From a virus (lineage: Duplodnaviria; Caudoviricetes): a stretch of 55,782 bases of DNA. Below, piece after piece: positions 1 through 55,782 of the stretch. Position 1 is the stretch's first letter; each line of letters starts with the position of its first letter. The DNA is taken from the IMG/VR virus record IMGVR_UViG_3300031788_000021, positions 1 to 55,782 of that record; one strand, written 5' to 3'. The notes under the pieces were generated by a model that was given only the letters and a program-made list of their open reading frames with translations, did not search any database and was not told the origin of the DNA. The translations under genes and the position numbers were made by a program.

Positions 1-167
1 GACCCCAGTCTCCTGGAGGTGTGGGGAGACAATGCATGATTGGGCCAATGACGGGAACAGAGGAAATCCATATGTGGTCAGAGGGGATAGTTGCCTTGGA
101 CAAGTCCGCTCCGAGAAGCGTGTGGGGGCCGGAGCGTTCCAGACGGGGCCGGGATCGCGCGCGGGGC

Positions 168-196
168 TTGACAGGATAATGATCCTGAGCTATATT
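168..196 (+). promoter_or_regulatory. sigma70-type promoter
   Basis: TTGACA (168-173), 17-bp spacer, TATATT (191-196), in an AT-rich patch of otherwise GC-rich DNA. Confidence 0.75.
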
Positions 197-285
197 TTAA
201 TCATGTACATATTGGGACCGCGCTCGCGCACGGTCCCAGTGGTCAGCCCCTGACCAGCGGCATCGGCAGGGGCTCGCTCTTTGAA

Positions 286-326
286 GGTGGTGGTGATGGT
301 GGTGATGGTGATGGTGATGGTGATGA
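286..326. repeat. GGT/GAT trinucleotide-type microsatellite
   Basis: ggtggtggtgatggtggtgatggtgatggtgatggtgatga. Confidence 0.9.
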
Positions 327-640
327 TCACCAGCGATCGGGGGAAGGTGCCCGCGCGGCCAGGATCGGCGCGGAGCCACCGCCCTCGGCCCCGGCGAATG
401 CTCAGCTGATGGTGTAGGAGCTGATGCTGATGCTGATGCTGATGCTGACGCTGATGCTGATGCTGACGCTGATGCTGACGCTGACGCTGACGCTGACGCT
501 GACGCTGACGCTGACGCTGATGCCCGCAGAGGTAGAGCAGTAGCAGGGCATAGGCAGCGCAGACTCCATGAGACTGCGCAGGGGGCCAGGGAGGAGACGC
601 AGGCGCCAGAGCGACTCCTCCCCCGATCGGTGGTGATCAT
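323..640. repeat. 22-bp long-range inverted repeat (arms 323-344 and 619-640)
   Basis: ATGATCACCAGCGATCGGGGGA versus TCCCCCGATCGGTGGTGATCAT; 21 of 22 positions complementary. Confidence 0.85.
420..521. repeat. (GCTGAY)17 hexamer tandem repeat
   Basis: 17 consecutive GCTGAT/GCTGAC units. Confidence 0.95.
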
Positions 641-951
641 GATGGTGATCACGACCACGGCAGCTACTGGGTGCTCCCCGGCCCCTGGCCGGTGGCAGGC
701 CCAGGATGCTTCCAGGGGCGGGGGTTGATCCCCAGGGATTGGCTCTAGCCCCAAACTTTTGGGATAGTTGGTCCGGTGATGGTGGCAGGTGTAGAGGGCG
801 GGTTTGGGATGGGAGAACGGCAGAGCCCACGGCTTGGGCTCTGTGAAAAGTAGGCGGTCTGATGGCCTGAGCCTGAAGGGCTTCAGGGTCTGTCCGTGCG
901 GGCCCGGTGGGTTCGATGGCACGGTGGGTGTGATGGCGCGGGGGCGGTGAA

Positions 952-2130
952 ATGATCAATTTAAGCGACTTTGGCGAAGTCCCGGAAGACCCTGACTCGC
1001 TGGAAATCTCAGAGCCCACGGCGAGGGCTCTGCCAGACAGCGCGCCAGTGGCTGATCCTGGTTCGGTAGAGTCCAAGGACCAGCAAAATAGTGGTTATAA
1101 TCGAGATGATGGGTCTCATGGCCCTGGCGGGGTATGTGGCGAGCCGCCGGTCGATCCCTTCGTTTCCCTGACACCTTCTGACACTCATCCCCTCCCGCCC
1201 CTGCCGCTGTCCCCGGACCAGCCGACCCCACCCGGAACTCCCGAACCGCTGGCATCCCCTGAATCCTCGATCCCTAAGCCCGATGACACCAAAAAAAGCG
1301 ATAAAACCCACTTAACACAGAGCCCACGTCAAGGGCTCTGCTCGGACTCGGCACCGCTACCGCCAAAAAAGAATGGCCTGGTCAGCCCTTTTAAGCCTCA
1401 GACCCCGGAGCAGATAGCGGCGTTCGTCAGGCTCTGGCACGACCCCACTCTCACCAACCCCGAGATCGCGAAGCGCTACCACGTTGCGCGCAAGTCCATC
1501 ACGACATGGTCCAAGGAGTTCGGGCTCATGGACAGGATCGAGGCCATCCGGACAAAGGCCGGTCTAGCCGGGGCCTTGGGAGAGGTCGCGGACGTGAGCA
1601 GGGCCATGCTCAGGGCCCAGGGCAACCCCCCGCAGGCCTCGGCGGTCACTGGTACGTTGATGCCCCCTGGCTTCGACAAGCGCTGGGACCCGATGCAAGA
1701 CCAGGACATCGCCTTAGGCTTCACCGAGGTCATGGAAGAAGCCAAGAAGATGACAGCGCACTCCGCGATCAGGCCGCTGAGGCGCAAGGTCCTGCGCCTG
1801 GCACTGGTAATAGCGATGAAGTCACCGGCCTACACCTACCAGACGGCGGGTGTGACCCTTGAGACCATGGCCTCCGCCCTCCTCGCGGTCGAGCGCGTCG
1901 AGGGCGACCTCCCCCAGGGCGGCGCCGACCCCATGACGCTGCGGAGGGAGGCCGGGACCCAGCTCATGAACGAGCTGAAGTCCGTCCTCAACCACGAGGA
2001 TCAGCAGACCCTGGCCAGGCTCATTACCGTTGGCGCGGCCAAGCTCATGGAGCAGAGGCGGGCGAAGGACAAGCCCGGCGAGCAGGCGGCGCCGGGGCAG
2101 GCTCCGGAGAACCCGGGGGAGGCCGCGTGA
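952..2130 (+). CDS. HTH-containing protein; candidate small terminase subunit
   Basis: Pro-rich disordered N-terminus, HTH-like LTNPEIAKRYHVARKSITTWSKEFG, helical C-terminus. The TerS role is only inferred from architecture and context. Confidence 0.55.
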   Translation: MINLSDFGEVPEDPDSLEISEPTARALPDSAPVADPGSVESKDQQNSGYNRDDGSHGPGGVCGEPPVDPFVSLTPSDTHPLPPLPLSPDQPTPPGTPEPLASPESSIPKPDDTKKSDKTHLTQSPRQGLCSDSAPLPPKKNGLVSPFKPQTPEQIAAFVRLWHDPTLTNPEIAKRYHVARKSITTWSKEFGLMDRIEAIRTKAGLAGALGEVADVSRAMLRAQGNPPQASAVTGTLMPPGFDKRWDPMQDQDIALGFTEVMEEAKKMTAHSAIRPLRRKVLRLALVIAMKSPAYTYQTAGVTLETMASALLAVERVEGDLPQGGADPMTLRREAGTQLMNELKSVLNHEDQQTLARLITVGAAKLMEQRRAKDKPGEQAAPGQAPENPGEAA

Positions 2131-2543
2131 TCCGACTGGCTTCCTCGGCGCTTATGGCCCTGCTCGCGGTCGCGGGACTGGTGGTGCTGGCTGAGGTCGC
2201 GGGCCCGGCGGGATCGGCGGGGGTGGTAGGCGTCGGGGGTTCTGAGGGCCCGGGACCGGCTGGGAACTGGGCGAGAAAGGTAGGGCCCCCCCTCCCCCAG
2301 GCGGACACTATGGGGCCACAGAAATTGGAATTTTTTTCAACCCATTCCCTCCAGGGATCGCGGACAACTCCCAGGACAATATTGGCCTCCGCTATCGGCG
2401 CCTCTGTTAAATTTTCCAGAAAATTTCTGCACAATTCCAGGGCCTGGTTCTGGACAAGTCTAGGGACAACTCACGCCGCCCCCTCGCCCCTGAACCCACC
2501 GGCCCCTCGACCATCGACCCCTCTCTTCCCGGAGGATCAGTGA
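2127..2543 (+). CDS. hypothetical protein (doubtful)
   Basis: GTGA overlaps at both ends, but codon usage is atypical and the ORF spans C-runs and A/T tracts. Confidence 0.3.
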   Translation: MIRLASSALMALLAVAGLVVLAEVAGPAGSAGVVGVGGSEGPGPAGNWARKVGPPLPQADTMGPQKLEFFSTHSLQGSRTTPRTILASAIGASVKFSRKFLHNSRAWFWTSLGTTHAAPSPLNPPAPRPSTPLFPEDQ

Positions 2544-2935
2544 CCGCGACCTTCCCCGTCACCATCCTCGTCACGGACCTGCCATCCATCCCCACCGGCA
2601 TCGTGATCCCACATACTGAGGGACTTTGGGCCGTGAAGCCCGTAAGAGCCACGCCCGAGGCCGTGGCCTTCATCGAGTCCTACGAGTCCGGCCTCTTCCC
2701 AGGAGCAGCCTCCCCGATAGTGAGGGAGGTCGACGCCCGAGTGATCCTGACCGGAGTCGAGCGCCTGCCCCGACCAGCGCCGGAGATTTTGTTCGCTGAC
2801 GCTGACGCTGACGCTGACGCTGACGCTGACGCTGACGCTGACGCTGACGCCGACGACTTCGTCGGATACGAGTACTTGGGATACGATCCATACTTTGAGT
2901 GGTCGCGGAACCAGATCGCGGGGAAGCTAGGATGA
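2540..2935 (+). CDS. hypothetical protein with (AD)10 tract
   Basis: GGAGG RBS before GTG; ATGA coupling to the next gene. Confidence 0.65.
   Translation: MTATFPVTILVTDLPSIPTGIVIPHTEGLWAVKPVRATPEAVAFIESYESGLFPGAASPIVREVDARVILTGVERLPRPAPEILFADADADADADADADADADADDFVGYEYLGYDPYFEWSRNQIAGKLG
2795..2854 (+). repeat. (GCTGAC)9+GCCGAC in-frame repeat
   Basis: encodes the ADADAD tract; same unit as 420-521. Confidence 0.95.
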
Positions 2936-3378
2936 GACCGGTGGATCAGCGGATAGTGGAGCGCGGTCGCGGCGACTGCCTCAGGGCTTGCCTGGCCTCG
3001 ATCCTGGAGCTGACCCCGGATCAGGTCCCGAATTTTTCCGACTTCGCGAGGTATGCCGAGGACGAGAGCTGGGCGAAGCCGATGTGGAACTTCCTCAGGG
3101 AGAGGGGCTTGGAGTTCTACTCGGTGTACCCGCCGCTGAAGCCCCACGGCTACTGCATCGCCGTGGGCAAGAGCCCGAACATCGTAGGCTGCACCCACGC
3201 TGTGGTCTGGCGCTACGACCGCCTGGTCCACGACCCGAATCCGAGCAGGAAGGGCCTGGCCGGAGAGCCCACTAATTTTCTGGTGCTGAGCAAGATCAGA
3301 GAGGAGCAAGAAGACGCACAGGGCCGCGCTGACGCGCCGCCGAACAATGTAACCACAAAGGAGAACCACCGATGCTGA
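2932..3378 (+). CDS. papain-like (C39-type) peptidase-fold protein
   Basis: GDCLRACLASIL (Cys) ... HAVV (His) ... HDPNP (Asp) motif order; ATG at 2932 overlaps the upstream stop. Confidence 0.65.
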   Translation: MRPVDQRIVERGRGDCLRACLASILELTPDQVPNFSDFARYAEDESWAKPMWNFLRERGLEFYSVYPPLKPHGYCIAVGKSPNIVGCTHAVVWRYDRLVHDPNPSRKGLAGEPTNFLVLSKIREEQEDAQGRADAPPNNVTTKENHRC

Positions 3379-4940
3379 TCAAGAATACCCTGAACGCGAC
3401 CGTCACGATCTCGGACCTGCTCCCGAGCCCCCTGGGTCCTGGCCTGATCATGGGACCCCGTTCCGAAATCATGATCTTCGACGCGGCGGCCAAGTCCTCC
3501 CGCGAACTCCAGCAGCTGCTCGCCTCCGGCGTCGTCGAGTGCATCGGTCGCCAGGAGCCTGCGGCGGCGGCTGGGGTCACCGTCAGCGGCTGCGCTTGCC
3601 CCGGTCAGGTCCTGACCGCGACCTCGAAATTATCGGCGACGTGGCAGGACCCGGACATGGCCCTGCCCCAGCGCGTGTGCCAGAGCTTCGGCGACGGCTC
3701 CGACGGCTCCATCCTGATCTCGACCGTGCCCGTGATCTTGTCCCGGGACATGTACTACGAGAACCTGTCCATAAGCGGGACCGGGTCCCTGGTCACCAAC
3801 GGCTACCGCGTCTTCGTCTCCGGGACCCTGGACCTGACCTCGGCTCCGGCGCGGGCGATCGTGGGCGGCTCCGCTCCGGGGATGGCCGCGCTCGGTAATG
3901 TCGGCGGACTCGTGCAGAGCCCAGCGATGCCGAACACCATCGGCACCAACACCCCGGGGTCGGAGGGGGCCAACGGCACAGTGGGGGCGGGGGCCGTCGG
4001 TTTTCCCGGCTCCGAGACCTCCCCCGGCAACGGCGGGGCCTCGGGAGCGTCGGGGGCTGGCGGGCTCGGCGCCTCCGGTGTCGGCGGCGCGGGGTCGCCT
4101 TCGGTGGCACCGGCGCTGGTCCTGCCGATCCGGCGCTGGTCCACGGACATGCTCCGGGGCACGCAGCTGATCCAGGGTGGGTGCTCGGGAGCTGGCGGCG
4201 GCTCCGGGGCCGGTGACGGTACCAATGCGGGAGGCGGCGGTGGCGGCGGCGCCACGGGCGGGACCGTGCTCGCTATATATGCGCGGACCATCCGCTACAG
4301 CCGGATGACGGCGGCGTCCGCCATCTGCGGAGACGGCGGGGCCGGGGGCGCGGGCGGGAGCGTCGTCGCCGGGAACTGCGGGGGCGGCGGCGGTGGCGCG
4401 GGCGCGGGCGGGGGCTGGGTCTACGTCGCCTACGAGCGCCTGTGCGGTGAGACGGCGCGGGCCGCGATCAGCGCCAACGGCGGAGTCGGAGGGGTCGGCG
4501 GCTCCGGATTCGGGACTGGTCTGGGCGGGGCCGGTGGCAGCGGCGGCTACGGTGGCAGGATCACGCTGTTGCAGGTCACGACCTCCGTAGGCGAAGAAGT
4601 CGACAAGACCGCAGTGGCGGGCGCCCCCGGGATCATCCCCGCGACCGGCGTCGGAGGCGCGGGAGGGCTGGGGACACTCGCTGTCGCCGACCTCTCCGAG
4701 TGCGGTAACCACGATCGGTTCCGTCACCACGAAGATTACGATCACGATGACCGCGATCACCACCACGACTACGACCGCGACCGCGACAGGCGCGGCGACG
4801 ACGGTAGAGGCGGTGACGACCGGGACGGAGACGGTCGCGGCGGTGATGGGGACAGTGACCGTGGCCGTGGCCGTGGCCGTGGCCGTGGCCGTGGCCGCGA
4901 CGGTGATTGCGACCGGGGCCGGGACGGTCGCCTGTACTAG
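3372..4940 (+). CDS. glycine-rich virion fibre/decoration-like protein with charged low-complexity tail
   Basis: FGDGSDG, GGGGGG..G runs and ISANGG typical of phage Gly-rich domains; N-terminus similar to 6989 and 51878; H/D/R-rich C-terminus. Confidence 0.75.
   Translation: MLIKNTLNATVTISDLLPSPLGPGLIMGPRSEIMIFDAAAKSSRELQQLLASGVVECIGRQEPAAAAGVTVSGCACPGQVLTATSKLSATWQDPDMALPQRVCQSFGDGSDGSILISTVPVILSRDMYYENLSISGTGSLVTNGYRVFVSGTLDLTSAPARAIVGGSAPGMAALGNVGGLVQSPAMPNTIGTNTPGSEGANGTVGAGAVGFPGSETSPGNGGASGASGAGGLGASGVGGAGSPSVAPALVLPIRRWSTDMLRGTQLIQGGCSGAGGGSGAGDGTNAGGGGGGGATGGTVLAIYARTIRYSRMTAASAICGDGGAGGAGGSVVAGNCGGGGGGAGAGGGWVYVAYERLCGETARAAISANGGVGGVGGSGFGTGLGGAGGSGGYGGRITLLQVTTSVGEEVDKTAVAGAPGIIPATGVGGAGGLGTLAVADLSECGNHDRFRHHEDYDHDDRDHHHDYDRDRDRRGDDGRGGDDRDGDGRGGDGDSDRGRGRGRGRGRGRDGDCDRGRDGRLY
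4859..4894 (+). repeat. (CCGTGG)6 encoding (RG)6
   Basis: direct hexamer repeat. Confidence 0.9.
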
Positions 4941-4943
4941 GGG

Positions 4944-5150
4944 GTGGCCAGAGTGACTACTAAGGATTCCGAGGTCCTCTTCGTCGGAGACGGTCCGCTG
5001 GCCCAGGTCAAGCGCCTGTGGAACAAGCTGGAGCTGGTGGACCGGCGTCTGTTCATCGACCACGCCCTCAGGCCTCACCTCACCAAGGCCTTCTCCGAGT
5101 CTGGTGGGAACCTTGAGGCGGCGATGGAGTCGTTGGCGGTAAGGGGTTAG
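4944..5150 (+). CDS. hypothetical protein
   Basis: tightly packed ORF with GC3-rich codons. Confidence 0.65.
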   Translation: MARVTTKDSEVLFVGDGPLAQVKRLWNKLELVDRRLFIDHALRPHLTKAFSESGGNLEAAMESLAVRG

Positions 5151-5161
5151 GGAGGAATAAC

Positions 5162-5359
5162 ATGGCTAAGGTCTTGATCTCGTTCGACACCAAGAAGAGC
5201 GCGGCGGAGTCGGTGGTGACCGTGGACGGAGTAATGCAGTCATACGTCAAGAAGCTGTACCTGTCCCTGAACTCGTCCTCGAACAAGCCCCCGCACCTGA
5301 AGCTGACCAGGCTCAGCATCGAGGGCGGGGTCGCGAAGAGGATCGAGGAGACGGTCTGA
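5162..5359 (+). CDS. hypothetical protein
   Basis: GGAGGA RBS before ATG. Confidence 0.75.
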   Translation: MAKVLISFDTKKSAAESVVTVDGVMQSYVKKLYLSLNSSSNKPPHLKLTRLSIEGGVAKRIEETV

Positions 5360-5361
5360 CC

Positions 5362-5535
5362 ATGTGCTTGGTCTGCGCCGAGGGCGTGGCCGTCGTGATC
5401 GCGACCGTCCCGTGGTGGAAAAAAATCTGGCGGCGCGCCAAAGGGCTCCGGGAGAGCGGGGTCTCGGCGCCCCGGTACGTGGTCCCGGGGCTGGTCGTCA
5501 GGGAGGTTGGGCATGTGCAACGTCTGCGTCGCTGA
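5362..5535 (+). CDS. small hypothetical protein (57 aa, MCLVCAEGVAVVIATVPWWKKIWRR...)
   Basis: translated by hand; fills the gap; below the ORF-track cutoff. Confidence 0.5.
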   Translation: MCLVCAEGVAVVIATVPWWKKIWRRAKGLRESGVSAPRYVVPGLVVREVGHVQRLRR

Positions 5536-5983
5536 GTCAGCGCTGAAGGCGGAGGGGTTCTCCAGGGAGGATATCGGCTACGAGGTCAGGGCCCAGGGCG
5601 CGACCGAGTTCGGGATCGCCAAGTACCAGATACGCGGGATCGGCCACCCCTGGCCCAGGGGCTGGGTCGCGACCTGCGACCTCGCTGGCTCCCTGGGGAC
5701 GCTGGGCTTCGACCTGAGGTTCAGCGACATCAACCACCGGAGGTTCCGCCTCATCGCCGAGATCGCCCGGGGCCTAGAGCGCGGGGACCTTCACTGCACG
5801 TATCCGTCATTGGCCTACGTGCACTCTCGGGTGATCTGGCCGTCGGCGCTGATCACGAAGTTGGGTCAGATAGCGCGCTGGGTCAAGAGCCTGGGAGTAA
5901 GCGCCGCTTGCGACCGCGAGTACCCGGTTGCCGAGGCCAGGGTCAGGTCCGAGGCCAGGGCCAAGGGCGCGAGGATCGCATGA
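5513..5983 (+). CDS. hypothetical protein (N-terminal CxxC)
   Basis: GGGAGG RBS before ATG 5513. Confidence 0.65.
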   Translation: MCNVCVAESALKAEGFSREDIGYEVRAQGATEFGIAKYQIRGIGHPWPRGWVATCDLAGSLGTLGFDLRFSDINHRRFRLIAEIARGLERGDLHCTYPSLAYVHSRVIWPSALITKLGQIARWVKSLGVSAACDREYPVAEARVRSEARAKGARIA

Positions 5984-6150
5984 GCAGTCATAGCCCCAAG
6001 CCCGTGGAATTCGAGAAGCTGTTCATATCGGATGCGGACTCGGCGAGGGCTCTTGGCGGGACGAAGTTCGAGCGCGAGGTCTTCGCCCCGCTCCAGGCCC
6101 TGGCTCGGACTCTGGCCCGCATCGATAGAGGGCAGGAGGTTCCGCAGTGA
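5980..6150 (+). CDS. hypothetical protein
   Basis: ATGA/GTGA translational coupling on both sides. Confidence 0.6.
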   Translation: MSSHSPKPVEFEKLFISDADSARALGGTKFEREVFAPLQALARTLARIDRGQEVPQ

Positions 6151-6647
6151 GAACCCTGATAGCCGCCGCGATCTTGGTCGCAGCCGTCGCCGTTTCCGCC
6201 GCCGCTCCTCCGGTGATGCCCGACCTCAAGAAGACGCCGGGTATGATCGACCAGAAGTTGACGGCGGCCATGCTCTGCAACCCCCGCTTCCGCACGGGGG
6301 CGATCCGCAACGTCACGCTCGCGATGAAGAGGCAGGTCTTCGCCGAGTACGGGATCACGAGGGACTTCGGCTCCTACGAGATCGATCACCTGATCTCGCT
6401 TGAGATCGGTGGAGCCAACGACGTCAGGAATCTTTGGCCGCAGCCGTACTGCCCCCTGGACGGATCGGGTGGAAAAACCTGCTTCGGCGCGCGCGAGAAG
6501 GACCACGCCGAGAACTGGCTGCACCGCCAGGTCTGCTCCGGGAGCTTGACTCTATCCCAGGCCCAGGCTATGATCGTTAAGGATTGGTTCGCGGTCTACC
6601 GACAGTGGGCCAAGACCCAGATTACAGAGGCGGGGTCCAAGAGATGA
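6147..6647 (+). CDS. HNH-like (beta-beta-alpha-Me) nuclease-family protein with N-terminal signal peptide
   Basis: YEIDHLISLEIGGANDVRNLWPQP ... KDHAENWLHRQVC; hydrophobic leader MRTLIAAAILVAAVAVSA. Confidence 0.8.
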   Translation: MRTLIAAAILVAAVAVSAAAPPVMPDLKKTPGMIDQKLTAAMLCNPRFRTGAIRNVTLAMKRQVFAEYGITRDFGSYEIDHLISLEIGGANDVRNLWPQPYCPLDGSGGKTCFGAREKDHAENWLHRQVCSGSLTLSQAQAMIVKDWFAVYRQWAKTQITEAGSKR

Positions 6648-6976
6648 TCGTCTTCGTCAAGGCCGAGTACTGGAACTCGATGCTGCCGGGGCAGTGGGCC
6701 ATGGCCCCGGACGCGGTCTTCGACCCCAATCAGGGGTTGCTGCGTCGGGAGATGATCAGGTGCCCGAAGTGCGGGGGCCGCTCTCACCTCAGCTACCAGC
6801 ACACGATCTACAGTGACGGTCACGTCATGGCCTCCGTCGTTTGCCCGAGGACGAAATGCGGGGACGGGAAGTCCCGCTGCGACTTCCACGATTTCATCAC
6901 CCTCAGTGGGTGGACACCAGAACCCCGGACCCGGGGGCAGGGCGCGAGCGCGCCGCGAACTCAGCCGGAACCATAG
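6644..6976 (+). CDS. Zn-ribbon protein
   Basis: CPKCG ... H ... VVCP ... CDFH; ATGA coupling. Confidence 0.65.
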   Translation: MIVFVKAEYWNSMLPGQWAMAPDAVFDPNQGLLRREMIRCPKCGGRSHLSYQHTIYSDGHVMASVVCPRTKCGDGKSRCDFHDFITLSGWTPEPRTRGQGASAPRTQPEP

Positions 6977-6988
6977 GAGACAAGGAAA

Positions 6989-7558
6989 ATGATCATCAAG
7001 AACGTATCGACGGGGGTCGTCACCATCGGAGACATCGCGGGACCGCAGTCGGGAGAAGGCCTGGAGATTCAGCCCGGGGCCTCGGTCACGGTCTTCAACG
7101 AGCAGGCACACGAGAGCCTGCAACTCGGCGAGTTCCTCACTAGCGGGCAGTTGCTCAACATGGGCTGGGCCGAGCCCTCAGCCGGGACCCCGGTCGACTT
7201 CGGGGCGGCGCCGATCGCGGCTAAGGCTGACGCCCTGGCCGTGTCCGCCAACATCGGTCCGGTTTCCCTGATCGCGTCCGTGCCCGCCGCCGGGCTCTAC
7301 CGGATCAACGCCTACGTGGTCTGCACCGTGACCGGCACCGGTGACACGGTCCCGAACTTCATCGTCAACTACGTCGACGAGACTGGCTCGAACGCCGCGT
7401 ACCTCAACGCGCCGTCGGCCCCGAACGCGACGCTGCTGGGAGCGACCGTGACCTGCGCCTACCTCGCGGCGGGCTCGGCGGTGACCTACAGCGTGGGCGG
7501 GGGCTCGTTCGCCAACGGCAGCAAATACGACATCCACCTCGCGATCGAGGCCATCTAG
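6989..7558 (+). CDS. putative virion protein
   Basis: AAGGA RBS; N-terminal domain shared with 3372 and 51878; beta-rich C-terminus. Confidence 0.75.
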   Translation: MIIKNVSTGVVTIGDIAGPQSGEGLEIQPGASVTVFNEQAHESLQLGEFLTSGQLLNMGWAEPSAGTPVDFGAAPIAAKADALAVSANIGPVSLIASVPAAGLYRINAYVVCTVTGTGDTVPNFIVNYVDETGSNAAYLNAPSAPNATLLGATVTCAYLAAGSAVTYSVGGGSFANGSKYDIHLAIEAI

Positions 7559-7567
7559 GGATCGATC

Positions 7568-10500
7568 GTGGCGGACCTGTTCGGACGCTGGCGCGCGCGC
7601 CTGGCCCTCGGGGGAGACCCCGGGGGTCAGGCCGCGCCGTTGCCCAGCGCCACAAATAATCCTGATGGGTTAGCCGAACCAGAGTCTCCGAGCGCATGGA
7701 GCGGGTATGGAGACATAGGGTGGATCGGCCCGAGCGGGAATTACTACCACATCAATTACTTGACGGAGCACATGGTGTGGCTCCGCTCCCAGGGAATAAA
7801 AAAACCGGATGGTTGGGTCCGCGTCGTCTCCGCTCCGGGGGTGTCCGAACTCGGACTTGACGTAAAGGGAGAAGGTGAGCCCAATGCCAACCAATGGGCG
7901 ACGATGGAGGAGTCGGTCAGGGAGTGCGGTGAAGACGCGGAGGTCTGGGTCGAGTATCCCAGCCGGTTCGCAAAATTTGTGGCCGGAGATTTTACGGACT
8001 CGGGAAAGACCCTGAAGGATTTCTGCTCTGGCGCTGTCAAATCGGACAAGGGTCTGGGCATATTGGAGCGCTTGGCCGCGCCGTCGTTTGAGGACGGCCT
8101 AACCGCCGCGACCCGCGAACTCGTGGTCCAAGTTCTTATGGAGAACGGCGACCAGATGCTCCAGGGCGCTCTTTACGACAAGGTCGCTGCCGACCTCGTT
8201 CGGGTCTGGTCCTCCACGGGGCGTCCCCCGATAAGTTTCGAGAGCGCCAAAATCTACGCCCAGTCCGCAGTCGACATGCTATTCGAGGTCCACCGCATCG
8301 ACCGAGAGGGAGAACCCGGGACCGAGGGCATGGTCTACCTCCAGTCTGATTTGCAGATGCTCGCGGATCAGATATACGGCATGATCTATTGGAACAAGGA
8401 CCCGATGACGCTGGAGCAGATCACCGCCGCGATGAAGGACTCCGTGAGGCGGGGCCGGACTCCGCAGGCGTACGATAACCAGCAGATAGACGGCGCCATA
8501 AACTCGGCCCTGAACTACCTGATAGACGACGAGCACCGGGTGAAGGTCACGGAGCACGGCTTCGTGGCCGCAGATGCACCGAAGATCACGGTCGACGAGG
8601 CCCAGAAGGGAGAGTTCCAGCCGAAGCCAGGATCGACGCCGGTTCAGGACGTGCTCCGGAAGACGAAGTTCGTCGACCCCGAGAAGGAAAAAAATCGGCT
8701 GCTCGACGAGTTCTCGCAGGGCAAGATCACGAGAGAGGTCCTCGACCAGAAGATGCGGCAGCTTCAGGCGTCTTTCCGCGATCGCTGGCTGCGCCGCGCC
8801 GAGAACCCGTTCCAGAGCCTGGACGACCTGAAGACGATGAAGCAGATGCAGCAGGCTGGCTGGGGCCTGTTCGTATCTGGCGGCGCCTACTTCGTCATCG
8901 AGCCCGGGCAGTCGCAGCCCCGCCGGGTCTCGGTCAAGGAACTGCGGAGCATCATGCAGAGCTTCCGCTCCGCGCCCTCGGGTCCGGCGGGCGACGACTA
9001 CGCCACGGGCTACGCCCTGGGCAAGGCCTACACCGACGGCTGGTCGATGAGTGACATCTTCAACCTCGACCCGATGGAGACCCTAGAGATGGCGGGCCAC
9101 ATGTTCGCCGTCTGCGAGAAGGGTGAGCCGGGCGCGAGGCTGATGCCAGCCGAAGGCGAGGGCGGCAAGGTCGTCAAGCAGTGGTTGAAACCGCACCCCA
9201 TCGGCGTGTCCTACTCCCAGGCCAAGGACAAGAAGTCGTTCGAGCGCGGGTTCCGCGCGGGCTGGGCTGCCGGAGAGACCAAAGAGGACAAGGCCTACCG
9301 TAAGCACCAGAAGCAGCCTAAGACCAAGAAGCCAGCGCCCGCTCCGCAGCCCAAGGAGAAGGTCAACCCCGAAGACCCCTTCTGCGCTGGCTTCAACCCG
9401 ACCAAGGAGTACGTCGACGTAGACGAGGGCGTCGAGGAGGGCCAGCCCGGTTACCGGAAGCCCGTCTCCTACTGCATCTGCGGCCACGCCCCATCCAGCC
9501 ACGAGGGCTGGACTCCGGAGTGGAAGCCGGGGATGCCCCTGGGCGGCTGCCAGTCCTGCGGCACGATCGGGGATGAGGAGGGCGACGACGGCTTCAGCGA
9601 GGCCTCGCTCAAGTCCCGCTGGTTCCGCCGCGCTTCTTCCAACAGCAATCTTGGGAAGTGGTTCAAGATCACCGGAGAACTCCGGGTCTGGGCGCGGGTC
9701 CCCAAGGACCGGGATGAGAAGGTCCCGACCATCGTCCTCCCCGTGGGTACGGAAGTTATGGTCATGCTGAAGGCCGAGATGCAACTTGGCCACCTCATGG
9801 CCATGTGGATTAGTTGGCCGAATCAAAAGGTTGAAGGAGTCGACCCAGGAGACGGCGAGGGCGTCGTCCGCTGCGAGGATTTCTACCGCGCTGCGGTGCC
9901 CATAGACAACTCTGCCAATTACCAGGGCCTGGTGGTCAAGAGCATCGAGTGGAAGAACTCGGACAAGACCCTGGGCTACGCCAGGTGGGGGACGAAGCGC
10001 GTCAGTGGTGGCGTGGCCTTCGCCATCGACGCCGGTGGCTCAGTCGTTTTCCTTGAAAGTCTGGACGATCCCGAGTCGGTGATCGCCGACTTCCAGCCTG
10101 AGGAGCTGCGCGCTCCCCTGACCGAGGCGATTCAGGCCGAGACGTTGCCCAAGGGCGAGCGCCCGGGCCAGATGAGGACCACGGACGTCCCCGTCGTCGA
10201 CCCCGAGCGGGAGAAGAACCGGCTGCTCGACGAATTCTCGACGGGGAAGATCACGCGCGAGGACCTCGACCGGAAGATCAGGATGCTGGAGGCGTCGTTC
10301 AGAGCCCGGTGGTTCCGGCGCGCTGTGAAGAAGATGGATCGATCGCCATCGGTATTCGTCTTCGGCGACAATGGCTGGATCATGCCAGATGGAAAGTTTT
10401 ATGCCCTCATGGAAGAGGAGGTTCATGAAGATTTCCTTGTAAAAAATAAGCTGAAGCCAGAGGGGCTGGTTCGGGTGTCGACCTTGGCGATTCAGAATAT

Positions 10501-13500
10501 CATGCTGAATGCCGAGGATCAGCTTAACCTAAATTTCAAGGGTGAGGGCACGGTTGAACAGTGGTCAGCGGCAACGAACATGGTTATGTCCGTTGGAGAA
10601 AAAGATGGGGTGGTCGTGGAGGGCCCTGGGTTCGGAGACGTATTCTACAGAAAAGAATTTGAGGAGTCGGGCCAGACTCTTCGAGACCAAGTAACCGGCA
10701 GAGATCGATCCGCTTCGTTTAAGTCCAAGTGGTTCGAGCGCCGGGCCGACATCGAGACCCGGATTCCGATCCTGATAAAGCAGTTCTTCCCCGACGCCGA
10801 TCCGAAGCGGGCCGAGGCCCGCATCCGCGAACTCGCGGCCATCGACCCCACCGGGAAGCAGGGCAAGTACTTGACCTGGCTCCTGAAGAACGAGGTCGAT
10901 CCCGGGACCGGGACCGCCGAGGACCTGCGCGACCTCCTCGCCGTCTACGACAAGGCCAAGTCCAAGGCCAAGTTCCCGGCTCAGTACCGGGACATCAACA
11001 GGATTCTCCCCCAGGACCTGAAGAAGATCGTGGACGAGCACGGGGCGGTTTTGTCCCAGCGCGAACTCGAACTCGCGGGTCAGAAGGTCGTCCGCGACGA
11101 TCACGACTGGAAGATCACGGAGATCACGAGCCCGGCCTCGGCCTCGGCGCTGCTCAAGGGCCGGGACTGGTGCGTCAAGGACCCCAGGTTCTCGGAGCAA
11201 TACCTGGCCGACGGGCCCCTCTACCTCGTCGAGGACAAGTCCGATGGCGAGGATTACCTGATCCACCCCGGACGCGGGGAGGTCAAGGACGAGGAGAACA
11301 ATACCCCGGTCTTGCAGGCTCCGAGGCTCAAGCTGAGCCTAGGTGACGACCCGCACGTGGGCCGCGCGATCGAGCATATGGAGGTCGACGTCGAGGACAT
11401 CCTGCGCGGTATGGGCGACGGCGACTACGAGGCCTCGGACATACCGACGAACGAACTGGACACCGCGCTCGGCCTCTGCATGGAAGAATACGAGTCATAT
11501 GGATACCTCATCTGGAATGTCGTTAGCGAGATGAAGGAGCGCGACATCTCAAGTCTGATCTCGCAGTATATGTGGGCGCGCGGCACCGCTCCAGGGCAGA
11601 AACGTAAAGGGGAACCGAATCAAGCCCAAGAGGACCTGATCCAGGCTCTGCCCATTGAAGAATTCAGCGAGGCCGTCCTGGCCTCGGGCAACGCCAAGCT
11701 CATGGCGGAATTCGCGGTCAAAATCCTGAACAGCCGCTGGCCCCAGGCCGAGCCCAAGATTATGGCCAACGAAGACGCCCGGATAGCGTACACGGACAGG
11801 TTCCCAGAGGAAGAGGCCCTGGTCCCCATGTACCGGCAGCCTCCTCCGGGGGCGCCGAAGCCGGAGCCGACGGAACCCGCAGCCCGCGAGACCGAGGAAC
11901 AGACAGAGGAGTTGCCCTTGGTCGACGCCCCGAAGCCTGGGCCCGGCGAGCCCGGGCACGTGTGGGAGCGGTCGATGCAGGTGCTCAAGGACGACCTGGA
12001 GCAGGGTCAGACCGACCCCGAGAGATACGAGACCAAGCGCCGCCAGATCATGTTCAGGCCCTGGAAGCTGCGGATGAAGGACTACGTCGACCCCGCTTCC
12101 CTGAGCCGGGAGAAGCTGGAGAACACCGAGCCCGAGGCCCTGGAGGAGTACCTGAAGCAGAACAAGGACGACCTCGCGCCCTGGTACAAGAACCTCCCCT
12201 ACGGGTCCAAGTCCGAGTTCACGGCCAGGCTCTTCGGGCGCTGGCTCCGCCGCGCCGCCGCCGACGAGCCCGAGGACGCCCCGGAGTTGACGACCGAGCA
12301 GAAGGTCCAGGCCCTGCTCTACGAGATCGCGCGCGACAACGAGGTCGCGGGCTGGATTCCCGACCCGGACGAACTGATCCGCGAGGTCACGAACTTCCTA
12401 GCCAATGAGGCTGGGGTCGACTACGATCAGGTTGACCGCAAGTGGGTCGAGGGCATGGTCGCCAAACTGGAGTACCCCGGTTGGCGCGCCTACCCCGACC
12501 CCAAGGCCGACCTGCCGCCCGGGATCAAGCTCAACTCCTTCCGAGACCGTTGGCTCCGTCGCGCCAGTGTCACTCCTGAAGGCAAGTGCCCCGCGTGCCA
12601 CAAGGCTCCCGGGCCCGGACGCTGCGAGCAGTGCACTGCCGAGAACAGGTTCCCGCACAATAGCGATGGTCGGATCGAGGTTGTCGAAGATGAGGGTATG
12701 GGCACTGTCAAGGCCATAGTCTGCGACTGGTGCGGGAAGAACTTAGCCTACTTCGACAAGGATACCCCGGACAGGGAGTGCGTTGGCTACTGCACTGAGT
12801 GCAATGATAACCCAGAGGTCCAGGCTGCCTGTGATGCGCTCCTCGCCGGACTCGGTATGGAGATGACTCCGGAGGGTCTCATGCAGGGAGAGCCCGTGGA
12901 GGACACGAGGATGATGGTGTCCGACGTCCCTTCCATGTCATCGGCGGATAAAAACAATGCCCTTAACAAACTCTTGGACCAGCATGAGAAGGCGGACCCC
13001 GAGACGAAGAAGATGCTGGAAGTGAAGATGCGGGAGTTGATGGGGAGTCGCTCTTGCTGGCTCCGCCGGTCCGCTCGGGCCAAGGCCCTGGTCCTCGACC
13101 CCCAGGTCTCGGTGGATCAGGAATTGATGGACCAGTACCTGGCCGTGGTCAAGAAGATGATCGATCATCCGGAGTCGGCGCAGGTCATCGAGAGTCAGAG
13201 GGTGGACCTCCACAACCGCCTGCGCGAGGACGCGCGGGTGCGGTTGCTGCGCAGGACCAGGGCCGAGGACACGGACCCGGGGTGGGACGACGACGTCTTC
13301 TTCCCCGTGGTGGAGAAGTTCGTGGAGGGCGTGCTCGGCTCTGAGGACTTCAACCGCTTCCTACAGGTATGGGATACGGCGAGCGAGCTGCGCGAGACCC
13401 GTCGCGCCTCCGACGCTTCGGTGCCCACCCCCTCCTCCAACCCCGATCACGATATAGCGCTCTACAACCTCCAGGACTCCGAGATTGAGCCGCTGCCCAA

Positions 13501-16500
13501 GCAGATTTGGGACGGGTACGAGCAGGCCAACTACCTCGGGATCGCGCTTGAGTGCTCCGGCGACATCTTCCGCGAACTCGTGGGCTGGAACGTCTGCGAG
13601 GGCTACGTCGGGGAGAAGACGCGGCGGATCAGGGTCTACTGGGACCGGCTGTTCCGACCGATAGAGCCCGAGGCTGAGGCCCTCTGCAAGCAGCTGGTCG
13701 CGCTGTGGTCGGGGATGGACTTGAACGGGAAGAGCCCGAGGCTGCTGGCGGTTCGGGCCCTGAACGTCGCGCTCGCGGCCCACGACAAGGCCGGGGCTGA
13801 AGCGGCGCTGAGTCAGGTCGAGGCCGGGAAGAAGAAGGCCTACTTCCGTAATCGCTGGCTCCGGTGCTTGGCCAAGGTATCTGATAATATCGGGGACGGG
13901 CTCGAATGGAGGCCCTCGAAAAAATGGCCCCCCAAGCCAGGTGACAGATACTTCTTCGAGTACCACTGCGAGGAGAGCGAGGGGTCGGCTGACGCTGAGT
14001 TGTGGCACCGCACACACCAGCCAGTTGAGGTCCTGGCAGTAGACGAGCCCAGTACCCCCGAGGGTGAGGCAGACGGAATCTTTGGCGCCTACACGATCAA
14101 GTTCCTGGATGGTTTTGAGGGATGCGCTGTCGGGGACGAACTCCTTGACTCCCCTGAACAATACGTCCGGCCCGATTATCGATCATCCCGCCGCGCCTCC
14201 TCGTCCAAGCGCAAGAAGTCCAAGAAGGGCACCGAGACCTTCAATGGCTTGGAGATCGCGATCGAGTTCTACCCCGGAGACCAGAAGACCTGCGACAGCG
14301 GCGACGTCGTGGACTATGATGACTTCTACGGCGAGGTCAAGGGCACGCAGACGATAGCCGACGGCGAGCCCGTCGACGTCTACCTGGCCGAGGACGCCCA
14401 CGGCAACGACGATCGCCCGGTCTTCGTCATCCACCAGCTGAAGAAGGACAAGTCCTACGACGAGGACAAGGTCATGCTCGGCTTCGTTGATGAGGCTGCG
14501 GCCATGAAGTGCTACGAGACCTCGGGTCCGCCCTGGGGCTTCGGGAGCCTCGATACCATGACCTGGGACCAGTTCCTCAACGGCTACCTCAAGAGTCACC
14601 AGTCCGCAGAGGACATGGGCGCCAAGTCCATGCCCGAGATCAAGGCCAGGTGGATGGCGCGCCGCGCCAGCAACAACGAGCAGAAACTGCTCAGGGAACT
14701 CGTCTGCACCGTGATCGGCTCCGACTCCATGACGGTCAACGAAGCCGTGCTCCCGGCGGGAACCGTCGTCGGCGTGCAGCCCCAGAGCAACGACCACACC
14801 ATCTTCTTCTACAGCCCACTCTACTCTCGGATGATCGAGCACGGAAAGACGTGGCGCAGCAACCAGTATGCCGCAAGCGTCGAGGATTTCCGCGCGGCCA
14901 CGGACATCGGGTACGGCGAGGGCACGGGCTACGAGCATGGCCCCGAGTGCTTCTGCGACGAGTGCATGGCGAAGGACGACCTCTTCACCCATCGCTGCCC
15001 GAGCTGCGGCAGCCGGGAGTGCCCAGGGGACGGCGACACCATCGACTGCCGCAAGCCCGGGACGATGACCCCGGAGGACGTCCCGGTGGAGACCCGCGAC
15101 AGCCTGCTCGACCGCTTCAACCGTGGTGAGATCGACGAGAAGGAGCTGCGCCGCCGCATGAAGCAGATTTCCATCCTTGTTCGGTGGATGCGGCGGCGCG
15201 CCAATGGCGAAACCTGGCGCTGCACTAGCTGCGATTTTGAGACTAATTCAGACGGATGGGCACAAGAGCACGCGGAGGAAACTGGTCACAGTATAGTTAG
15301 TCAGGGCAGGAAAGAGGAGACCCAACAAGATCATCTGGCGGGCCAGATATTATTTGCAGTCGAGCGCGACCTATCCCGTAACGGTCCCATGAAAGAGAGC
15401 GTCCTCAAGGCGGAGATGATGCGCCCCTGGGATGGTGTCGATAAAGAATTTTTTGATCTAGTTTTCAATAAGGCTCTGGCGATCCTTAATAAGTCTGGGA
15501 AGATTGAATTTAATCCATCGACCGACTCCTGGCAGATCAAGGGGGAGGTCCCGATCGCGAGTCTCCCTGAGTCCCCATCTGAGGTCCCGACTTTTAAGGG
15601 GCGTCAGCGGGAGATCGTGATCGACAAGCTGCTCGACCGCTGGAGCAAGGAACCCGGCGCACGCCCGCAGATCGAAGAGCAGTTGAGATCGTTGCGGGCG
15701 TTTAAGGCCTTATTCATGATGCGGCGCCGGGCCGTCGCCGACTACGAACTCCGGGTTGAACTCTGGTGCGGTCACAACGAGAATCTGCCCGTGGCGCGCG
15801 AGCGCTACCGTAAGGCCAAGGCCGTGGCTGACCAGTTTGGAGTTAGGTTCTGGTCCGAGGAGCACGATGAGGACAGGGACAACGTCTACGCCGACGGCTA
15901 CATCTACCCGACGACCAGGAATATCTTGGACGTCCTGTCCGCCTTGGATGCGGTTGGGGTCGAGTACGACAATGTCGATCTCCCGCAGGAACTTGAAGGG
16001 TCGACGATATACCGGGCGGTACGGGGCGCGATGCCCCGGAGTGTCGACGTCAACATCGGTACGATTCCAGCACGGATGGCGTCCTCCCGCGATCGGTGGA
16101 TGCGGCGCCGCGCTTCCCCCCTGGACGACCCCTCCAAGGACGTCAACGTCGACGGCTACATGCTGCGCCCCGAGGAGATGTCCGAGCCCTACTGGATCAA
16201 CGCCTGGATCAGCCCCAGTGGGAAGTTCTGCCCTATGGTCGGCATCAACCACGAGGACTTCATCGTCGAGCGCACAATCAGCGAGTTGATCGCCGAGGGC
16301 TGGATCAGGTTCGTGGCCGCAGAGTCCGGGACCGCGATCATCGACACGATCGCGGAGCCGACGTCGGCGCAGATGCCGGTGGTCGAGGCCCTGTTCTTCA
16401 TGTCCCCGGTCAAGACCCTAGAGATGGGGGTCGGCGATGACGAGGACTGGGGCTCGTTCTCGACCGTGTCCAAGATCACGGAGAACGATTTGAATGGCGG

Positions 16501-18685
16501 GTCACTGGCTGATGAAATCCACCGCGTGTTTCAGGATCAGGGCCAGAGGTTCACGGACCTGGGCAGGGACTGGTCGAAGCCGGAGGCTTCGTTCCGTGGC
16601 CGCTGGATCGCGGCCAAGAAGAAGTCCCGCCGCGAGCGCCAGGAGGCCAAGAACCCGGACCTCAAGCGCGAGAGCGACCTCATCCGCGAGAACAAGGAGA
16701 AGCCCGAGGCCAAGGCCCCCGAGAAGCGGCCCCAGATCGAGCAGCAGATCAAGTCCCTGGGCGCGCTGCGGGCGCTGTGGCGCGTTCGCGTCGCCGCCCG
16801 TAAGGACTGGAGCGCGTCCTTCCTCTTCGACCCAGTGGAGAATCCCGTCCCCTTCCCCAAGCCCGGCCAGAAGTCGGGGCTCTGGCGCGCCGGGGTCTGG
16901 AACGAGGGTGAGGACGACCTGGACCAGCTCTGGAAGCTGACCGTGGACAACGACTCCAAGTATTACGAGGCTGCGAAGCGCTCTCTCCCTGAATTATTCG
17001 GGAAGAATGACGGGTTCCTTGAGGGGATGCCGCTGCCGGTCAGGAACTACCCCAGGGCCGTGGCCTTCCTCAAGCGCATCTTCCCCCAAGCGTGCGAGGA
17101 GCACATCTACCCGACGTGGGGCAAGGCCGAGCCCGAGCCCGGCCACGAGGGAGACCCTTTCTATCAGGGCAGCAACCAGTGGAAGGATCAGGCGAAGGAC
17201 GTAATCGGGATCATCAAGGGCCTCTACGGCGAGGAGCAGGGCGCGGTGGAGCTGGAGAAGTTTTTGGGTCGCCTCAAGCCCGGCGAGCGTGAGGACTTCC
17301 TGGAGGAGGCCGCCGAGGACCCGCTTGCGGGCATGATCCGGGGCTTCCAGGATATCATCGACAAGCAGAGGGGCGTGGCCCCCAAGGCCAAGCCCAGCCC
17401 CAAGTCCGAGCTATTCGAGGAGCACGTTAAGGAGATGCCGATGCTGGACGAGCAGGAGCGCCAGGAGAGAATAGACGCGTTGCTGGATCAGCTTCCACAA
17501 ACAACCAGTGATGAGGAGAAGCGCCAGATCGAGCAACGCATCCGTTCCCTTCGGGCGTCGCTAAAGTCCGCGTGGCTGCGGAGCGCGGCCCGCAAGAAGA
17601 AGGTCCCGAAGCAGGAGCCCGTAGTCGACGATTCCCCGGAACCTACCGAGCCAGAAGAGGACGATATCATCATCAGCAAGTCGCGGCGCGGGTACTCCGC
17701 GCGGCAGAGCGGTAAAGAAGTCGCCAGCGCCGATAAGTACGATACCCTGCTCTGGCGCGTGAAGGAGTACATGGACAAGGCCAAGTTCTGGCCCAACGTC
17801 TGGGACCAGGGTGAGCGCGGAAACTGCAACCTCATCACGTCAACGGTCCATTCCTGGAAGCCGCCGGTGCCCCCTCCTTACGGGATCGAGGCCATGACCC
17901 TGGCCAAGAACATCTTCGCGGAGTTGTCTCCGGAAGAACTCCAGGGCGCGATGCAGGCCTACAATTCTTATCCCAATGGTTACCAGGGCGCGATGAGGCG
18001 CCTCTCTGATTGGGCCAAGAGCAACACCGGGGGCATGGAGCCGGACGTCCCCGAGTTCACCGACTCCTCTTTTTGGGAGGGCGTCGGCATCCAGGTCGTG
18101 CGCATGGTCGAGGAGGAGCAGAAGCGGGCTGAGGAGAAGAAGATCAAGAACCAGACCCCGAGTGCACCGACCGAGCGCGGACCCGATGACGTCCCGGTCA
18201 TGGACCCGGCCATGAACCAGAAGACCATCGATCGCCTCCTGGACGAGTACGTGGGGGCCGACCCCGAGAAGCGTGAGCAGATCGAGAATCGCCTGCGCAG
18301 CCTCAGGATGGGGTTCAGGTCCCTGTGGTTCCGCCGCGCCCACTGCGGCGCCTGCCACGAGATTCAGTTCGCGGCCCTGCACACGCTCGCGGACATCGCC
18401 GCCGAGCACCCGGACCTGGTGAGTAAGGACCTGATCGGCAAGCTCAGCGAGATGACGTCGGGTATGCACATCCAGGAGTTCGCCGACGAGCTGGTGGACG
18501 TCGCCCTCAAGATCGAGGGCACCGAGGGGCTGGAGGACAAGGTCAAGGAGCTGCGGAACAAGGCCAAGGTCCTGACCATGATCGAGAACGGGATCGACGA
18601 CGGCGACATCGAGGTCATCGACGAGCCCAAGGAAGGATCAACCAGATTCAAGTGGCTCAAGAGAGCCGCCAAGGAGGCCGCATGA
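7568..18685 (+). CDS. giant modular polyvalent polyprotein, 3705 aa; putative internal virion cargo
   Basis: uninterrupted ORF; about 18 W-centred RRA linkers; InPase domain, PcfJ-like module, Zn fingers, three paralogous GWIxPxG domains. Confidence 0.9.
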   Translation: MADLFGRWRARLALGGDPGGQAAPLPSATNNPDGLAEPESPSAWSGYGDIGWIGPSGNYYHINYLTEHMVWLRSQGIKKPDGWVRVVSAPGVSELGLDVKGEGEPNANQWATMEESVRECGEDAEVWVEYPSRFAKFVAGDFTDSGKTLKDFCSGAVKSDKGLGILERLAAPSFEDGLTAATRELVVQVLMENGDQMLQGALYDKVAADLVRVWSSTGRPPISFESAKIYAQSAVDMLFEVHRIDREGEPGTEGMVYLQSDLQMLADQIYGMIYWNKDPMTLEQITAAMKDSVRRGRTPQAYDNQQIDGAINSALNYLIDDEHRVKVTEHGFVAADAPKITVDEAQKGEFQPKPGSTPVQDVLRKTKFVDPEKEKNRLLDEFSQGKITREVLDQKMRQLQASFRDRWLRRAENPFQSLDDLKTMKQMQQAGWGLFVSGGAYFVIEPGQSQPRRVSVKELRSIMQSFRSAPSGPAGDDYATGYALGKAYTDGWSMSDIFNLDPMETLEMAGHMFAVCEKGEPGARLMPAEGEGGKVVKQWLKPHPIGVSYSQAKDKKSFERGFRAGWAAGETKEDKAYRKHQKQPKTKKPAPAPQPKEKVNPEDPFCAGFNPTKEYVDVDEGVEEGQPGYRKPVSYCICGHAPSSHEGWTPEWKPGMPLGGCQSCGTIGDEEGDDGFSEASLKSRWFRRASSNSNLGKWFKITGELRVWARVPKDRDEKVPTIVLPVGTEVMVMLKAEMQLGHLMAMWISWPNQKVEGVDPGDGEGVVRCEDFYRAAVPIDNSANYQGLVVKSIEWKNSDKTLGYARWGTKRVSGGVAFAIDAGGSVVFLESLDDPESVIADFQPEELRAPLTEAIQAETLPKGERPGQMRTTDVPVVDPEREKNRLLDEFSTGKITREDLDRKIRMLEASFRARWFRRAVKKMDRSPSVFVFGDNGWIMPDGKFYALMEEEVHEDFLVKNKLKPEGLVRVSTLAIQNIMLNAEDQLNLNFKGEGTVEQWSAATNMVMSVGEKDGVVVEGPGFGDVFYRKEFEESGQTLRDQVTGRDRSASFKSKWFERRADIETRIPILIKQFFPDADPKRAEARIRELAAIDPTGKQGKYLTWLLKNEVDPGTGTAEDLRDLLAVYDKAKSKAKFPAQYRDINRILPQDLKKIVDEHGAVLSQRELELAGQKVVRDDHDWKITEITSPASASALLKGRDWCVKDPRFSEQYLADGPLYLVEDKSDGEDYLIHPGRGEVKDEENNTPVLQAPRLKLSLGDDPHVGRAIEHMEVDVEDILRGMGDGDYEASDIPTNELDTALGLCMEEYESYGYLIWNVVSEMKERDISSLISQYMWARGTAPGQKRKGEPNQAQEDLIQALPIEEFSEAVLASGNAKLMAEFAVKILNSRWPQAEPKIMANEDARIAYTDRFPEEEALVPMYRQPPPGAPKPEPTEPAARETEEQTEELPLVDAPKPGPGEPGHVWERSMQVLKDDLEQGQTDPERYETKRRQIMFRPWKLRMKDYVDPASLSREKLENTEPEALEEYLKQNKDDLAPWYKNLPYGSKSEFTARLFGRWLRRAAADEPEDAPELTTEQKVQALLYEIARDNEVAGWIPDPDELIREVTNFLANEAGVDYDQVDRKWVEGMVAKLEYPGWRAYPDPKADLPPGIKLNSFRDRWLRRASVTPEGKCPACHKAPGPGRCEQCTAENRFPHNSDGRIEVVEDEGMGTVKAIVCDWCGKNLAYFDKDTPDRECVGYCTECNDNPEVQAACDALLAGLGMEMTPEGLMQGEPVEDTRMMVSDVPSMSSADKNNALNKLLDQHEKADPETKKMLEVKMRELMGSRSCWLRRSARAKALVLDPQVSVDQELMDQYLAVVKKMIDHPESAQVIESQRVDLHNRLREDARVRLLRRTRAEDTDPGWDDDVFFPVVEKFVEGVLGSEDFNRFLQVWDTASELRETRRASDASVPTPSSNPDHDIALYNLQDSEIEPLPKQIWDGYEQANYLGIALECSGDIFRELVGWNVCEGYVGEKTRRIRVYWDRLFRPIEPEAEALCKQLVALWSGMDLNGKSPRLLAVRALNVALAAHDKAGAEAALSQVEAGKKKAYFRNRWLRCLAKVSDNIGDGLEWRPSKKWPPKPGDRYFFEYHCEESEGSADAELWHRTHQPVEVLAVDEPSTPEGEADGIFGAYTIKFLDGFEGCAVGDELLDSPEQYVRPDYRSSRRASSSKRKKSKKGTETFNGLEIAIEFYPGDQKTCDSGDVVDYDDFYGEVKGTQTIADGEPVDVYLAEDAHGNDDRPVFVIHQLKKDKSYDEDKVMLGFVDEAAAMKCYETSGPPWGFGSLDTMTWDQFLNGYLKSHQSAEDMGAKSMPEIKARWMARRASNNEQKLLRELVCTVIGSDSMTVNEAVLPAGTVVGVQPQSNDHTIFFYSPLYSRMIEHGKTWRSNQYAASVEDFRAATDIGYGEGTGYEHGPECFCDECMAKDDLFTHRCPSCGSRECPGDGDTIDCRKPGTMTPEDVPVETRDSLLDRFNRGEIDEKELRRRMKQISILVRWMRRRANGETWRCTSCDFETNSDGWAQEHAEETGHSIVSQGRKEETQQDHLAGQILFAVERDLSRNGPMKESVLKAEMMRPWDGVDKEFFDLVFNKALAILNKSGKIEFNPSTDSWQIKGEVPIASLPESPSEVPTFKGRQREIVIDKLLDRWSKEPGARPQIEEQLRSLRAFKALFMMRRRAVADYELRVELWCGHNENLPVARERYRKAKAVADQFGVRFWSEEHDEDRDNVYADGYIYPTTRNILDVLSALDAVGVEYDNVDLPQELEGSTIYRAVRGAMPRSVDVNIGTIPARMASSRDRWMRRRASPLDDPSKDVNVDGYMLRPEEMSEPYWINAWISPSGKFCPMVGINHEDFIVERTISELIAEGWIRFVAAESGTAIIDTIAEPTSAQMPVVEALFFMSPVKTLEMGVGDDEDWGSFSTVSKITENDLNGGSLADEIHRVFQDQGQRFTDLGRDWSKPEASFRGRWIAAKKKSRRERQEAKNPDLKRESDLIRENKEKPEAKAPEKRPQIEQQIKSLGALRALWRVRVAARKDWSASFLFDPVENPVPFPKPGQKSGLWRAGVWNEGEDDLDQLWKLTVDNDSKYYEAAKRSLPELFGKNDGFLEGMPLPVRNYPRAVAFLKRIFPQACEEHIYPTWGKAEPEPGHEGDPFYQGSNQWKDQAKDVIGIIKGLYGEEQGAVELEKFLGRLKPGEREDFLEEAAEDPLAGMIRGFQDIIDKQRGVAPKAKPSPKSELFEEHVKEMPMLDEQERQERIDALLDQLPQTTSDEEKRQIEQRIRSLRASLKSAWLRSAARKKKVPKQEPVVDDSPEPTEPEEDDIIISKSRRGYSARQSGKEVASADKYDTLLWRVKEYMDKAKFWPNVWDQGERGNCNLITSTVHSWKPPVPPPYGIEAMTLAKNIFAELSPEELQGAMQAYNSYPNGYQGAMRRLSDWAKSNTGGMEPDVPEFTDSSFWEGVGIQVVRMVEEEQKRAEEKKIKNQTPSAPTERGPDDVPVMDPAMNQKTIDRLLDEYVGADPEKREQIENRLRSLRMGFRSLWFRRAHCGACHEIQFAALHTLADIAAEHPDLVSKDLIGKLSEMTSGMHIQEFADELVDVALKIEGTEGLEDKVKELRNKAKVLTMIENGIDDGDIEVIDEPKEGSTRFKWLKRAAKEAA
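14228..14593 (+). other. inorganic pyrophosphatase (InPase) domain within the polyprotein
   Basis: GLEIAIE ... YGEVKGT..ADGEPVDVYL ... VFVIHQ ... YDEDKVMLGF ... MTWDQF, the pattern of polyvalent-protein InPase domains. Confidence 0.85.
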
Positions 18686-18981
18686 AGAGAGACTTGATGA
18701 TGATCGGATTCTCATTGCTGGCTGGGGCTTTCGGTGGATACTGTACCTGCCTCGCGCGTTTCCGCATCGTGGGAGCGCTGCTCGTCCTCGCGGGTAAGGC
18801 CGAGGCCAGGATCGACTCCGGGATCAAGGCCGAGGAGGCCAAGATCGAGGCGGATGCCGCCAAGGTCAAGGCCGACGTCGACTCTGCCCTGGGACGGACC
18901 GCCGTTCAGGTGGCCGAAGCCGTGGCCCCGGCCCAGCCCGCGCAACCGGCCCAGCCCGTGCAACCACTGGCGGGGCACTAG
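18682..18981 (+). CDS. small membrane protein
   Basis: AAGGAGG RBS, ATGA overlap; hydrophobic N-terminus followed by a coiled coil. Confidence 0.7.
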   Translation: MKRDLMMIGFSLLAGAFGGYCTCLARFRIVGALLVLAGKAEARIDSGIKAEEAKIEADAAKVKADVDSALGRTAVQVAEAVAPAQPAQPAQPVQPLAGH

Positions 18982-18998
18982 TAACTTACATCGATAGG

Positions 18999-19032
18999 GC
19001 CCTCTCCGGGGTCATGGCTCCCCGGGGAGGGC
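18999..19032 (+). other. intergenic GC-rich hairpin without U-tract
   Basis: GCCCTCTCCGGGG / CCCCGGGGAGGGC. Confidence 0.6.
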
Positions 19033-19043
19033 GAGGTGCGATA

Positions 19044-19385
19044 ATGAGTGATGAGGAGCGGGAGGCCGCTGGCACGGCGCCCCAGTCGTCGGAGGACTTC
19101 GTTGCCGGGGCCGTGGACGCGGTCCGGCGCGGGCTGGCTATGGGCCTCGACCAGGAGCGCGCGGTTGAGCACGCCCTGGTCAACTGGAACATGATGTCCC
19201 AGATGCTGCGCGGCGCCGACCTAACCCCGGAGGAGGTGGCCGAGGTCAGGAGTCGGTCCTCCGTGCCCGGGTCTAGTCCGACGCCGCAACAGGCGGCGTT
19301 GTCTAGCGACCTCCTTGAGCAGTACGCCCAGGGCCAGATCACGCAGACGGAGATGGAGCAGAGGATCGCGCGGGGGGCGCCATGA
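19044..19385 (+). CDS. hypothetical protein with C-terminal SHOCT-like helix pair
   Basis: GAGG RBS; DLLEQYAQGQITQTEMEQRI. Confidence 0.7.
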   Translation: MSDEEREAAGTAPQSSEDFVAGAVDAVRRGLAMGLDQERAVEHALVNWNMMSQMLRGADLTPEEVAEVRSRSSVPGSSPTPQQAALSSDLLEQYAQGQITQTEMEQRIARGAP

Positions 19386-19936
19386 TCGACCTCGGGGACC
19401 TGTCCAAGGGCCAGGTTTCCGCCCCGATAGCGGGGCCGACGGCGCTACCCGCGCTCGCCGCGCTCAGGGACCTGGCGCTGGTGGCCCTGGCCCCGCCGGA
19501 GCCCCCGGCAGGAGACGCTCCCAAGGACGAGGCCCCGGCCCAGAAGTCGACCCCGATCCAGACCCCTCCAGGCCTGCCGCTGGCCTACGTCGAGATGAAT
19601 CTCCAGGACCAGCCGGTGCCGCAGCCCCCGACCGAGGAGATGGCCCAAGAACAGAAGAAGCCGCTGGGTCACGAACTGACCCCTGGGGTGGCCACCATGT
19701 GCCACAGGGAGTGCATCTCCTACCGCCCCGGTACTGAAGTGCGGCTCACGCAGGAGCGGATCGACCAGGGTCCGCACGTGTTCGTCAGCAGGGCTCAAAG
19801 GGACGCGCACGATCGAGGGCAACATGAAGAGGAAGAGTCCAGGGCCCCGCAAGGCCCGACGCTCGCGCACCCGGACACGCTCCGGGCCGGTACCTACGTC
19901 AAGGGAGAATCCGTCCCCTACAGACCAGGAGCCTGA
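19382..19936 (+). CDS. hypothetical protein
   Basis: ATGA coupling; lies directly upstream of terL. Confidence 0.65.
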   Translation: MIDLGDLSKGQVSAPIAGPTALPALAALRDLALVALAPPEPPAGDAPKDEAPAQKSTPIQTPPGLPLAYVEMNLQDQPVPQPPTEEMAQEQKKPLGHELTPGVATMCHRECISYRPGTEVRLTQERIDQGPHVFVSRAQRDAHDRGQHEEEESRAPQGPTLAHPDTLRAGTYVKGESVPYRPGA

Positions 19937-19945
19937 GGAATTCAC

Positions 19946-21634
19946 GTGGATACACCAGCACAGGGAGGAGTTCTGGACGGCGAAGAAGAACCGATAGTCT
20001 TCAGCATGGCAGACGCCTTCTCCTCGCTGATGGACGTCCCCATCCGCGAGGTTGAGGCCGACCGCCACGAGGGGGACGTCCTCGCGCCTTCTGTCTCCGC
20101 CCGCTCCTTCGTCGACCCCCAGGGATTCACCAAGTACTATTTTAATCAGACCCTGTGCTCGAACCAGGTCGACATCGTCGGGGCCCTGACCTCCGACGCC
20201 AGGACCTCGATCACGGTCGAACCTCGACAAGTAGGTAAAACCAGTTCGGTCGCGGTTGCTTGCTCGATCCTGTGCGAGACCGAGGGCTTGGAGTGGAACA
20301 AGGACCATCCCGAATCCTACCGCATCGGCATCTTCGCGCCGAAGGCGGCGCAGGCGCAGCTGGACACGGACAGGATCAAGTCCTGGGCGCGATACACGAA
20401 GCAGGGCCGGGCCCTGATCAACTGGGAGGAGTCGACGAACGATAGGATCGTCTGGCACAACGGATCAGAGATCAGGATTTACTCCGCGTCTGAGCAGGCC
20501 GAGAACGACGGCAAGACCCTGAACCGGATCATCCTGGAAGAGGCGCAGAAGATCAGCGACGTCGTCGTGAGCCAGTCGATCCTGCCCATGGGCGGAGCGG
20601 TCGCGGCGAAGATCGCCAAGATCGGGACCGTGCGCCCGATCCGCAACCACTTCTTCAACTCGTGGCACAACGACGCGAAGGCCTTGAAGACCTGGCACCA
20701 CTGGCTGATCTGCGATAACCTCCTGCGCGGCGGCTTCCGCGAGTACGGTGGCCGCAAGATCAGCCAGTACGTCCTCGATATGATGCCCCTGGCCGAGAAG
20801 GAAAAGTACATCCGCGCGGGAATCTTCCCCCAGAACCCCGACTTCTACTACCCCGGTCAGCAGGAACTCAACGACTTCCTGACCCAGTACGAACTCCGGT
20901 GGCTGGAGCAGTTCGGCCTCTTCCTGGATGGTCGGGAGAAGGCGATCCTCTTCAGCGGGTTCACCCCGTTCCAGGATTCTCAGAAGTCTATGGAGGAGGA
21001 GATATACGCGGGCATCGACTTCGCGACCGGGGTCGGGGCCGACGAGACCGCTGTTTCGGTCTGGCGCCGCCGGGGAGCGGTCCTGACCAAGATATGGGGC
21101 TGTTCCTGGTCGGACATGCCCGCGCCAGATCAGAAGCGGGAGCTGCTCAACCTCTTCTGCAAGCGGGGCCCGTTCTACGGAGTGCGACTGGGCCTCGGCG
21201 ACTTCGGCGGCAACGGTGCCGCCATCATCCCGGAGCTGGCCGAGGCCGGGCTCCCGTTCCAGAGCATCAGCTTTGGCTCCAACGACAAGAACATCGTCGG
21301 GGCCTCGATGAACATGAAGACGTCGATGTTCCTCGACTTCAAGCGCCAGCTCCAGATGGGGTGGCTGCGCTACCCCGTCATGGACTCGTCGACGCCGATC
21401 GAGTTGCAGATGGACTATCAGAAGGGCGTCCGGCAGTGGACGGCCCTGGAGCAGGAGATCATCGGCTTCGGTATCAACCGCCGCATCCAATCCCCAGACT
21501 CGGATCACGACGACCTGTGCTGTGCCGACATTTTAGCAGTGCGCGCGGCCAAGATCGGACCGCAGCCCCTGGGCCAGCGCCGGTCCACGATCGGGCCGAT
21601 GCCATACTTCATCGTCAGGAGCCAGTTCCGATGA
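19946..21634 (+). CDS. terL: terminase large subunit
   Basis: Walker A EPRQVGKT, Walker B IILEEAQ, KIGT coupling motif, RNase H-like nuclease AGIDFA..DETA ... DHDDLCCAD. Confidence 0.92.
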   Translation: MDTPAQGGVLDGEEEPIVFSMADAFSSLMDVPIREVEADRHEGDVLAPSVSARSFVDPQGFTKYYFNQTLCSNQVDIVGALTSDARTSITVEPRQVGKTSSVAVACSILCETEGLEWNKDHPESYRIGIFAPKAAQAQLDTDRIKSWARYTKQGRALINWEESTNDRIVWHNGSEIRIYSASEQAENDGKTLNRIILEEAQKISDVVVSQSILPMGGAVAAKIAKIGTVRPIRNHFFNSWHNDAKALKTWHHWLICDNLLRGGFREYGGRKISQYVLDMMPLAEKEKYIRAGIFPQNPDFYYPGQQELNDFLTQYELRWLEQFGLFLDGREKAILFSGFTPFQDSQKSMEEEIYAGIDFATGVGADETAVSVWRRRGAVLTKIWGCSWSDMPAPDQKRELLNLFCKRGPFYGVRLGLGDFGGNGAAIIPELAEAGLPFQSISFGSNDKNIVGASMNMKTSMFLDFKRQLQMGWLRYPVMDSSTPIELQMDYQKGVRQWTALEQEIIGFGINRRIQSPDSDHDDLCCADILAVRAAKIGPQPLGQRRSTIGPMPYFIVRSQFR

Positions 21635-21846
21635 GCACGGCGGACTACAGCATCACGTTCGACCACCCGCTCATGGGCACCAACCAGTGGGTTCTGGGGA
21701 ACGGCACCATCGGAGTAGATCAAAGCCCTGGGCGAGGCTTCACCGTGACCTACACCTATCCCGGAGGCCATTTTTCTGTGGTCCCGGATCGGAATCGTCA
21801 TGCCCCCGCCCGCGACCCGCTGCTGACTGAGGTCTGGGCCGACTAA
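21631..21846 (+). CDS. hypothetical protein
   Basis: ATGA overlap with the terL stop. Confidence 0.55.
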   Translation: MSTADYSITFDHPLMGTNQWVLGNGTIGVDQSPGRGFTVTYTYPGGHFSVVPDRNRHAPARDPLLTEVWAD

Positions 21847-21920
21847 GAATATATGGTTATACCTGGTAAAACAAACTACCTAACGACCCTAGTCAACACC
21901 AGGACCATCGCTGGCGAGTA

Positions 21921-21949
21921 TTGCAATTTCACGAGAATCCTGCTATTAA
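21921..21949 (+). promoter_or_regulatory. possible sigma70-type promoter
   Basis: TTGCAA-17bp-TATTAA with a TG extension, in an AT-rich intergenic stretch. Confidence 0.4.
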
Positions 21950-21950
21950 T

Positions 21951-22148
21951 ATGACAAGGCCATGGGACTCAATCGAGAAGGTTGAGCGCGCGTTCTATGA
22001 ATTCAATAGAGGTCAGGACGCCCGGAAGGCCAACGCCAAACTCCCTGCCAAGGGTTTTTTTGATAAGTGCATGACCGAGTTGACCAAGATCACTCCGACG
22101 GAGAAGGCGGCCCTGGCCCGGTGGCTGTGTTCCAGGATGAGGGGATAG
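21951..22148 (+). CDS. hypothetical protein
   Basis: short ORF; start uncertain. Confidence 0.5.
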   Translation: MTRPWDSIEKVERAFYEFNRGQDARKANAKLPAKGFFDKCMTELTKITPTEKAALARWLCSRMRG

Positions 22149-22151
22149 CCC

Positions 22152-22553
22152 ATGGGCCCACACGGTCAGCCGGAAGAACCGTCGGGGTTCCAGAGGGAGG
22201 TCCTGGTATTCATGGGAGAGATCAAGGGCCGCCTCACCAGCGTCGAGAAGGGCGTCGTCGACATCGGCGAGGAGAACTCGGTCCAGACCAAAGCCCTAGG
22301 GAAGCTCGAAGAGCAGTTCCATGGGAGGATGCGCAAGATCGAGCACACGGTCTTCGGCAACGAGGAGACGGGGAAGATCGGCCTGGCCGAGAAGGTGCGC
22401 TTCCTCGAAAGCGGCTGGGTCAAGCTCACGACCGGGGCCGTCCTCATCCTCACGATCTTGGTAGAAATTCTGAAGGCGGGGGGATCGTGGGCAGCGCATT
22501 ATGTGGCCTCCCTGCTGAGCAAAGGGGCGATCAACCCGCCCGTACATCCGTAA
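22152..22553 (+). CDS. coiled-coil protein with C-terminal TM segment (holin-like topology)
   Basis: heptad-rich N-terminus followed by WVKLTTGAVLILTILVEIL. Confidence 0.6.
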   Translation: MGPHGQPEEPSGFQREVLVFMGEIKGRLTSVEKGVVDIGEENSVQTKALGKLEEQFHGRMRKIEHTVFGNEETGKIGLAEKVRFLESGWVKLTTGAVLILTILVEILKAGGSWAAHYVASLLSKGAINPPVHP

Positions 22554-22569
22554 CGGAGGTATAGAAAAA

Positions 22570-22908
22570 ATGACAGACCCGACAACCACGGCCCCTCAAG
22601 GAGCCGCCACGACCCCGGCTGAAGCCCCGGTCCAGACCCAAGCCGACCCGGCGATCACCGCAGCCCCTGCGGCTGTGACCCCGGCCCCGGTGGCGCCCCC
22701 GGCAGCGGCCCCGGCGGCGGCCCCGACTCCAGAGGACCAGGCCATGGCCAAGCAGCAGGAGGCCCAGCAGGCCCTGCTCAAGGTCCGCAAGGACAAAGAG
22801 GACGCCTGCGCCAGGGAGATTCAGCAGGTGTGTGCCAAGCACGGCTGCGAGCTGATCGTCGGCCATCAGGTGAAGGTCAGCCTCGTGGGCGCGAACGGGA
22901 ACAGATGA
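22570..22908 (+). CDS. hypothetical Ala/Pro-rich protein
   Basis: GGAGG RBS upstream. Confidence 0.7.
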   Translation: MTDPTTTAPQGAATTPAEAPVQTQADPAITAAPAAVTPAPVAPPAAAPAAAPTPEDQAMAKQQEAQQALLKVRKDKEDACAREIQQVCAKHGCELIVGHQVKVSLVGANGNR

Positions 22909-22916
22909 TCTGCATC

Positions 22917-22943
22917 CCCCGGGGGCGCTCGGCGCCCCCGGGG
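22917..22943 (+). other. intergenic GC-rich hairpin without U-tract
   Basis: CCCCGGGGGCGC-TCG-GCGCCCCCGGGG. Confidence 0.65.
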
Positions 22944-22965
22944 AATCTGCGAGGAGGAGGAACCG

Positions 22966-23394
22966 GTGGCAGGAAAGGATGATCTCGGGGAAGCATTTGC
23001 GAGGCTCGCCTCCGTCCCCACCCAGCCCCCGATGACCAGGGGCGAGTGGGTCGACAACTTCCAGACCATCTCCCTGCACGGCCTCACGGTCGCGACCCCA
23101 GGAGTCGACGCCGAGTCCTTGGACCTGCGAGTTCGAGTCGCCAGGATCGGCAGCTTCTGGTTCCGGGACGAGGAGTGCCACGTCTACGCCATGGAGCAGG
23201 CCCTGCTGGAGATGATCAAGACCAGGGAGCGCTTGCAGGACCGCGACTTCTCGGTCGTGACCCCGATCTGGGTGTTCTACCGGTGCGGGAACAGGGCCAA
23301 GATCATGGCGAACCCCGAGGCCCTGGCCGTGGCGAATCGGAACTTCCTCCGCTTCTTCGACGAGGCGTACGCGAGGCATAAAACCAATGGCTGA
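22966..23394 (+). CDS. hypothetical protein
   Basis: GAGGAGGA RBS before GTG. Confidence 0.75.
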   Translation: MAGKDDLGEAFARLASVPTQPPMTRGEWVDNFQTISLHGLTVATPGVDAESLDLRVRVARIGSFWFRDEECHVYAMEQALLEMIKTRERLQDRDFSVVTPIWVFYRCGNRAKIMANPEALAVANRNFLRFFDEAYARHKTNG

Positions 23395-23854
23395 AATAAC
23401 CCCCAGCGGGATCATCGTCACCGGAGCCCCGACCGACGTCAAGGCCTCCGCCGTCGTGCCTGGGACCCGAGAGGTCCTGGAGAACATCTACAACGACTTC
23501 CTCGACGCCAAGCAGAAGGGCGATCTTTCCCTGGAGTGCACGTTCGACACCTGGATCAGGAACTCGATCGACATGCTCAAGAATCACCGGGCCCGGGAGA
23601 TTCAGGAGCAGCACGTCATGGGCCAGATCGGCAGGGCCGAATTCGAGGCCCTCGACGAGTACCGGAAGAAGCTGGTGGCGGTGCTGGAGAAGTGCGATCC
23701 CCGAACCTGGGGCTTCGACCAGTACGGAATCCAGTACATCCAGCAGAGCGAGCGCTACCTCTTCAAGGAGAAGGTGGGGCGCAACGACGTGGTCGTGCCC
23801 GACAACCGGCCAGTCCACATCAGCACCGGCAACGAGCGCGGGATCATCAGGTGA
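23387..23854 (+). CDS. hypothetical protein
   Basis: GAGG RBS; typical codon usage. Confidence 0.75.
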   Translation: MAEITPSGIIVTGAPTDVKASAVVPGTREVLENIYNDFLDAKQKGDLSLECTFDTWIRNSIDMLKNHRAREIQEQHVMGQIGRAEFEALDEYRKKLVAVLEKCDPRTWGFDQYGIQYIQQSERYLFKEKVGRNDVVVPDNRPVHISTGNERGIIR

Positions 23855-23857
23855 CCG

Positions 23858-26800
23858 ATGCCGACCGATTTCTCGTTCGTCAAGCCCGAGGGTTGGGAGA
23901 TGATGAAGCCCGACTTCGAGAAGGCGGAGAAGAAGTGGCTGGAGAAGGTCAAGAAGAAGGAGATCGATCAGGCGACGGCGGACAAGATCGTGAAGCTGAT
24001 GTGGGACAAGTACGACCGATGGTCAAAGGGTAAGGGCCTGAAGAAGAAAGAGGACCAGACAATGATACAGAGGCACGAGAAGCCTAAGCACAAGGAAGAG
24101 CGCCAGGCCATGGTCCGTGAGGCCAGGATAGGCCGGACTCAACTGGTGGACATCCTCAATGCGATCACTAATGGGACGGTAGACAATCCCAATGCCTTCG
24201 CTTATACCCTGCAACTCAATCAGATTGCCGATGCCGAGTTTTTCGACATGTTCTCCAGCGATGTCCAGACTTACCCCCAACTTTACCCAGATTCCTTGGT
24301 AAGCTATTTCCAGAATTTATTCAAGGAATGGGGTTTTGGCCCTGGCCTTGACAACTTGAAGAAGACGGCCATGAACAGGCAAGCTCGGGTCAACAGGCAG
24401 CAACTGGTTGAAATTCTGAACATGATAACCGGAGGCAATGGTCCGATATGGAATTCGGAAGATTTCCCTCGGGTTCTGGAGCAGAAGAGAATAAGCGAGG
24501 ACGAGTTCTTCAACATTTTCGCCGAGGACGTAAAATCATTTCCCAATCTGTATCCCCGCCATTTCATTAACTATTTTCAGGACTTGTTCGAGGATTGGGG
24601 TTACGGTCCTGAAATGGAGCGCGTGAGAAAAGCCTATCGAGGGAACAACGGACCGAAACCTAACCCAATACCTTCCGGTGGTCCTGGGCGGGCCCCAGCT
24701 CAGGCCCCAGCTCAGGCCCCAGCTCAGGCCCCAGCTCAGGCCCCAGCTCAGGCCCCAGCCGCCGGTCCCGGGCAGGTCCCCGAGGCCCCGGCCCCCGGGC
24801 AGTACCCGACCGAGCCCCAGCCGTGGCCGCAGGGGATGGAGCCTCCGCGCAGCGCCCAGGGCCCGGTCTTCCGCTACTACGTCCTGTTCCGGATGCCGGG
24901 TGAGCAGCAGCAGCGCGCGGCGATCGCCGAGGGCGTGAGCCAGGCCGACATGGGCGCGTGGCTGAACAAGCAGCAGGCGGCCAAGGTCCAGTTCTTCCAG
25001 GCCAAGCAACTGAGCGGGGGCCAGGCGACCCCGGTTCCCGGACCGGGCGTCGCCGCCAAGGTCCCGATCAAGGTTCCGGTATCGATTCCTGCTGGAGGTG
25101 AGTCCGAGACTTCAAGTGGTATGATCGAGACTTCAAGTGGTATGATCGAGACTCCAAACCCAATGGACCCCAAGAGATATCTTTGGGGTATGAAGTTTAA
25201 GACGAAATCGGGGCATATCGGCGTGATCCCAAACCCGGCACGTCCAGATGTAAGGGCCCCGAATATGACCGGAACCGAGATGATACATCTCATGGAATGG
25301 TATGAGAAGGCGGGTTTGCCCATCATCGAGCTACACAAGACTGGTCCGGGTGTCGAGGCCAGGATAGGGGATGACATTATGGTTCGCATGGCTCAATCGG
25401 AGACTCCTGAAGACAAGTTCAAGTCCGGGACCCCCGTGATCTTCACCGACGACGTCAACCTTGAGTTCTCGTCCCTCTCCGCTCGGGGGCCGGTCAAGAA
25501 GAACATGACCGGGCGCGTCAAGAAGGTCGACGACCAGAACTACACCATCGACATCGCCGGGCAGATGTACCTCGTCCCCAAGATCGTGGCGGAGTCGGTC
25601 ATGTCCGAGTTCAAGCCCGAGGTCGTGGTCGACGAGGGCGACTTGGAGGGCGGGCAGCAGGAAGCACCCGCACCTTCGCCCGAGGCCGCCGCCGCCGCTC
25701 CCGAAGCTGCTCCGGAGCCCCAGGATCAGGTGGAGATCGAGGAGCAGCCCCAGGCCCCGCAGGCCCCGGCGCCGGTGGGCGGCGCCCCCAAGACCGACCT
25801 GTCCAAGGCCCCGAAGCCGCAGGCCAAGCCCCAGCCAGTGGCGAGCGTGGATGACGGGAGTATCGTGGTTCTGGCCTCCGAGCTAGAGGACGGATCGATC
25901 ACCAGCTTCGCCAGCACCTACGAGGAGCGCCCCGACCTCGGCGACATCACAGGCGCCCTCAGGGGCATGGTCGTCGTCGCAGCGTCGATGACCAACCGCG
26001 ACGTCGCCAAAGCCTTCGCTAGGGGCGGGGAAAAGGCCAGGTCCAAGCACATGTTCATCGACGGAGACACCGTCTACTCCTACGGCACGCACTTCCCGAT
26101 CGCGACCAGAGCCGATGACGGCACCATCTACTTCACGAGCAAGAGCTACAGTGCCTCGACTTCGGTGCACAAGAGCCTGGTCCGGAAGGAGCTGTCGATC
26201 AAGGGACTCACCATTCAGGAGTCCTCCGTGACCCTGGGCGACAAGGTCGGGCCGCCGAACCCCGAGGACAAGGCCATGCAGGACAAGCGCGACGCCTCGG
26301 AGCAGCGCCGCCAGGAGCGCCGCCAGAAGCGGCAGGTCGGCAGGCCCTCGGAACCGGTGGCGGAGGAGTCCTACGCCCCGGGTCCGACCGCGCCCCAGAC
26401 CGGCAAGGACGCGATCCCGGGTATGGGCCCGCTCATGAAGAGGCACACGGTCCCGGCGCCGCGCAAGGAGGAACCCTCCTACTTCAACATGGAGAAGGAG
26501 GTCCCGACGATGAAGCCCGGTCAGCAGCAGATCGTCCTGGATCGCCTGCTTGATCAGCTCTCCCAGGAGTCCGACCCCGAGAAGCGGAAGCAGATCGAGG
26601 AGAGGATCAGGTCGGTGCAAGCCTCGATCAGGGCGATGATGCTCCGGCGCGCCGAACTCATCGGGATCGATGGGCTTGAGCAGGAGGTCGCGGACAGGAC
26701 CAAGGAGAAGTTCCATATCAAGGACGACGACGGCCCCATCAAGAACTTGCCGGTGAGCGAACCCTTCTCGCGGCAGAACACGAAGCCGCTCAACACCGCC

Positions 26801-26923
26801 TCGAAGTCCGAGGCCTTCGCCGACCTCCTGATGCTGATCGAGCGCGAGGCCCCGGGCGTCCCGTCCGAGATCGGGAGGAGACTCTACCGTGCAGACGGTG
26901 CTGTCACGCCCCACAACAGATAA
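23858..26923 (+). CDS. modular putative internal head protein (1021 aa)
   Basis: tandem ~85-aa duplication, APAQ repeats, YSYGTHFPIA domain, and one copy of the hairpin+RRA linker (LDRLLDQ..DPEKRKQIEERIRSVQASIRAMMLRRA). Confidence 0.85.
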   Translation: MPTDFSFVKPEGWEMMKPDFEKAEKKWLEKVKKKEIDQATADKIVKLMWDKYDRWSKGKGLKKKEDQTMIQRHEKPKHKEERQAMVREARIGRTQLVDILNAITNGTVDNPNAFAYTLQLNQIADAEFFDMFSSDVQTYPQLYPDSLVSYFQNLFKEWGFGPGLDNLKKTAMNRQARVNRQQLVEILNMITGGNGPIWNSEDFPRVLEQKRISEDEFFNIFAEDVKSFPNLYPRHFINYFQDLFEDWGYGPEMERVRKAYRGNNGPKPNPIPSGGPGRAPAQAPAQAPAQAPAQAPAQAPAAGPGQVPEAPAPGQYPTEPQPWPQGMEPPRSAQGPVFRYYVLFRMPGEQQQRAAIAEGVSQADMGAWLNKQQAAKVQFFQAKQLSGGQATPVPGPGVAAKVPIKVPVSIPAGGESETSSGMIETSSGMIETPNPMDPKRYLWGMKFKTKSGHIGVIPNPARPDVRAPNMTGTEMIHLMEWYEKAGLPIIELHKTGPGVEARIGDDIMVRMAQSETPEDKFKSGTPVIFTDDVNLEFSSLSARGPVKKNMTGRVKKVDDQNYTIDIAGQMYLVPKIVAESVMSEFKPEVVVDEGDLEGGQQEAPAPSPEAAAAAPEAAPEPQDQVEIEEQPQAPQAPAPVGGAPKTDLSKAPKPQAKPQPVASVDDGSIVVLASELEDGSITSFASTYEERPDLGDITGALRGMVVVAASMTNRDVAKAFARGGEKARSKHMFIDGDTVYSYGTHFPIATRADDGTIYFTSKSYSASTSVHKSLVRKELSIKGLTIQESSVTLGDKVGPPNPEDKAMQDKRDASEQRRQERRQKRQVGRPSEPVAEESYAPGPTAPQTGKDAIPGMGPLMKRHTVPAPRKEEPSYFNMEKEVPTMKPGQQQIVLDRLLDQLSQESDPEKRKQIEERIRSVQASIRAMMLRRAELIGIDGLEQEVADRTKEKFHIKDDDGPIKNLPVSEPFSRQNTKPLNTASKSEAFADLLMLIEREAPGVPSEIGRRLYRADGAVTPHNR
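24692..24759 (+). repeat. (GCCCCAGCTCAG)5+ encoding (APAQ)5
   Basis: perfect 12-bp tandem repeat. Confidence 0.9.
25105..25153 (+). repeat. 21-bp tandem duplication
   Basis: CGAGACTTCAAGTGGTATGAT twice plus a partial copy. Confidence 0.9.
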
Positions 26924-26954
26924 AGGCCAAGGGCTCAAGCCCTCGGAGGTAGTT

Positions 26955-27950
26955 ATGAAGAAGTCGGCTGAAGCCGATCCGCACGCTGAGCAGGACCGAG
27001 TCATACGAGAATGCCTAGGGAACGAAGAGAAGCTGAAGTCTCTCAACGACACGATGGCGAGGACGATCGCCACCGAGGTCTACGATTTATCCCTGGCCAG
27101 GGCCCTGCTGCTGCCGCACCTGTGCTACGGGGGCGGATACTCTCCCGTCTACCAGGAGACCGACGCCGGTCCCGTGGTGATGGTGGACCTGGTCAGGACC
27201 GAGGAGCGCGTGCTCCACTGCCGGGCTTTCAGGGACAGCCTCTGCGAGGAGGAGACGGTGAGGACCAGGCAGGATATCAGGTACCTGACGGTCAGGGGCA
27301 AGGCCAGGCCCTCTTCCTTCACCCTGTCCTGCGTCTGCACCGCGAAGAGGACGGAACTCGGGCAGCGCCCCTACGCGATCGTGGAGCGCGCCCGACAGCA
27401 CCTGCTCCGCAGCCTGGCCCAGGACGAGACCAGGGTCATGCTCAGGGCCTTGGCTTGGGTCTGCTCCAGGTTCGGGACGCTGCGGTGGTGCGTTCGTCCC
27501 CAGGCCTCGCTGCTGCGGCTCCTGGGCGAGGCCGTCCAGCGCTCGGGGATGCACCGGAGCCCCGTGATCCTCTGCTCGCCCCTGGCCTTCGCCAGGATTC
27601 TGAATTTGAGGATCGCGCGCCTGGCTTCGGACCCGTCCCAGGACAGGCCGAGCCAGCCGATCGCGGCGATCGAAGTCGAGGGGCAGACGATACCGGTCTA
27701 CGTAAACCAGTCGATCCCCAACCACCTCTTCTACGTCATCCCCAGCGGAGCCGCCCTCGGGCAGATGCCGATCTTCTCCGAGGTCAAGGTCGAGAACTAC
27801 GACCGGAGGGAGCGGTTGATCAAGGGCTGGCAGCTGTGGCAGGGACAGGGCATGGTCTTCGTCAGGCCCCGGTCCACGAACGTGGTCTACTTCGGTTGGC
27901 GCGGCCTCTTGGCCGCCGTCAAGTCGCTTCTGGGATGGGGGAATAGTTGA
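26955..27950 (+). CDS. divergent paralogue of the major capsid protein (HK97 fold)
   Basis: colinear with 50871-51752: RPYAIVERARQ/RRYNLIDRAQQ, GQMPIFSEVKV/GVIPIRQDVNV, RERLIKGWQLWQGQGMVFVRPR/PERLRLGWVVYEELGIAVVNPR; GGAGG RBS. Confidence 0.8.
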   Translation: MKKSAEADPHAEQDRVIRECLGNEEKLKSLNDTMARTIATEVYDLSLARALLLPHLCYGGGYSPVYQETDAGPVVMVDLVRTEERVLHCRAFRDSLCEEETVRTRQDIRYLTVRGKARPSSFTLSCVCTAKRTELGQRPYAIVERARQHLLRSLAQDETRVMLRALAWVCSRFGTLRWCVRPQASLLRLLGEAVQRSGMHRSPVILCSPLAFARILNLRIARLASDPSQDRPSQPIAAIEVEGQTIPVYVNQSIPNHLFYVIPSGAALGQMPIFSEVKVENYDRRERLIKGWQLWQGQGMVFVRPRSTNVVYFGWRGLLAAVKSLLGWGNS

Positions 27951-28129
27951 TGGACCCTAAGGACTTGATCACGACTTTGGAAAAGATTCGGGAGATTGCA
28001 ACCAGCGCGGCTCCCAAGATCGCGGACTACAGCGCCAAGGATCAGGTGGATCGAATCGCGGGCCTAGCGGACTCCGCACTCAGTCGGAACCAGGCCTCGC
28101 CTGGGTCAGACGCACCCCAAGGAGGGTAA
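27950..28129 (+). CDS. hypothetical protein
   Basis: TGATG coupling. Confidence 0.6.
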   Translation: MDPKDLITTLEKIREIATSAAPKIADYSAKDQVDRIAGLADSALSRNQASPGSDAPQGG

Positions 28130-28130
28130 T

Positions 28131-28742
28131 ATGCCTCAGATCGGAACCCCGCAGACGAACATCCTCGAACCCATCGCCGGTGGATATCCGGCGACGACCC
28201 CGGCTGCCGCAGGCGAGTCCGCGCTTCTCCTCGGTCAGACCTTGGTCGACGACGCCAACCAAGAGACCGGGGGTCGGGACTCTTCCGACACCCAGCCGTG
28301 CCCCAAGCCCTACCGCGTGGCCGTGGTCCAACCCGACCTCCCCGCGATCAACACCGAGACCGGGACGATCGTGCCGACCCCGGCGGTAGACGCGAACGGG
28401 GACGAAATCTCCGAGTCCAACGTCGTGTTCTCGACGCTGACCACGGGCGGTCCCTACGACGTGTCCCAGCAGGGTCGCGCGCGCGCGGTAGAGGGCGGGA
28501 TCAACTCCGGCTTGGTCGAGAACGAGACCGTCCCGGCTGCGCCGAAGACCGGCGGGCCCGGAACCGGATACGGCGCCTTCAGCGGCGGGACCCCCGCAGG
28601 CGTCGGCTCCGACGGCGCTGGCGACAGCCTCAGCTCCCAGGCCTCGTTCCCGGCCATCAATCGCAGCGGTTCCCGGAACAACGCCTCGATCAACGTCATC
28701 TCCCGCCCCGGCGACAACCAGGGCCCGCTGTTCCTCTTCTAA
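28131..28742 (+). CDS. hypothetical Pro/Gly-rich protein
   Basis: AAGGAGG RBS. Confidence 0.75.
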   Translation: MPQIGTPQTNILEPIAGGYPATTPAAAGESALLLGQTLVDDANQETGGRDSSDTQPCPKPYRVAVVQPDLPAINTETGTIVPTPAVDANGDEISESNVVFSTLTTGGPYDVSQQGRARAVEGGINSGLVENETVPAAPKTGGPGTGYGAFSGGTPAGVGSDGAGDSLSSQASFPAINRSGSRNNASINVISRPGDNQGPLFLF

Positions 28743-28785
28743 GGGGAATCGTAAAAATCCGTAAAGAATTGTAAAGGAGGAGCAG

Positions 28786-29289
28786 ATGCCGCAGATAAAC
28801 CCGTTCCCCAACCCCGACACCGGGGCCTACGGACTCCAGCAGGCCGCTGAGTTCCAGGCCCAGATCGAGAGCCGGGGCGGCGAGGAATCGCCCAACCCCC
28901 CGTCCACGAACCTGCCAGCGTCAGTCAGGCTCATGTCCGACGCCCCGCCGCCGATCCCGGCCACCGGAGTCGTGCCCTTCATGAACCCGGTGAACACGCC
29001 CAGGGTCGACGAGTCGCTGCGGACGGTGAACAACCTCCCGCCGACGATGAGCGTCAACCTCAGGGAAGACTTCATCAACGAGGCCGAGGGCGGCCACACG
29101 CCCCTGACCCCGAACATCATCGCCCGCGACGGTATGCAGGTGATGACCGACGGTCGCCCCGGAGGCCCGGAGGACAAGGTCCTGTCCGGACCCAACGCAG
29201 CGGGCAGCGGTCCGATCATCAACCCGCAGCAGCCGACGGTGGTGCCGCCGGTCGTGGCGCCTCCCGCGCCCCTGGACGACCTGAGCTAG
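28786..29289 (+). CDS. hypothetical Pro-rich protein
   Basis: AAGGAGGAG RBS. Confidence 0.75.
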   Translation: MPQINPFPNPDTGAYGLQQAAEFQAQIESRGGEESPNPPSTNLPASVRLMSDAPPPIPATGVVPFMNPVNTPRVDESLRTVNNLPPTMSVNLREDFINEAEGGHTPLTPNIIARDGMQVMTDGRPGGPEDKVLSGPNAAGSGPIINPQQPTVVPPVVAPPAPLDDLS

Positions 29290-29290
29290 G

Positions 29291-30598
29291 ATGCCCCGGG
29301 CAGGCGCAGACGAGAGGGACTTCATCGCCCTCGCGCACTGGTTCGTGCGCGAGGTCGGTCCGCGTCTGTCTGCCTGGGTCGACGGCGAGGGCGTCAAGGT
29401 AGAGGCCCGGGCCTTGCAGGCTCGGGCCAACCGAGCCCGGGCCATCGGTGAGGTCGACGACCACGTCCACGCCTTCCTGATCATGAGCACGGCCCAGGCC
29501 CTGCGCTGGTGCTGGGCCGAGGGTCTGGGCGTCTCTGGTCGGGCCTGGGTCAAGCCCGACGGCGAGGTCGTGCAGGCGCCGAACGGACACGTCCAGTGGG
29601 TGACCGAGAACATGGACAACCTCATCGCCCAGGGCCTGGCCCCGCAGGACCCGGCGAAGAGGACTCCGCAGGCCACGTCCATCAGCCTGATGATGGATCA
29701 GGGCTGGGTCAGGTACTCGGGCGGGCAGATCACGAGCCCGAAGGGGATGCCGAGCGCGGCGCAGGTCGCGGCCCTGGATGGCCTGATCAAGCAGGTGGGG
29801 GCCCCTGCCGGGTTCAGCATCGACCTGCTGATCGGGAAGCAGTTCCTGTCCGTCCCCGCGTCCGAGGTCGAGGCCCAGGGCCTGGAGGCCGTCCTCTCCA
29901 GGATCGGGACCGAGCACCGCGCGGACATGGGCGGGGGCACCGACGGACCCCAGCAGCAGGGCGACGGCTGCGACGTCGGCCACAACTTCATGGAGACGGT
30001 CCAGGACGGATCGACCGCGCCGTTCGAGCGCTCCTACCGCTACATGAAGCAGGACTGGCAGCCCGAGGTCTGGTGGTCGAGGCAGCTCCTGGACTACCTC
30101 AGCCACAATTTCCCGGGGAAGAAGGACGTCAGCGGTCCCGAGCCCGACGCGGGCTCGATCCCGAGCGCCACCGGCCCCGGGCAGCAGTTCGCGTCTGCGG
30201 TAAAGACCGTGCTCACGGCCATGGAGCGCGAGGCCGACGCCACCGACCCCTCGGACACCGACGGCCAGCACGATCAGCTGAACGAGGACTCAACCTCCAC
30301 CCACCTCCTGGACCCGGCTTCCGTCCTCTACAAGAAGCAGCGGGGCCTCGGCGCGCCGATGGGAGACCCCGGAGGTGGCGGCGACGGGGAGATGCGCACG
30401 CGCCTCGGCCAGCGCTGGTTCCGGCGGAAGTCGGACAAGGCCCTGGAGCAGCAGATCATCCAAATGGAGAAGGACCACCTGGAGCCCCAGCAGATCACCC
30501 GGGAACTCCGCGAGGACGGTGTCCCGACCCAAGTGATAGATGAGACGTACGATAACCGGGACAAGAACCTGGTCAAGGTAGTGGAGGTCACGATATGA
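29291..30598 (+). CDS. putative internal head protein with a GWIxPxG-family domain
   Basis: AWVKPDG..H..GWVR..PSAAQ; linker-like RLGQRWFRRK. Confidence 0.75.
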   Translation: MPRAGADERDFIALAHWFVREVGPRLSAWVDGEGVKVEARALQARANRARAIGEVDDHVHAFLIMSTAQALRWCWAEGLGVSGRAWVKPDGEVVQAPNGHVQWVTENMDNLIAQGLAPQDPAKRTPQATSISLMMDQGWVRYSGGQITSPKGMPSAAQVAALDGLIKQVGAPAGFSIDLLIGKQFLSVPASEVEAQGLEAVLSRIGTEHRADMGGGTDGPQQQGDGCDVGHNFMETVQDGSTAPFERSYRYMKQDWQPEVWWSRQLLDYLSHNFPGKKDVSGPEPDAGSIPSATGPGQQFASAVKTVLTAMEREADATDPSDTDGQHDQLNEDSTSTHLLDPASVLYKKQRGLGAPMGDPGGGGDGEMRTRLGQRWFRRKSDKALEQQIIQMEKDHLEPQQITRELREDGVPTQVIDETYDNRDKNLVKVVEVTI

Positions 30599-31599
30599 TG
30601 GGCGACAAATTTTGGTCTGAACTCCGGGCGACGATCGCCGGTCTAAACAAGAAGCCGATGGTGAAGACTGCGTCGGCCAAGGACCCAAACCGCGTGGCCG
30701 TCGCCGAGGCCAAGGCCTCCGGGTTCTTTGTCAAGGCCAAGGCCATGGGCTGGGGCCTGTACCAGGTCGAGGAACTGGACGGCGGCCTCGGCTCGATCTG
30801 GCACGTGGAGAAGGACGCGGCGACGGGTGAGCAGTTCCTGGTGAAGCAGGTGGACCCCGTCGGCGACATCGTGCGCCGGGTCAAGACCGCTGCGGCCACG
30901 GGCAAGATCGTGGTCGCCGAGGACGAGAGCATTGACCCGAAGGGCGGGGGCGTGGACACCCCGTGCAAGGAATGCGGCAAGCCCCTGGGCATGGCCTACT
31001 TCTTGGACGCTCTAGGAATCTGCACCGACTGCGTCAAGAAAAGGCACAAGGACGTGACGAATCCTGGGTGGCGGAATAAGAAGGCATCGATCGTTGTCGC
31101 CGAGGACGAGAGCATCGTCCCCCAGGGCAAGGATGACGGGTTCGGGGATCAGGACAACCTCATCGTCGACGATCAACCCGAGCAACCCGCAGCGCCAGAG
31201 GCTCCGGCAGCCGTTCCCCCCATGAACGACATGGTCAAGTCGTACCTTGGGACCGCGCTCTGGGCCGAGACCGACAACGCCGATGAGAGAGGCGGAGAGC
31301 CCCTGGACAAGAACTACGACGTCGAGGACTTCGCGCCCGAGGCCGTGGCCAAGGCCACCGCCGACTGCGCCGCGTTCGAGGAGAAGGCGGGGCCCCTGCT
31401 CGAAGGCATCGAGCGCCAGGGTCAGGATGTTCCCGACGTCATCGGCTTCCACTTCTGGCTGACCAGGAACCACCACGGCGCCGGGTTCTGGGACGGCGAT
31501 TACCCCAAGGAGATCGGGGAGGCCCTGACCAAGCTCTCGCACGAGTTCAGAGAACAGTACGTGGATGTCGGAGACGACGGAAAACTTTACCTATCATAA
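30595..31599 (+). CDS. modular putative internal head protein
   Basis: VKTAS/VKTAA/KKAS motifs, a Zn ribbon, and a C-terminal [14 protein letters not shown] domain. Confidence 0.8.
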
Positions 31600-31618
31600 G
31601 GGACCAGGAGAACAGACC

Positions 31619-34600
31619 ATGAGCGCAGACAAGATTTTCCCCGCAGGCTCGGGCAAGGGTCAGGAGACGGACATGGACAAGCTCGCCCAGGGCATCAGGG
31701 CGGCCAAGGCCGCCACCTCCTCCTGGATCGACGACGTTCAGGATCGGATCGCCGAGACCGGTCGCCGCATCATCGCGGCCCGGGATCACGTGAAGATGGC
31801 CTCGGCCCCGCAGCGGACGAGCCCCCTCCCCAACAACCAGATGTACGCGGTCGACAGGATCGATCAGGGCAAAGGCGGGCCCCGGGACCTGAGTCAGATC
31901 GCGGCCCAGGACAAGGACCGCCAGGTCAACAACATCGTGGCCAGGGCCCGCGAACTCCTCCAGAAGAAGATCGCGGAGGTCCCGCTCAACGGCGCCGACG
32001 TCTACCTCACGAGGACGGACATCAGCCGCTGGGATGACCACACCGGAACCCCGCAGACCGGGAGGATCGCGTTCCAGATTCCGTTCAGCACCCCGAGCGG
32101 CGGCCCCAGGACGATCTACGCCAACGTCGACATCGTCCTCGGGGACCCGATGGAGCCCCGCTACTTCAGCGACGGCCTCAACCACCACTACGCCTTCGAC
32201 AAGTCGGGCCTGAGCGAGATGCTCCAGGGCTCGATGTTCGACGTCGTCCAGACCCCGCACGTGGTCCCCGAGCAGAAGTTCACGGGGCCGGAGTTCCACT
32301 CCCCCGACGGAATCCCCGGGCAGGTCGCTGCGGTCGACGGCCCCAGGATCGTGCGCGCGAACCGGGACATGACGCGGCAGGCGGGCGTCCCAGAGAAGCC
32401 CCGCTACGTCGCCGAGGGCATGGTCAGGGCCATCTCCAAGGAAGCGATGGAGATCGCGGCGCCGCTGAGCCCGAGTCAGGTCCAGGACATCAAGACCAAG
32501 CCCGCAGCGCCACCCCCGCGCCAGCCCTCCCACGCCCTCTCCAACTACCCGACCGGCGCCGAGTCCAACACCGGCTACCCCGAGGGAGATCAGGCCCCGG
32601 GCAAGTCCACGCTCGCCTCCCGCGTCGTGGTCTCGGTCTCAGGCATGAGCCAGGTCGTGGAAGACCTGAAGCTCATGGACATGCGCATGGTCAGCTTCCG
32701 GGACCTGATCCAGCTCCTGAAGCAGCACGGGAGCATGGCCTCCGTCGACTTCGAGGGAGCGGCCAAGACCTTGGCCAAGGACGGGATCGTCCTGTACCAG
32801 GCCGCGTCCAAGGCCGACGCCTCCCTGGGCCGCCGCGTAGCCCGCGCCCACGCGCAGCGGCTCGCCGCACCCGTGGCCGAGCCCCAGGAGAAGAGCGAAC
32901 TCCCGACCAAGCCCGAGCAGGAACCCGGGGCCAAGCCCCAGGATCAGGTCCCGCCCGAGCCCCCGGCTGAGCAGCCGCAGCAGCCGCAGGCCCCCCAGCA
33001 GCCCGCGCCGCAGGGCCAAGCCGAGATCGCGCCCCCCAACGGCATGGATACGGTCGAGTTCAAGGAGTGGAACCGGCTGATGGACGAGTGGCGCAACGAG
33101 AAGGCGACGATGAACGAGCGCGAGGAGAACAACGTCAAGAACGGGCTCTCCCCCGAGACCGGCATCGACTACACCAACCTCCAACTGATCATGGACAAGA
33201 TCAGGTCGATGCAGTCCTCGGTCCAGGGCCGCGCGACCCAGGACCTTCAGGAGGCTCCTGCGGACCTCGCCGCAGCCCCGAAGACCAAGCCCATGCCCGG
33301 CGCGGGCGGGGGACCGGCGCCGAAGGACATGGCCGGGGCCCCGGCGGAGCAGACCCTGATCCCGGAGAAGGGGCAGGGCCTGGCCGCCGATAAGCGCCCG
33401 ATCAGGACCGCCCTGGATCAGGCCCTGGACATGAAGGAGCAGGGCACGACCATCCTCGACGGGGTCGAGACCGTGGCCGCGAACACCGCGAACGTCGACG
33501 CCGCGACCGGGGGTGGGACTGCGTTGCCGAAGACGGCGGACATGGCGTCCCGTCCCCCATTGGGCGGCAAGGACTTCGACCTCACGGGCATGATCATGGC
33601 CTTCGAGAGCGGAGAACTCGACGACTCGGGCATTATCGAGTTGTTCCAGCACCTGGTCGACACCGGCATGGCCTGGAAGCTCCAGGGCTCCTATGGCCGC
33701 GCGGCACAGTCCCTGATCGAGCAGGGATTGATCCATGTGCCGGTTGAGAGCCAGCCCAATGCCTACGGAGACATCGTCCCCGGGACAGACACCGGTAAAA
33801 CATGCCAGCTCTGCAACGGGGCCCCTCTGAAGAGGACCCCCGGCGGTGACTGGGCTTGTCCGAAGTGCGAGAAGGACATGTTCATGAGTGGGGACGAGAT
33901 GAGGGCTGCGGTCAAGAGCGTTATGTCTAAGTTCGCCGTCTACGAGGTTGACGACGAGGCCAAGACCCAGATGTCGGCTATGGGCAAGGACCCGGCGAAC
34001 CCCCAGCATGTCAAGGAGTTCATGGACACGTACAAGAAGACGGCGGGCGTCCGCAGCCAGAAGTTCCCGGAGGTGTGCAAGAACTGCAAGCACCTCATGG
34101 TCCCCGTGGGCTACTCCGTGCTCAAAGAGTTCAAGCACGAGCGCCTGCCGATCTGCGGCGCGGCGCAGGCAGACGGCGTCGGCTTCCGCTGGGCCCACTT
34201 CCGGGACTGCGCTGGCTACGACCCGATCGCCAAGGACGTGGAGCAGAAGGTCGACGTCAACGCCCCGGAGTCGGAGCAGAAACCCGCCGATGAGAAGAAG
34301 GTGGTCAAGCCCATCAACGAGAGGCGCGCGGACGGCAAGCGCGTCGCGGTGGCACCCCCGGGCCTGGAGCACGTCGTCAAGGAACTGAAGAAGGACCCCA
34401 AGGTGGAGAACCCCTTCGCCGTCGCCTGGTCGATCAAGGACAAGCAGGAGGGCAAGCAACCGGAGAAGAAAGCGGCGGCCCTACCCTCCGCCGACCCCAA
34501 GTCCGTGAAGGAGAAGGTCAGCCCCACCGGCTACGGCCTGGACATCCGGGAGTGGTGCAAGTCCCACGGCCACTACGCCCCGGCGGGTGAGCACCACCCC

Positions 34601-34759
34601 ACGCACGACTGGTGCACGCTCTGGAACACGGCGGTGGAGAACCTGGTGATGCTGCCGAGCGGGGCCGTCGTCCCCAAGAGCATGGCGGGGATGTCCTCCG
34701 AGCCCCACGGCGAGGGCGGACCCCGGCAGTTCGGTCGGGACATGGATCAGAGCGGGTGA
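31619..34759 (+). CDS. large modular putative internal head protein
   Basis: AGGAG RBS before ATG 31619; many [KR]xA motifs; [16 protein letters not shown] domain; Zn ribbons. Confidence 0.85.
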
Positions 34760-36177
34760 AGATGGACGAGAACTACCGGACGCGGATCAGCCACCAGCCC
34801 GACTGGCTCATAGACGGGCTGGTGAAGTCCGCCGTCTTCGCCGACGAGTCCAGGGACGAACCCATGTTCAAGACCGAGGTCTCCTGGAACCAGCTGAAGA
34901 CCCAGGTCCAGAGCCTCCTGGTCCGCAGCGGCCTCAACCTCACCAAGCGCGAAATCGGGGTCGCCACCTACTGGCTCACGGAGAGGATCGCGGGCTACGT
35001 AAGCGAGCAAGACACGAAGGAGACGTTGACTGAGACCATGCAGAACCTGGTCTCGCAGTACATCGTCGATAAGTCCCTCCAGCGCACCACCGGCGTGAGC
35101 GAGCGCGGTCCCATCCACACCCGGGAGTGGTATGACAAGAACTACGGCCAGGCTCCGGGCATGGACAAGGACGCGGCGGCGGACGACGACGATTCCGGGC
35201 CCGAACTCTCCGACGACTCCGAGCCCCAGGTCTTCGTCGGCATCGACGGCGACAACATCGGGAGCCTGGTCGAGGAGACGCTGCTCACCGACGACCCCGA
35301 GGCCGCATCCGCGATCTCGCGCTCGATCCACGACGCCCACGACGAGATCGGGGACGTGGTCAAGGAGCGCGGCGGTCGCCTGATCTTCGATGGCGGCGAC
35401 AACATGCTCTTCACCCTGCCCCTGGACATTGACACGATCGAGGGAATCCGTAGAATATATAGGGACAAGACGGGGCACAGCGCCACGGTTGGGATCGGCA
35501 AGCGGCCCATCGAGGCCCACTTCGCCCTGGTCGTGGGCAAGAACACGGGCAAGGACAAGATCGTTGTCTTCGGTCAGGAAGTGCTGGACGAGTACGAGGC
35601 CATCCACGAAGAGCAAGAGGAGGCGGCGCCCCTGTTCCAGAAGCTGAAGTACCGGGCCAGTGTCAGCGCCGGAGCCAGCGGGGTCGAGGGCGTGGTCGAC
35701 CGCGCGTTCTGGGACCTCGGCGTCGCCCGCGTCCTCCGCGCGGTCCTGGGCAAGCTCGGTCTCCCGGTCGACGACGAGTCCGTGTACGACACCTTCATAC
35801 GCCTGGTCCACGCCCACGGCCTGGACAGCGTCGTCTCCATCCACCGCTTCTTCACCATGGGCTTCGACGCCCTGGAGAACGCCGTCCGCACCGTGCGCGG
35901 CGGTCCCGAGCCCACGGTCACTGCCGGGGTCAAGTTCATGGCTCTGGCCGCCGTCCCGACCTCGGAGCCCCAGCACTTCCCGGGGCAGTCGGTGCCCCCC
36001 TTCGGCCAGACCCGGAAGTCGCCGCACCCGAGGAAGGACTGGCTCACTATCGAGGATTACAACAAGGACCAGGTCGACGTCTCGAAGACGGACGTGAGCT
36101 ACGTCGGCGGAAACGTGCCCAAGGACAGCCAGATGATGTGCGGCGGAGACCAGGGCGACCCGATATACGTTCCATAG
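34756..36177 (+). CDS. modular protein with an mCpol (minimal CRISPR polymerase, GGDEF-like) domain
   Basis: [11 protein letters not shown] ... [13 protein letters not shown] ... SATVGIG ... [14 protein letters not shown] at ~35230-35575; GTGA coupling. Confidence 0.8.
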
Positions 36178-36191
36178 AGAGGAGAACCAAG

Positions 36192-38831
36192 ATGATCACC
36201 CCCTACCAAAACCCCGAAGGCCGCGACGACAAGGCCAGCAGCTTCTGGCACACCCTCGCCAACAAGCTGGGGCTCCGGGCTCCGAACCTCAAGCAGGCCT
36301 CCGCCGACGACCTCCGGGTCCAGCGCCTCTCCGACGGTATCCAGACTCAGGGCAGGGCCCCGATCCGGCAGGGCATGGTCAAGGTCGCGGGACTGACCAA
36401 GGTCTCGGCGCCGCAGCACCTGGCCGAGTCCGTGTTCGACCGCATCATCGACATGCACCGCCGCGCCGAGGCCCAGCTGAGCCAGGCCGAGCGCGTCAAG
36501 GCCGTGGACTTCCTCAGCCGGATCGCGGACCAGGCCGAGGGCGTCAAGGGCTCGGTCGGCGCCTGCGGAGGCGACCAGAAGGTCGCGGACCTCTGCGGCG
36601 AGATCACGGCCAAGGCCGACGCCGTGATCGGTGCCGTGACGCAGCTGAGGGATAAGGCCTCGGACATGTCCGTGGCCCAGGCCGAGGCCATCTCCAACGC
36701 CTTCCTCCTGATCAACGACGCCGCCAACTACCTCGGGAAGAAGGGGGCGGTCGAGCCCGCCTCGTCCCCGACCATGCCCGAGATCGAACTCATGGACGGC
36801 GGCCTCCCGGAGATGCCGCCCTCGGAGGAGACCCCGAGCCCGGCGTCGGCGATCGCGGGGCACATCCCGGCCATGGTCCGCAAGGCCATGGACGAGGCCT
36901 ACGACGACATGCGCTGCGTCCACACGAAGATGCTCCTGATCGAGTCCATGCTCAACGAGATCATCGCCGACCTCAACGTCAACACGATGATGACCCCGGG
37001 GATGCCCGGGGACGGGATGCCCCCGACCACGGAGCTTCCGGGTCCGGACACCCCCGAGGCCATGCGCGAGGAGTCGGAGGAGCAGGCGGCGGCGAAGGGC
37101 GCCGAGGCCGGTCTGGAGGGAGTGGTAGTGGTGGCCAGAACCGATGTCCACCCTATCGAGGAAATGAACGAAGAGTACCATGGTCAGCAAGACGTCTCGG
37201 ACCACAGAAGTCCGCCGTGGGAGAGGAAGCGGAGAAAGAATCTCCAGGAGACCAAGAAGACCGCCGCCTCCGGCGACCCCGGCGACTCCGAGCCCGGCAA
37301 CTCGATCTACAAGGACATCAACAAGTGCCGGGACTGCGTCTGGTTCGAGTCCGACGTCACGCACGAGACCTACCGCGACAAGTGCAGGGGCTGCGAGCAC
37401 GCCAAGCTCGGCGGCATCGCCAACCACTGGTGGCCCAAGGCCCAGCAGATGGTGATCTGGGCGCCCCAGTACGAGGGCGAGTCCGAGCACGTCCGGCTCT
37501 CGGTCAGAGACACGCTGACCCTGCGCCAGGCCCAGCCGGACCAAGCGCAGTCAGTCGCGAGGGAGATCGTGGCCGCCGCCGACCACCACGCGGTGGACCT
37601 CGGCGAGGTCATGGTCGACACGTTCCGCAACCCGCTGATCGCCAGCCAGATGGGGACGCTGGCGCGCGGGATCGTCGCCGAGGTCGCGAGCCTGACCGGC
37701 GTGACCATGGCCCGGGACGCCAAGGACGGCAACCTGATCATCGCGTATCCCGTGATCGAGCAGGAGGCCAAGGGCGAGAAGGCGAGGATCAGGGAACTCC
37801 GGACCCAACTCGAAGGCGAGAAGGACCCGGTGAAGATCAAGCAACTCCACGACGCGATCGAGGCCCTGCACGACCGGATCAGCAAGGACAAGGAGCGCAA
37901 GGAGCAGCGGCGCAAGGACCGGGCGGAGCGGAAGGAGAAGCAGCAGGCGGAGTTCGACAAGCAGCACGCGAACATCCCGGCGAAGACCGCATCGAAGTGG
38001 AAGGAGCGTGGGAACTGCTCTCATTGCGGGCATCCCATGTCTATGCACGGGGATACCACTTCGGCGTGCATGGACTGCGTCGAGTCCGGTGGTCCGTGCG
38101 CCAATGGGATTCCAAGTGGTTCCGAGGCGGCGGCGTCCCTGACCGGCAGCCTCTGCCTCGCCGACGCCCTCCAGTGGCCGTCGGACAGCCCCGAGCTGGG
38201 GGCTGGCGAGGCGTTCTCGGTCTGCCATAAGTGCGGCCAGGAGCACGCCCTGGACACCCCTTGCACTCCCGAGACCCCGGAGGAGCGCGTCAAGCGCATC
38301 GTCGGCCCCGGGCCGGGGAAGCAGGTGGCGACCATGGACGTGCCCCCCGGAGGGGCGGACGTCGCGGTCACCAGCGTCAACGGGATGCCCCAGGCGAGCG
38401 CTGGCGTCATCGGAACCCTCACCTCCAGGGGGTCGCTTCGTCTAGGGGAGATCGAGCAAGAGGCGTCTCCGGCCTGGGTCAAGGTCATCGCCATTATCGC
38501 CAATATGATGGGGACCAATTGCCAGGAAGTGGTTAATAATCCTGATCAGGGGAAGCAGGCTTACGAGTGGGTCGATCAGCATCGGGAAGCCGTGGACAAG
38601 ATCAGGCAGGAGCTGCTGGATGACCCCGATATCAGCCCCCAGGAAATAGACACGGACATGGTCGCCGCCTTCAAGTATTTAAAGGGCAAGGATAGGCCCC
38701 AGGACAAGCACCATCCCGCGAAGACATCCCCGGTGAAAGCCCCGACTCAGAAGGTGCAGGCGCCAGCGCCAACGCAGCCGCAGACTCAGGTTAGTGTCGC
38801 TGGAACCCTCACCTCCAGGGGGTCGCTTTGA
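36192..38831 (+). CDS. large modular putative internal head protein (zero-frame product, 879 aa)
   Basis: GAGGAG RBS; KTAAS/KTAS/RQA motifs; Cys clusters; ends at CTT-TGA-C. Confidence 0.85.
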   Translation: MITPYQNPEGRDDKASSFWHTLANKLGLRAPNLKQASADDLRVQRLSDGIQTQGRAPIRQGMVKVAGLTKVSAPQHLAESVFDRIIDMHRRAEAQLSQAERVKAVDFLSRIADQAEGVKGSVGACGGDQKVADLCGEITAKADAVIGAVTQLRDKASDMSVAQAEAISNAFLLINDAANYLGKKGAVEPASSPTMPEIELMDGGLPEMPPSEETPSPASAIAGHIPAMVRKAMDEAYDDMRCVHTKMLLIESMLNEIIADLNVNTMMTPGMPGDGMPPTTELPGPDTPEAMREESEEQAAAKGAEAGLEGVVVVARTDVHPIEEMNEEYHGQQDVSDHRSPPWERKRRKNLQETKKTAASGDPGDSEPGNSIYKDINKCRDCVWFESDVTHETYRDKCRGCEHAKLGGIANHWWPKAQQMVIWAPQYEGESEHVRLSVRDTLTLRQAQPDQAQSVAREIVAAADHHAVDLGEVMVDTFRNPLIASQMGTLARGIVAEVASLTGVTMARDAKDGNLIIAYPVIEQEAKGEKARIRELRTQLEGEKDPVKIKQLHDAIEALHDRISKDKERKEQRRKDRAERKEKQQAEFDKQHANIPAKTASKWKERGNCSHCGHPMSMHGDTTSACMDCVESGGPCANGIPSGSEAAASLTGSLCLADALQWPSDSPELGAGEAFSVCHKCGQEHALDTPCTPETPEERVKRIVGPGPGKQVATMDVPPGGADVAVTSVNGMPQASAGVIGTLTSRGSLRLGEIEQEASPAWVKVIAIIANMMGTNCQEVVNNPDQGKQAYEWVDQHREAVDKIRQELLDDPDISPQEIDTDMVAAFKYLKGKDRPQDKHHPAKTSPVKAPTQKVQAPAPTQPQTQVSVAGTLTSRGSL

Positions 38832-38832
38832 C
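38817..38832 (+). promoter_or_regulatory. prfB(RF2)-type +1 ribosomal frameshift cassette
   Basis: AGGGGG-TCG-CTT-TGA-C, in frame with the upstream ORF; the +1 frame stays open to 39246. Confidence 0.65.
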
Positions 38833-39246
38833 CACGTCGCCGATGTCCGGGGCCCGGACAGCGGCATCGGCGGCCAGGGTCCGGAGAACCTCAACCTCGT
38901 CGAGGTCGACCAGCCTCTTGATCAGAAAAATCCTGGCCCTAAACTCCGCCCTCGTCAGCGCGTGCGCTTCCGCCCTCCGCAGGGCCTCGAAGGTCAAGAG
39001 CCCGAGTTCTTCGAGGGCCCGGCGGGCTACCGCAACGTCGAGAAGGGGTACGGGACCGAGAATCAGCCGGACACCGGTTCCCCGTCCTCGATCATGCTCG
39101 CGACCTGGAAGAGACGTCGAACGCTGGTAGAGGAGACGATGCCTAACGCGGTGAAGGAGGGGGACCCCCAGGAAGAGGGACAGACCACGACGGGGAACCC
39201 CGGAGACGCGATACAGCAGAGTTTTTACGACATGCAGGCGAGGTAA
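38830..39246 (+). CDS. +1-frame C-terminal extension of the 36192 ORF (138 aa)
   Basis: coding-like codon usage, no convincing start or RBS of its own, fills the gap to the portal gene. Confidence 0.65.
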   Translation, partial: DHVADVRGPDSGIGGQGPENLNLVEVDQPLDQKNPGPKLRPRQRVRFRPPQGLEGQEPEFFEGPAGYRNVEKGYGTENQPDTGSPSSIMLATWKRRRTLVEETMPNAVKEGDPQEEGQTTTGNPGDAIQQSFYDMQAR

Positions 39247-39255
39247 AATATCTCT

Positions 39256-42200
39256 ATGGCTGACGCCAACGACAAGACCGCGAGCGTGCCCGCCCCTGAA
39301 GGGTCGGGTCTCGTCACGTCCAACTTGGACGCCGAGTTCAAGATGATCAAGAACGCGGTGAGCCCGGGGCTGACCGGCAGCGCCCTCGTGGACATTCCCC
39401 GCGCGCGCATGAAGAAGATGGCGTCGCAGTTCGGGAACATGAGGCCGGGGCTGCACCGGCAGGCGCCGTCGTTCTACCACCCTCTGTTCGAGGCGCTGAA
39501 CCTACAGCTTCCGACGAAATCCTTCTATCCCGGGACGCTGATCACCATGGCGGACGGGACACAGAAGATTATCGAGAATTTCATGCCCGGTGACGAGGTT
39601 GTTTCTCACGACGGGTCGATAGAGGTCGTGGAGTTCACCGAGCACCATCCTGCGACCGGATCATCCGTCGAGATCAAGGCCCAGGGCATGGACCTGCCTC
39701 TGCGCGTGACCTCTGGGCACAAGGTCCTGGCTCTGCGTGCCGAGGACGTGGGGTGCGATAAGGAAGATAAGCCCGGGTTCTGCATTTTCGGGAAGAATAC
39801 CCACTGCGAGCGGTACACGAATGGGCCCAGGGGCAGCGTGGATCGCTGCAAGTCGAGGAGGAACGAAATCCCTGCCCCTCGACCGATCGAGGCATTCAAG
39901 CTCAGGAAGGGCGACTACGTGTTCGTCCCGATCGTGGGCGGCGTGGAGAAAATGAGTCCGTACAGGGAAGAGCGCTATAACCCGGCGACGAACTCGTTCA
40001 TCCACGTCAGGGACGTCGAGGTGGACGAGAAGATGATGAGGCTCTTGGGCTACTACGCCTCGGAGGGCTCCGTAGGCAAGCGCGCTGACGGGGAAATCCA
40101 CTCGACCACTTTCAGCCTGAATATAAATGAGAAGGACACCCTGGCAGCCGAGATCGTGGCCTTGATCAAGGATGTGTTCGGGAAGAAGGCTTGGAGTAAC
40201 CCGGGGCAGAACAATACCTACATTGTGGTGGTCAACGGCAAGAAGATAGGGAAGTGGTTCATCCGCCACTGTGGCAAACTGGCCAAGGAGAAGGTCCTGT
40301 CCCGGGAAGTTATGTTCGCGGACCCCGGTCTCCAAGTTCACTTCCTGGCTGCGTACGCCAACGGAGACGGGTCCCAGATTACCGGGGGCTCCAGCGCGGG
40401 TAAGGTCGTGATCACCACCGCGTCGGAGAACATGGCCAACCAGCTTGCTATCCTGGCTAGGCGTTGCGGCATGGCCCCGACCAAGCGCTACGAGTACAGG
40501 AAGGACGGGTTCTCGGGCGAGGGACACCCGACGTGGAATTGGCAGGTCGGAATCGCCAATGGCTTCGTGGCCCCTTTCGTGGGGATAAGCAAATTCGTCC
40601 AGCACAGAAAATCATTTTTCATGAACAAGATGGTGATCCATAAGAAGTGGATCGCGCATAAGATCATCTCTGTCAAGGAAATCGATTATCGAGGAGAGGT
40701 CTGGAATATCGGAGTCCGGAAGCCGGTCAGAATCCTCGTTCCGTACAAGGAAAAACACCTTTTGCTCCATGGTCGCTTCGTCGGAGGGAAGCCGTTTGAG
40801 CACCATATCGAAATCACTGGGGTGAGCACGGCGGGCAATCATACAGTGATCGCCAATGGGTATGCTTGCTGTCAAAGCCGCGAAATCAATCAGTGGGCGC
40901 GCCATTTCATGAAAACAGATGGTTACGTTGGGACCACTATTTCTATGCACGCCGACCTCCCGATGACCGGAGCCCACCTGGTCTGCGACGACGAGAAGGT
41001 GAAACTCTTCTTCGAGATTCTGTTCTTCGACGTGATCAAGGGCCTCAACCTTATCGGCGACATTAGTTTGGAATACTGGAAATTAGGAAATGTTTTTCCG
41101 TTTGGCGAGTGGGACGACGACCGTGGCATCTGGACGGGCTTCAACCTGCTGAACCCCGACTTCGTCGAGGTCGAGAAGGCCAGCCTCGTCGGTGAGCCGA
41201 TCCTCAAGCTGGACCCGGACGACAACCTCAAGCGGATCGTCGCCAGCCGCCAGCCCAAGGAACTGTACGAGGCGTTGGCCAAGATCGAGAACGGGCAGTT
41301 GGTCAACCTCGTGGCCCGTGGCGAGAAGATTCCGCTCAACAAGTTCCGCGTCAGCCACCTCGCGTACAAGATGAGCCCGTACGAGAGCGTGGGCACCCCG
41401 ATCATGTTCCGCGCCTTCAAGCCCCTGATCTTCAAGGACTTGGTCCGCCGGGTCCAGCAGGCGGTGTACGAGCGCCACATCACCCCGATCAAGCTCGTGA
41501 AGGTCGGCACCGACACCATGCCCGCGAACCCGCAGGCCGTGACTCAGGTGCGCGAGGCCTTCGACGAATTGAGCCAGGACCTGAGCGCCTGGTTCGTCTA
41601 CCACCACGCGATCTCGGTCGAGTACGTGTCCAGCGCCGGGAAGATTCACCCCTTCGACCAGGAGTCGAAGTGGATCAGGGAAGAGATCATGGCCGCTCTC
41701 ATGGGCTCCGAGGCCATGATCGGCGGCACCGGCCCGAACTTCGCCGCTGGTTCGATCGGCCTCCAGGTCCTGATCAACCGGTACATGCGGGTCCAAGAGA
41801 TGCTGGCGCGCTGGATCAAGGATACGATCTTCCGGCCCGTGGCCATAGCCCAGGACTTCCGGCGCCGCAACGAACTCGGGGAGGACGAGTACATCGTCCC
41901 CGACATCGAGTTCGAGTTCATGAAGCTCAAGGACGACGTCCAGATGAAGGGTCTGATGAAGGAGATGGCCAAGACCGGCCTGATCTCGAAGCAAACCTTC
42001 TACACGTACTTGGGCCTGGACTACCGCAAGGAGAAGCGCCAGATCGAGCGGGAGCGGGCCGAGGAGAAGAAGGCCGCGATGCAGGGGATGAAGCCCGGAG
42101 GCAAGCCCGGGGCGGGCGGCGCCGGGGCCCCTCCGCCCATGGGCGGTGGTGGCGGCGGGGACAGCGGCGGCGGTGAGGGACCGGTCCCCGGCGAGGGCGA

Positions 42201-42297
42201 GACTGCGGCCACGGTCCCGACCCCGGGCACGCCCATGCCTGCGGCGGAGACCATACCTGGCGCGGGCGCCGGTCAGGGACTCCCGGAGGCGGCATGA
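39256..42297 (+). CDS. portal protein (intein-containing)
   Basis: spliced sequence LPTK|SREINQWARHF ... EYWKLGNVFPF ... LLNPDFVEV ... GTPIMFRAF; Gly/Pro tail; position before gpF, protease and capsid. Confidence 0.85.
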   Translation: MADANDKTASVPAPEGSGLVTSNLDAEFKMIKNAVSPGLTGSALVDIPRARMKKMASQFGNMRPGLHRQAPSFYHPLFEALNLQLPTKSFYPGTLITMADGTQKIIENFMPGDEVVSHDGSIEVVEFTEHHPATGSSVEIKAQGMDLPLRVTSGHKVLALRAEDVGCDKEDKPGFCIFGKNTHCERYTNGPRGSVDRCKSRRNEIPAPRPIEAFKLRKGDYVFVPIVGGVEKMSPYREERYNPATNSFIHVRDVEVDEKMMRLLGYYASEGSVGKRADGEIHSTTFSLNINEKDTLAAEIVALIKDVFGKKAWSNPGQNNTYIVVVNGKKIGKWFIRHCGKLAKEKVLSREVMFADPGLQVHFLAAYANGDGSQITGGSSAGKVVITTASENMANQLAILARRCGMAPTKRYEYRKDGFSGEGHPTWNWQVGIANGFVAPFVGISKFVQHRKSFFMNKMVIHKKWIAHKIISVKEIDYRGEVWNIGVRKPVRILVPYKEKHLLLHGRFVGGKPFEHHIEITGVSTAGNHTVIANGYACCQSREINQWARHFMKTDGYVGTTISMHADLPMTGAHLVCDDEKVKLFFEILFFDVIKGLNLIGDISLEYWKLGNVFPFGEWDDDRGIWTGFNLLNPDFVEVEKASLVGEPILKLDPDDNLKRIVASRQPKELYEALAKIENGQLVNLVARGEKIPLNKFRVSHLAYKMSPYESVGTPIMFRAFKPLIFKDLVRRVQQAVYERHITPIKLVKVGTDTMPANPQAVTQVREAFDELSQDLSAWFVYHHAISVEYVSSAGKIHPFDQESKWIREEIMAALMGSEAMIGGTGPNFAAGSIGLQVLINRYMRVQEMLARWIKDTIFRPVAIAQDFRRRNELGEDEYIVPDIEFEFMKLKDDVQMKGLMKEMAKTGLISKQTFYTYLGLDYRKEKRQIERERAEEKKAAMQGMKPGGKPGAGGAGAPPPMGGGGGGDSGGGEGPVPGEGETAATVPTPGTPMPAAETIPGAGAGQGLPEAA
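39520..40875 (+). mobile_element. intein with LAGLIDADG endonuclease (452 aa; Ser1, C-terminal Cys-Gln, Ser+1)
   Basis: SFYPGTLITMADG (block A), VTSGHK (block B), LLGYYASEG and FLAAYANGDG (endonuclease), YRGEVWNIGV (block F), HTVIANGYACCQ|S. Confidence 0.88.
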
Positions 42298-42734
42298 GCT
42301 TCGACCCCAAGAACTACCGTGGCGCGGGAGACCGCAAGGACGTGCGCACCGGCTCCCCGGAGGACGTGGCCCTGCGCCCCGGCCTCATGTCGGAGAAGAC
42401 CCACCTCCCCGACCTCGACTACCGCAAGCTCCAGATGGCGTCCCTGGGCCGCATGGCCAAGGCCAAGACCGCCAAGGCCCCGGCGGACCACGCCGCAGGA
42501 CAGCGGTATCAGGCCCTGGTCAACTACCTGAGCCAGCGCGGGTCCCAGGTCGACGCCGCAGAGGTTGACCGCAGGATGCGGACCTGGTTCGAGGACCTGA
42601 TCAACCGCGTGCTCCAGGACCCGGCGGCCTGGGACGTGGAGAAGATTCTGGACGGCAAGGCCCTGATGGACTACCTCTCCGGGGTCAAGGGCGGGCAGGA
42701 GCAGCCCCCGCAGCAGGAACCCCCAGCCAAATGA
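42294..42734 (+). CDS. hypothetical head-module protein
   Basis: GGAGG RBS; ATGA coupling at both ends. Confidence 0.75.
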   Translation: MSFDPKNYRGAGDRKDVRTGSPEDVALRPGLMSEKTHLPDLDYRKLQMASLGRMAKAKTAKAPADHAAGQRYQALVNYLSQRGSQVDAAEVDRRMRTWFEDLINRVLQDPAAWDVEKILDGKALMDYLSGVKGGQEQPPQQEPPAK

Positions 42735-44494
42735 ACCCGATCATCTACCCGCACAGGGCAGTAGAGCGCGCGCCGATCAGGCTCGCGCTCCCCGAATCCG
42801 TGCTGGTCCGGAAGCTGGCGACCGCCCGCGACGACATGAGCGCGTTCGTGCTCCAGGACTTCCTCAAGGCCGGTTTCCGCGAGGTGGAGTGGCGCTACGG
42901 CTTCGAGCCCTGGCAGAATGAGAAGCTCTGGCAGGAGATGGGTAGCGTCTGCCCCGCGTGCTTCGCCCTGGACGGCCAGCGCTTCAAGATCGACTGGCTC
43001 CTCCAGAACATGCGGCACAACGCCCCGAAGTACACGATGAGTCACGTCAACTGTTTGCCCCCGGGGACGGAGATCATGATGTCGGATGGTTCTGTTCGCT
43101 TGATAGAGAGCATCAGGAAAGGGGACGCGGTCCTTGGGCATGACGGAGAGGCCCACCTCGTGACGGGGACGACGAAGAGGAAATACGTGGGCGACCTGGT
43201 CAGCCTATTGTCGTGGGGCGGAAAGGAACTATTGCTGACACCGAACCATCGCGTCTACGCTCAGAAGGGCCACTTGAAGTACGCTAATTCCGGCGGGACT
43301 GTGTTCTCGGATTGGGATTTTGTCCCAGCCGATGACCTCGAAGCAGGCGTTCGGAGAAAAAGGGGTGTATCCGACAAGGTCTATTTCCCAACGGTGTCAG
43401 GAAATTCTGGGTGCGATCTAACGGACGAGCAGGTGGAACTATTTGGGTACTGGATGGCCGAGGGTTGCACGAGGCTCAACAGGGGCACCGGAGAGAGGAT
43501 AGCCCTGATCTTCACCATAGGCCAGCATGAGATGGATTTCGCGAATAGGATAGGGGCTCTGTGTTCCCGCCTGGAGCAAGATAGCCATCTCTCGATCAGG
43601 AAGAACGGGCACGCCACGGTGGTCTACTGGTCATCTAAAAAATGGACCAAGATATTCATGGGACTGGGCGGGCTCGGCGCGCGTGAAAAGAAGATGGCAC
43701 CCGAGGCCATGAGGTGGCCCATCGATAAACAGAGAATTTTTCTCAACGCCTTCATTCGGGGAGACGGGCACATATCCAACCGGAATTTCTCGGACAAATA
43801 TCTCGGGAGGACCCAGAGGATATACATCACCACTCACTCCAAGCAGTTGGCGAACCAACTGTACGTGATGCTGGATCGCCTGCACGTCCCGGTGTTAATG
43901 AACGAGACCATGACCCCCACCGGACCTCAGGATCGCTTGGCCGGATCAACTAAAAAGTTCCCCCACTATCTGATCCACTTCAACAGGTGGTCGTGGGACC
44001 GGGTCGGTAAGCCCCCGCACACCAACTCCAGAGTCCTGGTCGCGGCCAACAGCGTGGTCTCAATGCTTAGGTCAGTGGGCAGGGTTCCGTATTCTGGCAT
44101 GGTCCACAATATCTCCGTCGCGGGGTCGCAGAGTTACATCGCCAACAGGATCGCGGTGCACAACTGCGAGTGCCGCCTCTTCAAGATCAACCGCACGGAC
44201 GAGATGCTGGACTTCTCCGAGCAGGTGACGGTAGTCCCCGGGGACATCGACCCGAGCCTGACCGAGGCCCCGGTCGACCTCGGGGACGTGCCCGAGGATC
44301 AGCGCCAGGAACTGGGCCTGCCCGAGCAGGAGAACCAGTGGACGGACATCGAGTGGAAGTGGGACCCGAAGCGCAACGAGTTCGTCCCGCTCAAGACCTT
44401 CATGGAGGGAGAGACCAGCCCCTGGCTCCTGGACCAGGACACCGGCGAGTTCGTGCCCCACGAGGAGTGGGTTAAGCGCCACGGTCTGCAATGA
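42731..44494 (+). CDS. Mu gpF/SPP1 gp7-like head morphogenesis protein (intein-containing)
   Basis: VCPACFALDG ... HVN|CEC after splicing matches the CxxC...HxNCxC motif. Confidence 0.8.
   Translation: MNPIIYPHRAVERAPIRLALPESVLVRKLATARDDMSAFVLQDFLKAGFREVEWRYGFEPWQNEKLWQEMGSVCPACFALDGQRFKIDWLLQNMRHNAPKYTMSHVNCLPPGTEIMMSDGSVRLIESIRKGDAVLGHDGEAHLVTGTTKRKYVGDLVSLLSWGGKELLLTPNHRVYAQKGHLKYANSGGTVFSDWDFVPADDLEAGVRRKRGVSDKVYFPTVSGNSGCDLTDEQVELFGYWMAEGCTRLNRGTGERIALIFTIGQHEMDFANRIGALCSRLEQDSHLSIRKNGHATVVYWSSKKWTKIFMGLGGLGAREKKMAPEAMRWPIDKQRIFLNAFIRGDGHISNRNFSDKYLGRTQRIYITTHSKQLANQLYVMLDRLHVPVLMNETMTPTGPQDRLAGSTKKFPHYLIHFNRWSWDRVGKPPHTNSRVLVAANSVVSMLRSVGRVPYSGMVHNISVAGSQSYIANRIAVHNCECRLFKINRTDEMLDFSEQVTVVPGDIDPSLTEAPVDLGDVPEDQRQELGLPEQENQWTDIEWKWDPKRNEFVPLKTFMEGETSPWLLDQDTGEFVPHEEWVKRHGLQ
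43052..44164 (+). mobile_element. canonical class-1 intein with LAGLIDADG endonuclease (371 aa)
   Basis: CLPPGTEIMMSDG, LTPNHR, LFGYWMAEG, FLNAFIRGDG, YSGMVHNISV..YIANRIAVHN|C. Confidence 0.93.
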
Positions 44495-44495
44495 T

Positions 44496-44726
44496 ATGAG
44501 CATGATCAAGCAAGGAGCACCGAAGGAGTCAAAGGTACTGGGCTTCGATCCGGCGGCGGGCTGGGTCGACCCCAAGTCCAAGGCCCAGCCTATGATCCCA
44601 GAACTGAACGTCTCGTGCCCGAACTGCCGCGTCCTGGCCCAGGCCAGCGCCGACGGCACCGTCTTCTGCCCGAAGTGCGGGATGATCATAAATCCCAGCA
44701 GCACCAACGAGAGGAAACCCCTATGA
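44496..44726 (+). CDS. small Zn-ribbon protein
   Basis: CPNC ... CPKCG. Confidence 0.7.
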   Translation: MSMIKQGAPKESKVLGFDPAAGWVDPKSKAQPMIPELNVSCPNCRVLAQASADGTVFCPKCGMIINPSSTNERKPL

Positions 44727-46858
44727 ACCAGATCGCGCTCCCCAGCGGCGGTTGGCTGAAGTACGCGTCCTTCGGCGGCAAGGTCGTGGAGCGCGCCGAC
44801 GGCTCCTGCCCCGAGTGCGCCCTCTTCCGGACGGCGGGCGTTGTCCGGCCCCGGTGCGAGCACCACTTCGTGGAGCGCACCGCTTTCGGTCTGAAGATCG
44901 CCGAGGCCCCGCAGAAGTACGCGGCGCTCCTCGACGACTACAAGAAGGCGATCAACGTCCAGCGCGTGGCCCCGATGAACCCCGAGTTCAGCTTCTACCG
45001 GGTCATGGGCCTGCACGGGGACTGGCCGAACACGAACGGCGACCTCTTCCGCTGGGGCTCCAAGGACGACGCCAACGAGCCCGAACTCCTGCGCCTGATC
45101 CGAGAGGGCAGTATGGTGGGGAAGAGCGTGTACCAGACCTTCGTCGGGAAAGGCAACTATAAGGACCACAACAACTCCAAGGTCGCTGACGCCGTCGGCA
45201 TCATCCTCGACGCGGTACCGAACCATCGGGTTAAGGGCGTCGAACTCCTGCTCGCCGTGGACCGGACCAAGGACCCGATGCTGGTCCGGGGCATCGACAG
45301 CGGATACATCACAGACGTATCGATGGGCGCCGTCCACCCCGAATCCCTCGTTCTCTTGGCCTCCGGGGAGACCGTGATGGCCGGGCACATGATCCCCGGG
45401 GTCGAGGTCGTCACCCACTGCGGTCGCCCCAAGATCGTCAAGGCGGTGCAGGTCTCCCAGATCGAGGGCACCGTCGTCTCGATCAAGGCCGAGGGCCTCA
45501 CCGCCACGGTCTTCACGGGGGACCACCCCATCTGGTCCATCTCGGCCCAGAGAAGGAAAGAGCAGAACATGTGGCGCTCCCGCATGAGCCACCAGCGCCA
45601 CTTGAAGCGGATGGAGGAATCGGGGTACGAGCGCCAAAGGAATAGGACCGCTCTCTTGGAGCCCCGCGAAGTTTCCCCGAATTTCGTCTCTGCCGCAGAC
45701 ATAAAGGTGGGCGACTACGTGGGCATCCCCTTCCCCACCGAGGTGAAGCCCAGCACCTTCTCCAACAAGGATTTCGCGCGCCTCCTGGGCTACTACATCT
45801 CCGAGGGCTGGATCATCACCCAGGACGGGAAGATGTCCGGGGTGGGGTTCGCCCTCAACATCAATGAGGGGAAGATCGCCGAGGAGATCGCCAACCTCTG
45901 CAAGAAGGTCATGGGCAAAGAGGCCCACGCCAGAGTCTGCGAGGAACGGAACGGCCTCTACCTGGAGGTCCACGATCGCGTTTGGCCCAAGGTCTTCACG
46001 GACCATGCGGGCCGGGGCGCCAAGACCAAGTCACTGTCCAACGAGGTCACCCTCTGGGACCCCTCCGTCCAGATGGAGATGCTCGGAGCCATGATCAATG
46101 GCGACGGCTTCCAGACCAAGACGGGGATGGTCTATTACTCAACCTCCTCCGAGGTCCTAGCGCGTCAGGCCCAGTCCATCTTCGCGCGCTGCGGGATCAT
46201 CGCGAACATCCAGGTCTTGAAGCACAAGCCCTCCAAGAACTCCGTCGTGAGGAAGGACACCGTGGAGTTCCAGGTCGCCGTGGGATGCACCTATTCCCAG
46301 AAGCTCTCTTCGGTCTCTAAGGTTTCCATAGTGGAGCCCAAGAGGCCGCACCACAACAAATTCATCCAGGACGGGTGCATCTGGACACCGATCAAGTCCA
46401 AAGAGATCGTCAAGTACTACGGACCAGTCGTCGACCTTCAAGTGGAAGGCGACGAGTCCTTCGTGGCCAACGGCATGGCCGTCCACAACTGCCGCGTCGC
46501 CTACTCCATCTGCACGATCTGCGCGAACGTCGCCCACAACGAGGCCGAGTACTGCCCCCATGTCAAGAACTGGAAGGGGCAGCAGTACAGCGGCCCCGAG
46601 ACCGGGTGGAAGAACGTGCTCGCCGCCGAGGACAATCGCGGCGTCGAGTTCATCGAGGAGTCGTGGGTCACCGTCGGCGCCGACACCAAGGCCAAGCACC
46701 TGGAGAAGATCGCGGCGCTGCGCAAGGTCAAGGGCCAGGCGCGCATGGCCGAGATATTGGCCGAGGCCGAGTCCGAGCTGAACAAGAACTGCCTCTGCGA
46801 CTGGCAGAAGGTGAGCAACCTCCTGGACATGGGGATCGCGCAGGCCATCCTGGCGTAG
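44723..46858 (+). CDS. prohead (capsid maturation) protease, intein-containing
   Basis: PNTNGDLF ... YKDHNN (His) ... AVGIILDA ... DVSMG|C (catalytic Ser) + CTIC..CPH insert ... FIEESWV..GAD. Confidence 0.85.
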   Translation: MNQIALPSGGWLKYASFGGKVVERADGSCPECALFRTAGVVRPRCEHHFVERTAFGLKIAEAPQKYAALLDDYKKAINVQRVAPMNPEFSFYRVMGLHGDWPNTNGDLFRWGSKDDANEPELLRLIREGSMVGKSVYQTFVGKGNYKDHNNSKVADAVGIILDAVPNHRVKGVELLLAVDRTKDPMLVRGIDSGYITDVSMGAVHPESLVLLASGETVMAGHMIPGVEVVTHCGRPKIVKAVQVSQIEGTVVSIKAEGLTATVFTGDHPIWSISAQRRKEQNMWRSRMSHQRHLKRMEESGYERQRNRTALLEPREVSPNFVSAADIKVGDYVGIPFPTEVKPSTFSNKDFARLLGYYISEGWIITQDGKMSGVGFALNINEGKIAEEIANLCKKVMGKEAHARVCEERNGLYLEVHDRVWPKVFTDHAGRGAKTKSLSNEVTLWDPSVQMEMLGAMINGDGFQTKTGMVYYSTSSEVLARQAQSIFARCGIIANIQVLKHKPSKNSVVRKDTVEFQVAVGCTYSQKLSSVSKVSIVEPKRPHHNKFIQDGCIWTPIKSKEIVKYYGPVVDLQVEGDESFVANGMAVHNCRVAYSICTICANVAHNEAEYCPHVKNWKGQQYSGPETGWKNVLAAEDNRGVEFIEESWVTVGADTKAKHLEKIAALRKVKGQARMAEILAEAESELNKNCLCDWQKVSNLLDMGIAQAILA
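45329..46489 (+). mobile_element. Ala1 intein with LAGLIDADG endonuclease (387 aa), class-2-like
   Basis: G|AVHPESLVLLASG, FTGDHP, LLGYYISEG, MLGAMINGDG, YYGPVVDLQV..FVANGMAVHN|C. Confidence 0.88.
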
Positions 46859-46859
46859 C

Positions 46860-46888
46860 TTGACTAAATTGAGGACTTGATACATAAT
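46860..46888 (+). promoter_or_regulatory. sigma70-type promoter upstream of the scaffold/capsid operon
   Basis: TTGACT-17bp-CATAAT. Confidence 0.6.
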
Positions 46889-47050
46889 ATGGCAGAGGAA
46901 GTGGCCAAGGACCAAAATACCGAGATCGTGCTCAACATCTACGATCTGCCGAAGACGATAACGCTGCGGCTCCCCAACGGGGAGTCCAAGGTCTACACCA
47001 TGAATTTTGCGCCGAAGACCAGCGGTCTATACCTGAACAAAGCTATGTAA
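46889..47050 (+). CDS. small HemP/HmuP-like protein (53 aa; alternative GTG start at 46901)
   Basis: translated by hand: MAEEVAKDQNTEIVLNIYDLPKTITLRLPNGESKVYTMNFAPKTSGLYLNKAM; C-terminus resembles the HemP pattern Y-x-L-x2-T-x2-G-x-L-x-L-[TN]-K. Confidence 0.55.
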   Translation: MAEEVAKDQNTEIVLNIYDLPKTITLRLPNGESKVYTMNFAPKTSGLYLNKAM

Positions 47051-47141
47051 GATGACACCGCCGTCGTAGCCCCTTAGGCAAGGGCGCCCGCGAGCGAGTC
47101 AGCGAGCGCGCGAGACCGAAAGGTCAAGCCAGCAAGCCAGC

Positions 47142-47179
47142 AAGCCAGCAACCACGCAAGGTTGCTGGCTTTTTGTTTT
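47142..47179 (+). terminator. intrinsic terminator/attenuator in the scaffold leader
   Basis: 12-bp stem AAGCCAGCAACC / GGTTGCTGGCTT followed by TTTGTTTT, directly before the RBS. Confidence 0.8.
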
Positions 47180-47192
47180 GAGGGAGGAGCAG

Positions 47193-50147
47193 ATGAAGGA
47201 CGAGAAGCCGCTGCACCAGGTCATCGCCGAAAAGTCCGGGATGCTCAACAAGATCATCCAGGCCAAATTTGGGGGCAACCCCGATGCGACCGCAGCCAGC
47301 GGCCAAGAAAATACTGTGGGGGACAACACCATGAAAGTGACGCGAAGCCAGGCCTCGAACGCTCCCGGAGAAGTCCGGGATGGGAAGCTCGTGGACGTGA
47401 AGGCGATGGCCGCCGCTGCGGCCCGGCAGGACGTGCCCGCAACCGATCTCGTGGCGTTGGCCCGCGCCAACGACCCCTACAACGAGAACTCCGCGATCCC
47501 CGCGACAATCGCCGGGGCCGTGACCGCTGCCGTCGAGGGCCTCCCCGGACAGGAAGTCTCCCAGGACAAGTCCAATGATGGAGCCCTGGGCAGCGTCGAG
47601 AAGACCCAGGCCGAGATGCTGAGCAATAAGCAGCACCCCGCCATCGAGAAGGCGGTCGAGACCCAGGTCGAGTCCCAGGTCGGGACCACCGACCCCTACA
47701 AGTCCCTGCACGCCAGCGCCGAGGTCGACCAGATCGTGGCCCGGGCCCAGGCCGTGCTCTCCGGAGCCGAGAAGATCAGGAAGGCCGCGACCGAAGTCGG
47801 CGAGCACCCCGGTGCGGGCAAGACCGAGGACGGCGGCCAGGGCAAGGTCTCCGGAGACCCGGCCAAGAACCCCCAGCAGTCGGCCAAGACCCTGGGCGAC
47901 GGCGGCGCCGAGAAGGGCGCGTCCCTCTCCGGCAGGACCTCGCGCAGGGACGTGGTCGCCGCGATCAAGGCCGAAATGGCCCGTCGCGCCAAAGTCGAGG
48001 GCGCCTTGATCGACCCCGCTGGCGACGGCGCGTCCCAGGACCCCAAGGAAGGCGCAGCGTCCATGGGTGACGGCGGCACGGAGAAGGCCGCCGCCGTCAC
48101 CGCCGAGAAGAAGGATCGGCCCGTGGCGCCGATGCCCGAGAACAAGCAGCGCTACAAGCGCGACGAGGACAACCGCGACGAGGAGGCCGAGTCCTACTGG
48201 AAGAAGAACAAGGCCGACGAGCGCCGCTTCGAGAGGGAGCCCGCGACGAATCGCCCCATCAATAAGGAACTCCAGGAGAAGCTGCCGACGCTCGCGCTGA
48301 TGAAGCGCGAACTCATTACCCGCGTGGCCGCGCTCCAGGACGTCATTGCCTCCGACGACGTCGCGCTGCGGCTGCACCTGAAGCGCCGCCACTACAACAA
48401 GGACGAGGCCAGCGACATGGACTTCGCGGGCGCGGCGGGGAAGACCAAGGGCGAGATCAGCACCGAGCACGCCCAGCGTAAGAACGATACGCACCCGTTC
48501 AGCCCGATGATGAGCCGCCTCTGGGCCGCGTACGGTCCCGTCAAGACCGCCGCCGACACCGGCTACGAGGGCAAGCTCCAGAAGGCCGAGGGCCGGGACG
48601 AACTCCGGAAGCAGGTCAACGAGTGGAAGACCGCGCTAAAAGGCATCACCTCCGAGGACAAGGGCTCCGAGGAGAAGCTGAACAACCTCAACTCCCAGAT
48701 CGAGAAGGGGGAGAAGGAGCTGGCCAAGGCCTCCGGCGTCCGCACGGGCCTGCCCTTCGCCGAGGCCATGGCCAATACCCTGGACCGCCTCGCCGTCATC
48801 GCCGCCGTCCTCCCCGACATCAATGAGATGGCCGAGGACTCCCACGAGGAGGTGAAGTCGTCCAAGGACAAGCCCCACGGCACCGGCGCCGCCGATCAGA
48901 CCCTGGACCTCCTTGAGGCCCTGGGCGAGACCGTCGAAGACATGGAGCAGACCATCATCAAGCTCCTCAAGGAGATGGGCCACCCCGAACTCGCGAAGAA
49001 GAAGGAGAAGGGCGAGAAGGCGGAGGAGAAGGCCGAGGGCGGGGCCGAAGCCGAGGACAAGAAGGGCCCGCCCAAGCCCGAGGCCGGAGAGGGTCTGCCC
49101 GGGGCCAAGGGCCCGATGGACTTCGGGGCCGAGGACGAGGCCGTGGAGATGATCGCGAGCAACACCAAGCTCGACGCCGGGACCCGGCGCGCCCAGATCA
49201 ACGAACTCCGCAAGGGCTCCGAGTGGAAGGCCCAGCTCCTCAAGGTCGCATCCAAGGCCGACGCCGCCAAGGCCGACGTCCTGGCCTCCTACTGGGAGGT
49301 CCTGCGCAACGGCGAGACCGTGCTCAAGCTCTGCGCTGCGGACGCGTACCCGGTAAAGACCGCCCAGAAGCAGGCGGAAGCCTTCGCCTGGTTCGCGACC
49401 CGGGATTACGGCAAGAAGCTGCTGGCCTCGGTCAAGTACGAGGGCCTGGCCAAGACCGCGAGGCTCCTCGGGGTCTCGCCCATGGTCCGGCAGGCTGCCG
49501 GTTCCTCCGGCGCCTTCAACGAGTACCAGACCTCGCGCCCCGCTGCCCCGGATAAGGCCCTGACCTCGGGACCGGCGGACAACCCCGGTCTGGAGGGCAA
49601 GGACCTACTGGCCTTCTACACCAAGGCCTACGGCAGCGCCGAGTTCGCCCGGGAGCTGGTGAAGCAGTACGAGCAGCGGCAGGCGATGGCCAAGGAGTTG
49701 GCCGCGCTCAAGAAGACCGTGGCCGCCCAGGAGCACCGCAGCGACGCGCTCCAGAAGGACATGGAGATGCGGGCGAAGGCGACCAGGGCCCTGGCCCTGG
49801 CCGACGTCGCCATCGACAAGGGCCTGCTCAACGAGGACAAGAAGGCCTCGTTCATCGACAAGCTCATGGTCGGGGACGAGACCTCGTTCTCGGCCACGGC
49901 GGAGATCGTGCAGAACATGAACAAGATCGCGGCGCCCAAGCCCGAGGACAAGAAGGAGGAGGGCAAGGACGGCGAGAAGAAGGAGGCGGGCAAGACCACG
50001 GCCCGGGACTTGATCCGCATTGCCGCCGCCAGTGGCGGCCTCAAGACCGCGACCGTGCTCCCCGCCAGCAGCGTCAGCACCGGCGGGTTGCAGGAGCAGC
50101 TGGGATCGCTGTGGCGCGTGCCCCCGACTCCTAAGGCAGAGGCGTAA
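47193..50147 (+). CDS. scaffold-like head protein
   Basis: GGAGGAG RBS; charged, coiled-coil-rich; lies between protease and decoration/capsid; many [KR]xA motifs. Confidence 0.75.
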   Translation: MKDEKPLHQVIAEKSGMLNKIIQAKFGGNPDATAASGQENTVGDNTMKVTRSQASNAPGEVRDGKLVDVKAMAAAAARQDVPATDLVALARANDPYNENSAIPATIAGAVTAAVEGLPGQEVSQDKSNDGALGSVEKTQAEMLSNKQHPAIEKAVETQVESQVGTTDPYKSLHASAEVDQIVARAQAVLSGAEKIRKAATEVGEHPGAGKTEDGGQGKVSGDPAKNPQQSAKTLGDGGAEKGASLSGRTSRRDVVAAIKAEMARRAKVEGALIDPAGDGASQDPKEGAASMGDGGTEKAAAVTAEKKDRPVAPMPENKQRYKRDEDNRDEEAESYWKKNKADERRFEREPATNRPINKELQEKLPTLALMKRELITRVAALQDVIASDDVALRLHLKRRHYNKDEASDMDFAGAAGKTKGEISTEHAQRKNDTHPFSPMMSRLWAAYGPVKTAADTGYEGKLQKAEGRDELRKQVNEWKTALKGITSEDKGSEEKLNNLNSQIEKGEKELAKASGVRTGLPFAEAMANTLDRLAVIAAVLPDINEMAEDSHEEVKSSKDKPHGTGAADQTLDLLEALGETVEDMEQTIIKLLKEMGHPELAKKKEKGEKAEEKAEGGAEAEDKKGPPKPEAGEGLPGAKGPMDFGAEDEAVEMIASNTKLDAGTRRAQINELRKGSEWKAQLLKVASKADAAKADVLASYWEVLRNGETVLKLCAADAYPVKTAQKQAEAFAWFATRDYGKKLLASVKYEGLAKTARLLGVSPMVRQAAGSSGAFNEYQTSRPAAPDKALTSGPADNPGLEGKDLLAFYTKAYGSAEFARELVKQYEQRQAMAKELAALKKTVAAQEHRSDALQKDMEMRAKATRALALADVAIDKGLLNEDKKASFIDKLMVGDETSFSATAEIVQNMNKIAAPKPEDKKEEGKDGEKKEAGKTTARDLIRIAAASGGLKTATVLPASSVSTGGLQEQLGSLWRVPPTPKAEA

Positions 50148-50216
50148 GCGAGAGATATAGGGCGGAAGCCGCCGACGGCACAGTGCGCGGCAACGCCTGA
50201 GTAAGGAGGAACGGAA

Positions 50217-50774
50217 ATGCTCAGAACGCAAGGGATGTATGAGGGCGTTCCGATCGGTGACAAGAAGCTGTTCTCCGGAGTGGAAGCTGCGTTCGGCGGC
50301 GTGACCGCTGAACTGCTCGGGGCCTCGGCCTTGGGCTTGCAGAAGCCCTACGGCGAGCAGGAACTCGGCTTCGCGGCGGGCAAGATCGCCCAGCTCGTGT
50401 CCGAGACCGACGGGACTTTGGCTGTGACCATCTCCGATGGCACGCAGCCCGAGGGAATCTTCGCGGATTCCTTCATCGACACGCTGAAGTCCGGGAAGGC
50501 GACGTACTACGCCTTCTTCGGGGACTACTTCACGGACCAGTTCGACCTGACTCCGGCCAACGCTCCGTACCTCGTGGGCTTGGACCTCTACGTCGTGGCT
50601 GGCACCGGCGTCGCCGATCCGGTGCGGGGGCTGCTGACCATCGACCGGACCAAGGCCGCAGGCTACAGCGCCGGACCCCCGGTCACCAGCACGGGGAAGA
50701 GGGTCGGACACGTCTTCCAGGTCCCGGACCTGGCCAACGGAGTGCTCCTGGGCTTCCACTGGCAGGTCAGCTAG
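50217..50774 (+). CDS. head decoration/cement protein (putative)
   Basis: TAAGGAGG RBS; 185-aa beta-rich protein immediately before the MCP. Confidence 0.7.
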   Translation: MLRTQGMYEGVPIGDKKLFSGVEAAFGGVTAELLGASALGLQKPYGEQELGFAAGKIAQLVSETDGTLAVTISDGTQPEGIFADSFIDTLKSGKATYYAFFGDYFTDQFDLTPANAPYLVGLDLYVVAGTGVADPVRGLLTIDRTKAAGYSAGPPVTSTGKRVGHVFQVPDLANGVLLGFHWQVS

Positions 50775-50870
50775 AGCTGACCTGAGACGAGTCTCACGCC
50801 GCAGACGCAGACGTCGCACCGCGACGGGCCCGGACGGCCAGTGGCCCGCGCATCGAAGGAGGAGGTCAGC

Positions 50871-51752
50871 ATGAACGCACAAGCAACGATGACCCCCGAG
50901 CAGAAGGAGTTCCTGATCGAGGAAGCGCTGAAGACCGAAGCCGGTCGCATGGCGCTGGCCAGCAGCATGGCCAACCCGATCCGCTTGACCTTGGACTATC
51001 AAGGCATCGGACGGAAGCTCCTCGTCGTGGACCCCCTGCCTCAGGGCGCCTTGCCGGTTTACGACAAGGACGTGAAAATCCCCGTGATCGTGGTCTCCAA
51101 GCGCGGCTCCGCGCCGGACTCGATCGTGGAGGGCGAGCGCATCACCGTCGGGACCTGGGAGATCGTGTCTTACCCCCAGGTGCGGTTCAGTCAGGTCAAG
51201 GAGCGCCGCTACAACCTGATCGACCGCGCCCAGCAGCGCGCGAAGCTCGATCTGATGGCCGAGGAAGACCGGAACGTCTTCAACGCCATCGATCGGTCCA
51301 GCAACCTGCTGAACCCCGAGACGACCGTGGCCAACCAGTTGACCCGAGACGCTCTGGTCAGCGGCCTCGCTGAGATCGGGAAATGGGACCTCGTGCCCGC
51401 GAAGTTCGTCATGAACTTCTCCGAGTACTCCGACCTCATGAAGTTCGGGCGGGATCAGTTCGATCCCGTGACCCAGCGGGAAGTCCTCCAGACCGGCCTC
51501 GTCGGCCACCTCTGGACCCTGGATATCCTGGTCTCCAAGATCGTGCCGCGCGGGACCATCTGGGTCATCGCCGAGCCCGAGTTCACGGGCGTGATCCCGA
51601 TCCGCCAGGACGTCAACGTCATCCCTGCGGACAAGCCCGAGCGCCTGCGCCTGGGCTGGGTCGTGTACGAGGAACTGGGAATCGCGGTGGTCAACCCCCG
51701 CGCCTGCTCCCGGATCAACGTCACGGGCAAACCCACCTTCGTTCCGTTCTAA
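50871..51752 (+). CDS. major capsid protein (HK97 fold, encapsulin-like type)
   Basis: AGGAGGAGG RBS; LASSMANPIR..LDYQGIGRK..LPQGALPVYDKD ... RRYNLIDRAQQ ... GWVVYEELGIAVVNPR. Confidence 0.9.
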   Translation: MNAQATMTPEQKEFLIEEALKTEAGRMALASSMANPIRLTLDYQGIGRKLLVVDPLPQGALPVYDKDVKIPVIVVSKRGSAPDSIVEGERITVGTWEIVSYPQVRFSQVKERRYNLIDRAQQRAKLDLMAEEDRNVFNAIDRSSNLLNPETTVANQLTRDALVSGLAEIGKWDLVPAKFVMNFSEYSDLMKFGRDQFDPVTQREVLQTGLVGHLWTLDILVSKIVPRGTIWVIAEPEFTGVIPIRQDVNVIPADKPERLRLGWVVYEELGIAVVNPRACSRINVTGKPTFVPF

Positions 51753-51769
51753 ACGAGGGCGGTTGAAAA

Positions 51770-51797
51770 GCCCGGGGCCCCGCGAGGGGCCCCGGGC
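51770..51797 (+). terminator. strong hairpin after the MCP (terminator or mRNA-stabilising stem)
   Basis: GCCCGGGGCCCC-GCGA-GGGGCCCCGGGC; no + strand U-tract. Confidence 0.6.
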
Positions 51798-51877
51798 AAA
51801 GTCCGCAAACGTGAGGCAGTGGATAGGGGAGACACCCCGGCGAAAGTCAACTTACAACAAAAAAATTCAAGGAGGGC

Positions 51878-52480
51878 ATGAACATGCCGACATCAGCGGG
51901 ATCGGACGGTTGGGACAACGAGGGCCGGGTCTATACGGTGATCAAGAACGCGACGAGGAACTCGAAGATCGTTCTGTCGATGCTCAACGGCATCGAGATA
52001 GGACCCGGGCAGGTTCTGGATTTGAGGACGGCTTTCCGCAAATCCCAGGTCGTGGACGCTGCGCACGAGATCGCGTCCCTGATCAGGACGGGCCATCTCC
52101 TGGACATCGGGGAAGGAGCGGCCAAGGGCCCGGCGCCGGTGAACACCGGTATGCCGACCCAGGCCGAGATGCAGGACCGGATCAGGCAGAACCTGATCCG
52201 CGACATCAGCGACTCATCGAGCATGAGCGCTCTGGAAGACTGGATGGCCAACAAGGACCCGGAGATCGCGAAGGCGGCCAAGCTCCGCGCCGACATCCTC
52301 CTGGGAAACCGCACGGACTCCGGGGAGCTGATCCCTGGTTCCGAGGAGACCTCGGCGAAGCCGACGGAGCTGATCCGCAGCGGCAGTGTCAACGGCGCGC
52401 CTGAGGCGGCCACGGCCACAGCCACAGTCGGGGCCGGGATCATCCGCAGGGCCGGAGTCGAGTCCGGGATCATCGAATAG
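51878..52480 (+). CDS. putative virion protein
   Basis: AAGGAGG RBS; N-terminal domain resembles 3372 and 6989. Confidence 0.75.
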   Translation: MNMPTSAGSDGWDNEGRVYTVIKNATRNSKIVLSMLNGIEIGPGQVLDLRTAFRKSQVVDAAHEIASLIRTGHLLDIGEGAAKGPAPVNTGMPTQAEMQDRIRQNLIRDISDSSSMSALEDWMANKDPEIAKAAKLRADILLGNRTDSGELIPGSEETSAKPTELIRSGSVNGAPEAATATATVGAGIIRRAGVESGIIE

Positions 52481-52499
52481 ACGCATAGGGGGTGTTCAC

Positions 52500-55016
52500 A
52501 TGCCTACGGATTCGCTGCCAGCACCGTTCTTCGCACCCGGGGACTACGACGGCGTTCCCAAACAGGTGCCGACGCAGTTCACCCCGACGGCCCCGTCCAA
52601 TGTGAACACCCCCAACGTGCCCCTGCCCCTGCCTGAGGGCTCAGACAACCCCAAGCACGTGCAGGTCTTCGCCTACGACCCCCTGAGCAGCCAGTTCAAG
52701 CCCGTAAACTGGGTCGACGGTCAGCTCTCGGTCGACGCCACATTCAGCGGCTCGATCTCGGTCGGGGCCGTCACCCTGAAGGACGGGGCGAGCGGAACCC
52801 TGGGATCGATCATCCCCGTGGGCGCCGTGAACGCCCAGGTCGTGACCGTCAGCGCGACGCAGGCCGCGATCCCGGTCACGATCGCCGGAGGCTCGTTCGA
52901 CGTCAGCGAGAACCTGGCAGAGGTCGGTGGCGCTCCCATAGCCCTGGGCCAGGCCGCGATGGCCGCGTCCCTGCCCGTGGTTATTGCCTCTAATCAGACG
53001 GCACTGCCCGTGTCTGGGACCGTGGCAGTCTCTAATTTCCCGGCCAGTCAGCCGGTCTCGGGGACGATCACAGCAAATCAGGGCGGAGCCCCCTGGTCTC
53101 AGAATATAACGGAAATTGGCGGTTCTTCAGTTGCCTTGGGCCAGGCTCTCATGGCCGCGTCCCTGCCCGTGGTCATGGCCTCGGACTACGTCCAGTCACC
53201 CTCCGCAGACCTCAGCGCGTCGGGTACGATCACCGCCCTCAATGGCTCGGTCACCCTCCCGATCCACGGCTGCGGCTCCGCGATCTTCACCGTCACCGGG
53301 ACCTGGGCCGGGACCCTGGCGTTGCAGGGCCTGGCCGCAGACGGAGCCACCTGGCTGTCCTTGGTCGGGAACACGGGCTCCACCGGGACCTACGCGGTCC
53401 AGAACGCGATCTCAGCCAACGGCTCGTACAAGGTCATCAACATCGCGTCGTTCATGCAGATCAGGGCCACGGCCACGGCCTTCACCTCGGGTCCGATCAG
53501 CGTCGGGATCGTCGCCGCGTCCCCGGTCCAGCGCAACGAGGTCGTGCAGCTCAATGCCGCGAACCTGAACGCCACCGTCAGCGGCTCCGTCTCGGTCTCT
53601 AATTTCCCGGCCAGTCAGCCGGTCTCGGGGACGGTGACAGCGAATACCCAGGCCGACGTCGCCCTGGCTTCGCAGACTATAACGGTCCAGGACACGGGGT
53701 CGACCTCGACCGTAGTCGCGGACGGCCAGACCTGGTACTCCGGGACCCCAACTGCGGGGAGCGCGGCCACATTCGCGATGCCCTCGTGCGAAACCGCTCA
53801 ATTGGAGATCACGGGGACCTGGACCGGGACCCTGCAAGTGGAAGTCTCAGGGGATGGCACGACCTGGGTCACCCGATCCCTCCACGTCGGTGGGACCGCG
53901 ATACTCGCGTCCTCGTTCACGGCCAACATCTTCGGTGCGGCCAATGTCGGGGGCAAGTCCTATATCCGAGTCAGGGCCATCGCCGCCATAACCGGGACCG
54001 CGACCGTATCCTGCCTGGTCTCGAACAACCCCACGCTCTTCTACATCGCCAACTCCCTGAGGTTGTGCGACACCTCGAACCCGCTGGCGGTCCAGACCAT
54101 GGTCATCAAGCCCGCGAGCACGCCAGCGGCGGCAGCGGACGCGTCCATGGTCGTGGCCATGAGCCCGAACAGCCCCTTGCCTGCTGGCACCAACGCCCTG
54201 GGGACGGTCGCGGCTCAGACGGTGGATGTCCCGGTATCCGCCCCCGTGAACATAACCGCGCAGGATACGGCTACGACCGCTACGGTCGTGGCCATAACAA
54301 GCTCGTTAAACCAGACGATGTACTCAGGGACTCCGACCACGGGCTCTGCGGCGATCTTCCCCGTTGGGACATACTCCTACGATACGGCTCAGGTCAACGT
54401 CTCCGGTACGTGGACGGGGACGATCCAGGTCGAGACCTCGGACGACGGAGGCGTGACCTACGTTTCGCACTCGCTCCACATAATAAGTTCGTCCCTGTTC
54501 TTGTCGTCGTTCACGACCAACGTCATTGGCTCGGCGAACATGGGCGGGAAGACCCATATCAGGGTCCGTGCCATCGCGGCCTGGACCGGGACCGCTGCGG
54601 TCAGGGTCGTGTTCTCCAACAACCCCACCAGCATCTATGTGGCCAATGCCCTGAGGATCACTGATGGCGCCACATCCGTCACGTCCATGGCGGTCAAGCC
54701 CGCGTCGACCCCGGCGGCGGCGACGGACCCGGCTGCGGTCGTGACGACGCAGCGGGCCTCGACTCTGAACACGAACCAGGTCTCGGTCGGGAACACGCCG
54801 ACGCTTATCATCGCCGCGAACACCAGCCGCAAGCGCATCGTCATCACCAACCTCGGGACCACCAATGTCTTCATCGGGGGCAGCGCCGTCACCACGACCA
54901 CGGGCCAGCTCCTACAGGGCCTGGCTGGGTACCCACTCGCCCTCTACTGCACGGGCGCGATCTACGGTGTCGCGACCCCGAACCAGAGCGTCGCCTACTC
55001 AGAGGAGGCCATCTGA
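52500..55016 (+). CDS. repeat-rich virion fibre/decoration protein
   Basis: LGQAxMAASLPVV twice, VSNFPASQPVSGT twice, three beta-sandwich repeats with GTWxGT. Confidence 0.8.
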   Translation: MPTDSLPAPFFAPGDYDGVPKQVPTQFTPTAPSNVNTPNVPLPLPEGSDNPKHVQVFAYDPLSSQFKPVNWVDGQLSVDATFSGSISVGAVTLKDGASGTLGSIIPVGAVNAQVVTVSATQAAIPVTIAGGSFDVSENLAEVGGAPIALGQAAMAASLPVVIASNQTALPVSGTVAVSNFPASQPVSGTITANQGGAPWSQNITEIGGSSVALGQALMAASLPVVMASDYVQSPSADLSASGTITALNGSVTLPIHGCGSAIFTVTGTWAGTLALQGLAADGATWLSLVGNTGSTGTYAVQNAISANGSYKVINIASFMQIRATATAFTSGPISVGIVAASPVQRNEVVQLNAANLNATVSGSVSVSNFPASQPVSGTVTANTQADVALASQTITVQDTGSTSTVVADGQTWYSGTPTAGSAATFAMPSCETAQLEITGTWTGTLQVEVSGDGTTWVTRSLHVGGTAILASSFTANIFGAANVGGKSYIRVRAIAAITGTATVSCLVSNNPTLFYIANSLRLCDTSNPLAVQTMVIKPASTPAAAADASMVVAMSPNSPLPAGTNALGTVAAQTVDVPVSAPVNITAQDTATTATVVAITSSLNQTMYSGTPTTGSAAIFPVGTYSYDTAQVNVSGTWTGTIQVETSDDGGVTYVSHSLHIISSSLFLSSFTTNVIGSANMGGKTHIRVRAIAAWTGTAAVRVVFSNNPTSIYVANALRITDGATSVTSMAVKPASTPAAATDPAAVVTTQRASTLNTNQVSVGNTPTLIIAANTSRKRIVITNLGTTNVFIGGSAVTTTTGQLLQGLAGYPLALYCTGAIYGVATPNQSVAYSEEAI

Positions 55017-55183
55017 TGATCCAGTACAAGGTCATCGCCGACCCGGGCCAGGACGGGGTATCCGTCGGAGACGCGTTGCAGGGAGACGGCGTCGCCCCGT
55101 TCCAGGACATGAGCAATCTCGGCGTCTACGTCGCCTGCAACTTCGTGACCGGAAATCCCCAATTCTTCCAACCGGTGAACTGA
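55016..55183 (+). CDS. small hypothetical protein (55 aa)
   Basis: GAGGAGG RBS, TGATG coupling; MIQYKVIADPG...; translated by hand. Confidence 0.6.
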   Translation: MIQYKVIADPGQDGVSVGDALQGDGVAPFQDMSNLGVYVACNFVTGNPQFFQPVN

Positions 55184-55184
55184 G

Positions 55185-55782
55185 ATGGCACTCACCAGCG
55201 CGGTGGCGTGGGAGGTCAGGACCGGGGGCAGCGACTCCAACGGTGGCGGATACACCGTCGGTGCCGGGGGCACTGACTACAGCCAGCAGAATGCCGCCCA
55301 AGTCGTCTTTAACGGCTCGACCATCACCGCCACCTACAAGACAGGCTCATCCTTCACGGTCACGGGCTACACCGTGGCCGCAACCGACGTCGGGAACATC
55401 GTCAATATCACGGGCGGCACTGGCTTTACCCCCGGGAGATACGAGGTCACGACCGTCAACACGTCCGTCAATACATGGAGCGTGAACGCCATCTGCTGCA
55501 CCACCGGGGCCACGGGCATGACCGGGAGGATGGGCGGCGGGTTCCTGACCATAGCCCAGGGGATAGCCGCCATGACTGTTGCCGATCAGACCATCTACGT
55601 CGCGTCCGGTACCTACAACATAACCTCAGCGCTGGCCCCCTCGGTGACCGCCGGTTACTACCAGAGCAGCCTCATAGGCTATGTCACCAACCACAGCACG
55701 ATCCCTACGGGCTCGAATCGGCCCCTGATCTCGACCGGGTCCAACGCCATAAACGGGATCACGTTTTCGGCGGCCACCGGCT
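55185..55782 (+). CDS. tailspike/fibre-like protein, probable beta-helix; truncated by the window end
   Basis: MALTSAVAWEVRTGGSDSNGGG ... FLTIAQGIAAM..DQTIYVASGTY, typical of a beta-helix N-cap; no stop before the end. Confidence 0.7.
   Translation, partial: MALTSAVAWEVRTGGSDSNGGGYTVGAGGTDYSQQNAAQVVFNGSTITATYKTGSSFTVTGYTVAATDVGNIVNITGGTGFTPGRYEVTTVNTSVNTWSVNAICCTTGATGMTGRMGGGFLTIAQGIAAMTVADQTIYVASGTYNITSALAPSVTAGYYQSSLIGYVTNHSTIPTGSNRPLISTGSNAINGITFSAATG

Follow-up and report, generated by a model that had tools for sequence, protein, structure and literature searches.

A short peptide tag is found at every module boundary and at both ends of a giant protein of an uncultured peat phage, and this tag is where modules are acquired, lost and reordered, from one relative to another as well as in natural populations. 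The gene lies on a metagenome-assembled contig, which was analysed over its whole length of 55,782 nucleotides (the window). We consider it reasonably probable that the product, encoded in the head-morphogenesis block, belongs to the phage-type polyvalent (multi-module) proteins and that the tag is a shared head-assembly recognition signal, serving both as address and as cut site or its immediate neighbour. Polyvalent proteins are regarded as the first that a phage delivers into the cell, and ever since their description it has been asked how the head takes them up and whether, and at which points, they are cleaved. The giant gene spells the presumed signal 18 times, with stand-alone modules, a tag-less capsid protein and population variants as natural controls.

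A tag at every module boundary of the giant protein

The tag is about 11 residues long, with the consensus (A)S[FL][RK]xRWx(x)RRA, and its copies are separated by segments of 56-504 aa (Table 1). Upstream of the start of the reading frame only three codons are open. Seventeen copies are centred on W and one is an F-variant (at 15698); these 18 had been reported in the first-pass annotation and were all recovered at the places given there, exactly or a few bases off, and a nineteenth, degenerate copy (GLGILERLAA, about 8054-8083) was found at a module junction. With 2000 residue shuffles of the giant protein as the baseline, the pattern W.RRA occurred six times (shuffle mean 0.03, maximum 2), W.{1,2}RR.?A 11 times (mean 0.12, maximum 3) and a loose tag pattern 15 times (mean 1.2, maximum 6), confirming that the motif is enriched over shuffled sequence.

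Table 1 Positions in the window of the giant reading frame, its tags and modules, and related features of the head region
Feature	Position	Strand	Remarks
Giant ORF	7568-18685	+	3705 codons/aa, GTG start, about 17 modules, 18-19 tag copies
Tag 1, ADLFGRWRARLA	7571-7606	+	Residues 2-13, N-terminal leader position; relatives begin likewise
First 'GW' module	7607-8047	+	Paralogues at 10325-10747 and 16115-16630; E 4e-13, 1.8e-6, 0.011
Degenerate tag, GLGILERLAA	8054-8083	+	L002 has an extra module and full tag inserted here
Tag 2, ASFRDRWLRRA	8768-8800	+	Long linker from 8645; breakpoint in L002 and peat contigs
Tag 3, ASLKSRWFRRA	9602-9634	+	Peat-contig joint 13055>9618
Tag 4, ASFRARWFRRA	10292-10324	+	Long linker from 10169; joint 10320>10710
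Tag 5, ASFKSKWFERRA	10712-10747	+	Codon-level listing and peat-contig comparison
Tag 6, ARLFGRWLRRAA	12224-12259	+	Breakpoints in L002 and peat contigs
Tag 7, NSFRDRWLRRA	12533-12565	+	Peat-contig joint 8797>12537
Tag 8, MGSRSCWLRRSA	13040-13075	+	Long linker from 12920; breakpoints in L002 and peat contigs
Tag 9, AYFRNRWLRCLA	13838-13873	+	Degenerate
InPase domain PF18823	14219-14575	+	aa 2218-2336, inside module aa 2103-2367; E 8.8e-20
Tag 10, PEIKARWMARRA	14633-14668	+	
Most conserved module, Cys-rich	14669-15202	+	aa 2368-2545; 68-79% identical in 8 relatives (P0004-P0011)
Tag 11, ISILVRWMRRRA	15167-15202	+	Long linker from 15047; breakpoints in L002 and peat contigs
Tag 12, AFKALFMMRRRA	15698-15733	+	F instead of W; long linker from 15578
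Tag 13, ASSRDRWMRRRA	16079-16114	+	Breakpoint in L002
Tag 14, PEASFRGRWIAA	16580-16615	+	Degenerate; peat-contig joint 15202>16584
Tag 15, GALRALWRVRVAA	16760-16798	+	Long linker from 16643
Tag 16, ASLKSAWLRSAA	17555-17590	+	Long linker from 17435
Module with stand-alone counterpart P0043 (233 aa)	17567-18340	+	Aligned tag to tag
Tag 17, MGFRSLWFRRA	18308-18340	+	Long linker from 18185; joint 18175>18341
Tag 18, GSTRFKWLKRAA	18635-18670	+	5 residues ahead of the stop codon
Large terminase	19946-21634	+	1.3 kb downstream of giant ORF
Long linker and W-less tag ASIRAMMLRRA	26495-26653	+	ORF 23858-26923 (1021 aa); E 3e-16
Tag-like TRLGQRWFRRKS	30398-30433	+	ORF 29291-30598 (435 aa), ahead of C-terminal domain of about 55 aa
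Tag-like site	31060-31089	+	ORF 30595-31599 (334 aa), after Zn-ribbon-like stretch
Portal protein with intein	39256-42297	+	
Prohead protease gene with intein	44615-46858	+	PHROG 'head maturation protease'; candidate enzyme for any cleavage
Charged 989-aa protein	47178-50147	+	Lies between the protease and capsid genes; resembles a scaffold in position and composition only
Major capsid protein, 303 aa	50841-51752	+	phrog_2522, E 6e-82; without tag

About 17 segments act as independent homology units, and the expectation that tags are not crossed by any recognised domain or block of homology held: the InPase domain lies within one module and the blocks end at tags. The first-pass annotation had called the segments mostly unrelated, which is right in general; three of them nevertheless share a paralogous domain (aa 14-160, 920-1060 and 2850-3021), and about eight to nine end in a homologous longer linker of some 50 aa. 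InPase is the sole Pfam domain in the giant protein (71 bits against a cut-off of 26.8), and its homologues in cultured phages are annotated as minor head or virion proteins. Relatives add ART-PolyVal, nucleotidyltransferase and thymidylate-kinase domains (PF18760, PF01909 and PF02223, precomputed Pfam annotation). The 'library of effectors' envisaged earlier is documented in part, by the one Pfam domain of the giant protein and the further named domains of the relatives. When its first 3000 residues were compared with cultured phages by tblastn, the InPase part alone matched, so that no cultured relative with proteomics was at hand. For the ORFs flanking the giant gene no family matches were obtained.

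Exchange of modules at the tags and selection on the tag

Ten relatives keep the tags and permute the modules, the order being different in every one of them. Among 913 pairwise HSP ends from 10 family proteins, 34% fell within 10 aa of a strict tag, compared with 6.2% (maximum 8.5%) in 200 randomisations. The differences to a relative of 95-98% identity and to contigs from peat metagenomes consist of entire modules, and the breakpoints fall in tag DNA. Six collinear blocks were aligned between L002 and the window (76-99% nucleotide identity in the shared blocks), and eight of the ten internal block ends were located in or beside tag DNA, the other two in a long linker. In the peat-metagenome contigs, both ends were in tag or linker DNA for six of the ten listed joints; among these six, one module had been transposed (8797>12537 with 13055>9618) and others precisely deleted (10320>10710, 12255>13058 and 15202>16584), and two joints were seen in two runs. 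The prediction that orthologues would show conserved linkers and swapped modules was therefore realised in the relatives, in L002 and in the peat contigs. With alignment A3, a search of viral contigs yielded the two relatives already known and no others. As the giant gene contains no exact repeat of at least 18 nt, recombination between long identical repeats was ruled out as the mechanism of exchange.

Breakpoints would also pile up at the tags if only recombinants with whole modules survived. We regard as unlikely, while giving it some weight, the explanation built on this, namely that the tag is tolerated as a helical spacer between modules that fold independently and that the chain stays uncut, in the virion or in the cell. 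The position of the breakpoints is the outcome expected from selection for intact modules, and the capsid protein has no tag; moreover, giant virion proteins can stay uncut, such as the N4 virion RNA polymerase, which is described as packaged unprocessed in passages of PMC5512222. Nevertheless, a spacer would have no need to retain W, RR and A in lineages of both high GC and high AT content, to occupy residue 2 of the protein, or to head or end stand-alone single-module genes, where there is nothing to space, and its recurrence in other head-region proteins would be unexpected.

The profile of the linker takes in 45 proteins. As a leader would, the tag lies within the first 16 residues in 17 of 48 family proteins, stand-alone modules included, a count in which some N-terminal tags depend on gene calls: the start of P0031 is an internal position in P0055, and the recorded start of P0003 lies downstream of a tag-bearing GTG start that is kept in its L002 counterpart. 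Four of the 48 end exactly after W-x-basic-basic. In low-GC relatives, single modules are separate genes that start with M-S-W-L-K-Q-A and stop directly after W-L-K-Q. P0043, present on six contigs of up to 158 kb, corresponds to one window module from tag to tag; on contig L018 one gene ends in ...GWFRR-stop and another begins with MSNWFKQA, and in G001 a separate gene begins with MGLFDFWKRRRE. Searches for loci with split forms gave none, either with P0043 in viral contigs or with alignment A2 in metagenome contigs, and a degenerate DNA pattern for M-S-W-L-K-Q-A hit two unrelated loci (L016 and L017) with no tag-ended gene upstream.

Codon usage shows that selection on the protein maintains the tag: where copies agree in 10 of 11 residues, six of these are encoded by different codons. 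Likewise, the same tag positions hold R/R in high-GC relatives and K/Q in low-GC relatives. Hydrophobic residues occupy positions -4, 0, +1 and +4 and basic residues positions -3, -1, +2 and +3, and the tag is predicted to form a basic amphipathic helix. In about half of the copies (eight) it extends a predicted helix-turn-helix of some 40 residues; AlphaFold2 modelled the long linker as a helix (12-25), a turn and a second helix (30-51) running through the tag, with a mean pLDDT of 76.6. Such a hydrophobic and basic pattern, predicted to be helical and present in many copies per chain, also fits Arg/Trp amphipathic helices that bind nucleic acid or membrane with no cleavage, anchoring the modules to the DNA in the head or, at entry, to the membrane of the host. 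We consider this improbable: Gln or Asn replaces the second Arg in low-GC relatives (WLKQA, WLKNA), which weakens a purely electrostatic role, and such binding does not explain why a small residue invariably follows the basic pair or why natural stops fall exactly before that residue. Readings of the tag as a Tat signal, a 2A-like skipping peptide or a SecM-like arrest peptide were dropped: neither the order of the residues nor their spacing fits, and for such peptides a position at residues 2-13 or at a natural stop would be senseless. An HMM of the short tag, run over all ORFs of the window and of G001, was poorly discriminating at such length.

Head-gene block and candidate role of the tag

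The terminase, portal, protease and capsid genes lie in the same strand block as the giant ORF, and G001 shows synteny over this block. Elsewhere in the head region of the window, weaker copies of the tag or long linker are present in three further ORFs, which the first-pass annotation had overlooked. In ORF 23858-26923 the tag is followed by a C-terminal domain of about 85 aa, and a second tag-like site is found at 24950-24982; P0025, a homologue of ORF 29291-30598, has the full long linker and tag at the matching position, and P0016 shows the same Zn-ribbon-like/tag junction as ORF 30595-31599. A six-frame scan detected the full W-type tag in the giant ORF only, and no tag was found in the major capsid protein or the protease; hence the tag, unlike the T4 and phiKZ motifs, is not a general site of all head proteins.

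The candidate enzyme has a Ser/His pair (His156 and Ser207) that is invariant across 33 aligned homologues (47 homologues are known in all), and its orthologue in G001 is intein-free. Foldseek placed T4 gp21 (5jbl, E 0.011, probability 0.91) and herpesvirus proteases at the top, all of them weak matches (best E 0.011, TM 0.23-0.43, none at E 0.001 or below), and the intein-free protease had no match among Pfam and PDB sequences. The predicted complex of the G001 protease (alignment A4) with a 58-residue G001 linker scored 0.09, a value that counts neither for nor against an interaction. Herpesvirus proteases cut at V/L/I-x-A|S, and the similar pattern [LIVM]-x-A-S occurs six times in the 989-aa scaffold-like protein against 1.4 expected, which is a lead only because five patterns were tested on 30 genes. 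That protein had no family match. The tag consensus has no conserved Glu, whereas gp21-type enzymes cut after Glu, according to passages of PMC5694885.

From these sequence features we infer that the tag is a capsid-targeting and/or cleavage signal. It would direct the giant protein, or each module, into the procapsid interior, much as the T4 capsid-targeting sequence (CTS) does, and would be, or adjoin, the cut site of the Ser/His prohead protease; the separated modules would then be kept inside the head and reach the cell together with the DNA. Candidate scissile bonds are RR|A (KQ|A in low-GC relatives) or A|S just upstream of the helix. At tag 1, a cut at RR|A would free only a 13-residue peptide. 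More tentatively, as a possibility that we would not put first, the tag with its optional helix-turn-helix may be a lineage-wide, portable 'address and cut here' signal, by which tagged modules are loaded, released and injected separately; phage populations could then reshuffle, delete and import modules freely because the tag brackets every one. If so, the giant protein would represent a natural plug-and-play cargo system, an injected toolkit of very high variability, that differs from the T4 CTS in sequence and protease site. Already as an address and cut signal of the giant protein, the tag would account for the fast diversification of injected effector repertoires in soil phage populations and offer a compact handle to package foreign proteins in capsids of a non-T4 lineage. 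Together with the natural controls, the intein-free protease orthologue opens the questions of loading and cleavage to direct testing.

The cutting enzyme might instead be part of the chain, with one unannotated module acting as the peptidase for the tags in the way suggested for the MPTase domains of polyvalent proteins. Embedded peptidases have been proposed to split polyvalent proteins (Iyer et al., passages of PMC5512222), most modules here have no annotation, and one module is conserved in all close relatives. This alternative is nonetheless very improbable: HExxH was found in 0 of 11 giant family members and no peptidase family was detected in the giant protein in Pfam or PHROGs, so any cutting would need an enzyme in trans, and stand-alone tagged modules such as P0043 would need one anyway. 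The conserved module gave an uninformative best match in the ESM Atlas (score 0.82) and no match in a host/prophage search of GTDB genomes; a search with aa 2356-2548 among shorter proteins gave two matches, both multi-module, and thus no stand-alone form. Finally, we give practically no weight to the view that the ORF is an assembly chimera or its repeats are due to chance, even though the window was assembled from a metagenome, as an identical protein (P0002) is encoded on three contigs of up to 159 kb, half or more of the sampled words were present in 19 runs, contigs of runs X4 and X8 (17/19 and 31/41 of them, respectively, at 99% identity or more) cover the whole gene with no joints, internal exact repeats of at least 18 nt are lacking, and the enrichment is far above that of the shuffles.

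Comparison with known systems

No description in print of a repeated inter-module tag array was found. The giant protein is probably a phage-type polyvalent protein that follows a logic like that of the T4 CTS. It resembles polyvalent proteins in being a very large protein of many disparate modules, encoded among late or virion genes and containing InPase, as described in passages of PMC5512222. InPase is listed there among the domains restricted to polyvalent proteins of the phage type (Iyer, Burroughs, Anand, de Souza, Aravind 2017), in accord with the first-pass annotation, which had linked InPase to this class, and with the PF18823 match. In the same passages these proteins are predicted to be packaged, delivered with the DNA, processed into units and subject to cassette-like recombination. 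Their processing is ascribed to an embedded zincin-like MPTase, whereas none was detectable in the giant protein. Moreover, the word 'linker' is absent from the main text of PMC5512222 and no repeated inter-module peptide occurs in its passages, while in the giant protein one and the same conserved peptide flanks each module and stands at the N-terminus as well.

In T4, the CTS on IPI-III and Alt is a leader of 10-20 residues that serves for addressing and cleavage, is removed by the prohead protease gp21 and can be moved to foreign proteins (passages of PMC5694885). The tag is likewise a short N-terminal leader common to otherwise unrelated proteins, and by its best, weak fold match the protease may belong to the same fold class. 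It differs in being Arg/Trp-rich and unrelated in sequence, with no gp21 motif (L/I-x-E), and in being repeated 18 times in one chain and also found at C-termini. In phiKZ and SPN3US, ejection and inner-body proteins have propeptides cut at A/S/G-x-E, one prohead protease processes many head-internal proteins, paralogues share identical N-terminal leaders, and the cargo is ejected into the host, according to parts of PMC5694885. Those systems use separate genes, long propeptides and a Glu motif common to capsid and portal proteins, in contrast to the one polyprotein, other motif and motif-free capsid protein of the peat phage.

In polymorphic toxins, a short junction motif, such as VENN in CdiA, marks variable modules and exchange points, and the tag resembles it as a conserved junction motif at which variable modules are exchanged. 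The cassette recombination of polyvalent proteins has itself been likened to polymorphic toxins (passages of PMC5512222). The differences are one junction against many, the phage-head context, and the secretion and trafficking domain, which was not found by Pfam at the N-terminus of the giant protein. Immunity genes were not noticed beside the giant ORF, although they were not specifically sought. In the P22 scaffolding protein, a C-terminal basic helix-turn-helix binds coat and suffices to bring fused cargo into the procapsid; the long linker, for which a helix-turn-helix with a basic last helix is predicted, may be comparable to it.

The tag array and its conservation as protein

The giant ORF at 7568-18685 has 3705 open codons from a GTG, with only 3 open codons upstream, and an identical giant protein is recorded on three contigs of up to 159 kb. 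All 18 copies of the Arg/Trp tag listed in the first-pass annotation were recovered in place, and a nineteenth, degenerate copy lies at about 8054-8083. Against 2000 protein shuffles, W-x-RRA was found 6 times (mean 0.03, maximum 2) and a looser form 15 times (mean 1.2, maximum 6). The tag array is a real feature of the ORF. A pool of 49 + 64 non-redundant tag instances across the family gave the consensus (A)-S-[LFI]-[RLK]-x-R-W-x-(x)-R-R-A-[ASG]; the sequence just behind it is acidic and rich in proline. Positions -4, 0, +1 and +4 are hydrophobic and -3, -1, +2 and +3 basic, a spacing that suggests an amphipathic helix. Eight copies form the end of a repeat some 50 residues long (the long linker), for which an AlphaFold2 model predicts a helix at 12-25, a turn, and a helix at 30-51 that continues through the tag (mean pLDDT 76.6, with lower values over the tag).

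The segments between tags measure 56-504 residues. They had been described as mostly unrelated, which stands except for three paralogous modules and the common long linkers. The sole Pfam-named domain of the giant protein, an InPase domain (residues 2218-2336), lies inside one segment. Tag copies identical at 10 of 11 residues encode six of those residues with different codons, the giant gene holds no exact repeat of at least 18 nt, and low-GC relatives carry Lys/Gln (W-L-K-Q-A) where the window phage has Arg/Arg. At the level of sequence, these observations indicate that selection acts on the tag as protein.

Exchange of modules at the tags

A word-indexed search yielded ten giant relatives of 2167-3831 residues. 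Conserved linkers with swapped modules had been predicted for such orthologues, and all ten indeed retain tags while differing in module order and set. Among 10 family proteins (the query plus the relatives P0003-P0011), 34% of 913 pairwise HSP ends fell no more than 10 residues from a strict tag, compared with 6.2% for random positions (maximum 8.5%); HSP starts did so in 14%. The closest relative, L002, has blocks in common with the window that are 76-99% identical in nucleotides, and whole modules of the giant gene are inserted, deleted or replaced between the two. Their six collinear blocks have ten internal ends, eight in or beside tag DNA and two in a long linker.

The window phage was detected in peat metagenomes, with half or more of its sampled words in 19 runs. 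These runs come from several studies, and one metatranscriptome run held a small share of the words (0.05). Contigs from runs X4 and X8 matched the window with no joints. Those from X12 and X14 contained ten joints, taken from contigs rather than reads, and assemblers can be confused by strain mixtures; both ends lay in tag or linker DNA in six and inside modules in four. Joints 8797>12537 and 13055>9618 together relocate one module; 10320>10710, 12255>13058 and 15202>16584 are clean deletions; and 18175>18341 precisely removes one long linker and tag. Two of the tag/linker joints were common to X12 and X14. As tags account for some 6% of the giant gene, this concentration is far from chance. 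Misassembly across repeats is unlikely because the gene lacks an 18-nt repeat, and the absence of long identical repeats also makes classical homologous recombination an unlikely route of exchange between tag copies. The pattern would fit microhomology-based or illegitimate events, with selection keeping those that leave tag-flanked modules intact.

Leader-like tags and the head-gene block

The giant protein starts with a tag at residues 2-13, and five residues separate its last tag from the stop. When the eight long linkers were made into a profile and scored against 1.84 billion representative proteins, only 45 matched at E 0.001 or below, and many of these did so over several stretches. The tag lies in the first 16 residues of 17 of 48 family proteins, positions that depend on gene calls, and four of the 48 end exactly after W-x-basic-basic. 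The tag of P0031, a family member, corresponds to an internal one in P0055, which is longer; the recorded start of the relative P0003 is downstream of a tag-bearing GTG start retained by its L002 counterpart. P0043, a stand-alone module of 233 residues recorded on six contigs of up to 158 kb, aligns end to end with residues 3334-3591 of the window giant protein; it begins with a tag's W (M-S-W-L-K-Q-A), and its stop follows W-L-K-Q of the next tag. The multi-module relative P0027 is on a contig of 158,150 bp, the same size as the longest P0043 contig, though possibly a different one. On L018 (1597 bp), the one low-GC contig examined at the DNA level, one gene closes with G-W-F-R-R-stop, another opens with M-S-N-W-F-K-Q-A, and G-W-F-K-I-A occurs inside a third, cut ORF. 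A separate 255-residue gene of the relative G001 starts M-G-L-F-D-F-W-K-R-R-R-E. Judged from these gene sequences, the tag behaves as a leader and not only as a linker. The IMG/VR contig L017 (10,938 bp, an unrelated phage) has a gene for a protein of roughly 1200 aa that starts M-S-W-F-K-Q-A (match 4873-4899, minus strand); the likeness may equally be fortuitous or reflect a remote use of this leader.

The 55,782-bp window covers an entire IMG/VR record, with an estimated completeness of 38% and about 63% G+C, and almost every long ORF is on the + strand. The positions of the terminase, portal, protease and capsid genes put the giant ORF at the upstream edge of the head-morphogenesis block, which is syntenic with G001, a 139-kb relative of IMG/VR class provirus.

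Head-block genes and neighbouring ORFs of the window
Feature	Position	Basis or remark
Large terminase	19946-21634	closest cultured relative Bacillus phage G gp1, 32% identity
353-aa ORF	26889-27950	phrog_2522 in last ~60 residues only, E 3e-10
1064-aa long low-complexity protein	31565-34759	DUF7417 (PF24192, E 7e-18)
521-aa ORF, mid head block	34612-36177	mCpol (minimal CRISPR polymerase, PF18182, E 1.5e-20) / Cas10 palm domain
Portal with intein	39256-42297	family search
Second intein-bearing gene (587 aa, unnamed)	42731-44494	family search
Head-maturation protease with intein	44615-46858	family search
989-aa scaffold-like protein	47178-50147	no family match
Major capsid protein	50841-51752	phrog_2522 (major head protein) over full length, E 6e-82

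The inteins of the three consecutive head genes are of Hint/LAGLIDADG type; the protease orthologue in G001 is a 348-aa ORF without one. The head block is an unusual site for the cyclase-type signalling domain of the mCpol ORF. The upstream, 353-aa ORF matching phrog_2522 may be a diverged paralogue or an auxiliary capsid protein.

In a six-frame scan of the window, the W-type tag occurred among real genes in the giant ORF only, and the major capsid protein, protease and portal carry no tag. ORF 23858-26923 has a long linker with a W-less tag near its C-terminus (E 3e-16) and could be another cargo or core protein of smaller size; its 1021 aa also hold two internal repeats of about 100 aa, a (PAQ/APAQ)n run and a DUF-like match to phrog_7247. 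ORF 29291-30598 has a tag-like peptide ahead of its last ~55 residues, where its homologue P0025 has a full long linker and tag, and in ORF 30595-31599, as in the family protein P0016, a Cys-rich stretch is followed by G-W-R-N-K-K-A. In G001, a 608-residue ORF (86379-88202, minus strand) gave one weaker long-linker match (E 5e-4), and a 1849-aa open frame (87938-93484, minus strand) has no strict tags; both lie between the giant tagged gene and the terminase, and the window has no counterpart of either.

Candidate processing, rival readings and known systems

On the observed anatomy, protein-level conservation, exchange at tags, leader-like use on separate genes and head-gene context, we build the reading towards which we lean: a head-cargo protein of the polyvalent kind, with a portable address-and-seam peptide on every module. 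The tag would bring the chain into the procapsid, the prohead protease would cut at or beside it, and the pieces would enter the host with the DNA. The earlier interpretation of the array as a combined loading and cleavage tag is partly supported.

The head-block protease has 47 homologues; across an alignment of 33 rows, His156, Ser207 and a number of Asp/Asn residues do not vary. Its AlphaFold2 model (mean pLDDT 73.7) best matched T4 gp21 in the PDB (5jbl, E 0.011, probability 0.91), then herpesvirus proteases; as no fold match reaches E 0.001, the assignment is suggestive only. One candidate scissile bond is RR/A (KQ/A in low-GC relatives), which matches natural stops right after the basic pair; the other, A/S immediately ahead of the helix, would keep the tag attached to the next module's N-terminus and matches the N-terminal tags. 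The 989-residue protein contains six [LIVM]-x-A-S sites (1.4 expected), only a lead, from one of 150 pattern-gene tests; the motif resembles the herpesvirus protease site. This highly charged protein, encoded between the protease and capsid genes, also has two RRA sites (0.3 expected), and L-G-S-L-W-R-V at its C-terminus resembles a degenerate tag.

The main rival, an uncut chain with purely structural seams, is unlikely but deserves weight; it has to be set beside the separate genes that start or stop within a tag. We consider it improbable that the Arg/Trp helix, with its basic and hydrophobic positions, is an anchor for DNA or membrane. An embedded-peptidase route is proposed for polyvalent proteins in passages of PMC5512222. 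HExxH was present in none of 11 giant family members and family searches detected no peptidase in the giant protein, which leaves that route without a visible enzyme there; self-processing by a module not recognised as a peptidase is very improbable. An artefact is scarcely conceivable beside the shuffling results.

Compared with phage-type polyvalent proteins, the giant protein shows the tested features except their frequent embedded peptidase. The tag is similar in logic to the T4 capsid targeting sequence and the phiKZ/SPN3US propeptides, as described in passages of PMC5694885, but it lacks the Glu-type site of T4, and in contrast to both systems the window capsid protein is without the motif. 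Module exchange at a conserved junction resembles that of polymorphic toxins; PMC5512222, whose main text does not contain the word 'linker', had made this comparison for polyvalent proteins. Full-text searches, followed through abstracts and passages of papers, yielded no account of a comparable tag repeated between modules.

Follow-up and report, generated by a model that had tools for sequence, protein, structure and literature searches.

What is the role of a helical hairpin that recurs within a large phage polyprotein and reappears in a second gene of the same virus? The question is raised by the 55,782-nt stretch of DNA analysed here (the window), which is a contig of an uncultured large phage and whose features described below all lie on the + strand. 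The first carrier, P0001 (7568..18685), is a polyvalent polyprotein of the head-cargo type, with 3705 aa and about 18 modules as delineated from its ORF, translation, Pfam and a linker HMM. Its modules are joined by basic Trp linkers (18 matches to the linker HMM), a linker-like peptide stands at both protein ends, and Pfam places an InPase domain (PF18823) at aa 2218-2336 (E=8.8e-20). Three contigs, the longest of 159 kb, carry an identical protein, and 9 polyproteins are homologous to it. The second carrier, P0002 (23858..26923), is a 1021-aa head-block protein identified by its ORF and an exact peptide match.

Both genes lie in the head/packaging block, where the order is polyprotein, TerL, tagged 1021-aa protein, portal, protease, scaffold-like protein and MCP. 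The large terminase (19946..21634; phrog_2, E=1.5e-14) is 32% identical to phage G gp1 and the major capsid protein (50841..51752; phrog_2522, E=6e-82) is 61% identical to gp27 of Bacillus phage G. The head maturation protease at 44615..46858 (phrog_18299) is interrupted by an intein, as its intein domains indicate, and matches the gp19 region of phage G at 39-42% identity; it is the candidate enzyme for processing. The Lys/Glu/Ala-rich product of 47178..50147 would be the scaffold, judging from its position and composition. Its C-terminus QLGSLWRVPPTPKAEA resembles a linker and the tail is kept in the G001 homologue (QLNSMWKVPPTAKA) at an overall identity of 57%, and despite this W-basic tail the hairpin is absent from it (best A6 profile score 3.0 bits). 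In the case of contig G001 the gene order is identical to that of the window, and contig G002 carries the polyprotein together with a 996-aa tagged frame, a homologue of P0002. Tagged proteins are thus found in the head/packaging block in 3 of the 3 contigs with visible context, most other matches being on contigs of 1-20 kb, many of them fragmentary. A scan at E<=0.1 of four phages whose capsid proteins are related, phage G among them, gave the element in 0 of 4 records; it is therefore not generally required by this capsid type.

The eight peptides quoted in an earlier, sequence-only reading were all located by exact string search, each within 2 nt of its reported place, seven in the polyprotein gene and one in the P0002 gene. 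That reading had placed the hairpin directly before linkers, and indeed every copy is followed 0-3 residues on by a linker, either of type S-h-x-x-x-W-h-R-R-A or degenerate. It had also seen [DE]VP ahead of most copies, which is the case in 6 of 8, the other two having EMP and VDP. Copies 1 (8606..8809, core 8690-8764) and 2 (10139..10333, peptide at 10214) are of the GKIT subtype, precede the linkers QASFRDRWLRRA and EASFRARWFRRA, score 52.4 and 56.2 bits with the A6 profile and share 78% DNA identity across 136 nt (repeat family D4). Copy 3 (12878..13081, peptide at 12962; 68.4 bits) is of the DPE subtype with the linker GSRSCWLRRSA. Copy 4 (15047..15208, peptide at 15095; 37.4 bits), of the GEID subtype with the linker SILVRWMRRRA, follows a Zn-ribbon module, and the element stands behind this same module in 10 of 10 polyproteins. 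Copy 5 (15527..15739, peptide at 15620; RPQIEEQ subtype) scores 69.2 bits with the profile and has the degenerate linker RAFKALFMMRRRA, while copy 6 (17387..17599, peptide at 17471; DEEKRQIEQ subtype) scores 76.4 bits and precedes RASLKSAWLRSAA. The two highest profile scores belong to copy 7 (18137..18349, peptide at 18227; DPEKREQIEN subtype, linker MGFRSLWFRRA, 86.0 bits) and to copy 8 in P0002 (26453..26659, peptide at 26537; linker QASIRAMMLRRA, 82.8 bits), which is followed by an 89-aa tail; a 34-nt stretch is 88% identical between these two (D8).

An HMM of the eight copies was run against the six-frame translation (1059 pieces, 97,238 aa) and gave 9 matches that reached 8 bits or more, and every one was in the frame of one of the two genes. 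Among 20 residue shuffles, 19 runs gave 0 matches and one run gave 1. Leave-one-out scores ranged from 8.7 to 45.0 bits and reached at least 25 bits in 7 of 8 cases. Profile matches also revealed a ninth, truncated copy at 16712..16795 (12.6 bits with the hairpin HMM, 19.0 bits with the A6 profile), which consists of helix 2 and the linker GALRALWRVRVAA only; because the close relative P0004 has a full hairpin at the same spot, we regard it as a deletion scar. The block of P0001/P0004 identity at this spot begins at APEK, inside the turn. The C-terminus of a further ORF, called 19044 earlier and having its first ATG at 19014 (19014-19385), had been described as a related segment. This is so in a weak sense: the possibly related segment (19260..19367; C-terminal end SSDLLEQYAQGQITQTEMEQRIARGAP) scores 8-12 bits and matches DUF1707 at E=0.003-0.006, under the cut-off. 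All of the homologous polyproteins (9 of 9) were matched by the eight-copy HMM, with 37 copies in total, each immediately preceding a linker or degenerate linker.

The element measures about 55-75 aa, exceeding the earlier description, with a conserved leader in front and helix 2 running on into the linker. The leader is extended, acidic and Pro-containing ([DE]-[VI]-P-x-M-x-P, often with A-P-E-[ST] ahead). Helix 1 (R-Q-x-K-[IL]-D-x-L-L-D-Q-[YLF]) and a tight turn (x-E-x-D-P) are followed by a long, amphipathic helix 2 (x-[KR]-x-Q-[IL]-E-x-x-h-[RK]-S-L-x-A-S) and straight after it by the basic linker (x3-6-W-h-[KR]-[KR]-A). The element is acidic in its N-terminal half and basic in its C-terminal half. 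Conservation, counted on 90 representatives with less than 70% identity, covers the core (D33 76/90, L35 83/90, L36 87/90, D37 79/90) and extends outside D-x-L-L-D to L58 (82/88), P21 (59/87), M23 (53/87) and Q50 (61/89). The conserved polar residues, and a leader that is conserved without being helical, suggest a binding surface and not a mere spacer. The helix-turn-helix claimed earlier was borne out by an AlphaFold2 model of the copy 7 sequence (31 sequences), which has helices at residues 25-41 and 44-73, a pLDDT of 88-95 over residues 31-60 and a mean of 76.1. Since its second helix runs to residue 73, helix 2 extends through the linker. When copy 4 was modelled with its Zn-ribbon module, the hairpin (helices 142-150 and 156-177) was the best-predicted part, with a pLDDT of about 75 vs a mean of 43.

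In a profile search of 1,835,955,588 representative proteins, 66 matched at E<=1e-3 and 32 at <=1e-10, and 116 elements of at least 20 bits were counted across 69 of the 70 proteins examined. The element is a real, conserved and unnamed sequence family confined to a few dozen phage proteins, and no family in Pfam, PHROGs or the PDB claims it. One variant had been called SHOCT-like. The GKIT/GEID subtypes do share the look L-L-[DE]-x-F-x-x-G-x-I-[TD] of SHOCT (PF09851) and the SHOCT-like DUF1707 (PF08044), which are, like the element, short two-helix motifs and often C-terminal. Membership in SHOCT was not supported: a match came from 1 of 10 segments, and its best score of 13.3 bits falls short of the cut-off, 27. 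DUF1707 matched the tail of ORF 19014 only (17.9 bits, cut-off 27.6), the majority subtype D-P-E-K-x-Q-I-E is without SHOCT signal, and neither family appears among the best 25 of the 43 families matched by 31 extended elements at E<=1. What sets the element apart from SHOCT and DUF1707 is its conserved leader and its continuation into the linker.

In the earlier reading, cleavage after RRA would leave the hairpin at the C-terminus of each released module. By position, 99 copies are internal, 10 C-terminal and 7 N-terminal. True C-terminal copies occur on long contigs in P0042 (158 kb), P0049 (58.7 kb) and P0030 (44.7 kb), with natural ends such as RSLGWLKQ and GLGGWLKK in the related phages of the 158 kb and 58.7 kb contigs. 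Because natural proteins end in the element, it makes sense to think of a C-terminal handle on released modules, which would however not by itself explain the true N-terminal copies of P0033, a protein present on 8 contigs of at most 16.5 kb. A second protein, P0199 (341 aa; contigs up to 13.8 kb), probably has an N-terminal copy as well, as read in its cluster-mate P0037. Additionally, one upstream domain family bears different hairpin subtypes in different phages, which indicates that the element is an independent tag. Independence from the neighbouring domain and from position fits an address or docking tag.

The hairpin precedes 8 of the 18 linker-HMM matches in P0001, and in 10 polyproteins it accompanies 25 of the 75 linkers that score 4 bits or more; with about a third tagged, it is not needed at every joint. 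ORF 29291-30598 has a hairpin-less linker (TRLGQRWFRRKS, 30395..30433), and the hairpin is present at 450-505 in its presumed homologue P0028, with which it shares the tail motif DKGVEQQIIQMEKE. For loading, a single tag on each polyprotein ought to be enough, a point against a loading handle.

The tagged proteins themselves suggest what the element may serve. Phage polyvalent proteins, as described by Iyer, Burroughs, Anand, de Souza, Aravind 2017 (PMC5512222), are likewise very large and multi-domain and include InPase, as does P0001, whose relatives carry ART-PolyVal and nucleotidyltransferase domains; they are encoded beside head/packaging genes, as P0001 is, and predicted to be packed and injected. 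Domain release is proposed there via built-in zincin-type peptidase domains, whereas Pfam found no peptidase domain in the P0001 chain. Unlike the polyvalent proteins presented there, P0001 is punctuated by a repeated linker and hairpin, and the word 'linker' has 0 occurrences in the main text of that paper. Besides ART-PolyVal and nucleotidyltransferase, tagged proteins have thymidylate kinase, 2H phosphoesterase/Acb1-like, SLT lysozyme-like and, in one protein (P0032), EncFtn-like domains. In PMC5512222 and PMC9503650 such domains are described as polyvalent effectors that are carried in the virion, injected, and encoded next to head genes.

The element probably serves the loading or processing of enzymes in the virus head, judging from sequence. 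Tentatively, and with somewhat less than even confidence, we favour a handle for capsid loading or retention that is coupled to a processing joint. The hairpin would be the core of a self-contained tag on head-packed proteins, both effector polyproteins of the polyvalent type and some proteins with a single domain. As the procapsid assembles, the tag would dock the cargo chain onto an internal head component, for which the options we infer are the inner shell surface, the scaffold-like protein and other head proteins with a tag, such as ORF 23858-26923. The head maturation protease would then cut the linker adjoining the tag, so that modules might end up trapped in the head as separate proteins and exit with the DNA. 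Packaging, cleavage and its site are inferred in the same way as docking and its partner. Several tags per polyprotein would provide multivalent anchoring and hairpin-less linkers would be plain joints. A point on the other side is that SHOCT, the named motif that comes nearest, is itself of unknown function according to the abstract of the SHOCT paper.

Known loading systems offer partial parallels to such a handle. The scaffolding protein of P22 has a coat-binding helix-turn-helix at its C-terminus, and the element is similar in that it, too, is small, has a basic helix after the turn and can stand at the terminus of a protein that would have to enter the procapsid. The analogy drawn earlier does not extend to homology, as no sequence or fold match was found among PDB chains. 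Unlike the P22 motif, the element is also internal and N-terminal, and the scaffold-like protein of the window has the W-basic tail in common with the cargo but not the hairpin. In T4, internal proteins and Alt bear a capsid-targeting sequence that is removed by gp21; it has about 10 residues, is N-terminal only and ends L/I-x-E. The likeness would lie in a short address peptide with a head-protease site on packed, injected proteins, and the polyproteins start linker-like after Met. About 10 of 12 of them (10 of the lineage plus P0014 and P0018; sequences read by eye) begin M-x4-7-W-R-x-R-R-A, which is similar to the arrangement in T4, where a short leader for capsid targeting adjoins a protease site. 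The element differs in its 55-75 residues, in occurring at any position and in being without the L/I-x-E motif. Encapsulin cargo-loading peptides are short, unstructured and Gly/hydrophobic; as terminal tags they dock diverse enzymes in an HK97-fold shell, and P0032 has its EncFtn-like domain, but the element has no sequence likeness to them.

The same linkers could be read differently, in that the hairpin would expose the helix end of the linker or offer an exosite for the head maturation protease, with no docking. The leader [DE]VPxM could then be a second cut site, and hairpin and linker could be excised as a small basic peptide. Head proteins of giant phages of the phiKZ/SPN3US type are cut at many sites, and the polyproteins of the window lineage have a linker or degenerate linker after the hairpin. 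A small-residue x-A-[SQFA] step follows R-S-L in 65 of 115 elements, W-basic lies at most 28 aa away in 71 of 115, and the leader is conserved yet non-helical. The P0001 linkers behind DPE-type hairpins score -4.2 to 6.5 bits and most hairpin-less ones 7.9 to 13.0, which suggests that the hairpin compensates for a weak site. However, the three GKIT/GEID-type copies precede strong linkers (12.8-14.7 bits), so that compensation is not general. Moreover, natural proteins start or end with the element, where the far side needs no cut, and two relatives have the hairpin, then QAS, then the next module, without a basic linker. We consider this explanation unlikely.

Hairpins could also pair with each other as four-helix bundles, either cross-linking the polyproteins and the tagged 1021-aa protein into one mass of cargo inside the procapsid or multimerising the released enzymes. 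The hairpin is amphipathic and keeps a hydrophobic stripe (I32, L35, L36, Y39 plus I/L51, L55, L58), several copies occur per chain and in two different head-block genes, and there is weak, sub-threshold likeness to SHOCT/DUF1707. Likeness to the effector-associated adaptor family EAD9 was seen in 2 of the 31 extended elements, with a best E of 0.0029, the lowest family E-value among the best 25 of 43 families. On the other hand, the SHOCT, DUF1707 and EAD9 matches are all under curated cut-offs, and the stripe may be consumed within the hairpin itself. In the case of SHOCT itself, first experiments reportedly gave oligomerisation no support, as stated in the abstract of the SHOCT paper. Such pairing is, in our view, quite improbable.

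A role after ejection would have acidic helix 1 mask basic helix 2 and the linker, which later bind host membrane or nucleic acid, or, alternatively, would have the element single out modules to be unfolded and threaded through the tail. The charge split, which we also count in favour of the loading handle, agrees with this in 8 of 8 window copies (N-terminal half net -5 to 0, C-terminal half +3 to +6), and the tagged domains are enzymes expected to act in the host. Motifs of Trp together with Arg/Lys are also typical of helices that bind interfaces or nucleic acids. We regard this role as very unlikely, given that it offers no ground for tagging just a third of the modules, that neither the tagged 1021-aa protein nor the ORF 29291 family is obviously enzymatic, and that we know of no ejection signals resembling the element.

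Lastly, hairpin and linker might be the boundary of a recombination cassette for module shuffling, homogenised by gene conversion and with little function beyond a tolerated spacer, since P0001 and P0004 have five identity blocks of 80% or more (edges, marked by slashes, include LQAS/FRDRW, RRAA/, /RSCWLRRSA, WMRRRA/ and the hairpin-turn edge /APEK), relatives differ in module order, and DNA repeats of 25-136 nt with 71-88% identity connect copies (D4, D8, D9, D10); this too has little probability, because DNA identity among window copies is modest, the amino-acid pattern is kept across the 90 representatives with D-x-L-L-D near-invariant, single-domain proteins with nothing to shuffle keep the element, and a protein-level function is in any case compatible with a role as recombination joint.

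The recurrent helical hairpin that a sequence-only reading had reported for the window was recovered in place. All eight quoted peptides are present (8/8), with offsets of at most 2 nt, and each of these eight copies runs directly into a linker, as had been described. Its sharing between genes was also borne out: an HMM built from the eight copies matched the six-frame translation nine times at 8 bits or more, always in the frames of two genes, those of the polyprotein P0001 and of the head-block protein P0002. Leave-one-out scores of the eight copies were 8.7-45.0 bits, and the chance control, twenty residue shuffles, produced one match in total. The ninth copy, at 16712-16795, consists of helix 2 only. 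It is a deletion scar, since P0004, a homologous polyprotein of 90-98% identity, has the full hairpin at this place, with the turn of the hairpin as the start of an identity block. Run on the relatives, the same HMM found 37 copies in 9/9 polyproteins, each directly before a linker that may be degenerate. Less remained of the related segment placed at the end of the ‘19044 ORF’ (ORF 19014-19385): this tail bears a weak likeness to the element, and it alone matched DUF1707 (PF08044, SHOCT-like), with 17.9 bits (E=0.0032) against a cut-off of 27.6.

The profile A2 (18 copies of hairpin plus linker) was searched against 1.84 billion protein clusters, each represented by one sequence. This returned 66 proteins at E<=1e-3, 32 of them at E<=1e-10. 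Of 70 proteins inspected for copies, 69 had the element, with 116 copies scoring 20 bits or more. For the conservation counts, elements were aligned to A6, a 74-position profile of the extended element, and thinned to 90 representatives of less than 70% identity. The pattern opens with a leader, D/E-V/I-P-x-M-x-P (P21 in 59/87, M23 in 53/87), and in many copies K-P-S-x-P-[ST]-[DE]-M or A-P-E-[ST] lies a few residues upstream of it. Helix 1 reads R-Q-x-K-[IL]-D-x-L-L-D-Q-[YLF], with D33 in 76, L35 in 83, L36 in 87 and D37 in 79 of 90 representatives. After the turn, E-x-D-P (P45 in 59/90), comes helix 2, [KR]-x-Q-[IL]-E-x-x-h-[RK]-S-L-x-A-S (Q50 in 61/89, L58 in 82/88, A60 in 60/82), which is often followed by W-h-[KR]-[KR]-A (W66 in 41/65). 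The hairpin is thus present as first described, but it belongs to a larger unit of 55-75 residues that includes the leader and in which helix 2 passes into the linker.

Structure prediction agrees with a helical hairpin. AlphaFold2 with 31 sequences (A6) placed helices at residues 25-41 and 44-73, at a mean pLDDT of 76.1 and of 88-95 for residues 31-60; from its predicted extent, helix 2 would run on through the linker with falling confidence. When a Zn-ribbon module was modeled together with its hairpin (nine sequences), the overall pLDDT was 43.2 and the hairpin was the sole well-predicted part, so that this part alone was used. In 8/8 window copies the charge is split: the net charge is -5 to 0 in the N-terminal half, against +3 to +6 in the C-terminal one.

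The SHOCT label (PF09851) that had been attached to some of the copies could not be upheld. The best score was 13.3 bits (E=0.071) against a gathering score of 27 bits, with one of ten segments matching at E<=10, and SHOCT was not among the 25 Pfam families listed out of 43 that matched 31 extended elements at E<=1. SHOCT is a short two-helix motif found mainly at the C-termini of varied proteins; for the element two helices are predicted, and 99 of 116 copies are internal. The function of SHOCT is given as unknown in the part of the SHOCT paper covered here, where first experiments did not support oligomerisation. Among those 25 Pfam families the best E value was 0.0029 and nothing was consistent; the commonest was DUF6800, in 5/31 elements (best E=0.014). 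VbhA fell below the Pfam cut-off in the segment scan, no PHROGs family was matched by more than one of the 31 elements, the 31-sequence profile reached E=0.13 at best in a sequence search of the PDB, and the protein atlas held no usable match. Artificial RecA fusion chains, retrieved from the PDB by the eight-copy profile, were rejected as an artefact of repeated 17-residue matches of about 4 bits that sum up. In neither PDB nor BFVD did Foldseek match the hairpin model at E<=0.001, a helical hairpin being too simple for a decisive fold search.

Known capsid-directed sequences offer likeness rather than kinship. The comparison with P22 scaffold made in the sequence-only reading holds for the general form, since the coat-binding domain is a helix-turn-helix with a basic C-terminal helix, as in the element (+3 to +6), and fails for homology, which was detected neither by sequence nor by fold. 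The capsid-targeting sequence of T4 is N-terminal, comprises about 10 residues and ends in the gp21 site L/I-x-E; the element, in contrast, is 55-75 residues long, mostly internal and without a conserved L/I-x-E site. In the passages covered on polyvalent proteins, SHOCT, the phage G virion, prohead protease and gp27, capsid targeting, Donellivirus and jumbo-phage polyproteins, the element is not described. It falls outside the named families searched.

Grouping the hairpins by the 140 residues upstream showed how they relate to their neighbours. Behind one and the same upstream domain family, as in families 0 and 2, the hairpin subtype differs from phage to phage, whereas the Zn-ribbon module keeps its own subtype in 10/10 polyproteins. 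By position, 99 of the 116 elements lie inside the chain, 10 at the C-terminus and 7 at the N-terminus. As many of the matched proteins are fragmentary, on contigs of only 1-3 kb, contig sizes were checked. True C-terminal copies are those of P0042 (158 kb, ending RSLGWLKQ), P0049 (58.7 kb, ending GGWLKK) and P0030 (44.7 kb), and P0033 (eight contigs, up to 16.5 kb) has a true N-terminal copy. An N-terminal copy is also probable in P0199 (contigs up to 13.8 kb), as seen in its cluster-mate P0037, and P0020, P0027 and P0050 are probably fragments. As far as sequences can tell, the element is an independent, position-free unit.

Regarding the company it keeps, 2H phosphoesterase/Acb1-like domains occur in the tagged proteins P0022, P0025, P0035, P0061 and P0062, an SLT domain in P0061, and an EncFtn/rubrerythrin-like domain, a classic cargo of encapsulin shells, in P0032 (on short contigs) and P0195. 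A Pfam match at E<=1e-4 was obtained for 9 of the 49 tagged proteins scanned, and the majority had none. Tagged genes stand in a head/packaging block in 3/3 contigs with context, namely the window and two related contigs. One of the latter, G002, has a polyprotein and a tagged 996-residue frame; the other, G001, has, in order, a polyprotein, a 1849-residue ORF, a 608-residue ORF with a weak element, the terminase and a protein with a capsid-like C-terminus. Locus searches found two IMG/VR loci with the Zn-ribbon module and two weak IMG/VR loci with alignment A4; A4 retrieved none in metagenome contigs or GTDB genomes, and P0032 and P0022 retrieved no loci. The element had no match at E<=0.1 in the records of phage G and of three further large phages whose capsid proteins are related (0/4). 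As a positive control, the related A2 profile was matched in G001 and G002.

The main carrier in the window, P0001, is a chain of 3705 residues (ORF 7568-18685) whose sole Pfam domain is InPase (PF18823, E=8.8e-20). An identical protein occurs on three contigs, the longest of 159 kb, and nine homologous polyproteins of 2167-3831 residues combine InPase with ART-PolyVal, nucleotidyltransferase or thymidylate kinase domains. P0001 and its relatives resemble polyvalent proteins in having several unrelated effector-type domains per chain (InPase and, in the relatives, PF18760, PF01909 and PF02223) and in their gene neighbourhood, with TerL, portal, protease and MCP in the window and the same order in G001. 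A built-in peptidase domain, which is frequent though not universal in polyvalent proteins, was not found in P0001 at E<=0.1. The InPase family was defined within phage polyvalent proteins, which are described as virion-borne and injected (Iyer et al. 2017, PMC5512222, in the part covered here). The last 561 residues of the polyprotein had no tblastn match in 50,697 phage records. By eye in the translations, a GW[IV]xPxGxxYxxxxxxH...GWVRV domain was seen three times in the polyprotein (about 7700-7840, 10360-10480 and 16130-16260) and once in a separate ORF, 29291-30598.

P0001 is punctuated by a linker with the consensus [AGNSQ]-S-[FL]-[RL]-x-[RA]-W-x-[RQ]-R-A. The linker HMM gave 18 matches, a count that is descriptive and not a test, because the HMM was seeded with 68 windows from the same 10 polyproteins. 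By eye, about 10 of 12 polyproteins (10 of the lineage, P0014 and P0018) start with M-x4-7-W-R-x-R-R-A, and P0001 terminates in FKWLKRAAKEAA. These linker-like ends lie at 7568-7610 and 18640-18685, with similar N-termini in P0005-P0010, P0014 and P0018; every module, terminal ones included, would therefore be flanked by the motif on both sides. Outside the window lineage, G-W-L-K-[KQ]-A stands in place of the basic RWxRRA linker, and a W-basic motif within 28 residues of the element was seen in 36/70 cases there and in 35/45 inside the lineage. Hairpin and linker usually travel together, and they are separable: in P0008 (aa 1572-1611) and P0009 (aa 2767-2806) the hairpin ends in RLQAS and the next module begins at once, with precisely the basic half of the linker, FRxRWxRRA, missing. 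Conversely, the linker of ORF 29291-30598 stands alone, with no hairpin before it, and P0028, presumably its homologue as it has the same tail motif, carries a hairpin there. A further joint-like tail was seen in the 989-residue ORF 47178-50147, which we infer to be scaffold-like from its position between protease and capsid gene and its Lys/Glu/Ala-rich composition. It ends in LQEQLGSLWRVPPTPKAEA, and its homologue in G001 (L011, 57% identity) in QLNSMWKVPPTAKA. This tail (50095-50144) has a conserved S-[LM]-W-[RK]-V-P-P-T and resembles the cargo linkers.

Altogether, these observations fit best with a tag for addressing or docking that is coupled to a joint for processing, and we put it forward tentatively, as a putative role with somewhat less than an even chance of being right. 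It comes close to the ‘docking handle’ proposed in the sequence-only reading. Firstly, the element has a conserved polar surface and a conserved non-helical leader, is independent of its neighbours and can take any position in the chain. Secondly, it is restricted to cargo-type proteins in head gene blocks. Thirdly, it is constantly united with a joint, and such joints are also found at the ends of the chain and at the end of the scaffold-like protein. The T4 capsid-targeting leader, the P22 scaffold hairpin and the cargo peptides of encapsulins follow an analogous logic, and the element is homologous to none of them. The docking tag is weakened by its presence at only about a third of the joints (25/75) and by close capsid relatives that lack it. 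A complex prediction for the capsid protein (36 rows) with hairpin-linker (18 rows), run without controls, gave a score of 0.02 and a mark of 0.32 and is uninformative either way.

The element could instead serve to present the joint to a protease, which we regard as unlikely. In P0001, most bare linkers outscore those that follow DPE-type hairpins; this speaks for a degree of shared function of hairpin and linker and does not discriminate between the readings. That it is a homotypic adaptor, pairing with its own kind, seems a still poorer prospect, and a role after ejection is improbable. Similarly, we give little credence to a mere recombination joint, for which the comparison of P0001 with P0004 nevertheless provides some support. 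Here five identity blocks (>=80%) were found, with edges including LQAS|FRDRW, RRAA|, |RSCWLRRSA and WMRRRA|, and one further edge inside the hairpin turn. Two modules are absent from P0004, and both P0001 linkers flanking them read WMRRRA. In addition, copies share DNA stretches of 25-136 nt with 71-88% identity.

The docking tag can be taken one step further, although this extension is doubtful. The tag of about 60 residues and the W-basic linker would then form a portable unit, N-terminal, internal or C-terminal, that may anchor any enzyme in the growing head of this phage lineage, flag the site of its release by the head protease and let phages build and reshuffle their effector polyproteins through recombination at the tags. 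If true, such a plug-in address system would parallel, in a phage, the cargo-loading peptides of encapsulins and would unite loading, processing and module exchange in one element. To our knowledge, how large phages choose the proteins to be packed into the head and injected has been detailed for very few models (the T4 leader peptide, accessory proteins of P22 and P1). A portable conserved tag on dozens of different enzyme modules would offer a direct experimental handle on cargo choice, help to recognise head cargo among the many giant ORFs that lack an explanation in uncultured large phages, and could be used to bring foreign proteins into phage capsids. Should the docking idea prove wrong, the roughly 116 copies in 69 proteins still make up an unnamed family that is in none of the libraries searched.

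The head block itself lies in a window of 55,782 bases that makes up an entire IMG/VR virus record, with a CheckV completeness of 38% and genes on the + strand. PHROGs identified the large terminase (19946-21634), the portal (39256-42297), a head maturation protease domain (within 44615-46858) and the major capsid protein (50841-51752), all on the + strand. With gp27 of Bacillus phage G, the capsid protein shares 61% identity. A comparison with 87.5 kb of phage G showed counterparts only for the capsid protein, the terminase, the portal and the protease (gp19 region), and no counterpart of the polyprotein was found in its first 45 kb or last 42.5 kb. In P0002 (1021 residues, ORF 23858-26923), a 12-nt tandem repeat, GGCCCCAGCTCA, of about 6-7 units (24679-24774) encodes (APAQ)n, and an SSGMIET duplication lies further on. 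Three inteins with Hint and LAGLIDADG_3 domains enlarge genes of this one structural block: the portal (about aa 89-540), the head protease (about aa 358-625) and ORF 42731-44494 (about aa 104-390). A 521-residue ORF of the block, 34612-36177, has a minimal CRISPR polymerase (mCpol, PF18182, E=1.5e-20)/Cas10 palm domain, possibly a cyclic-nucleotide-related enzyme within the structural region. Finally, a second capsid-like gene was noted, ORF 26889-27950 (353 residues), whose last 60 or so residues match the capsid family phrog_2522 and share 27% identity with the major capsid protein encoded in the window; a 479-residue ORF at the matching place in G001 (L009, 9535-10974, - strand) has the same capsid-like C-terminus.

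Follow-up and report, generated by a model that had tools for sequence, protein, structure and literature searches.

Since 2025, minimal CRISPR polymerases (mCpol) have been known as bacterial components of a guard system by which phages are punished when they deplete immune nucleotides, and Burroughs et al. reportedly defined the family in 2015. In the Panoptes system, as set out in the available text of two reports, the nucleotide made by the cyclase holds a membrane effector off (PMC12657218, PMC12657230), a description consistent with the mechanism that an earlier note on the DNA analysed here had outlined, and in the published mCpol systems the available texts pair the cyclase with CARF, SAVED or 2TM effectors. 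Palm-fold synthases of phages have been described in a different setting, that of the polyvalent proteins, which, including those with InPase and GGDEF domains, are considered probably packaged and injected in the available text of Iyer et al. 2017 (PMC5512222). The same text assigns InPase to phage-type polyvalent proteins, with the suggested role of removing pyrophosphate for nucleotidyltransferases, and proposes that polyvalent-protein GGDEF domains also act against rival elements; mCpol is absent from it, and the term 'CRISPR polymerase' occurs once, about Cas10.

Against this background, no phage-encoded mCpol is described in the available texts of PMC12657218, PMC12657230, PMC13577387 and PMC13712596, no phage counter of this kind is described in the available text of the Panoptes papers and reviews searched, and mCpol does not occur in the available text of a jumbo-phage survey (PMC7824862). 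A full-text literature search returned no paper that contains 'minimal CRISPR polymerase' and 'polyvalent' together. The only viral mCpol found in print is an unremarked table row, that of a 468-aa protein from Myxococcus phage Mx1 (WNM70340.1), which is entered as 'mCpol+?' and is the sole viral row in Supplementary Table 3 of PMC12657218, where word counts give 'Bacteria' 517, 'Archaea' 17 and 'Viruses' 1.

The locus described here belongs to an IMG/VR virus entry (linear, 64% G+C and ~38% complete by estimate), and the whole stretch analysed, 55,782 nucleotides, is referred to as the window. The structural genes and a gene for an mCpol-containing protein share the + strand, in the order giant InPase protein, terminase, a block including the DUF7417, mCpol and 879-aa proteins, portal, protease and capsid, with another intein-bearing gene between the portal and the head protease (Table 1). 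That the domain is phage-encoded, as the earlier note had proposed, is borne out by this position in a virus record among terminase, portal and capsid genes. The capsid protein shares 61% identity with gp27 of Bacillus phage G and has remoter kin in other very large phages and in Bxz1-like mycobacteriophages, and the PHROG matches of the giant 3705-aa protein are to minor head, virion and DarB-like proteins. A megablast search with 15 kb of the window returned no match, and phmmer searches against the PDB with the upstream, downstream and 989-aa neighbour proteins returned nothing meaningful.

Table 1. The mCpol-containing gene, the segments of its product and the principal neighbouring genes, with nucleotide positions in the window.
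Feature	Position	Strand	Remarks
mCpol-containing protein gene, 471 aa	34762..36177	+	ATG 2 nt beyond the stop codon of the DUF7417 gene
N-terminal helical domain, residues 8-128	34783..35145	+	pLDDT ~80; mean pairwise identity 53%
Acidic disordered linker, residues 129-155	35146..35226	+	10 acidic residues, 1 basic
mCpol palm domain, residues 158-270	35233..35571	+	Pfam, PDB phmmer, model, Foldseek
Long helix after the palm, residues 272-304	35575..35673	+	invariant LKYRA motif; in the predicted homodimer interface
C-terminal helical region, residues 313-380	35698..35901	+	
C-terminal tail, residues 392-471	35935..36174	+	FPGQ...DWLTIEDYN...IYVP; conserved yet predicted disordered
Giant 3705-aa polyvalent-like protein	7568..18685	+	InPase pyrophosphatase domain at nt 14216-14575
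Terminase large subunit	19946..21634	+	
1064-aa protein, DUF7417 / phrog_3908	31565..34759	+	conserved neighbour 5' of the mCpol gene
879-aa protein, no assigned function	36192..38831	+	strong ribosome-binding site; conserved 3' neighbour of the mCpol gene
Portal protein	39256..42297	+	split by intein
Head maturation protease	44615..46858	+	split by intein
Major capsid protein	50841..51752	+	phrog_2522, E 6e-82

Residue numbers are counted from the ATG at 34762, which was taken as the start because an alternative, longer GTG frame from 34612 runs into the upstream gene and because the same Met is used by four relatives (P0004, P0005, P0006 and P0008). The earlier note had placed an mCpol-like domain at 35230..35575 from six short motifs, and all six are in frame (KDAAA, residues 136-140; IDGDNIG, 161-167; FDGGDN, 209-214; ATVGIG, 241-246; GKDKIV, 263-268; KYRAS, 296-300), with the Pfam boundaries only a few bases away. 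The Pfam family PF18182 (mCpol) matches over profile positions 1-114 of 114 with 74.4 bits (E 1.2e-20; curated cut-off, 26.4 bits), well above anything that chance would give, and a six-frame search of the genome located the domain in the same place with 78 bits and as a single copy in the record. The palm domain of Cas10 and Cmr2 (Cas10-Cmr2_palm2) matches the same region with 38.4 bits (E 1.7e-9). When all PDB sequences were searched with phmmer, the two solved Panoptes OptS/mCpol proteins ranked first (E 1.5e-6), with Cas10 and Cmr2 chains far lower.

The predicted structure points the same way. In an AlphaFold2 model built on 17 relatives the palm domain has a pLDDT above 90, and the best Foldseek matches of this predicted model are OptS chains (TMt 0.82-0.86, rmsd 1.6-2.2 A over ~117 residues), while GGDEF domains reach a TMt of ~0.5; a Foldseek search of the BFVD returned GGDEF-like proteins in other phages, including gp350 of Bacillus phage G and a protein of phage SP-15. 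The best matches are PF18182 and the OptS chains rather than an unrelated fold, and by both profile score (74 versus 38 bits) and predicted fold the assignment to the mCpol family, and not to GGDEF or the Cas10 palm, is supported, as the earlier note had suspected.

The residues expected of a working cyclase appear to be in place. In the phmmer alignment D162 (codon 35245-35247) and D213 of the GGDN motif (codon 35398-35400) align with Asp6 and Asp57 of KpOptS, which are named as catalytic, with mutants tested, in the available text of PMC12657218, and none of the residues D162, G163, D164, G211, G212, D213 and N214 varies among the 17 family sequences, so that the claim of intact catalytic acidic residues holds. 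A further motif, GKNTGK, is invariant in the 17 relatives at G259, K260, N261, G263 and K264 and nearly so at T262. Inactivity owing to GGDN in place of GGDD was considered and rejected, as the solved and active OptS carries AADG at this motif, and GGDN therefore fits activity. For substrate choice, S186 aligns with OptS Ser30 and H190 with OptS Asn34, two residues that give ATP selectivity according to the available text of PMC12657230, where Asn34 contacts adenine; the position of Asn34, His in the window protein, is variable among relatives, and the product may therefore differ from that of OptS. Based on mean pairwise identity among the 15 full-length members, the cyclase domain is the best-conserved segment (71%), followed by the tail (56%), the N domain (53%), the C-terminal helices (45%) and the linker (36%).

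Proteins of the mCpol family are expected to form homo-oligomers that place the active site between two palm domains. A two-copy structure prediction run with ATP and three controls yielded a predicted homodimer with an ipSAE of 0.74, compared to 0.27 for the best control, where the ipSAE mark is reached by 20 of 30 solved same-chain pairs and by 1 of 23 solved single chains; this pass may reflect model memory, because a like dimer has already been solved (9NWN). Contact agreement between the homodimer runs was at least 90% and partner pLDDT at least 83, and the predicted interface comprises residues 170-189, 208-213 and 248-261 plus residues 275-303 of the following helix. From these alignments and models we infer cyclase activity and OptS-like chemistry.

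The segments that flank the palm domain are confined to this protein family. The N domain matched no known family, an Atlas look-up was without a usable match, and HMMs of the N domain, the C-terminal helices and the tail match only the mCpol ORF at each locus. The C-terminal helical region is ~145 residues shorter in the window copy than in most relatives, and in a long relative the extra part is predicted to form long helices with no sensor-like alpha/beta fold. A word-based search with residues 392-471 returned five matches, all members of the mCpol-protein family. The tail is also retained by relatives whose cyclase is missing or degenerate: in P0020 the N domain and tail occur without mCpol, and P0024 keeps the tail and has lost the acidic motifs. 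Together with the Mx1 protein, these suggest that the flanking frame may have a role independent of catalysis. A packaging or cleavage tag held in common with neighbouring proteins was considered and dropped, as the flanks, tail and motifs of the mCpol protein are unshared with its neighbours: KDAAA and KYRAS occur in no other window protein, comparison with the other window proteins by BLAST and phmmer gave nothing below E 0.1, and no segment common to the mCpol protein and the 3705-aa giant protein was found.

A word-based search recovered 17 proteins, mostly of ~615 aa and 40-53% identical to the window protein, all of which carry mCpol. Scans placed the gene at 11 loci (3 viral and 8 metagenome), nine of them distinct, as L007 repeats L003 and L011 repeats L004. 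When these loci were searched with the window proteins (tblastn), homologues of the upstream DUF7417 protein, the downstream protein and the portal were each present in 10 of 11, and wherever a neighbour is missing the locus ends at that point. The recurring order of a large DUF7417 protein, mCpol, a ~750-900-aa protein and the portal (10 of 11 loci) is maintained even where the mCpol proteins of different lineages are no more than 33-49% identical, and the gene is therefore a fixed part of the head module rather than a mobile accessory gene. The mCpol protein is a lineage-conserved head-module protein of uncultured large phages with a phage-G-like capsid. Among 50,697 phage records, tblastn with the full protein or the domain alone gave no match even at E <= 1, and a long-form mCpol query matched only one, Mx1. 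A search of 4 lineage records detected no tyrosine integrase (control positive in 14 of 14 genomes), and none of 185,579 bacterial and archaeal species (one genome each) yielded a relative of the mCpol protein, which gives no hint of a lysogen needing protection. Nothing in these results points to lysogeny of the phage lineage that carries mCpol.

Beyond this lineage, searching 1.84 billion representatives with a profile yielded 1130 matches at E <= 0.001, of which 651 reached E <= 1e-10. The 144 nearest representatives outside the set of the first search were compared among the matches listed: 130 are longer than 180 aa with no hydrophobic segment, 13 are of 180 aa or less, one has two membrane segments, and 129 have both catalytic motifs at the expected spacing as judged by simple patterns. 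From these 144, 64 among the matches listed were taken for a Pfam scan, a choice biased to long proteins, and 14 of the 64 carry further Pfam domains. The fusions are to InPase (P0023), to ART-PolyVal and DUF5661 (P0047), to DUF5661 (P0050, P0077 and P0162), to NUDIX (P0048, P0087 and P0116), to GGDEF (P0032 and P0039) and to SAM lyase, GNAT, DUF3293 and PI3/4-kinase-like domains, with two matches below their own cut-offs. CARF, SAVED and HEPN domains were found in none of the 64 chosen among the matches listed. The phage origin of the 64 chosen proteins is read solely from their domains, and single-protein scans for P0023, P0047 and P0077 on viral contigs found none. Ten of 56 of these chosen proteins matched PHROGs, never through the mCpol region, and the window mCpol protein has no PHROG match, so the domain is all but absent from the phage protein families catalogued so far. 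In a quick tree of 158 domains and 120 columns, with many unresolved forks, the mCpol-InPase fusion P0023 groups with the family of the window protein (SH-aLRT 84), and InPase lies within giant ORFs in 3 of 4 lineage records. These fusions and InPase links to polyvalent-type proteins are suggestive, and the mCpol protein may be packaged. The gene lies, as those of polyvalent proteins do, among the virion genes of a terminase-portal phage; polyvalent proteins combine at least two unrelated domains of effector or enzymatic type, and with mCpol as the single enzymatic domain recognised the product falls outside the strict definition of a polyvalent protein.

The partner expected of the cyclase in Panoptes types I and II is an S-2TMbeta (OptE/Cap15-like) or CARF-TM effector encoded beside mCpol, and no such partner was recognised here. 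The neighbours of the mCpol gene belong to DUF7417 or to no Pfam family, and among the 26 main-strand window proteins hydropathy identified none with two hydrophobic membrane segments, in line with the observation in the earlier note that no cognate effector lies next to the gene. Cap15-type (PF18153) and SAVED (PF18145) domains were absent from 5 records, a weak test because the controls were positive in no genome. Without an effector partner the locus is not a Panoptes operon, and the gene is not a member of one: whereas Panoptes is a system of bacterial and archaeal genomes, where it often neighbours CBASS, this gene occurs in a virus record and a head module, with no relative found in the species genomes. 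Counter-defence genes were sought as Tad2-like sponges (0 of 5 records, 30-79% complete by CheckV; control positive in 1 of 14) and 2H Acb1-like nucleases (0 of 5 of the same records, 30-79% complete; control positive in 11 of 14), the scans covering these two families. With no sponge or 2H nuclease found, nothing shows that the phage depletes host nucleotides or triggers a guard.

Taken as a whole, the computed domain identity, intact catalytic residues, conservation of the cyclase domain, place in the head module, lack of a detected effector and absence from the cellular genomes searched are best explained by an active phage cyclase of mCpol type whose signal would be aimed at host sensors and which is possibly delivered by the virion, a reading to which we assign a probability of roughly 55%. 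The protein would be made together with the head genes, would pair by way of its palm domain and the long helix after it, and would join at least two NTPs to form a cyclic di- or oligonucleotide. An ATP-like substrate is probable, since the specificity serine is kept, though one base-contacting residue differs from OptS, and the InPase domain of the giant polyvalent-like protein may remove the pyrophosphate that is set free. As no phage receptor or effector was found, the signal would most likely target nucleotide-sensing proteins of the host and hold off, jam or pre-empt signalling-based immunity. It would act from the first moment of infection if the enzyme is packaged like polyvalent enzymes, or otherwise late in the infected cell. 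The protein is possibly head cargo, judging from gene position, conserved synteny and the polyvalent fusions of related mCpol domains.

In a special case of this reading the phage would supply the Panoptes-inhibiting nucleotide, so that its own sponges or nucleases no longer trip the guard. Such a role is in keeping with an enzyme of the OptS family whose catalytic residues are intact, in a phage without a recognised effector of its own, and its logic fits the Panoptes mechanism in the available text of PMC12657218 and PMC12657230, but the five records (30-79% complete) yielded neither a Tad2-like sponge nor a 2H nuclease, the adenine-contacting Asn34 is replaced by a His at a position that varies across relatives, and a phage sponge would also absorb the product of the phage itself; we consider this role attractive but unlikely. 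The same grade of doubt attaches to a broader proposition, in which large virulent phages would inject a working mCpol from the virion together with their DNA, an 'all is well' or jamming nucleotide would flood the cell within seconds and silence Panoptes-like guards or other immunity based on nucleotide sensing, and mCpol would be a widespread and hitherto unnoticed module of polyvalent proteins. The arms race would then gain a third layer, in which defence is followed by the sponge, the sponge by the guard and the guard by a phage-made decoy. An enzyme that is left unpackaged and acts late in the infected cell, with a cyclic dinucleotide serving superinfection exclusion, lysis timing or host reprogramming, seems to us unlikely too, though a little less so, as a late-operon position indicates timing and not packaging, a packaging tag shared among the neighbouring proteins was not found, action against rivals has been proposed for polyvalent GGDEF domains in the available text of PMC5512222, and GGDEF-like proteins occur in entries of the BFVD from other phages (gp350 of Bacillus phage G and phage SP-15). 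Set against a purely late enzyme are the place beside the portal, fixed across lineages at 33-49% mCpol-protein identity, the fusion of related mCpol to domains that the available text of PMC5512222 assigns to virions, and the failure to find a receptor in the records.

The persistence of the N-domain and tail frame in P0020, P0024 and Mx1, where a working cyclase is lacking, the 56% conservation of a tail that is predicted to be disordered and the core membership of the gene in the head module could instead indicate a head protein with a mainly structural or assembly role, in which the palm would be a scaffold or nucleotide-binding module. This is hard to reconcile with catalytic residues that are invariant in 17 of 17 sequences, a cyclase domain that is the most conserved segment (71%) and catalytic motif patterns at the expected spacing in 129 of the 144 nearest representatives among the matches listed, and we regard it as quite improbable. 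A phage-borne defence of Panoptes-like or type III-like character, with its effector in the unsequenced part of the genome, is very unlikely: all of the records are incomplete (30-79%, CheckV) and published mCpol cyclases work with CARF, SAVED or 2TM effectors in the available texts, but Cap15-type and SAVED domains are absent from 5 records (a weak test, with controls positive nowhere), none of the 26 window proteins has two membrane segments, the 4 records searched gave no integrase (control 14 of 14), the 185,579 species genomes yielded no relative, and the location of the gene is the head module rather than an accessory island.

If the preferred reading of a phage cyclase that signals to host sensors is true, phages would also write nucleotide signals and not merely erase them. 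The protein is a concrete candidate for testing whether phages are able to neutralise guard systems. It also draws attention to a large metagenome pool of long-form mCpol (the 1130 profile matches, mostly >180 aa among the matches listed), which was left unaddressed by the published census of ~535 entries with one viral row (PMC12657218).

Among described proteins, the Mx1 mCpol-like protein is similar to the window protein in length and in its place among the structural genes of a large phage, with the major capsid gene on one side, the tail sheath gene on the other, and a 1479-aa 'NUDIX hydrolase' and a 'kinase' encoded next to it. Unlike in the window protein, the Mx1 domain is N-terminal, scores 24.4 bits (below the Pfam cut-off) and is without the DGD and GGD acids, and it is therefore probably inactive; outside the domain the two proteins have no detectable kinship. 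With Cas10/Cmr2 of type III CRISPR systems the window protein shares a homologous palm fold and a GGD-type motif, but it lacks the HD domain, second palm, D4 domain and Cas partner, and the match is the weaker one (38 versus 74 bits).

The polyvalent GGDEF and InPase proteins in the available text of Iyer et al. 2017 (PMC5512222) resemble the window protein as palm-fold synthases of terminase-portal phages encoded beside virion genes, and the genome likewise has a giant InPase protein, with related mCpol domains fused to InPase, ART-PolyVal, NUDIX and GGDEF, whereas the window protein is the product of a separate gene with one recognisable enzymatic domain. The closest enzyme is OptS of Klebsiella pneumoniae Panoptes (PDB 9MNR, 9PD0 and 9NWN), which is a stand-alone protein of ~120-130 aa encoded with a membrane effector in a two-gene bacterial operon, while the window domain (~22% identical, with His in place of Asn34) is set inside a 471-aa phage protein (616 aa in most relatives) in a head module with no effector. 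Despite these differences, the two belong to the same Pfam family and have similar folds (TMt 0.82-0.86 for the predicted model), and they share two catalytic aspartates and the specificity serine; a symmetric homodimer resembling that of OptS is predicted for the window protein, although the prediction may reflect model memory.

Compared with its counterpart in the near-identical record L002, the window's mCpol protein shows 98.5% identity; the gene directly downstream (window, 36192-38831; L002, 11431-13575) shows only 75% and the upstream gene (1021 aa) 82%, which makes the module a mosaic. In the most distant lineage, L004, a DUF5661 domain lies at the end of the gene that follows mCpol. 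Four long proteins that are unrelated (P0047, P0050, P0077, and P0162) carry DUF5661 as well, there as a fusion with mCpol. Among cultured phages, an mCpol-like gene was found in Myxococcus phage Mx1 (L005) alone; it is probably a non-catalytic relic amid structural genes.

Features of the window and of two further mCpol loci
Feature	Locus	Position	Strand	Basis or remark
522-aa protein	window	3372-4940	+	highly charged repeat at its end
Giant 3705-aa single open frame	window	7568-18685	+	InPase domain and PHROG matches
353-aa distant paralogue of major capsid protein	window	26889-27950	+	sequence match
Portal	window	39256-42297	+	Hint/intein with LAGLIDADG domain
Gene after portal	window	42731-44494	+	Hint/intein with LAGLIDADG domain
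Maturation protease	window	44615-46858	+	Hint/intein with LAGLIDADG domain
Major capsid protein	window	50841-51752	+	61% identical to Bacillus phage G gp27
Gene downstream of mCpol	L004	11409-13655	+	DUF5661 at its end (27.4 bits; cut-off, 27)
mCpol-like gene	Mx1 (L005)	14995-16401		both acidic motifs lost

Inteins occupy each of three successive head genes in the window; an intein is present in the L004 portal, and the 568-aa portal of the mCpol locus L003 had no intein match. The giant frame, with InPase at residues 2218-2336, matches PHROGs of minor head, virion, and DarB-like proteins, and two related records also carry InPase in giant frames (2324 and 3902 aa open). The 522-aa protein, whose terminal repeat is rich in D, R, H, and G and includes a run of GR dipeptides, had no family match.

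The 353-aa protein encoded between terminase and portal aligns with the major capsid protein, of which it is a distant paralogue, over 319 residues at 23.5% identity (E = 4e-11); an ATG ORF in a different frame there (27011-27946) looks spurious. Bacillus phage G infects a low-GC Firmicute, and the identity of its capsid protein to that of this 64% G+C phage is a surprisingly close tie between very different genomes.

Follow-up and report, generated by a model that had tools for sequence, protein, structure and literature searches.

A candidate prfB-type +1 frameshift cassette at the end of a head-module gene in a clade of peat phages

We propose that a large head-module gene found in a clade of uncultivated peat phages carries, at its last sense codon, a programmed +1 ribosomal frameshift site of the prfB (release factor 2, RF2) type, and we put the probability of this reading at roughly 0.85. 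The gene lies in a stretch of viral DNA of 55,782 nucleotides (55.8 kb), which was analysed as a whole and is referred to as the window. According to the original prediction, a prfB-type cassette gives rise to two isoforms of 879 and 1017 amino acids, and the comparison with related loci, which is one of sequences, supports this proposal.

Results

The frame-0 open reading frame (ORF) that contains the gene spans 36138..38831 in the ORF listing, and the gene itself starts at ATG 36192, which corresponds to M19 of this ORF, is preceded by gagaggagaaccaag and is common to 14 of 14 aligned relatives. The gene is part of the head module and adjoins the portal gene (Table 1), whose ATG is located 9 nt past the stop codon of the +1-frame ORF and in the same frame as that ORF. 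The codon-usage score is highest in frame 0 of the gene up to about position 38700. The encoded protein of 879 amino acids contains a conserved cysteine-rich motif, KCRDCVWFESD.THETYRDKC, and a known family was not found for it, as matches in Pfam and PHROGs were sub-threshold only and a search of the ESM Atlas with the 879-aa protein gave no usable match. GGAGG-type Shine-Dalgarno (SD) sequences precede many genes in the window, indicating that the host uses SD pairing, and no tRNA genes were found in the window.

As originally predicted, and confirmed here in letters and coordinates, the gene ends with the cassette AGG GGG TCG CTT TGA C, which is preceded by the codons ACC TCC. The pattern RGGRGGNNNCTTTGA has a single occurrence on both strands of the window, and the shift site is the only position in the whole gene at which CTTT is found in frame, in the window and likewise in the related locus L002. 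When CTTT is read as one step, a single product of 1017 residues results. The claim of an open +1 frame of 138 codons up to the portal gene also holds, and this frame runs from GAC 38830 to TAA 39244-39246. Sites of the prfB type are not known to need a downstream RNA structure, and none was found at the phage site, where the predicted fold at 38800-38920 is not significant (z -0.09) and no Rfam match was obtained at 38300-39500.

Table 1. Coordinates of the features at and around the proposed shift site in the window
Feature	Position	Strand	Basis
Frame-0 head-module gene, 879 aa plus TGA	36192..38831	+	ORF listing, alignment of relatives
First copy of the 27-nt repeat, at the former end of the gene, ahead of the inserted module	38412..38438	+	
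Inserted C-terminal module, 390 nt, ends in the second 27-nt copy	38439..38828	+	
SD-like run AGGGGG, 3 nt 5' of CTT and 6 nt 5' of the stop	38817..38822	+	
3-nt spacer, Ser codon TCG (TCT or TCA in relatives)	38823..38825	+	
Putative slippery CTT_T, Leu codon plus first base of the stop	38826..38829	+	
TGA stop (38829-38831) plus next base C (38832)	38829..38832	+	
+1-frame ORF, 138 codons plus TAA, conserved C-terminal module ending FYDMQAR	38830..39246	+	Selection, homologues
Portal gene with intein	39256..42297	+	Pfam, PHROGs

The window was compared with six related loci, L001-L006, giving a set of seven sequences; L007 runs off its contig and was left out. The related loci come from five other contigs in two collections. 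L002 and L004 are identical at the junction, and the DNA-level relatives amount to approximately five lineages, all of which are metagenomic. RGG RGG TCN CTT TGA is kept in all six related loci in which the end of the gene is covered, and with it the CTTTGA core, the SD-like run and both reading frames. Across the seven sequences, CTT and TGA are invariant and a purine run (AGGGGG, GGGAGG or AGGAGG) is present at identical spacing; the residues encoded by this run vary and are RG, GR or RR. CTT makes up only 4-9% of the Leu codons in these genes, AGG and GGG represent 2-8% of the Arg and 15-19% of the Gly codons in L002-L006, respectively, and at the internal G[ST]L motifs the Leu codon is CTC or CTG in 12 of 12 cases. 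Since dS between the lineages is 1.1-2.9 and synonymous sites are saturated, the identical rare codons are not explained by shared ancestry. The base after TGA, in prfB a conserved C that makes for a weak stop, varies between the loci: the window and L001 have C, L002-L005 have T and L006 has G. Given the T or G in these relatives, the efficiency of the site may be low or lineage-dependent. Two other gene ends seen at the protein level, GRSLR (P0010) and GRAL (P0017), speak against the proposal. The parallel that had been drawn between GSL-DHVAD across the junction and GSLCLAD earlier in the protein carries no weight, as relatives read GRSL-DERRAD across the junction. A blastn search with 36138-39300 against a phage collection gave no match and further scans of viral contigs yielded no additional contigs; relatives were also not found in genome contigs, which hence provide no clue to the host.

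The pattern of substitutions shows, at the level of these sequence comparisons, that purifying selection acts on the +1 ORF, starting right at the junction. Its dN/dS is 0.05-0.28, and indels between relatives are multiples of 3. Counted by +1-frame codon position (1/2/3), the window and L001 differ at 3/4/24 sites and L002 and L003 at 1/1/11 sites, and within the first 105 nt past the junction the counts are 1/1/12 and 0/0/8, respectively (binomial P 6e-7 to 2e-4 for the codon-position bias). Over the first 34 codons, the identity in the +1 frame is 1.00 in both pairs, compared with 0.59-0.82 (window and L001) and 0.76-0.94 (L002 and L003) in the five other frames, and the first 12 codons contain synonymous switches between CGG and AGA for Arg and between AGC and TCN for Ser. 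In the contigs of the sequencing runs, 22 positions vary between 38967 and 39180, and 18 of them are third positions of +1-frame codons.

The 138-residue tail encoded by the +1 ORF has no match in Pfam or PHROGs. It is predicted to be largely disordered, based on an AlphaFold2 model from an 18-row alignment with a pLDDT of 55.7, a pTM of 0.12 and one helix at residues 126-137. A predicted complex of the L002 portal and the L002 tail scored 0.00, a value that was obtained without controls and is silent on binding either way.

The conservation of the +1 frame could also be accounted for by a separate small gene that comprises the 138-codon ORF and has its own start, be it GTG 38794, a Met 13 codons past the junction in some relatives or a non-canonical codon used by reinitiation after TGA, with the purine run being only a ribosome-binding site or a pair of GR/RG codons. 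Such a gene would fit the finding that the gene callers' proteins of 108-122 amino acids (P0024-26, P0032) start at this Met and that the tail module is found in proteins with their own start in other phages (L011). The original prediction stated that the +1 frame has no good start of its own, and this is correct insofar as no start is conserved; GTG 38794 is, however, present in the +1 frame of the window, 12 codons before the junction. It is kept in no relative. L005 and L006 also have starts in the +1 frame, namely an ATG or GTG ahead of the junction and an ATG 13 codons past it (ATG 5150 and ATG 5243 in L005, GTG 3358 and ATG 3445 in L006), but neither the L005 nor the L006 ATG has an SD-like sequence ahead of it, and L001-L004 (4 of 7 loci) contain no ATG, GTG or TTG in the +1 frame between its opening and 60 nt past the junction. 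The position of the Met is occupied by Ile in the window and L001 and by Lys in L002-L004, and the 12 codons before it are conserved at the amino-acid level via synonymous changes, which a start downstream of them would not account for. The invariant rare CTT and the TGA would be left unexplained as well. We therefore consider a separate gene to be unlikely.

Even less probable is that the ORF in the -1 frame, which in the window extends from TTG 38828 to 39130 (100 aa), is a real gene that is coupled to the stop codon and uses AGGGGG as its ribosome-binding site, with the +1 frame being open by chance of composition. All seven sequences have an open -1 frame of 84-108 codons, and a TTG, or a TTG followed by an ATG, overlaps TGA 5-8 nt past the purine run, which could thus act as a ribosome-binding site for this frame. 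However, the identity in the -1 frame is only 0.62 between the window and L001 and 0.76 between L002 and L003 as compared to 1.00 in the +1 frame, the substitutions on +1-frame third positions fall on -1-frame second positions, and the codon-usage score of the -1 frame is negative throughout.

An assembly or sequencing error, or a recent scar of a 1-nt indel or duplication in a continuous ORF or a decaying pseudogene, has very little to commend it. Indel errors do occur in metagenome assemblies, and an exact 27-nt duplication sits at the site: as had been noted, 38412-38438 is identical to 38802-38828, with CGT directly after the first copy. The module of 390 nt that ends in the second copy has a GC content at third codon positions of 0.73 versus 0.89 for the whole gene, and it is present in P0005 but absent from L001 (P0006). 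The caveat that the cassette is a by-product of the duplication and an indel is refuted by L001, which has an identical cassette without the duplicated module. In addition, contigs from three other runs (X6, X8 and X14), which are independent peat-metagenome assemblies from separate studies, span the junction with zero inserted or deleted letters. The frames are arranged in the same way in all six relatives, the low dN/dS of the +1 ORF argues against decay, and among the 22 database matches to the tail, no protein carries it in one continuous frame with the 879-aa family. The coverage in the RNA run X19 comprises 38626-38798 only and stops short of the shift site.

Least likely of all is a gene on the minus strand (ORF 38809-39480, of which the C-terminal 80 residues look helical), which is open for 223 codons, equals the +1 frame in codon-usage score between 38800 and 38900 and lies where GC by codon position is ambiguous (38830-38950), but which has its first start codon only at 39480 within the portal gene, no match in Pfam or PHROGs, an identity between relatives of 0.65-0.82 versus 1.00 in the +1 frame, and substitutions that hit its first codon positions.

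Discussion

We favour programmed +1 frameshifting over these alternatives, and infer that slippage occurs and that the isoform ratio may follow the RF2 activity of the host. In the proposed mechanism, a ribosome that reaches the end of the 879-codon gene would hold CUU in the P site and UGA in the A site, and AGGGGG, located 3 nt upstream, would pair with the anti-Shine-Dalgarno tail of the 16S rRNA. During slow, RF2-dependent termination, the peptidyl-tRNA-Leu could re-pair from CUU to UUU, after which decoding would restart at GAC in the +1 frame. The majority of ribosomes would terminate and release the 879-aa protein, and a fraction would add the tail of 138, predicted to be largely disordered, residues to produce the 1017-aa protein.

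In the parts of the prfB literature consulted, the prfB site is described as an SD-like run with the consensus AGGGGG, a CTTT 3 nt downstream, TGA and then C, and in E. coli it is located at about codon 26 (PMC12421855, PMC3711429 for the site; PMC12421855 for its location). As far as these descriptions go, the phage site shares the SD-like run, the 3-nt spacer, CTT_T and TGA with the same spacing and, in the window and L001, also the C that follows the stop. In contrast to prfB, the phage loci vary at the base after the stop, which can be C, T or G, and the site is found at the end of an 879-codon gene rather than early in the coding sequence. Moreover, the phage product is not RF2, as it contains no RF2 or other Pfam domain, and there is hence no feedback loop. 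Whereas the shift in prfB makes the only functional product, the phage shift would add an optional C-terminal tail. Since no sequence homology is seen beyond the 16-nt signal, the phage cassette is, judged by sequence, convergent with prfB.

Frameshifting in phage structural genes has been described for the Listeria phages PSA, A118 and A500, in which, according to the portions of the source that deal with them, +1 shifts take place in the tail (tsh) and capsid (cps) genes at CCC_UGA, by tRNA-Pro slippage, or at CCC followed by a pseudoknot (PMC5009743). These systems resemble the one proposed here in that the +1 shift takes place at the sense codon just before UGA and lets a gene of a structural module yield a second product with a C-terminal extension (same portions of PMC5009743). 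However, the genes are unrelated, the P-site codon here is CTT and not CCC, and no significant downstream fold or Rfam match was found at the phage site. The phage site described here combines CUU_UGA with an SD-like run, whereas an upstream Shine-Dalgarno stimulator is not described in those portions for the Listeria phages (PMC5009743). Gene 10 of T7 and T3 and gpG/GT of lambda are also similar, since, in the relevant excerpts, one gene gives a short and a C-terminally extended product at a fixed ratio (PMC5009743, PMC3711429). They differ in that a -1 shift at heptanucleotide slippery sites, and thus another mechanism, is used. According to an excerpt of the PRFect paper, the CUU-stop +1 frameshift sites listed in the RECODE database are without exception those of prfB (PMC10274946). 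A full-text literature search, which covered result listings and the beginnings of abstracts, returned no paper on a CUU_UGA cassette in a phage gene.

On balance, we lean towards the view that a peat phage clade independently evolved a complete RF2 frameshift sensor, consisting of an SD-like run, a 3-nt spacer and CUU_UGA, and that this sensor has no autoregulatory role but serves to add a disordered assembly module to a fixed proportion of the copies of a large head-module protein. Virion stoichiometry would then be tied to the RF2 capacity of the host, and the site would represent the first natural case of a CUU-stop +1 shift that does not belong to prfB. If true, such a second, convergent instance would mean that the design of an SD combined with CUU_UGA is a portable module and not a peculiarity of prfB. 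Recoding research would also gain an independent system with natural variation between C, T and G directly after the stop, and the site would exemplify a phage structural stoichiometry that hinges on a host termination factor. The gene described here is split or truncated by gene callers, with database proteins of 72-154 amino acids starting inside the tail, and phage annotation pipelines should therefore seek this signal.

The role of the tail can be approached through its homologues. In lower-GC phages, a module homologous to the tail (E 1e-15 to 5e-5) is carried in frame by P0028, P0034-37, P0039 and P0044 and at locus L011. In these proteins, the module is always C-terminal, ends with ...F.DMQ.R and is fused to their own N-terminal region of 170-260 amino acids, which has an ordinary start, whereas it would be joined via the cassette in the phages described here. 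At L011, the module is encoded close 5' of an intein-bearing portal gene, and the homologue of the 879-aa gene ends earlier, with GTLCLAQVK and the stop codon TAG, and lacks the cassette. Because the module forms the C-terminus of separate portal-adjacent proteins in other phages, we think that the tail probably serves as a module for docking or assembly. No similarity to the 879-aa protein was seen in the N-terminal parts of P0027, P0028 and P0034. P0027 was considered as an in-frame fused form due to a junction-spanning BLASTP HSP with the L002 transframe product (E 1e-17) and was rejected, as the upstream part of the match consists only of VWG and a few residues. P0041 (883 aa), which matches the tail via 8 short stretches, was likewise discarded as a repeat protein that is unrelated to the 879-aa family. 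The match of P0038 (4471 aa) to the tail consists of 15 short stretches.

Conservation of a prfB-like cassette at the gene end

The 879-aa gene is located in a linear IMG/VR virus record of 55.8 kb (completeness estimate 38%, GC content approximately 64%), in which nearly all genes are carried on the + strand. Its frame-0 ORF was called from 36138 to 38831; the conserved start, ATG 36192, is common to all 14 aligned relatives and is preceded by the ribosome-binding site GAGAGGAG. The 3' end reads ACC TCC AGG GGG TCG CTT TGA C, and the +1 frame is open for 138 codons from GAC 38830 to TAA 39246, followed by the portal ATG at 39256; both the gene-end sequence and the open frame of the original prediction were thus borne out by direct reading. 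Reading CTTT in one step would give a single 1017-residue product. CTTT occurs in frame only once per gene (checked in the window and the related locus L002), and the full pattern RGGRGGNNNCTTTGA is found once when both strands of the window are scanned.

Positions of features and gene-end sequences
Feature	Location	Strand	Remarks
Giant open frame	7559-18685		3708 codons
mCpol gene	34612-36177		5'-adjacent to 879-aa gene; minimal CRISPR polymerase domain PF18182, E 1.5e-20; Cas10 palm2 match
879-aa gene	36192-38831	+	conserved start to stop
27-nt repeat, first copy	38412-38438		reads AGG GGG TCG CTT CGT
390-nt module	38439-38828		C-terminal, flanked by the direct repeats
27-nt repeat, second copy	38802-38828		exact
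-1-frame ORF	38828-39130		TTG or ATG overlapping TGA
+1-frame ORF	38830-39246		tail
Portal start region	39235-39258; L002 6565-6584; L005 5562-5578		A-rich
Portal gene	39256-42297	+	PF06074 and phrog_16240 matches; LAGLIDADG/Hint insert
Insert-bearing portals elsewhere	L001 6645-9578; L011 4413-7112		
Gene end	window, L001		AGG GGG TCG CTT TGA C
Gene end	L002, L004, L005		GGG AGG TCT CTT TGA T
Gene end	L003		AGG AGG TCT CTT TGA T
Gene end	L006		GGG AGG TCA CTT TGA G

Of seven related DNA loci retrieved (L001-L007), L007 is cut short by its contig end, and L002 equals L004 at the site; some encode proteins of the 14-relative alignment, and the protein and DNA sets overlap. The cassette is kept in all six loci that contain the gene end. 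Among the main lineages, dS is saturated (1.1-2.9), and in L002-L006 CTT accounts for 4-9% of Leu, AGG for 2-8% of Arg and GGG for 15-19% of Gly codons. Internal G[ST]L motifs use CTC or CTG in 12/12 cases (duplicated copy and terminal motifs not counted), and the purine run is kept while the encoded residues vary between RG, GR and RR. Rare codons retained at saturated dS and constant purines under changing residues show selection on the nucleotides at the gene end, the signature of a recoding signal.

Coding evidence for the +1 frame

Every locus has an open +1 frame, of 122-148 codons; where both ends were read (five loci), it stops 3-9 nt 5' of the portal ATG. Differences at +1-frame codon positions 1/2/3 number 3/4/24 between the window and L001 and 1/1/11 between L002 and L003, and 1/1/12 and 0/0/8, respectively, within the first 105 nt (binomial P for the third-position excess, 6e-7 to 2e-4). 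dN/dS is 0.05-0.28, the window-L001 indel in this ORF measures 12 nt, and the first 12 codons contain synonymous switches between CGG and AGA (Arg) and between AGC and TCN (Ser). Comparison of the first 34 codons gave an identity of 1.00 for the +1 frame, against 0.59-0.82 (window-L001) or 0.76-0.94 (L002-L003) for the other five frames. These data show the +1 frame to be protein-coding, starting at the junction (the CTT/TGA site).

A downstream gene in the -1 frame would be an alternative, as this frame is open for 84-108 codons in the window and L001-L006, with a TTG or ATG that overlaps the stop; however, it is not conserved as protein (identity 0.62-0.76). Independent initiation of the tail ORF at its own start fails: L001-L004 have no +1-frame ATG, GTG or TTG between the frame opening and a point 60 nt 3' of the junction, and codons 5' of the candidate Met are conserved. 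In L002 the +1 frame opens just 50 nt 5' of the stop, and any entry point is therefore confined to that stretch. A minus-strand gene fails as an explanation of the open frame, being likewise not conserved as protein.

An assembly error or indel is excluded by the same arrangement on five other contigs and in three further assemblies. Eighteen peat-metagenome runs match at least half of the stretch's sampled words, five of them possibly the source of the window DNA. Contigs from three non-source runs of different coded studies (X6, X8 and X14) span the junction with zero inserted or deleted letters; by recount, 18 of their 22 variant positions within 38967-39180 are +1-frame third positions. 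Coverage by the RNA run X19 is confined to 38626-38798, short of the junction.

Taken together, we consider it probable (roughly 0.85), judging from sequence, that a real programmed +1 frameshift occurs in the 879-aa gene, and a prfB-type cassette, as originally predicted, is supported by the conserved cassette and the selected +1 frame.

Comparison with known frameshift sites

Strong GGAGG sites at normal spacing precede many window genes, indicating that the host ribosome uses SD pairing. No significant RNA fold was found downstream of the site, no Rfam match at the site and no phage tRNA gene in the window. With three T residues, the run at the site is not long enough for transcriptional slippage. 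The prfB site is described as an SD-like run (consensus AGGGGG), CTTT three nucleotides 3', TGA and then C (PMC12421855), and the spacing given there is identical to that of the window. The phage cassette would operate in the manner of the prfB site. It shares four of the five sequence features, C following the stop in part of the clade only, and lies outside any RF2 feedback loop. Stop-stimulated +1 shifts are described as extending structural proteins of Listeria phages at CCC_UGA sites or together with a pseudoknot (PMC5009743), whereas the window has CTT_TGA. According to the PRFect paper (PMC10274946), the CUU-stop +1 cases in RECODE are all prfB genes, and the titles and abstract openings returned by full-text searches did not report the cassette in a phage gene.

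The natural end of the 879-aa family

A search with the 879-aa protein gave 19 proteins at E <= 1e-3; 14 were aligned with the query, the window's own protein (P0004) was left out and P0019-22 were read separately. Twelve of the 14 have an exact [GR][GR]SL C-terminus, the exceptions being P0010 (GRSLR) and P0017 (GRAL), and three of the four distant proteins end in LRGLL, LGRSL or LRGSL (P0020, GQVRG). These shared C-termini indicate that the stop after ...SL is the natural end of the family and no accident of the window contig.

The exact 27-nt repeat had raised the suspicion that the cassette is a by-product of duplication and an indel. The repeat is real, and the window and P0005 share the 390-nt module (third-position GC 0.73 versus 0.89), which L001/P0006 lack. 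As the C-terminus of P0006, the protein counterpart of L001, coincides in position with the first copy, the module is an insertion that re-created the original end, cassette included, which removes this concern.

The family is a mosaic, with Zn-ribbon-like and other modules gained or lost among relatives. Its module boundaries repeatedly show G-[ST]-L motifs (GTLCLA, RGSLRLG, terminal GRSL), which may be cleavage or junction sites.

The tail as a portable module

Searching 1.84 billion representative proteins with the tail gave 22 matches at E <= 1e-3. Nine are short (72-154 aa), all except P0023 starting inside the tail, and four or more of these (P0024-26, P0032) were produced by gene callers from a Met that the family does not conserve. 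P0030 (137 aa) contains a portion of the module. In the tail frame P0023 has ...GGHFDH..., which is compatible with the same cassette. P0038 and P0041 are long proteins with many short matching stretches; P0041 was rejected as an unrelated repeat protein. Neither P0041 nor any of the 14 of 22 matches read is fused in frame to the 879-aa family, the continuous-ORF arrangement that would have spoken against frameshifting.

Eight proteins of 195-445 aa (P0027, P0028, P0034-P0037, P0039, P0044) carry the module C-terminally behind N-terminal parts of their own, which in those compared (P0027, P0028, P0034) bear no relation to the 879-aa protein. In L011, a locus of lower GC, the 879-aa gene has a homologue that terminates in GTLCLAQVK-TAG and lacks the cassette; the module has a start of its own there and lies two genes downstream, directly 5' of an intein-bearing portal. 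These arrangements show the module to be a portable C-terminal element, which the window's clade would supply by frameshifting. Its AlphaFold2 model (pLDDT 55.7) has a C-terminal helix and otherwise no fold, which fits a disordered docking region.

Gene neighbourhood

The portal gene and, 3' of it, a head protein, a prohead protease (phrog_18299) and the major head protein (phrog_2522, E 5e-82) place the cassette gene in the head-morphogenesis module; the 879-aa protein itself was assigned no family in Pfam, PHROGs or the ESM Atlas. A well-spaced Shine-Dalgarno sequence is missing at the portal start in the window and L002, and in the window, L002 and L005 this start lies 3-9 nt past the +1 stop; ribosomes finishing the frameshifted tail may thus be coupled to portal translation. 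The portal insert of approximately 445 aa is probably an intein because of its LAGLIDADG_3 domain (E 4.4e-10) and weak Hint matches, and is absent from the portals of L002, L003 and L005 (565-570 aa). An mCpol-domain gene beside a phage head module is an unusual placing. The giant open frame has good coding statistics and would encode a giant phage protein.

Follow-up and report, generated by a model that had tools for sequence, protein, structure and literature searches.

A candidate HmuP/HPRE-type post-transcriptional switch in front of a phage's scaffold-like and major capsid genes

Layout of the leader ahead of the head genes

In the window (the whole stretch of 55,782 nucleotides of phage DNA that was analysed), a prohead protease gene is the upstream neighbour of a short region in which a promoter-like site, a 53-aa open reading frame (ORF), a hairpin with a GAAA loop, three copies of AAGCCAGC, a terminator and a 984-aa ORF follow one another in that order. 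The features are listed below, with the right-hand repeats described as resembling the HmuP-responsive elements (HPREs) of bacteria.

44615 to 46858, plus strand: prohead (head maturation) protease gene with a LAGLIDADG intein (phrog_18299, E 1.9e-11)
46860 to 46888, plus strand: sigma-70-like promoter TTGACT-17-CATAAT, 10 of 12 matches
46889 to 47050, plus strand: small conserved ORF, 53 aa plus stop, HemP/HmuP-like C-terminus (…GESKVYTMNFAPKTSGLYLNKAM)
47093 to 47108, plus strand: left period-4 set AGCG AGTC AGCG AGCG, containing the variants AGCGAGT and AGCGAGC
47114 to 47125, plus strand: hairpin GACC-GAAA-GGTC, 4 bp with a GAAA tetraloop, between the two repeat sets
47126 to 47149, plus strand: HPRE-like right set, AAGCCAGC three times, alternatively AGCC AGCA three times
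47142 to 47180, plus strand: intrinsic terminator AAGCCAGCAACC-acgcaa-GGTTGCTGGCTT with U-tract, the left arm being the third repeat
47182 to 50147, plus strand: Shine-Dalgarno sequence GGGAGGAG (47182-47189) and 984-aa ORF with its ATG at 47193
50841 to 51752, plus strand: major head protein gene (phrog_2522, E 6.2e-82), 3' of the terminator

The protease gene ends with a TAG codon at 46856-46858; its intein matched the Pfam models LAGLIDADG_3 and Intein_splicing, and the homologous proteases of two relatives (L002 and L003) are without one. The 984-aa ORF, whose N-terminus is 63-71% identical among relatives, is in no known family. An earlier note on this DNA had placed the terminator ahead of scaffold and capsid genes; gene order agrees with this, as does a sigma-70-type promoter scan, which found no sigma-70-like site between the terminator and the major head protein gene, while the name scaffold reflects the position of the 984-aa ORF only. 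The complete architecture is kept in all five of the diverged phage lineages compared, with the rest of the spacer aligning poorly; the conservation sample comprises these five independent lineages only, and a search for further phage relatives (sub-alignment A7) returned the L003 contig again and nothing more. No match was obtained at the DNA level among GenBank phages. The phage source is peat soil, and the sequence is known from peat metagenomes alone. An Rfam scan of the window produced one sub-threshold sraL match (26.8 bits versus a gathering score of 39), which was absent in four relatives and was thus taken as chance.

The match quality of the promoter-like site is by itself within chance (4 sites versus 2.3 expected in 40000-55782), and all five lineages keep the site, with TTGACT or TTGAAA, a 17-nt spacer and CATAAT or CACAAT. 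The transcription start, as predicted from the usual distance between a -10 box and the start, falls at about 46894-46897, downstream of the ATG of the small ORF at 46889 (stop codon at 47048-47050), and the ATG lies upstream of the predicted start in all five lineages; the full ORF would therefore not be expressible from the 46860 promoter. The earlier note had described a promoter followed by its ORF: the site is there at 46860-46888, and the simple expression unit is contradicted by this order. A shorter, promoter-driven protein was considered and rejected, as no in-frame start codon 3' of the predicted transcription start is conserved. Metatranscriptome contigs from four runs are sparse, with none over 47008-47675 and no evidence either way; one of them corresponds to 46720-46912, joining the last part of the protease gene to the first codons of the ORF; this contig may derive from DNA carry-over.

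Both the GACC-GAAA-GGTC hairpin and the triple repeat that the earlier note had listed were recovered, at 47114-47125 and 47126-47149, respectively. Copies of AAGCCAGC begin at 47126, 47134 and 47142, with the reverse complement at 47164-47171, and 43 nt lie between the end of the last repeat and the ATG at 47193. The window holds 6 matches versus 1.75 expected, a count reached by 2 of 100 shuffles, and Tandem Repeats Finder reported a period of 8 across 47125-47160. The shorter AGCCAGC occurs three times in the 142-nt spacer versus 7 times on the plus strand and 11 times on the minus strand of the remaining 55.6 kb, and two copies in close succession (AGCCAGC-N0-40-AGCCAGC) were found at the repeat locus only, in three viral records that are 55.8, 139 and 62 kb long. 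Besides its three exact copies the window has two AGCGAG[TC] variants; relatives have two to six exact copies. In the hairpin, 20 of 20 cells pair across the five lineages and two of the four pairs change on both sides, giving a covariation score of 0.80 versus 0.28 for shuffles (5 of 500 reach 0.80) for 12-mer segments that were chosen by eye in five lineages. Pairs kept despite sequence change, together with GNRA tetraloops in four of the five lineages, are an RNA signature.

The 12-bp terminator with the third repeat as its left arm was likewise located as described, at 47142-47171 (12 pairs, 7 of them G-C, a loop of 6, then TTTGTTTT), directly before the downstream ribosome-binding site. 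It is the sole strong plus-strand terminator-like site in the whole 55.8 kb scanned; in all five lineages its left arm starts with the last repeat copy and it is predicted in the minimum-free-energy fold. The stem sits 22 nt before the start of the next gene and the U-tract only 12 nt before the ATG at 47193, so transcripts of the 984-aa ORF have to run through the terminator. The right arm does pair with all three repeats, as the earlier note had seen, with energies of -36.7, -28.2 and -25.0 kcal/mol for the three registers; all are terminator-like, and since pairing with repeat 1 or 2 still leaves a hairpin beside the U-tract, the alternatives indicate redundancy of the terminator rather than antiterminators.

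The small protein and the HemP/HmuP family

The 53-aa ORF, said to be missing from the ORF list, is present at 46889-47050 and also in the list, where it appears as 46877..47050 with 57 aa from a TTG. The ORF is conserved in the five lineages and in nine database representatives, its GC3 is 0.65-0.81 versus a GC2 of 0.32-0.42, and dN/dS is 0.20-0.77 in ten of ten pairs; by these measures the small ORF evolves as a protein under purifying selection. The histidine of an 'HN' near the N-terminus of the small protein coincides with the -10 box CATAAT.

Alignment of 12 phage-family proteins with 37 HemP proteins by hhalign gave a score of 27.1 (P 1.8e-5, probability 78%) over 17 columns; none of 400 column shuffles exceeded 18.1, and the reversed alignment reached 9.9. 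The Pfam HemP model (PF10636, gathering score 25 bits) did not match any of five ORFs at E up to 10, and a six-frame search with it found none in the window, nor in the viral records G086 and G087 (E up to 1). Additionally, a HMMER profile run against 1.84 billion proteins recovered just nine proteins, all of the ORF's own family, with canonical HemP absent. Judged from these alignments, the match to the HemP C-terminus is local and short, but non-random.

The HemP/HmuP family ends in the motif KLILxK and has a conserved His and Tyr that are implicated in heme binding, according to the available text of PMC9241770. Phage-family members have G instead of the K that precedes LIL, the motif being GL[ILYM]LNK in 10 of the 12 and GL[FY]LR in the other two. 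The conserved Tyr is aligned in 9 of 12 phage-family proteins (F in 3), and the I-x-H-x-G position reads L-x-L-x-x-G, so that the phage protein, unlike the HmuP/ChuP family, lacks the conserved His and stands outside PF10636. AlphaFold models of the phage protein (strands 22-27, 33-41 and 46-51) and of HemP (strands 43-48, 51-57 and 63-66) have in common a disordered N-terminal part and a matching order of elements, one short helix with three strands; the structures 2JRA (RPA2121, a domain-swapped dimer), 4YNX (YdiE) and 2LOJ share this order of helix and strands and the disordered N-terminus, with both inter-strand loops longer by 1-2 residues in the phage family. HemP structures were not among the hits when the phage model was run through Foldseek (best E 0.35), a weak test given that a true HemP model itself reaches them only at E 0.005-0.04; an ESM Atlas search gave scores of at most 0.83, which is chance level, and the phage profile, searched against PDB sequences, hit only the P22 portal (E 0.2). 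The HemP-like character proposed earlier is thus upheld by the profile alignment and the order of secondary structure, and opposed by the Pfam result and the missing His. Linkage to a heme/siderophore TonB-dependent receptor is absent, the neighbours being the prohead protease, the 984-aa ORF and the major head protein.

The repeats and bacterial HmuP-responsive elements

HPREs are direct repeats in alpha- and betaproteobacteria (PMC9241770, available text). Those of Chromobacterium violaceum, CCCGCAAGCCAGCCGACAGCCAGCCAGCG and GCCAGCCAGACGACGCCGCCG, have been proposed as 5'-UTR elements whose action depends on ChuP, a member of the HemP/HmuP family that bound no DNA probes in the available part of that study (PMC9131926). 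How HmuP and HemP act is disputed, with a DNA-binding activator, a repressor and a post-transcriptional activator all proposed; papers cited in these two sources describe DNA binding or transcriptional activation for HmuP in Bradyrhizobium japonicum and HemP in Burkholderia multivorans (PMC9131926, PMC9241770, available text). Comparison of the phage repeat with the published elements, which the earlier note had suggested, revealed the common core AGCCAGC and an identical direct-repeat layout (PMC9131926, available text).

The 3,750 nt downstream of hemP in 15 Burkholderiales loci contain 24 copies of AGCCAGC (6.4 per kb), versus 13 copies in 79,938 nt elsewhere in the same loci (0.16 per kb). 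In 9 of these 15 loci there are at least two copies, and these frequently lie on either side of a small hairpin, 30-100 nt ahead of a signal-peptide gene. Among the Rhizobiaceae hmuP loci, the divergent leader has one or more copies in 15 of 21; first copies there include AGCGAGC and AGCAAGC, resembling the left set of the phage, and AGCGAGC is the first copy of the HPRE-like pairs in L143 and L145. The consensus of 45 bacterial copies is G C [C/A] AGCCAGC C. A loose repeat pattern matched its reversed control in frequency across 41 Rhizobiaceae genomes, and only hmuP-adjacent copies are informative. A genome-contig scan with AGCCAGCCN{0,8}AGCCAGCC found at least 120 stretches, nearly all of which, among the matches listed, lie within long open frames of high-GC genomes. 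When bacterial HPRE regions were folded, no clear terminator that overlaps the repeats emerged; in L170 a separate terminator follows the repeats and precedes the receptor gene. Since most of the bacterial HPREs examined are without an overlapping terminator, antitermination is no known mechanism of HmuP.

The likeness extends to HmuP with the shmR leader of Ensifer meliloti and to ChuP with the chuR and vbuA leaders of C. violaceum. These leaders have AGCCAGC(C) repeats 20-60 nt ahead of the regulated start codon, as in the phage, the proteins are alike in having 50-90 aa and ending in a strand broadly of the (K/G)LIL(N/T)K type, and a positive post-transcriptional effect is proposed in each case; in Burkholderiales and C. 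violaceum, as in the phage, the small gene is directly 5' of the repeats and the target gene. The target differs, being the phage capsid module as opposed to a TonB-dependent heme/siderophore receptor, and the phage has 3-6 period-4 units per side versus about 2-3. Furthermore, the phage alone has a GNRA hairpin between its repeat sets and a last repeat that is built into an intrinsic terminator. With an AGCCAGC core, a leader position and an adjoining HemP-like ORF, the phage repeats answer to the HPRE type in sequence and position, and the analogy with HmuP drawn by the earlier note holds as a comparison of sequences. The merging of repeat motif and terminator turns a vague 5'-UTR action into a sharp, cheap test.

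A possible switch and its alternatives

Taken together, these results suggest, with a probability of roughly 45%, that the locus is a phage HmuP/HPRE-type post-transcriptional switch situated before the scaffold-like gene and the major capsid gene. We infer that binding of the protein to the repeats would prevent termination. Bound to the single-stranded repeats of the nascent transcript, several copies of the small protein would occupy the terminator's 5' arm; with repeats 1 and 2 available as back-up arms, all repeats would have to be held. RNA polymerase would then read through into the 984-aa ORF, a 185-aa ORF and the major capsid gene. The full small ORF would be translated solely from upstream portal/protease transcripts, so that the protein would first accumulate and then open the gate, which would serve transcripts from the strong 46860 promoter. 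The specific version of this scheme, in which the protein is a heme-independent HmuP offshoot acting as a multimeric single-strand RNA clamp on period-4 AGCN repeats that melts the terminator, making a feed-forward timer for the scaffold-like and capsid genes, is doubtful.

A constitutive partial terminator or insulator, ending portal/protease RNAs and short promoter RNAs, stabilising their 3' ends and allowing a fixed read-through, is an unlikely explanation but the best-placed of the rivals. The small protein would be unrelated, with a role for example in head assembly, and the repeats would serve RNA stability, processing or another factor. The hairpin and U-tract are indeed canonical and strong, all three pairing registers stay terminator-like, the small gene sits within the head-assembly module, its product fails the Pfam HemP model, and at one Comamonas locus (L079) AGCCAGC copies lead into a terminator with a copy as left arm, away from hemP. 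Such a terminator leaves unexplained the AGCN repeats around a covarying hairpin in five of five lineages amid spacer drift, the identity of the motif with the HPRE core and the non-random HemP-like C-terminus of the adjoining protein; a fixed brake before the most needed product, 285 nt past a near-consensus promoter, would also be odd.

It is improbable that the phage repeats are a true HPRE read by the HmuP/HemP of the host, or a decoy for host HmuP. Capsid expression would follow the heme/iron state of the host in the former case; in the latter, an abundant RNA of about 285 nt with at least five sites would soak up host HmuP and lower heme-receptor expression. The phage's own protein might assist or compete. 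In every lineage the small ORF and the repeats are tightly linked, which points instead to a cognate pair; canonical hemP was not found on the viral records, and the sequence comes from peat metagenomes only. Consistent with a host regulator are a motif and layout of the bacterial HPRE type, a phage protein devoid of the heme-ligand His, and a predicted start inside the ORF, by which the promoter RNA would not encode the full protein and resembles a leader or a non-coding RNA. In addition, the phage LILNK ends resemble rhizobial HmuP (KLILNK in most of 21 Rhizobiaceae loci), a hint of an alphaproteobacterial setting.

Control at the DNA level, with the repeats as double-stranded sites for a small protein that affects initiation or forms a roadblock, would suit the direct repeats typical of DNA operators and the reports of HmuP/HemP DNA binding or activation cited in PMC9131926 and PMC9241770, and is nevertheless very improbable, as the repeats lie about 235-290 nt past the sole promoter-like site with no promoter room before the next gene, the hairpin bears an RNA signature (pairing kept, GNRA loops in four of five lineages), one repeat belongs to an RNA terminator, and ChuP bound no DNA probes (PMC9131926, available text).

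Returning to the HmuP/HPRE-type switch, it would, if true, be the first phage use of an HmuP-type regulator and the first use of one outside iron/heme uptake, as far as literature searches show, and the known modes of phage capsid timing would gain a compact protein-RNA switch of about 55 aa and 60 nt. Should the protein act as an RNA clamp, shielding leaders from premature termination would become the first concrete mechanism for bacterial HmuP/ChuP.

The proposed design resembles that of HutP and TRAP of Bacillus subtilis, oligomeric small proteins that make a terminator decision through short leader-RNA repeats. The repeats that both recognise are 3-4 nt long and single-stranded, and the terminator does not form when HutP is bound. 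The likeness meant here is one of design, and the AGCN units of period 4 differ from the UAG or GAG triplets with spacers of these systems. Phages have other means of passing terminators before late or structural genes, namely lambda N/nut and Q/qut, P22, and HK022 put RNA, and there too a phage factor or RNA element lets polymerase past. Antitermination of the lambda type modifies the elongation complex, so that many terminators are ignored; unlike these systems, the element described here overlaps the arm of one specific terminator, which suggests local hairpin competition.

Layout of the locus and its conservation in related phages

The sequence, obtained from peat metagenomes, is a phage genome fragment (IMG/VR class linear, estimated completeness 38%) to which no DNA match was found among GenBank phages. 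Every feature that an earlier note had read between the prohead protease gene and an ORF of 984 aa was found in its place, and left-hand repeat units were added to that list.

Features of the locus and of neighbouring genes (positions in the window)
39256-42297, portal gene
Between portal and prohead protease genes, gene for a 587-aa head protein
44615-46858, prohead protease gene with a LAGLIDADG intein
46860-46888, promoter-like site (TTGACT, 17 nt, CATAAT)
46889-47050, small ORF of 53 aa, from ATG to stop
47093-47107, left units AGCGAGT and AGCGAGC
47114-47125, hairpin GACC-GAAA-GGTC
47126-47149, three copies of AAGCCAGC
47142-47171, terminator stem of 12 bp, followed by TTTGTTTT
Upstream of the ATG at 47193, Shine-Dalgarno sequence GGGAGGAG
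47193-50147, 984-aa ORF of no known family
Between 984-aa ORF and major head protein gene, 185-aa ORF
50841-51752, major head protein gene (phrog_2522, E 6e-82)

The element reads in steps of four, as AGCG AGTC AGCG AGCG, the hairpin, and AGCC AGCA AGCC AGCA AGCC AGCA, and apart from its terminator the coding strand has no strong terminator-like site in 55.8 kb. Promoter matches of this quality are not rare alone (4 found versus 2.3 expected), and the case against chance rests on relatives. When the protease and the N-terminus of the 984-aa protein served as queries, four further distinct versions of the locus were recovered, namely L010, L012, L003 (identical to L006 and L011) and L002 (identical to L007, L013 and L014), as well as two distant, AT-rich loci (L008 and L009) that carry a different, zinc-ribbon-like small gene in the slot and no repeats. 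Each of the five versions has the promoter (TTGACT or TTGAAA, a spacer of exactly 17 nt, CATAAT or CACAAT) and a small ORF of 53-65 aa, 63 aa long in L003. AGCCAGC-type units flank a hairpin of 4-5 bp, the last of these units opens the left arm of a terminator, and behind it come, in order, a U-tract, the Shine-Dalgarno sequence and the beginning of the downstream gene. Stems of the hairpin read GACC/GGTC, GATC/GGTC, GTCC/GGAC, CCCC/GGGG and (G)CCCC/GGGG(C), with a GNRA loop in four of the five; pairing is kept in 20 of 20 cells of the comparison and two of the four pairs are altered on both sides, a count flattered by the choice of the 12-mers by eye. Three viral records (55.8, 139 and 62 kb) were searched in full, and in none of them does a pair of AGCCAGC copies lie within 40 nt outside this locus.

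The small gene, its expression and its likeness to HemP/HmuP

Judged by its sequence, the 53-aa ORF is a real gene. Its codon positions give a GC3 of 0.65-0.81 versus a GC2 of 0.32-0.42, all 10 pairs compared have a dN/dS below 1 (0.20-0.77), and a HMMER profile search of 1.84 billion proteins returned 9 further small proteins (49-65 aa) that share its C-terminus; the remaining 12 matches, to long repetitive proteins, were taken as spurious. The protein evolves fast, at 33-40% identity versus 63-71% for the neighbouring gene.

The earlier note listed a promoter just before this ORF, but a role in expressing the full ORF has to be given up: with CATAAT at 46883-46888 as the -10 box, the predicted transcription start lies near 46894-46897, past the ATG at 46889. 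In L002, L003 and L012 the ATG even falls inside the -35 box (TTGAAATG), the 'HN' conserved near the N-terminus in many members of the family is what the -10 box encodes in frame, and no conserved in-frame start was found further downstream. As predicted, then, the promoter at 46860-46888 cannot express the full ORF, and since the start lies past the ATG and no later start is conserved, full protein must be translated from transcripts that enter from the protease gene. The protease/ORF junction is spanned by one metatranscriptome contig (46720-46912), for which DNA carry-over is possible. RNA made from this promoter would fit better as a leader of 285 nt or as an RNA in its own right. In another metatranscriptome contig (run X17) position 44803 is followed directly by 47952, which leaves out 3148 nt, and one side of the joint has only 21 nt; this contig is probably a chimeric assembly or derived from another organism.

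The proposal that the protein is HemP/HmuP-like holds for its C-terminal profile and its strand order, and fails for family assignment and for the conserved His. No version of the ORF matched Pfam PF10636, and the profile search of 1.84 billion proteins retrieved no canonical HemP. For comparison, 37 bacterial HemP/HmuP sequences were taken from genomes sampled with the Pfam model, with tallies of 4/5 for genomes reached by handle, 21/41 for Rhizobiaceae and 18/41 for Burkholderiales (the last counting the unpublished genome G071, whose locus was left out). In a profile-profile comparison with 12 proteins of the phage family the last 17 columns align, phage …rY.L.fA.kt.GL.LNKA with HemP/HmuP …YrLRiTRqGK-LILtK (score 27.1, P 1.8e-5, probability 78%); none of 400 column shuffles exceeded 18.1, and the reversed alignment gave 9.9. 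AlphaFold models of a phage protein (pLDDT 78.9) and of a rhizobial HmuP (pLDDT 78.4) both have a disordered N-terminus, and a short helix plus three strands occur in the same order in each. With the phage model, Foldseek listed none of the solved HemP structures (best match E 0.35). The test is weak here, as even a true HmuP model finds 2JRA, 4YNX and 2LOJ at no better than E 0.005-0.04. Among the HemP/HmuP hallmarks described in PMC9241770 are a KLILxK motif and conserved His and Tyr; the phage family has (G)LILNK, Tyr in 9 of 12 proteins and no His, a loss that predicts no heme binding. C-terminal variants of the family run …LNKA and …LR. With the Pfam negative and hallmarks present only in part, we do not file the protein in PF10636; it would at most represent a distant sister family.

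Repeats and HmuP-responsive elements

The strongest point of the case is the kinship of the repeats to HmuP-responsive elements (HPREs), with which they agree in core and in direct-repeat layout. HPREs predicted for C. violaceum in PMC9131926 are CCCGCAAGCCAGCCGACAGCCAGCCAGCG, 26 nt before chuR, and GCCAGCCAGACGACGCCGCCG, before vbuA, and that paper proposes that ChuP, a HemP/HmuP protein, acts on HPREs in the 5'-UTR; PMC9241770 describes the HPRE as a direct repeat widespread in alpha- and betaproteobacteria. In Burkholderiales loci AGCCAGC occurs 24 times in 3,750 nt (the 250 nt after hemP) versus 13 times in 79,938 nt elsewhere, a density about 39 times higher. At least two copies are present in 9 of 15 of these loci; paired copies are separated by 12-30 nt, in many cases enclose a small hairpin, and precede a gene with a signal peptide. 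In Rhizobiaceae the pair lies on the divergent leader beside hmuP, with at least one exact copy in 15 of 21 loci and at least two in 6; first copies include AGCAAGC and AGCGAGC, a variant also found in the window's left set. Over 45 bacterial copies the consensus reads G-C-[C/A]-AGCCAGC-C.

The phage element thus shares with bacterial HPREs the core, direct repeats around a spacer and a place shortly before the regulated start codon, and with those of Burkholderiales and C. violaceum also the position directly 3' of the small gene. It differs from them in that it carries more units on each side, has its repeat sets separated by a GNRA hairpin, has a capsid module as target, and has its last unit fused with a terminator arm. 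Among the bacterial loci a canonical terminator lies between repeats and receptor gene only in L170, separate from the repeats. In 4 of 12 Burkholderiales loci viewed (L135, L161, L169 and L171), 6-7 T directly follow the second AGCCAGC(C), about 100-160 nt past the hemP stop; folding gave no clear overlapping terminator or good hairpin there. These T-runs and the L170 terminator could bear on HmuP's mode of action in bacteria. A Comamonas MAG locus (L079, 1406-1445) has copies of AGCCAGCCAGCC and AAAGCCAGC past the stop of a small gene, the last copy forming the left arm of a hairpin, AAAGCCAGC-cccgt-GCTGGCTTT, with a T-rich tail after it; the design is that of the phage, and no hemP was noticed nearby.

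A possible read-through switch

In a 72-nt context the right terminator arm pairs with repeat 3 at -36.7 kcal/mol, with repeat 2 at -28.2 and with repeat 1 at -25.0. Pairing with any of the repeats, as pointed out in the earlier note, is possible, yet the alternative pairings are not antiterminators: each still puts a hairpin at the U-tract, which makes repeats 1 and 2 spare terminator arms. A factor would need to cover all repeats, which predicts cooperative, switch-like behaviour. Transcripts of the 984-aa ORF must cross the terminator, since the U-tract ends only 12 nt before the ATG at 47193, and no sigma-70-type promoter site was found before the capsid gene.

Our tentative main reading, with a probability of about 45%, is that the small protein would bind single-stranded AGCN units and keep the 5' arm of the terminator unpaired, so that polymerase would read on. 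With its synthesis predicted to depend on upstream transcripts alone, the protein may also be a delay element, then opening the strong promoter's path to the capsid genes. A partial terminator that acts constitutively, the small protein being unrelated, would leave the match to the HPRE core unexplained and seems unlikely. Use or titration of the host's own HmuP is a less probable account still; it would suit the HPRE core, and against it stands the linkage of small ORF and repeats in every version of the locus. Action at the DNA level is improbable beside a hairpin whose pairing is conserved.

A literature search found no paper tying HmuP/HemP or the HPRE to phages, and a pattern-based search of 2.9 million viral contigs found a single canonical HemP (L210). 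The value of the locus is that a regulator whose action is little understood is tied here to a defined RNA structure that can be tested.

Several further observations concern the same records. In Rfam, positions 47021-47173 match sraL, an Hfq-binding sRNA of enterobacteria, at 26.8 bits (E 0.0019 when 2 kb were searched), below the gathering score of 39; the match was not found in four related loci and is probably due to chance. The intein of the protease gene (Pfam LAGLIDADG_3 at residues 485-542, Intein_splicing at 358-625) is absent from the homologous genes of L002 (about 1.07 kb) and L003, whose viral records (G086, 139 kb, and G087, 62 kb) are both provirus per IMG/VR and may include host flanks. 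The only other copies of AAGCCAGC in the window, at 9329-9336 (+) and 9386-9393 (-), form an inverted pair 50 nt apart inside a single 3705-aa ORF (7568-18685), whose only PHROG matches fall within a segment of ~170 aa (around residues 2206-2376) common to minor head, virion and DarB-like proteins. Near-perfect short tandem arrays lie at 420-520 (GCTGAC x17), 2794-2855 (CGCTGA x10) and 24691-24759 (a 12-mer x5.8 at 100% identity).
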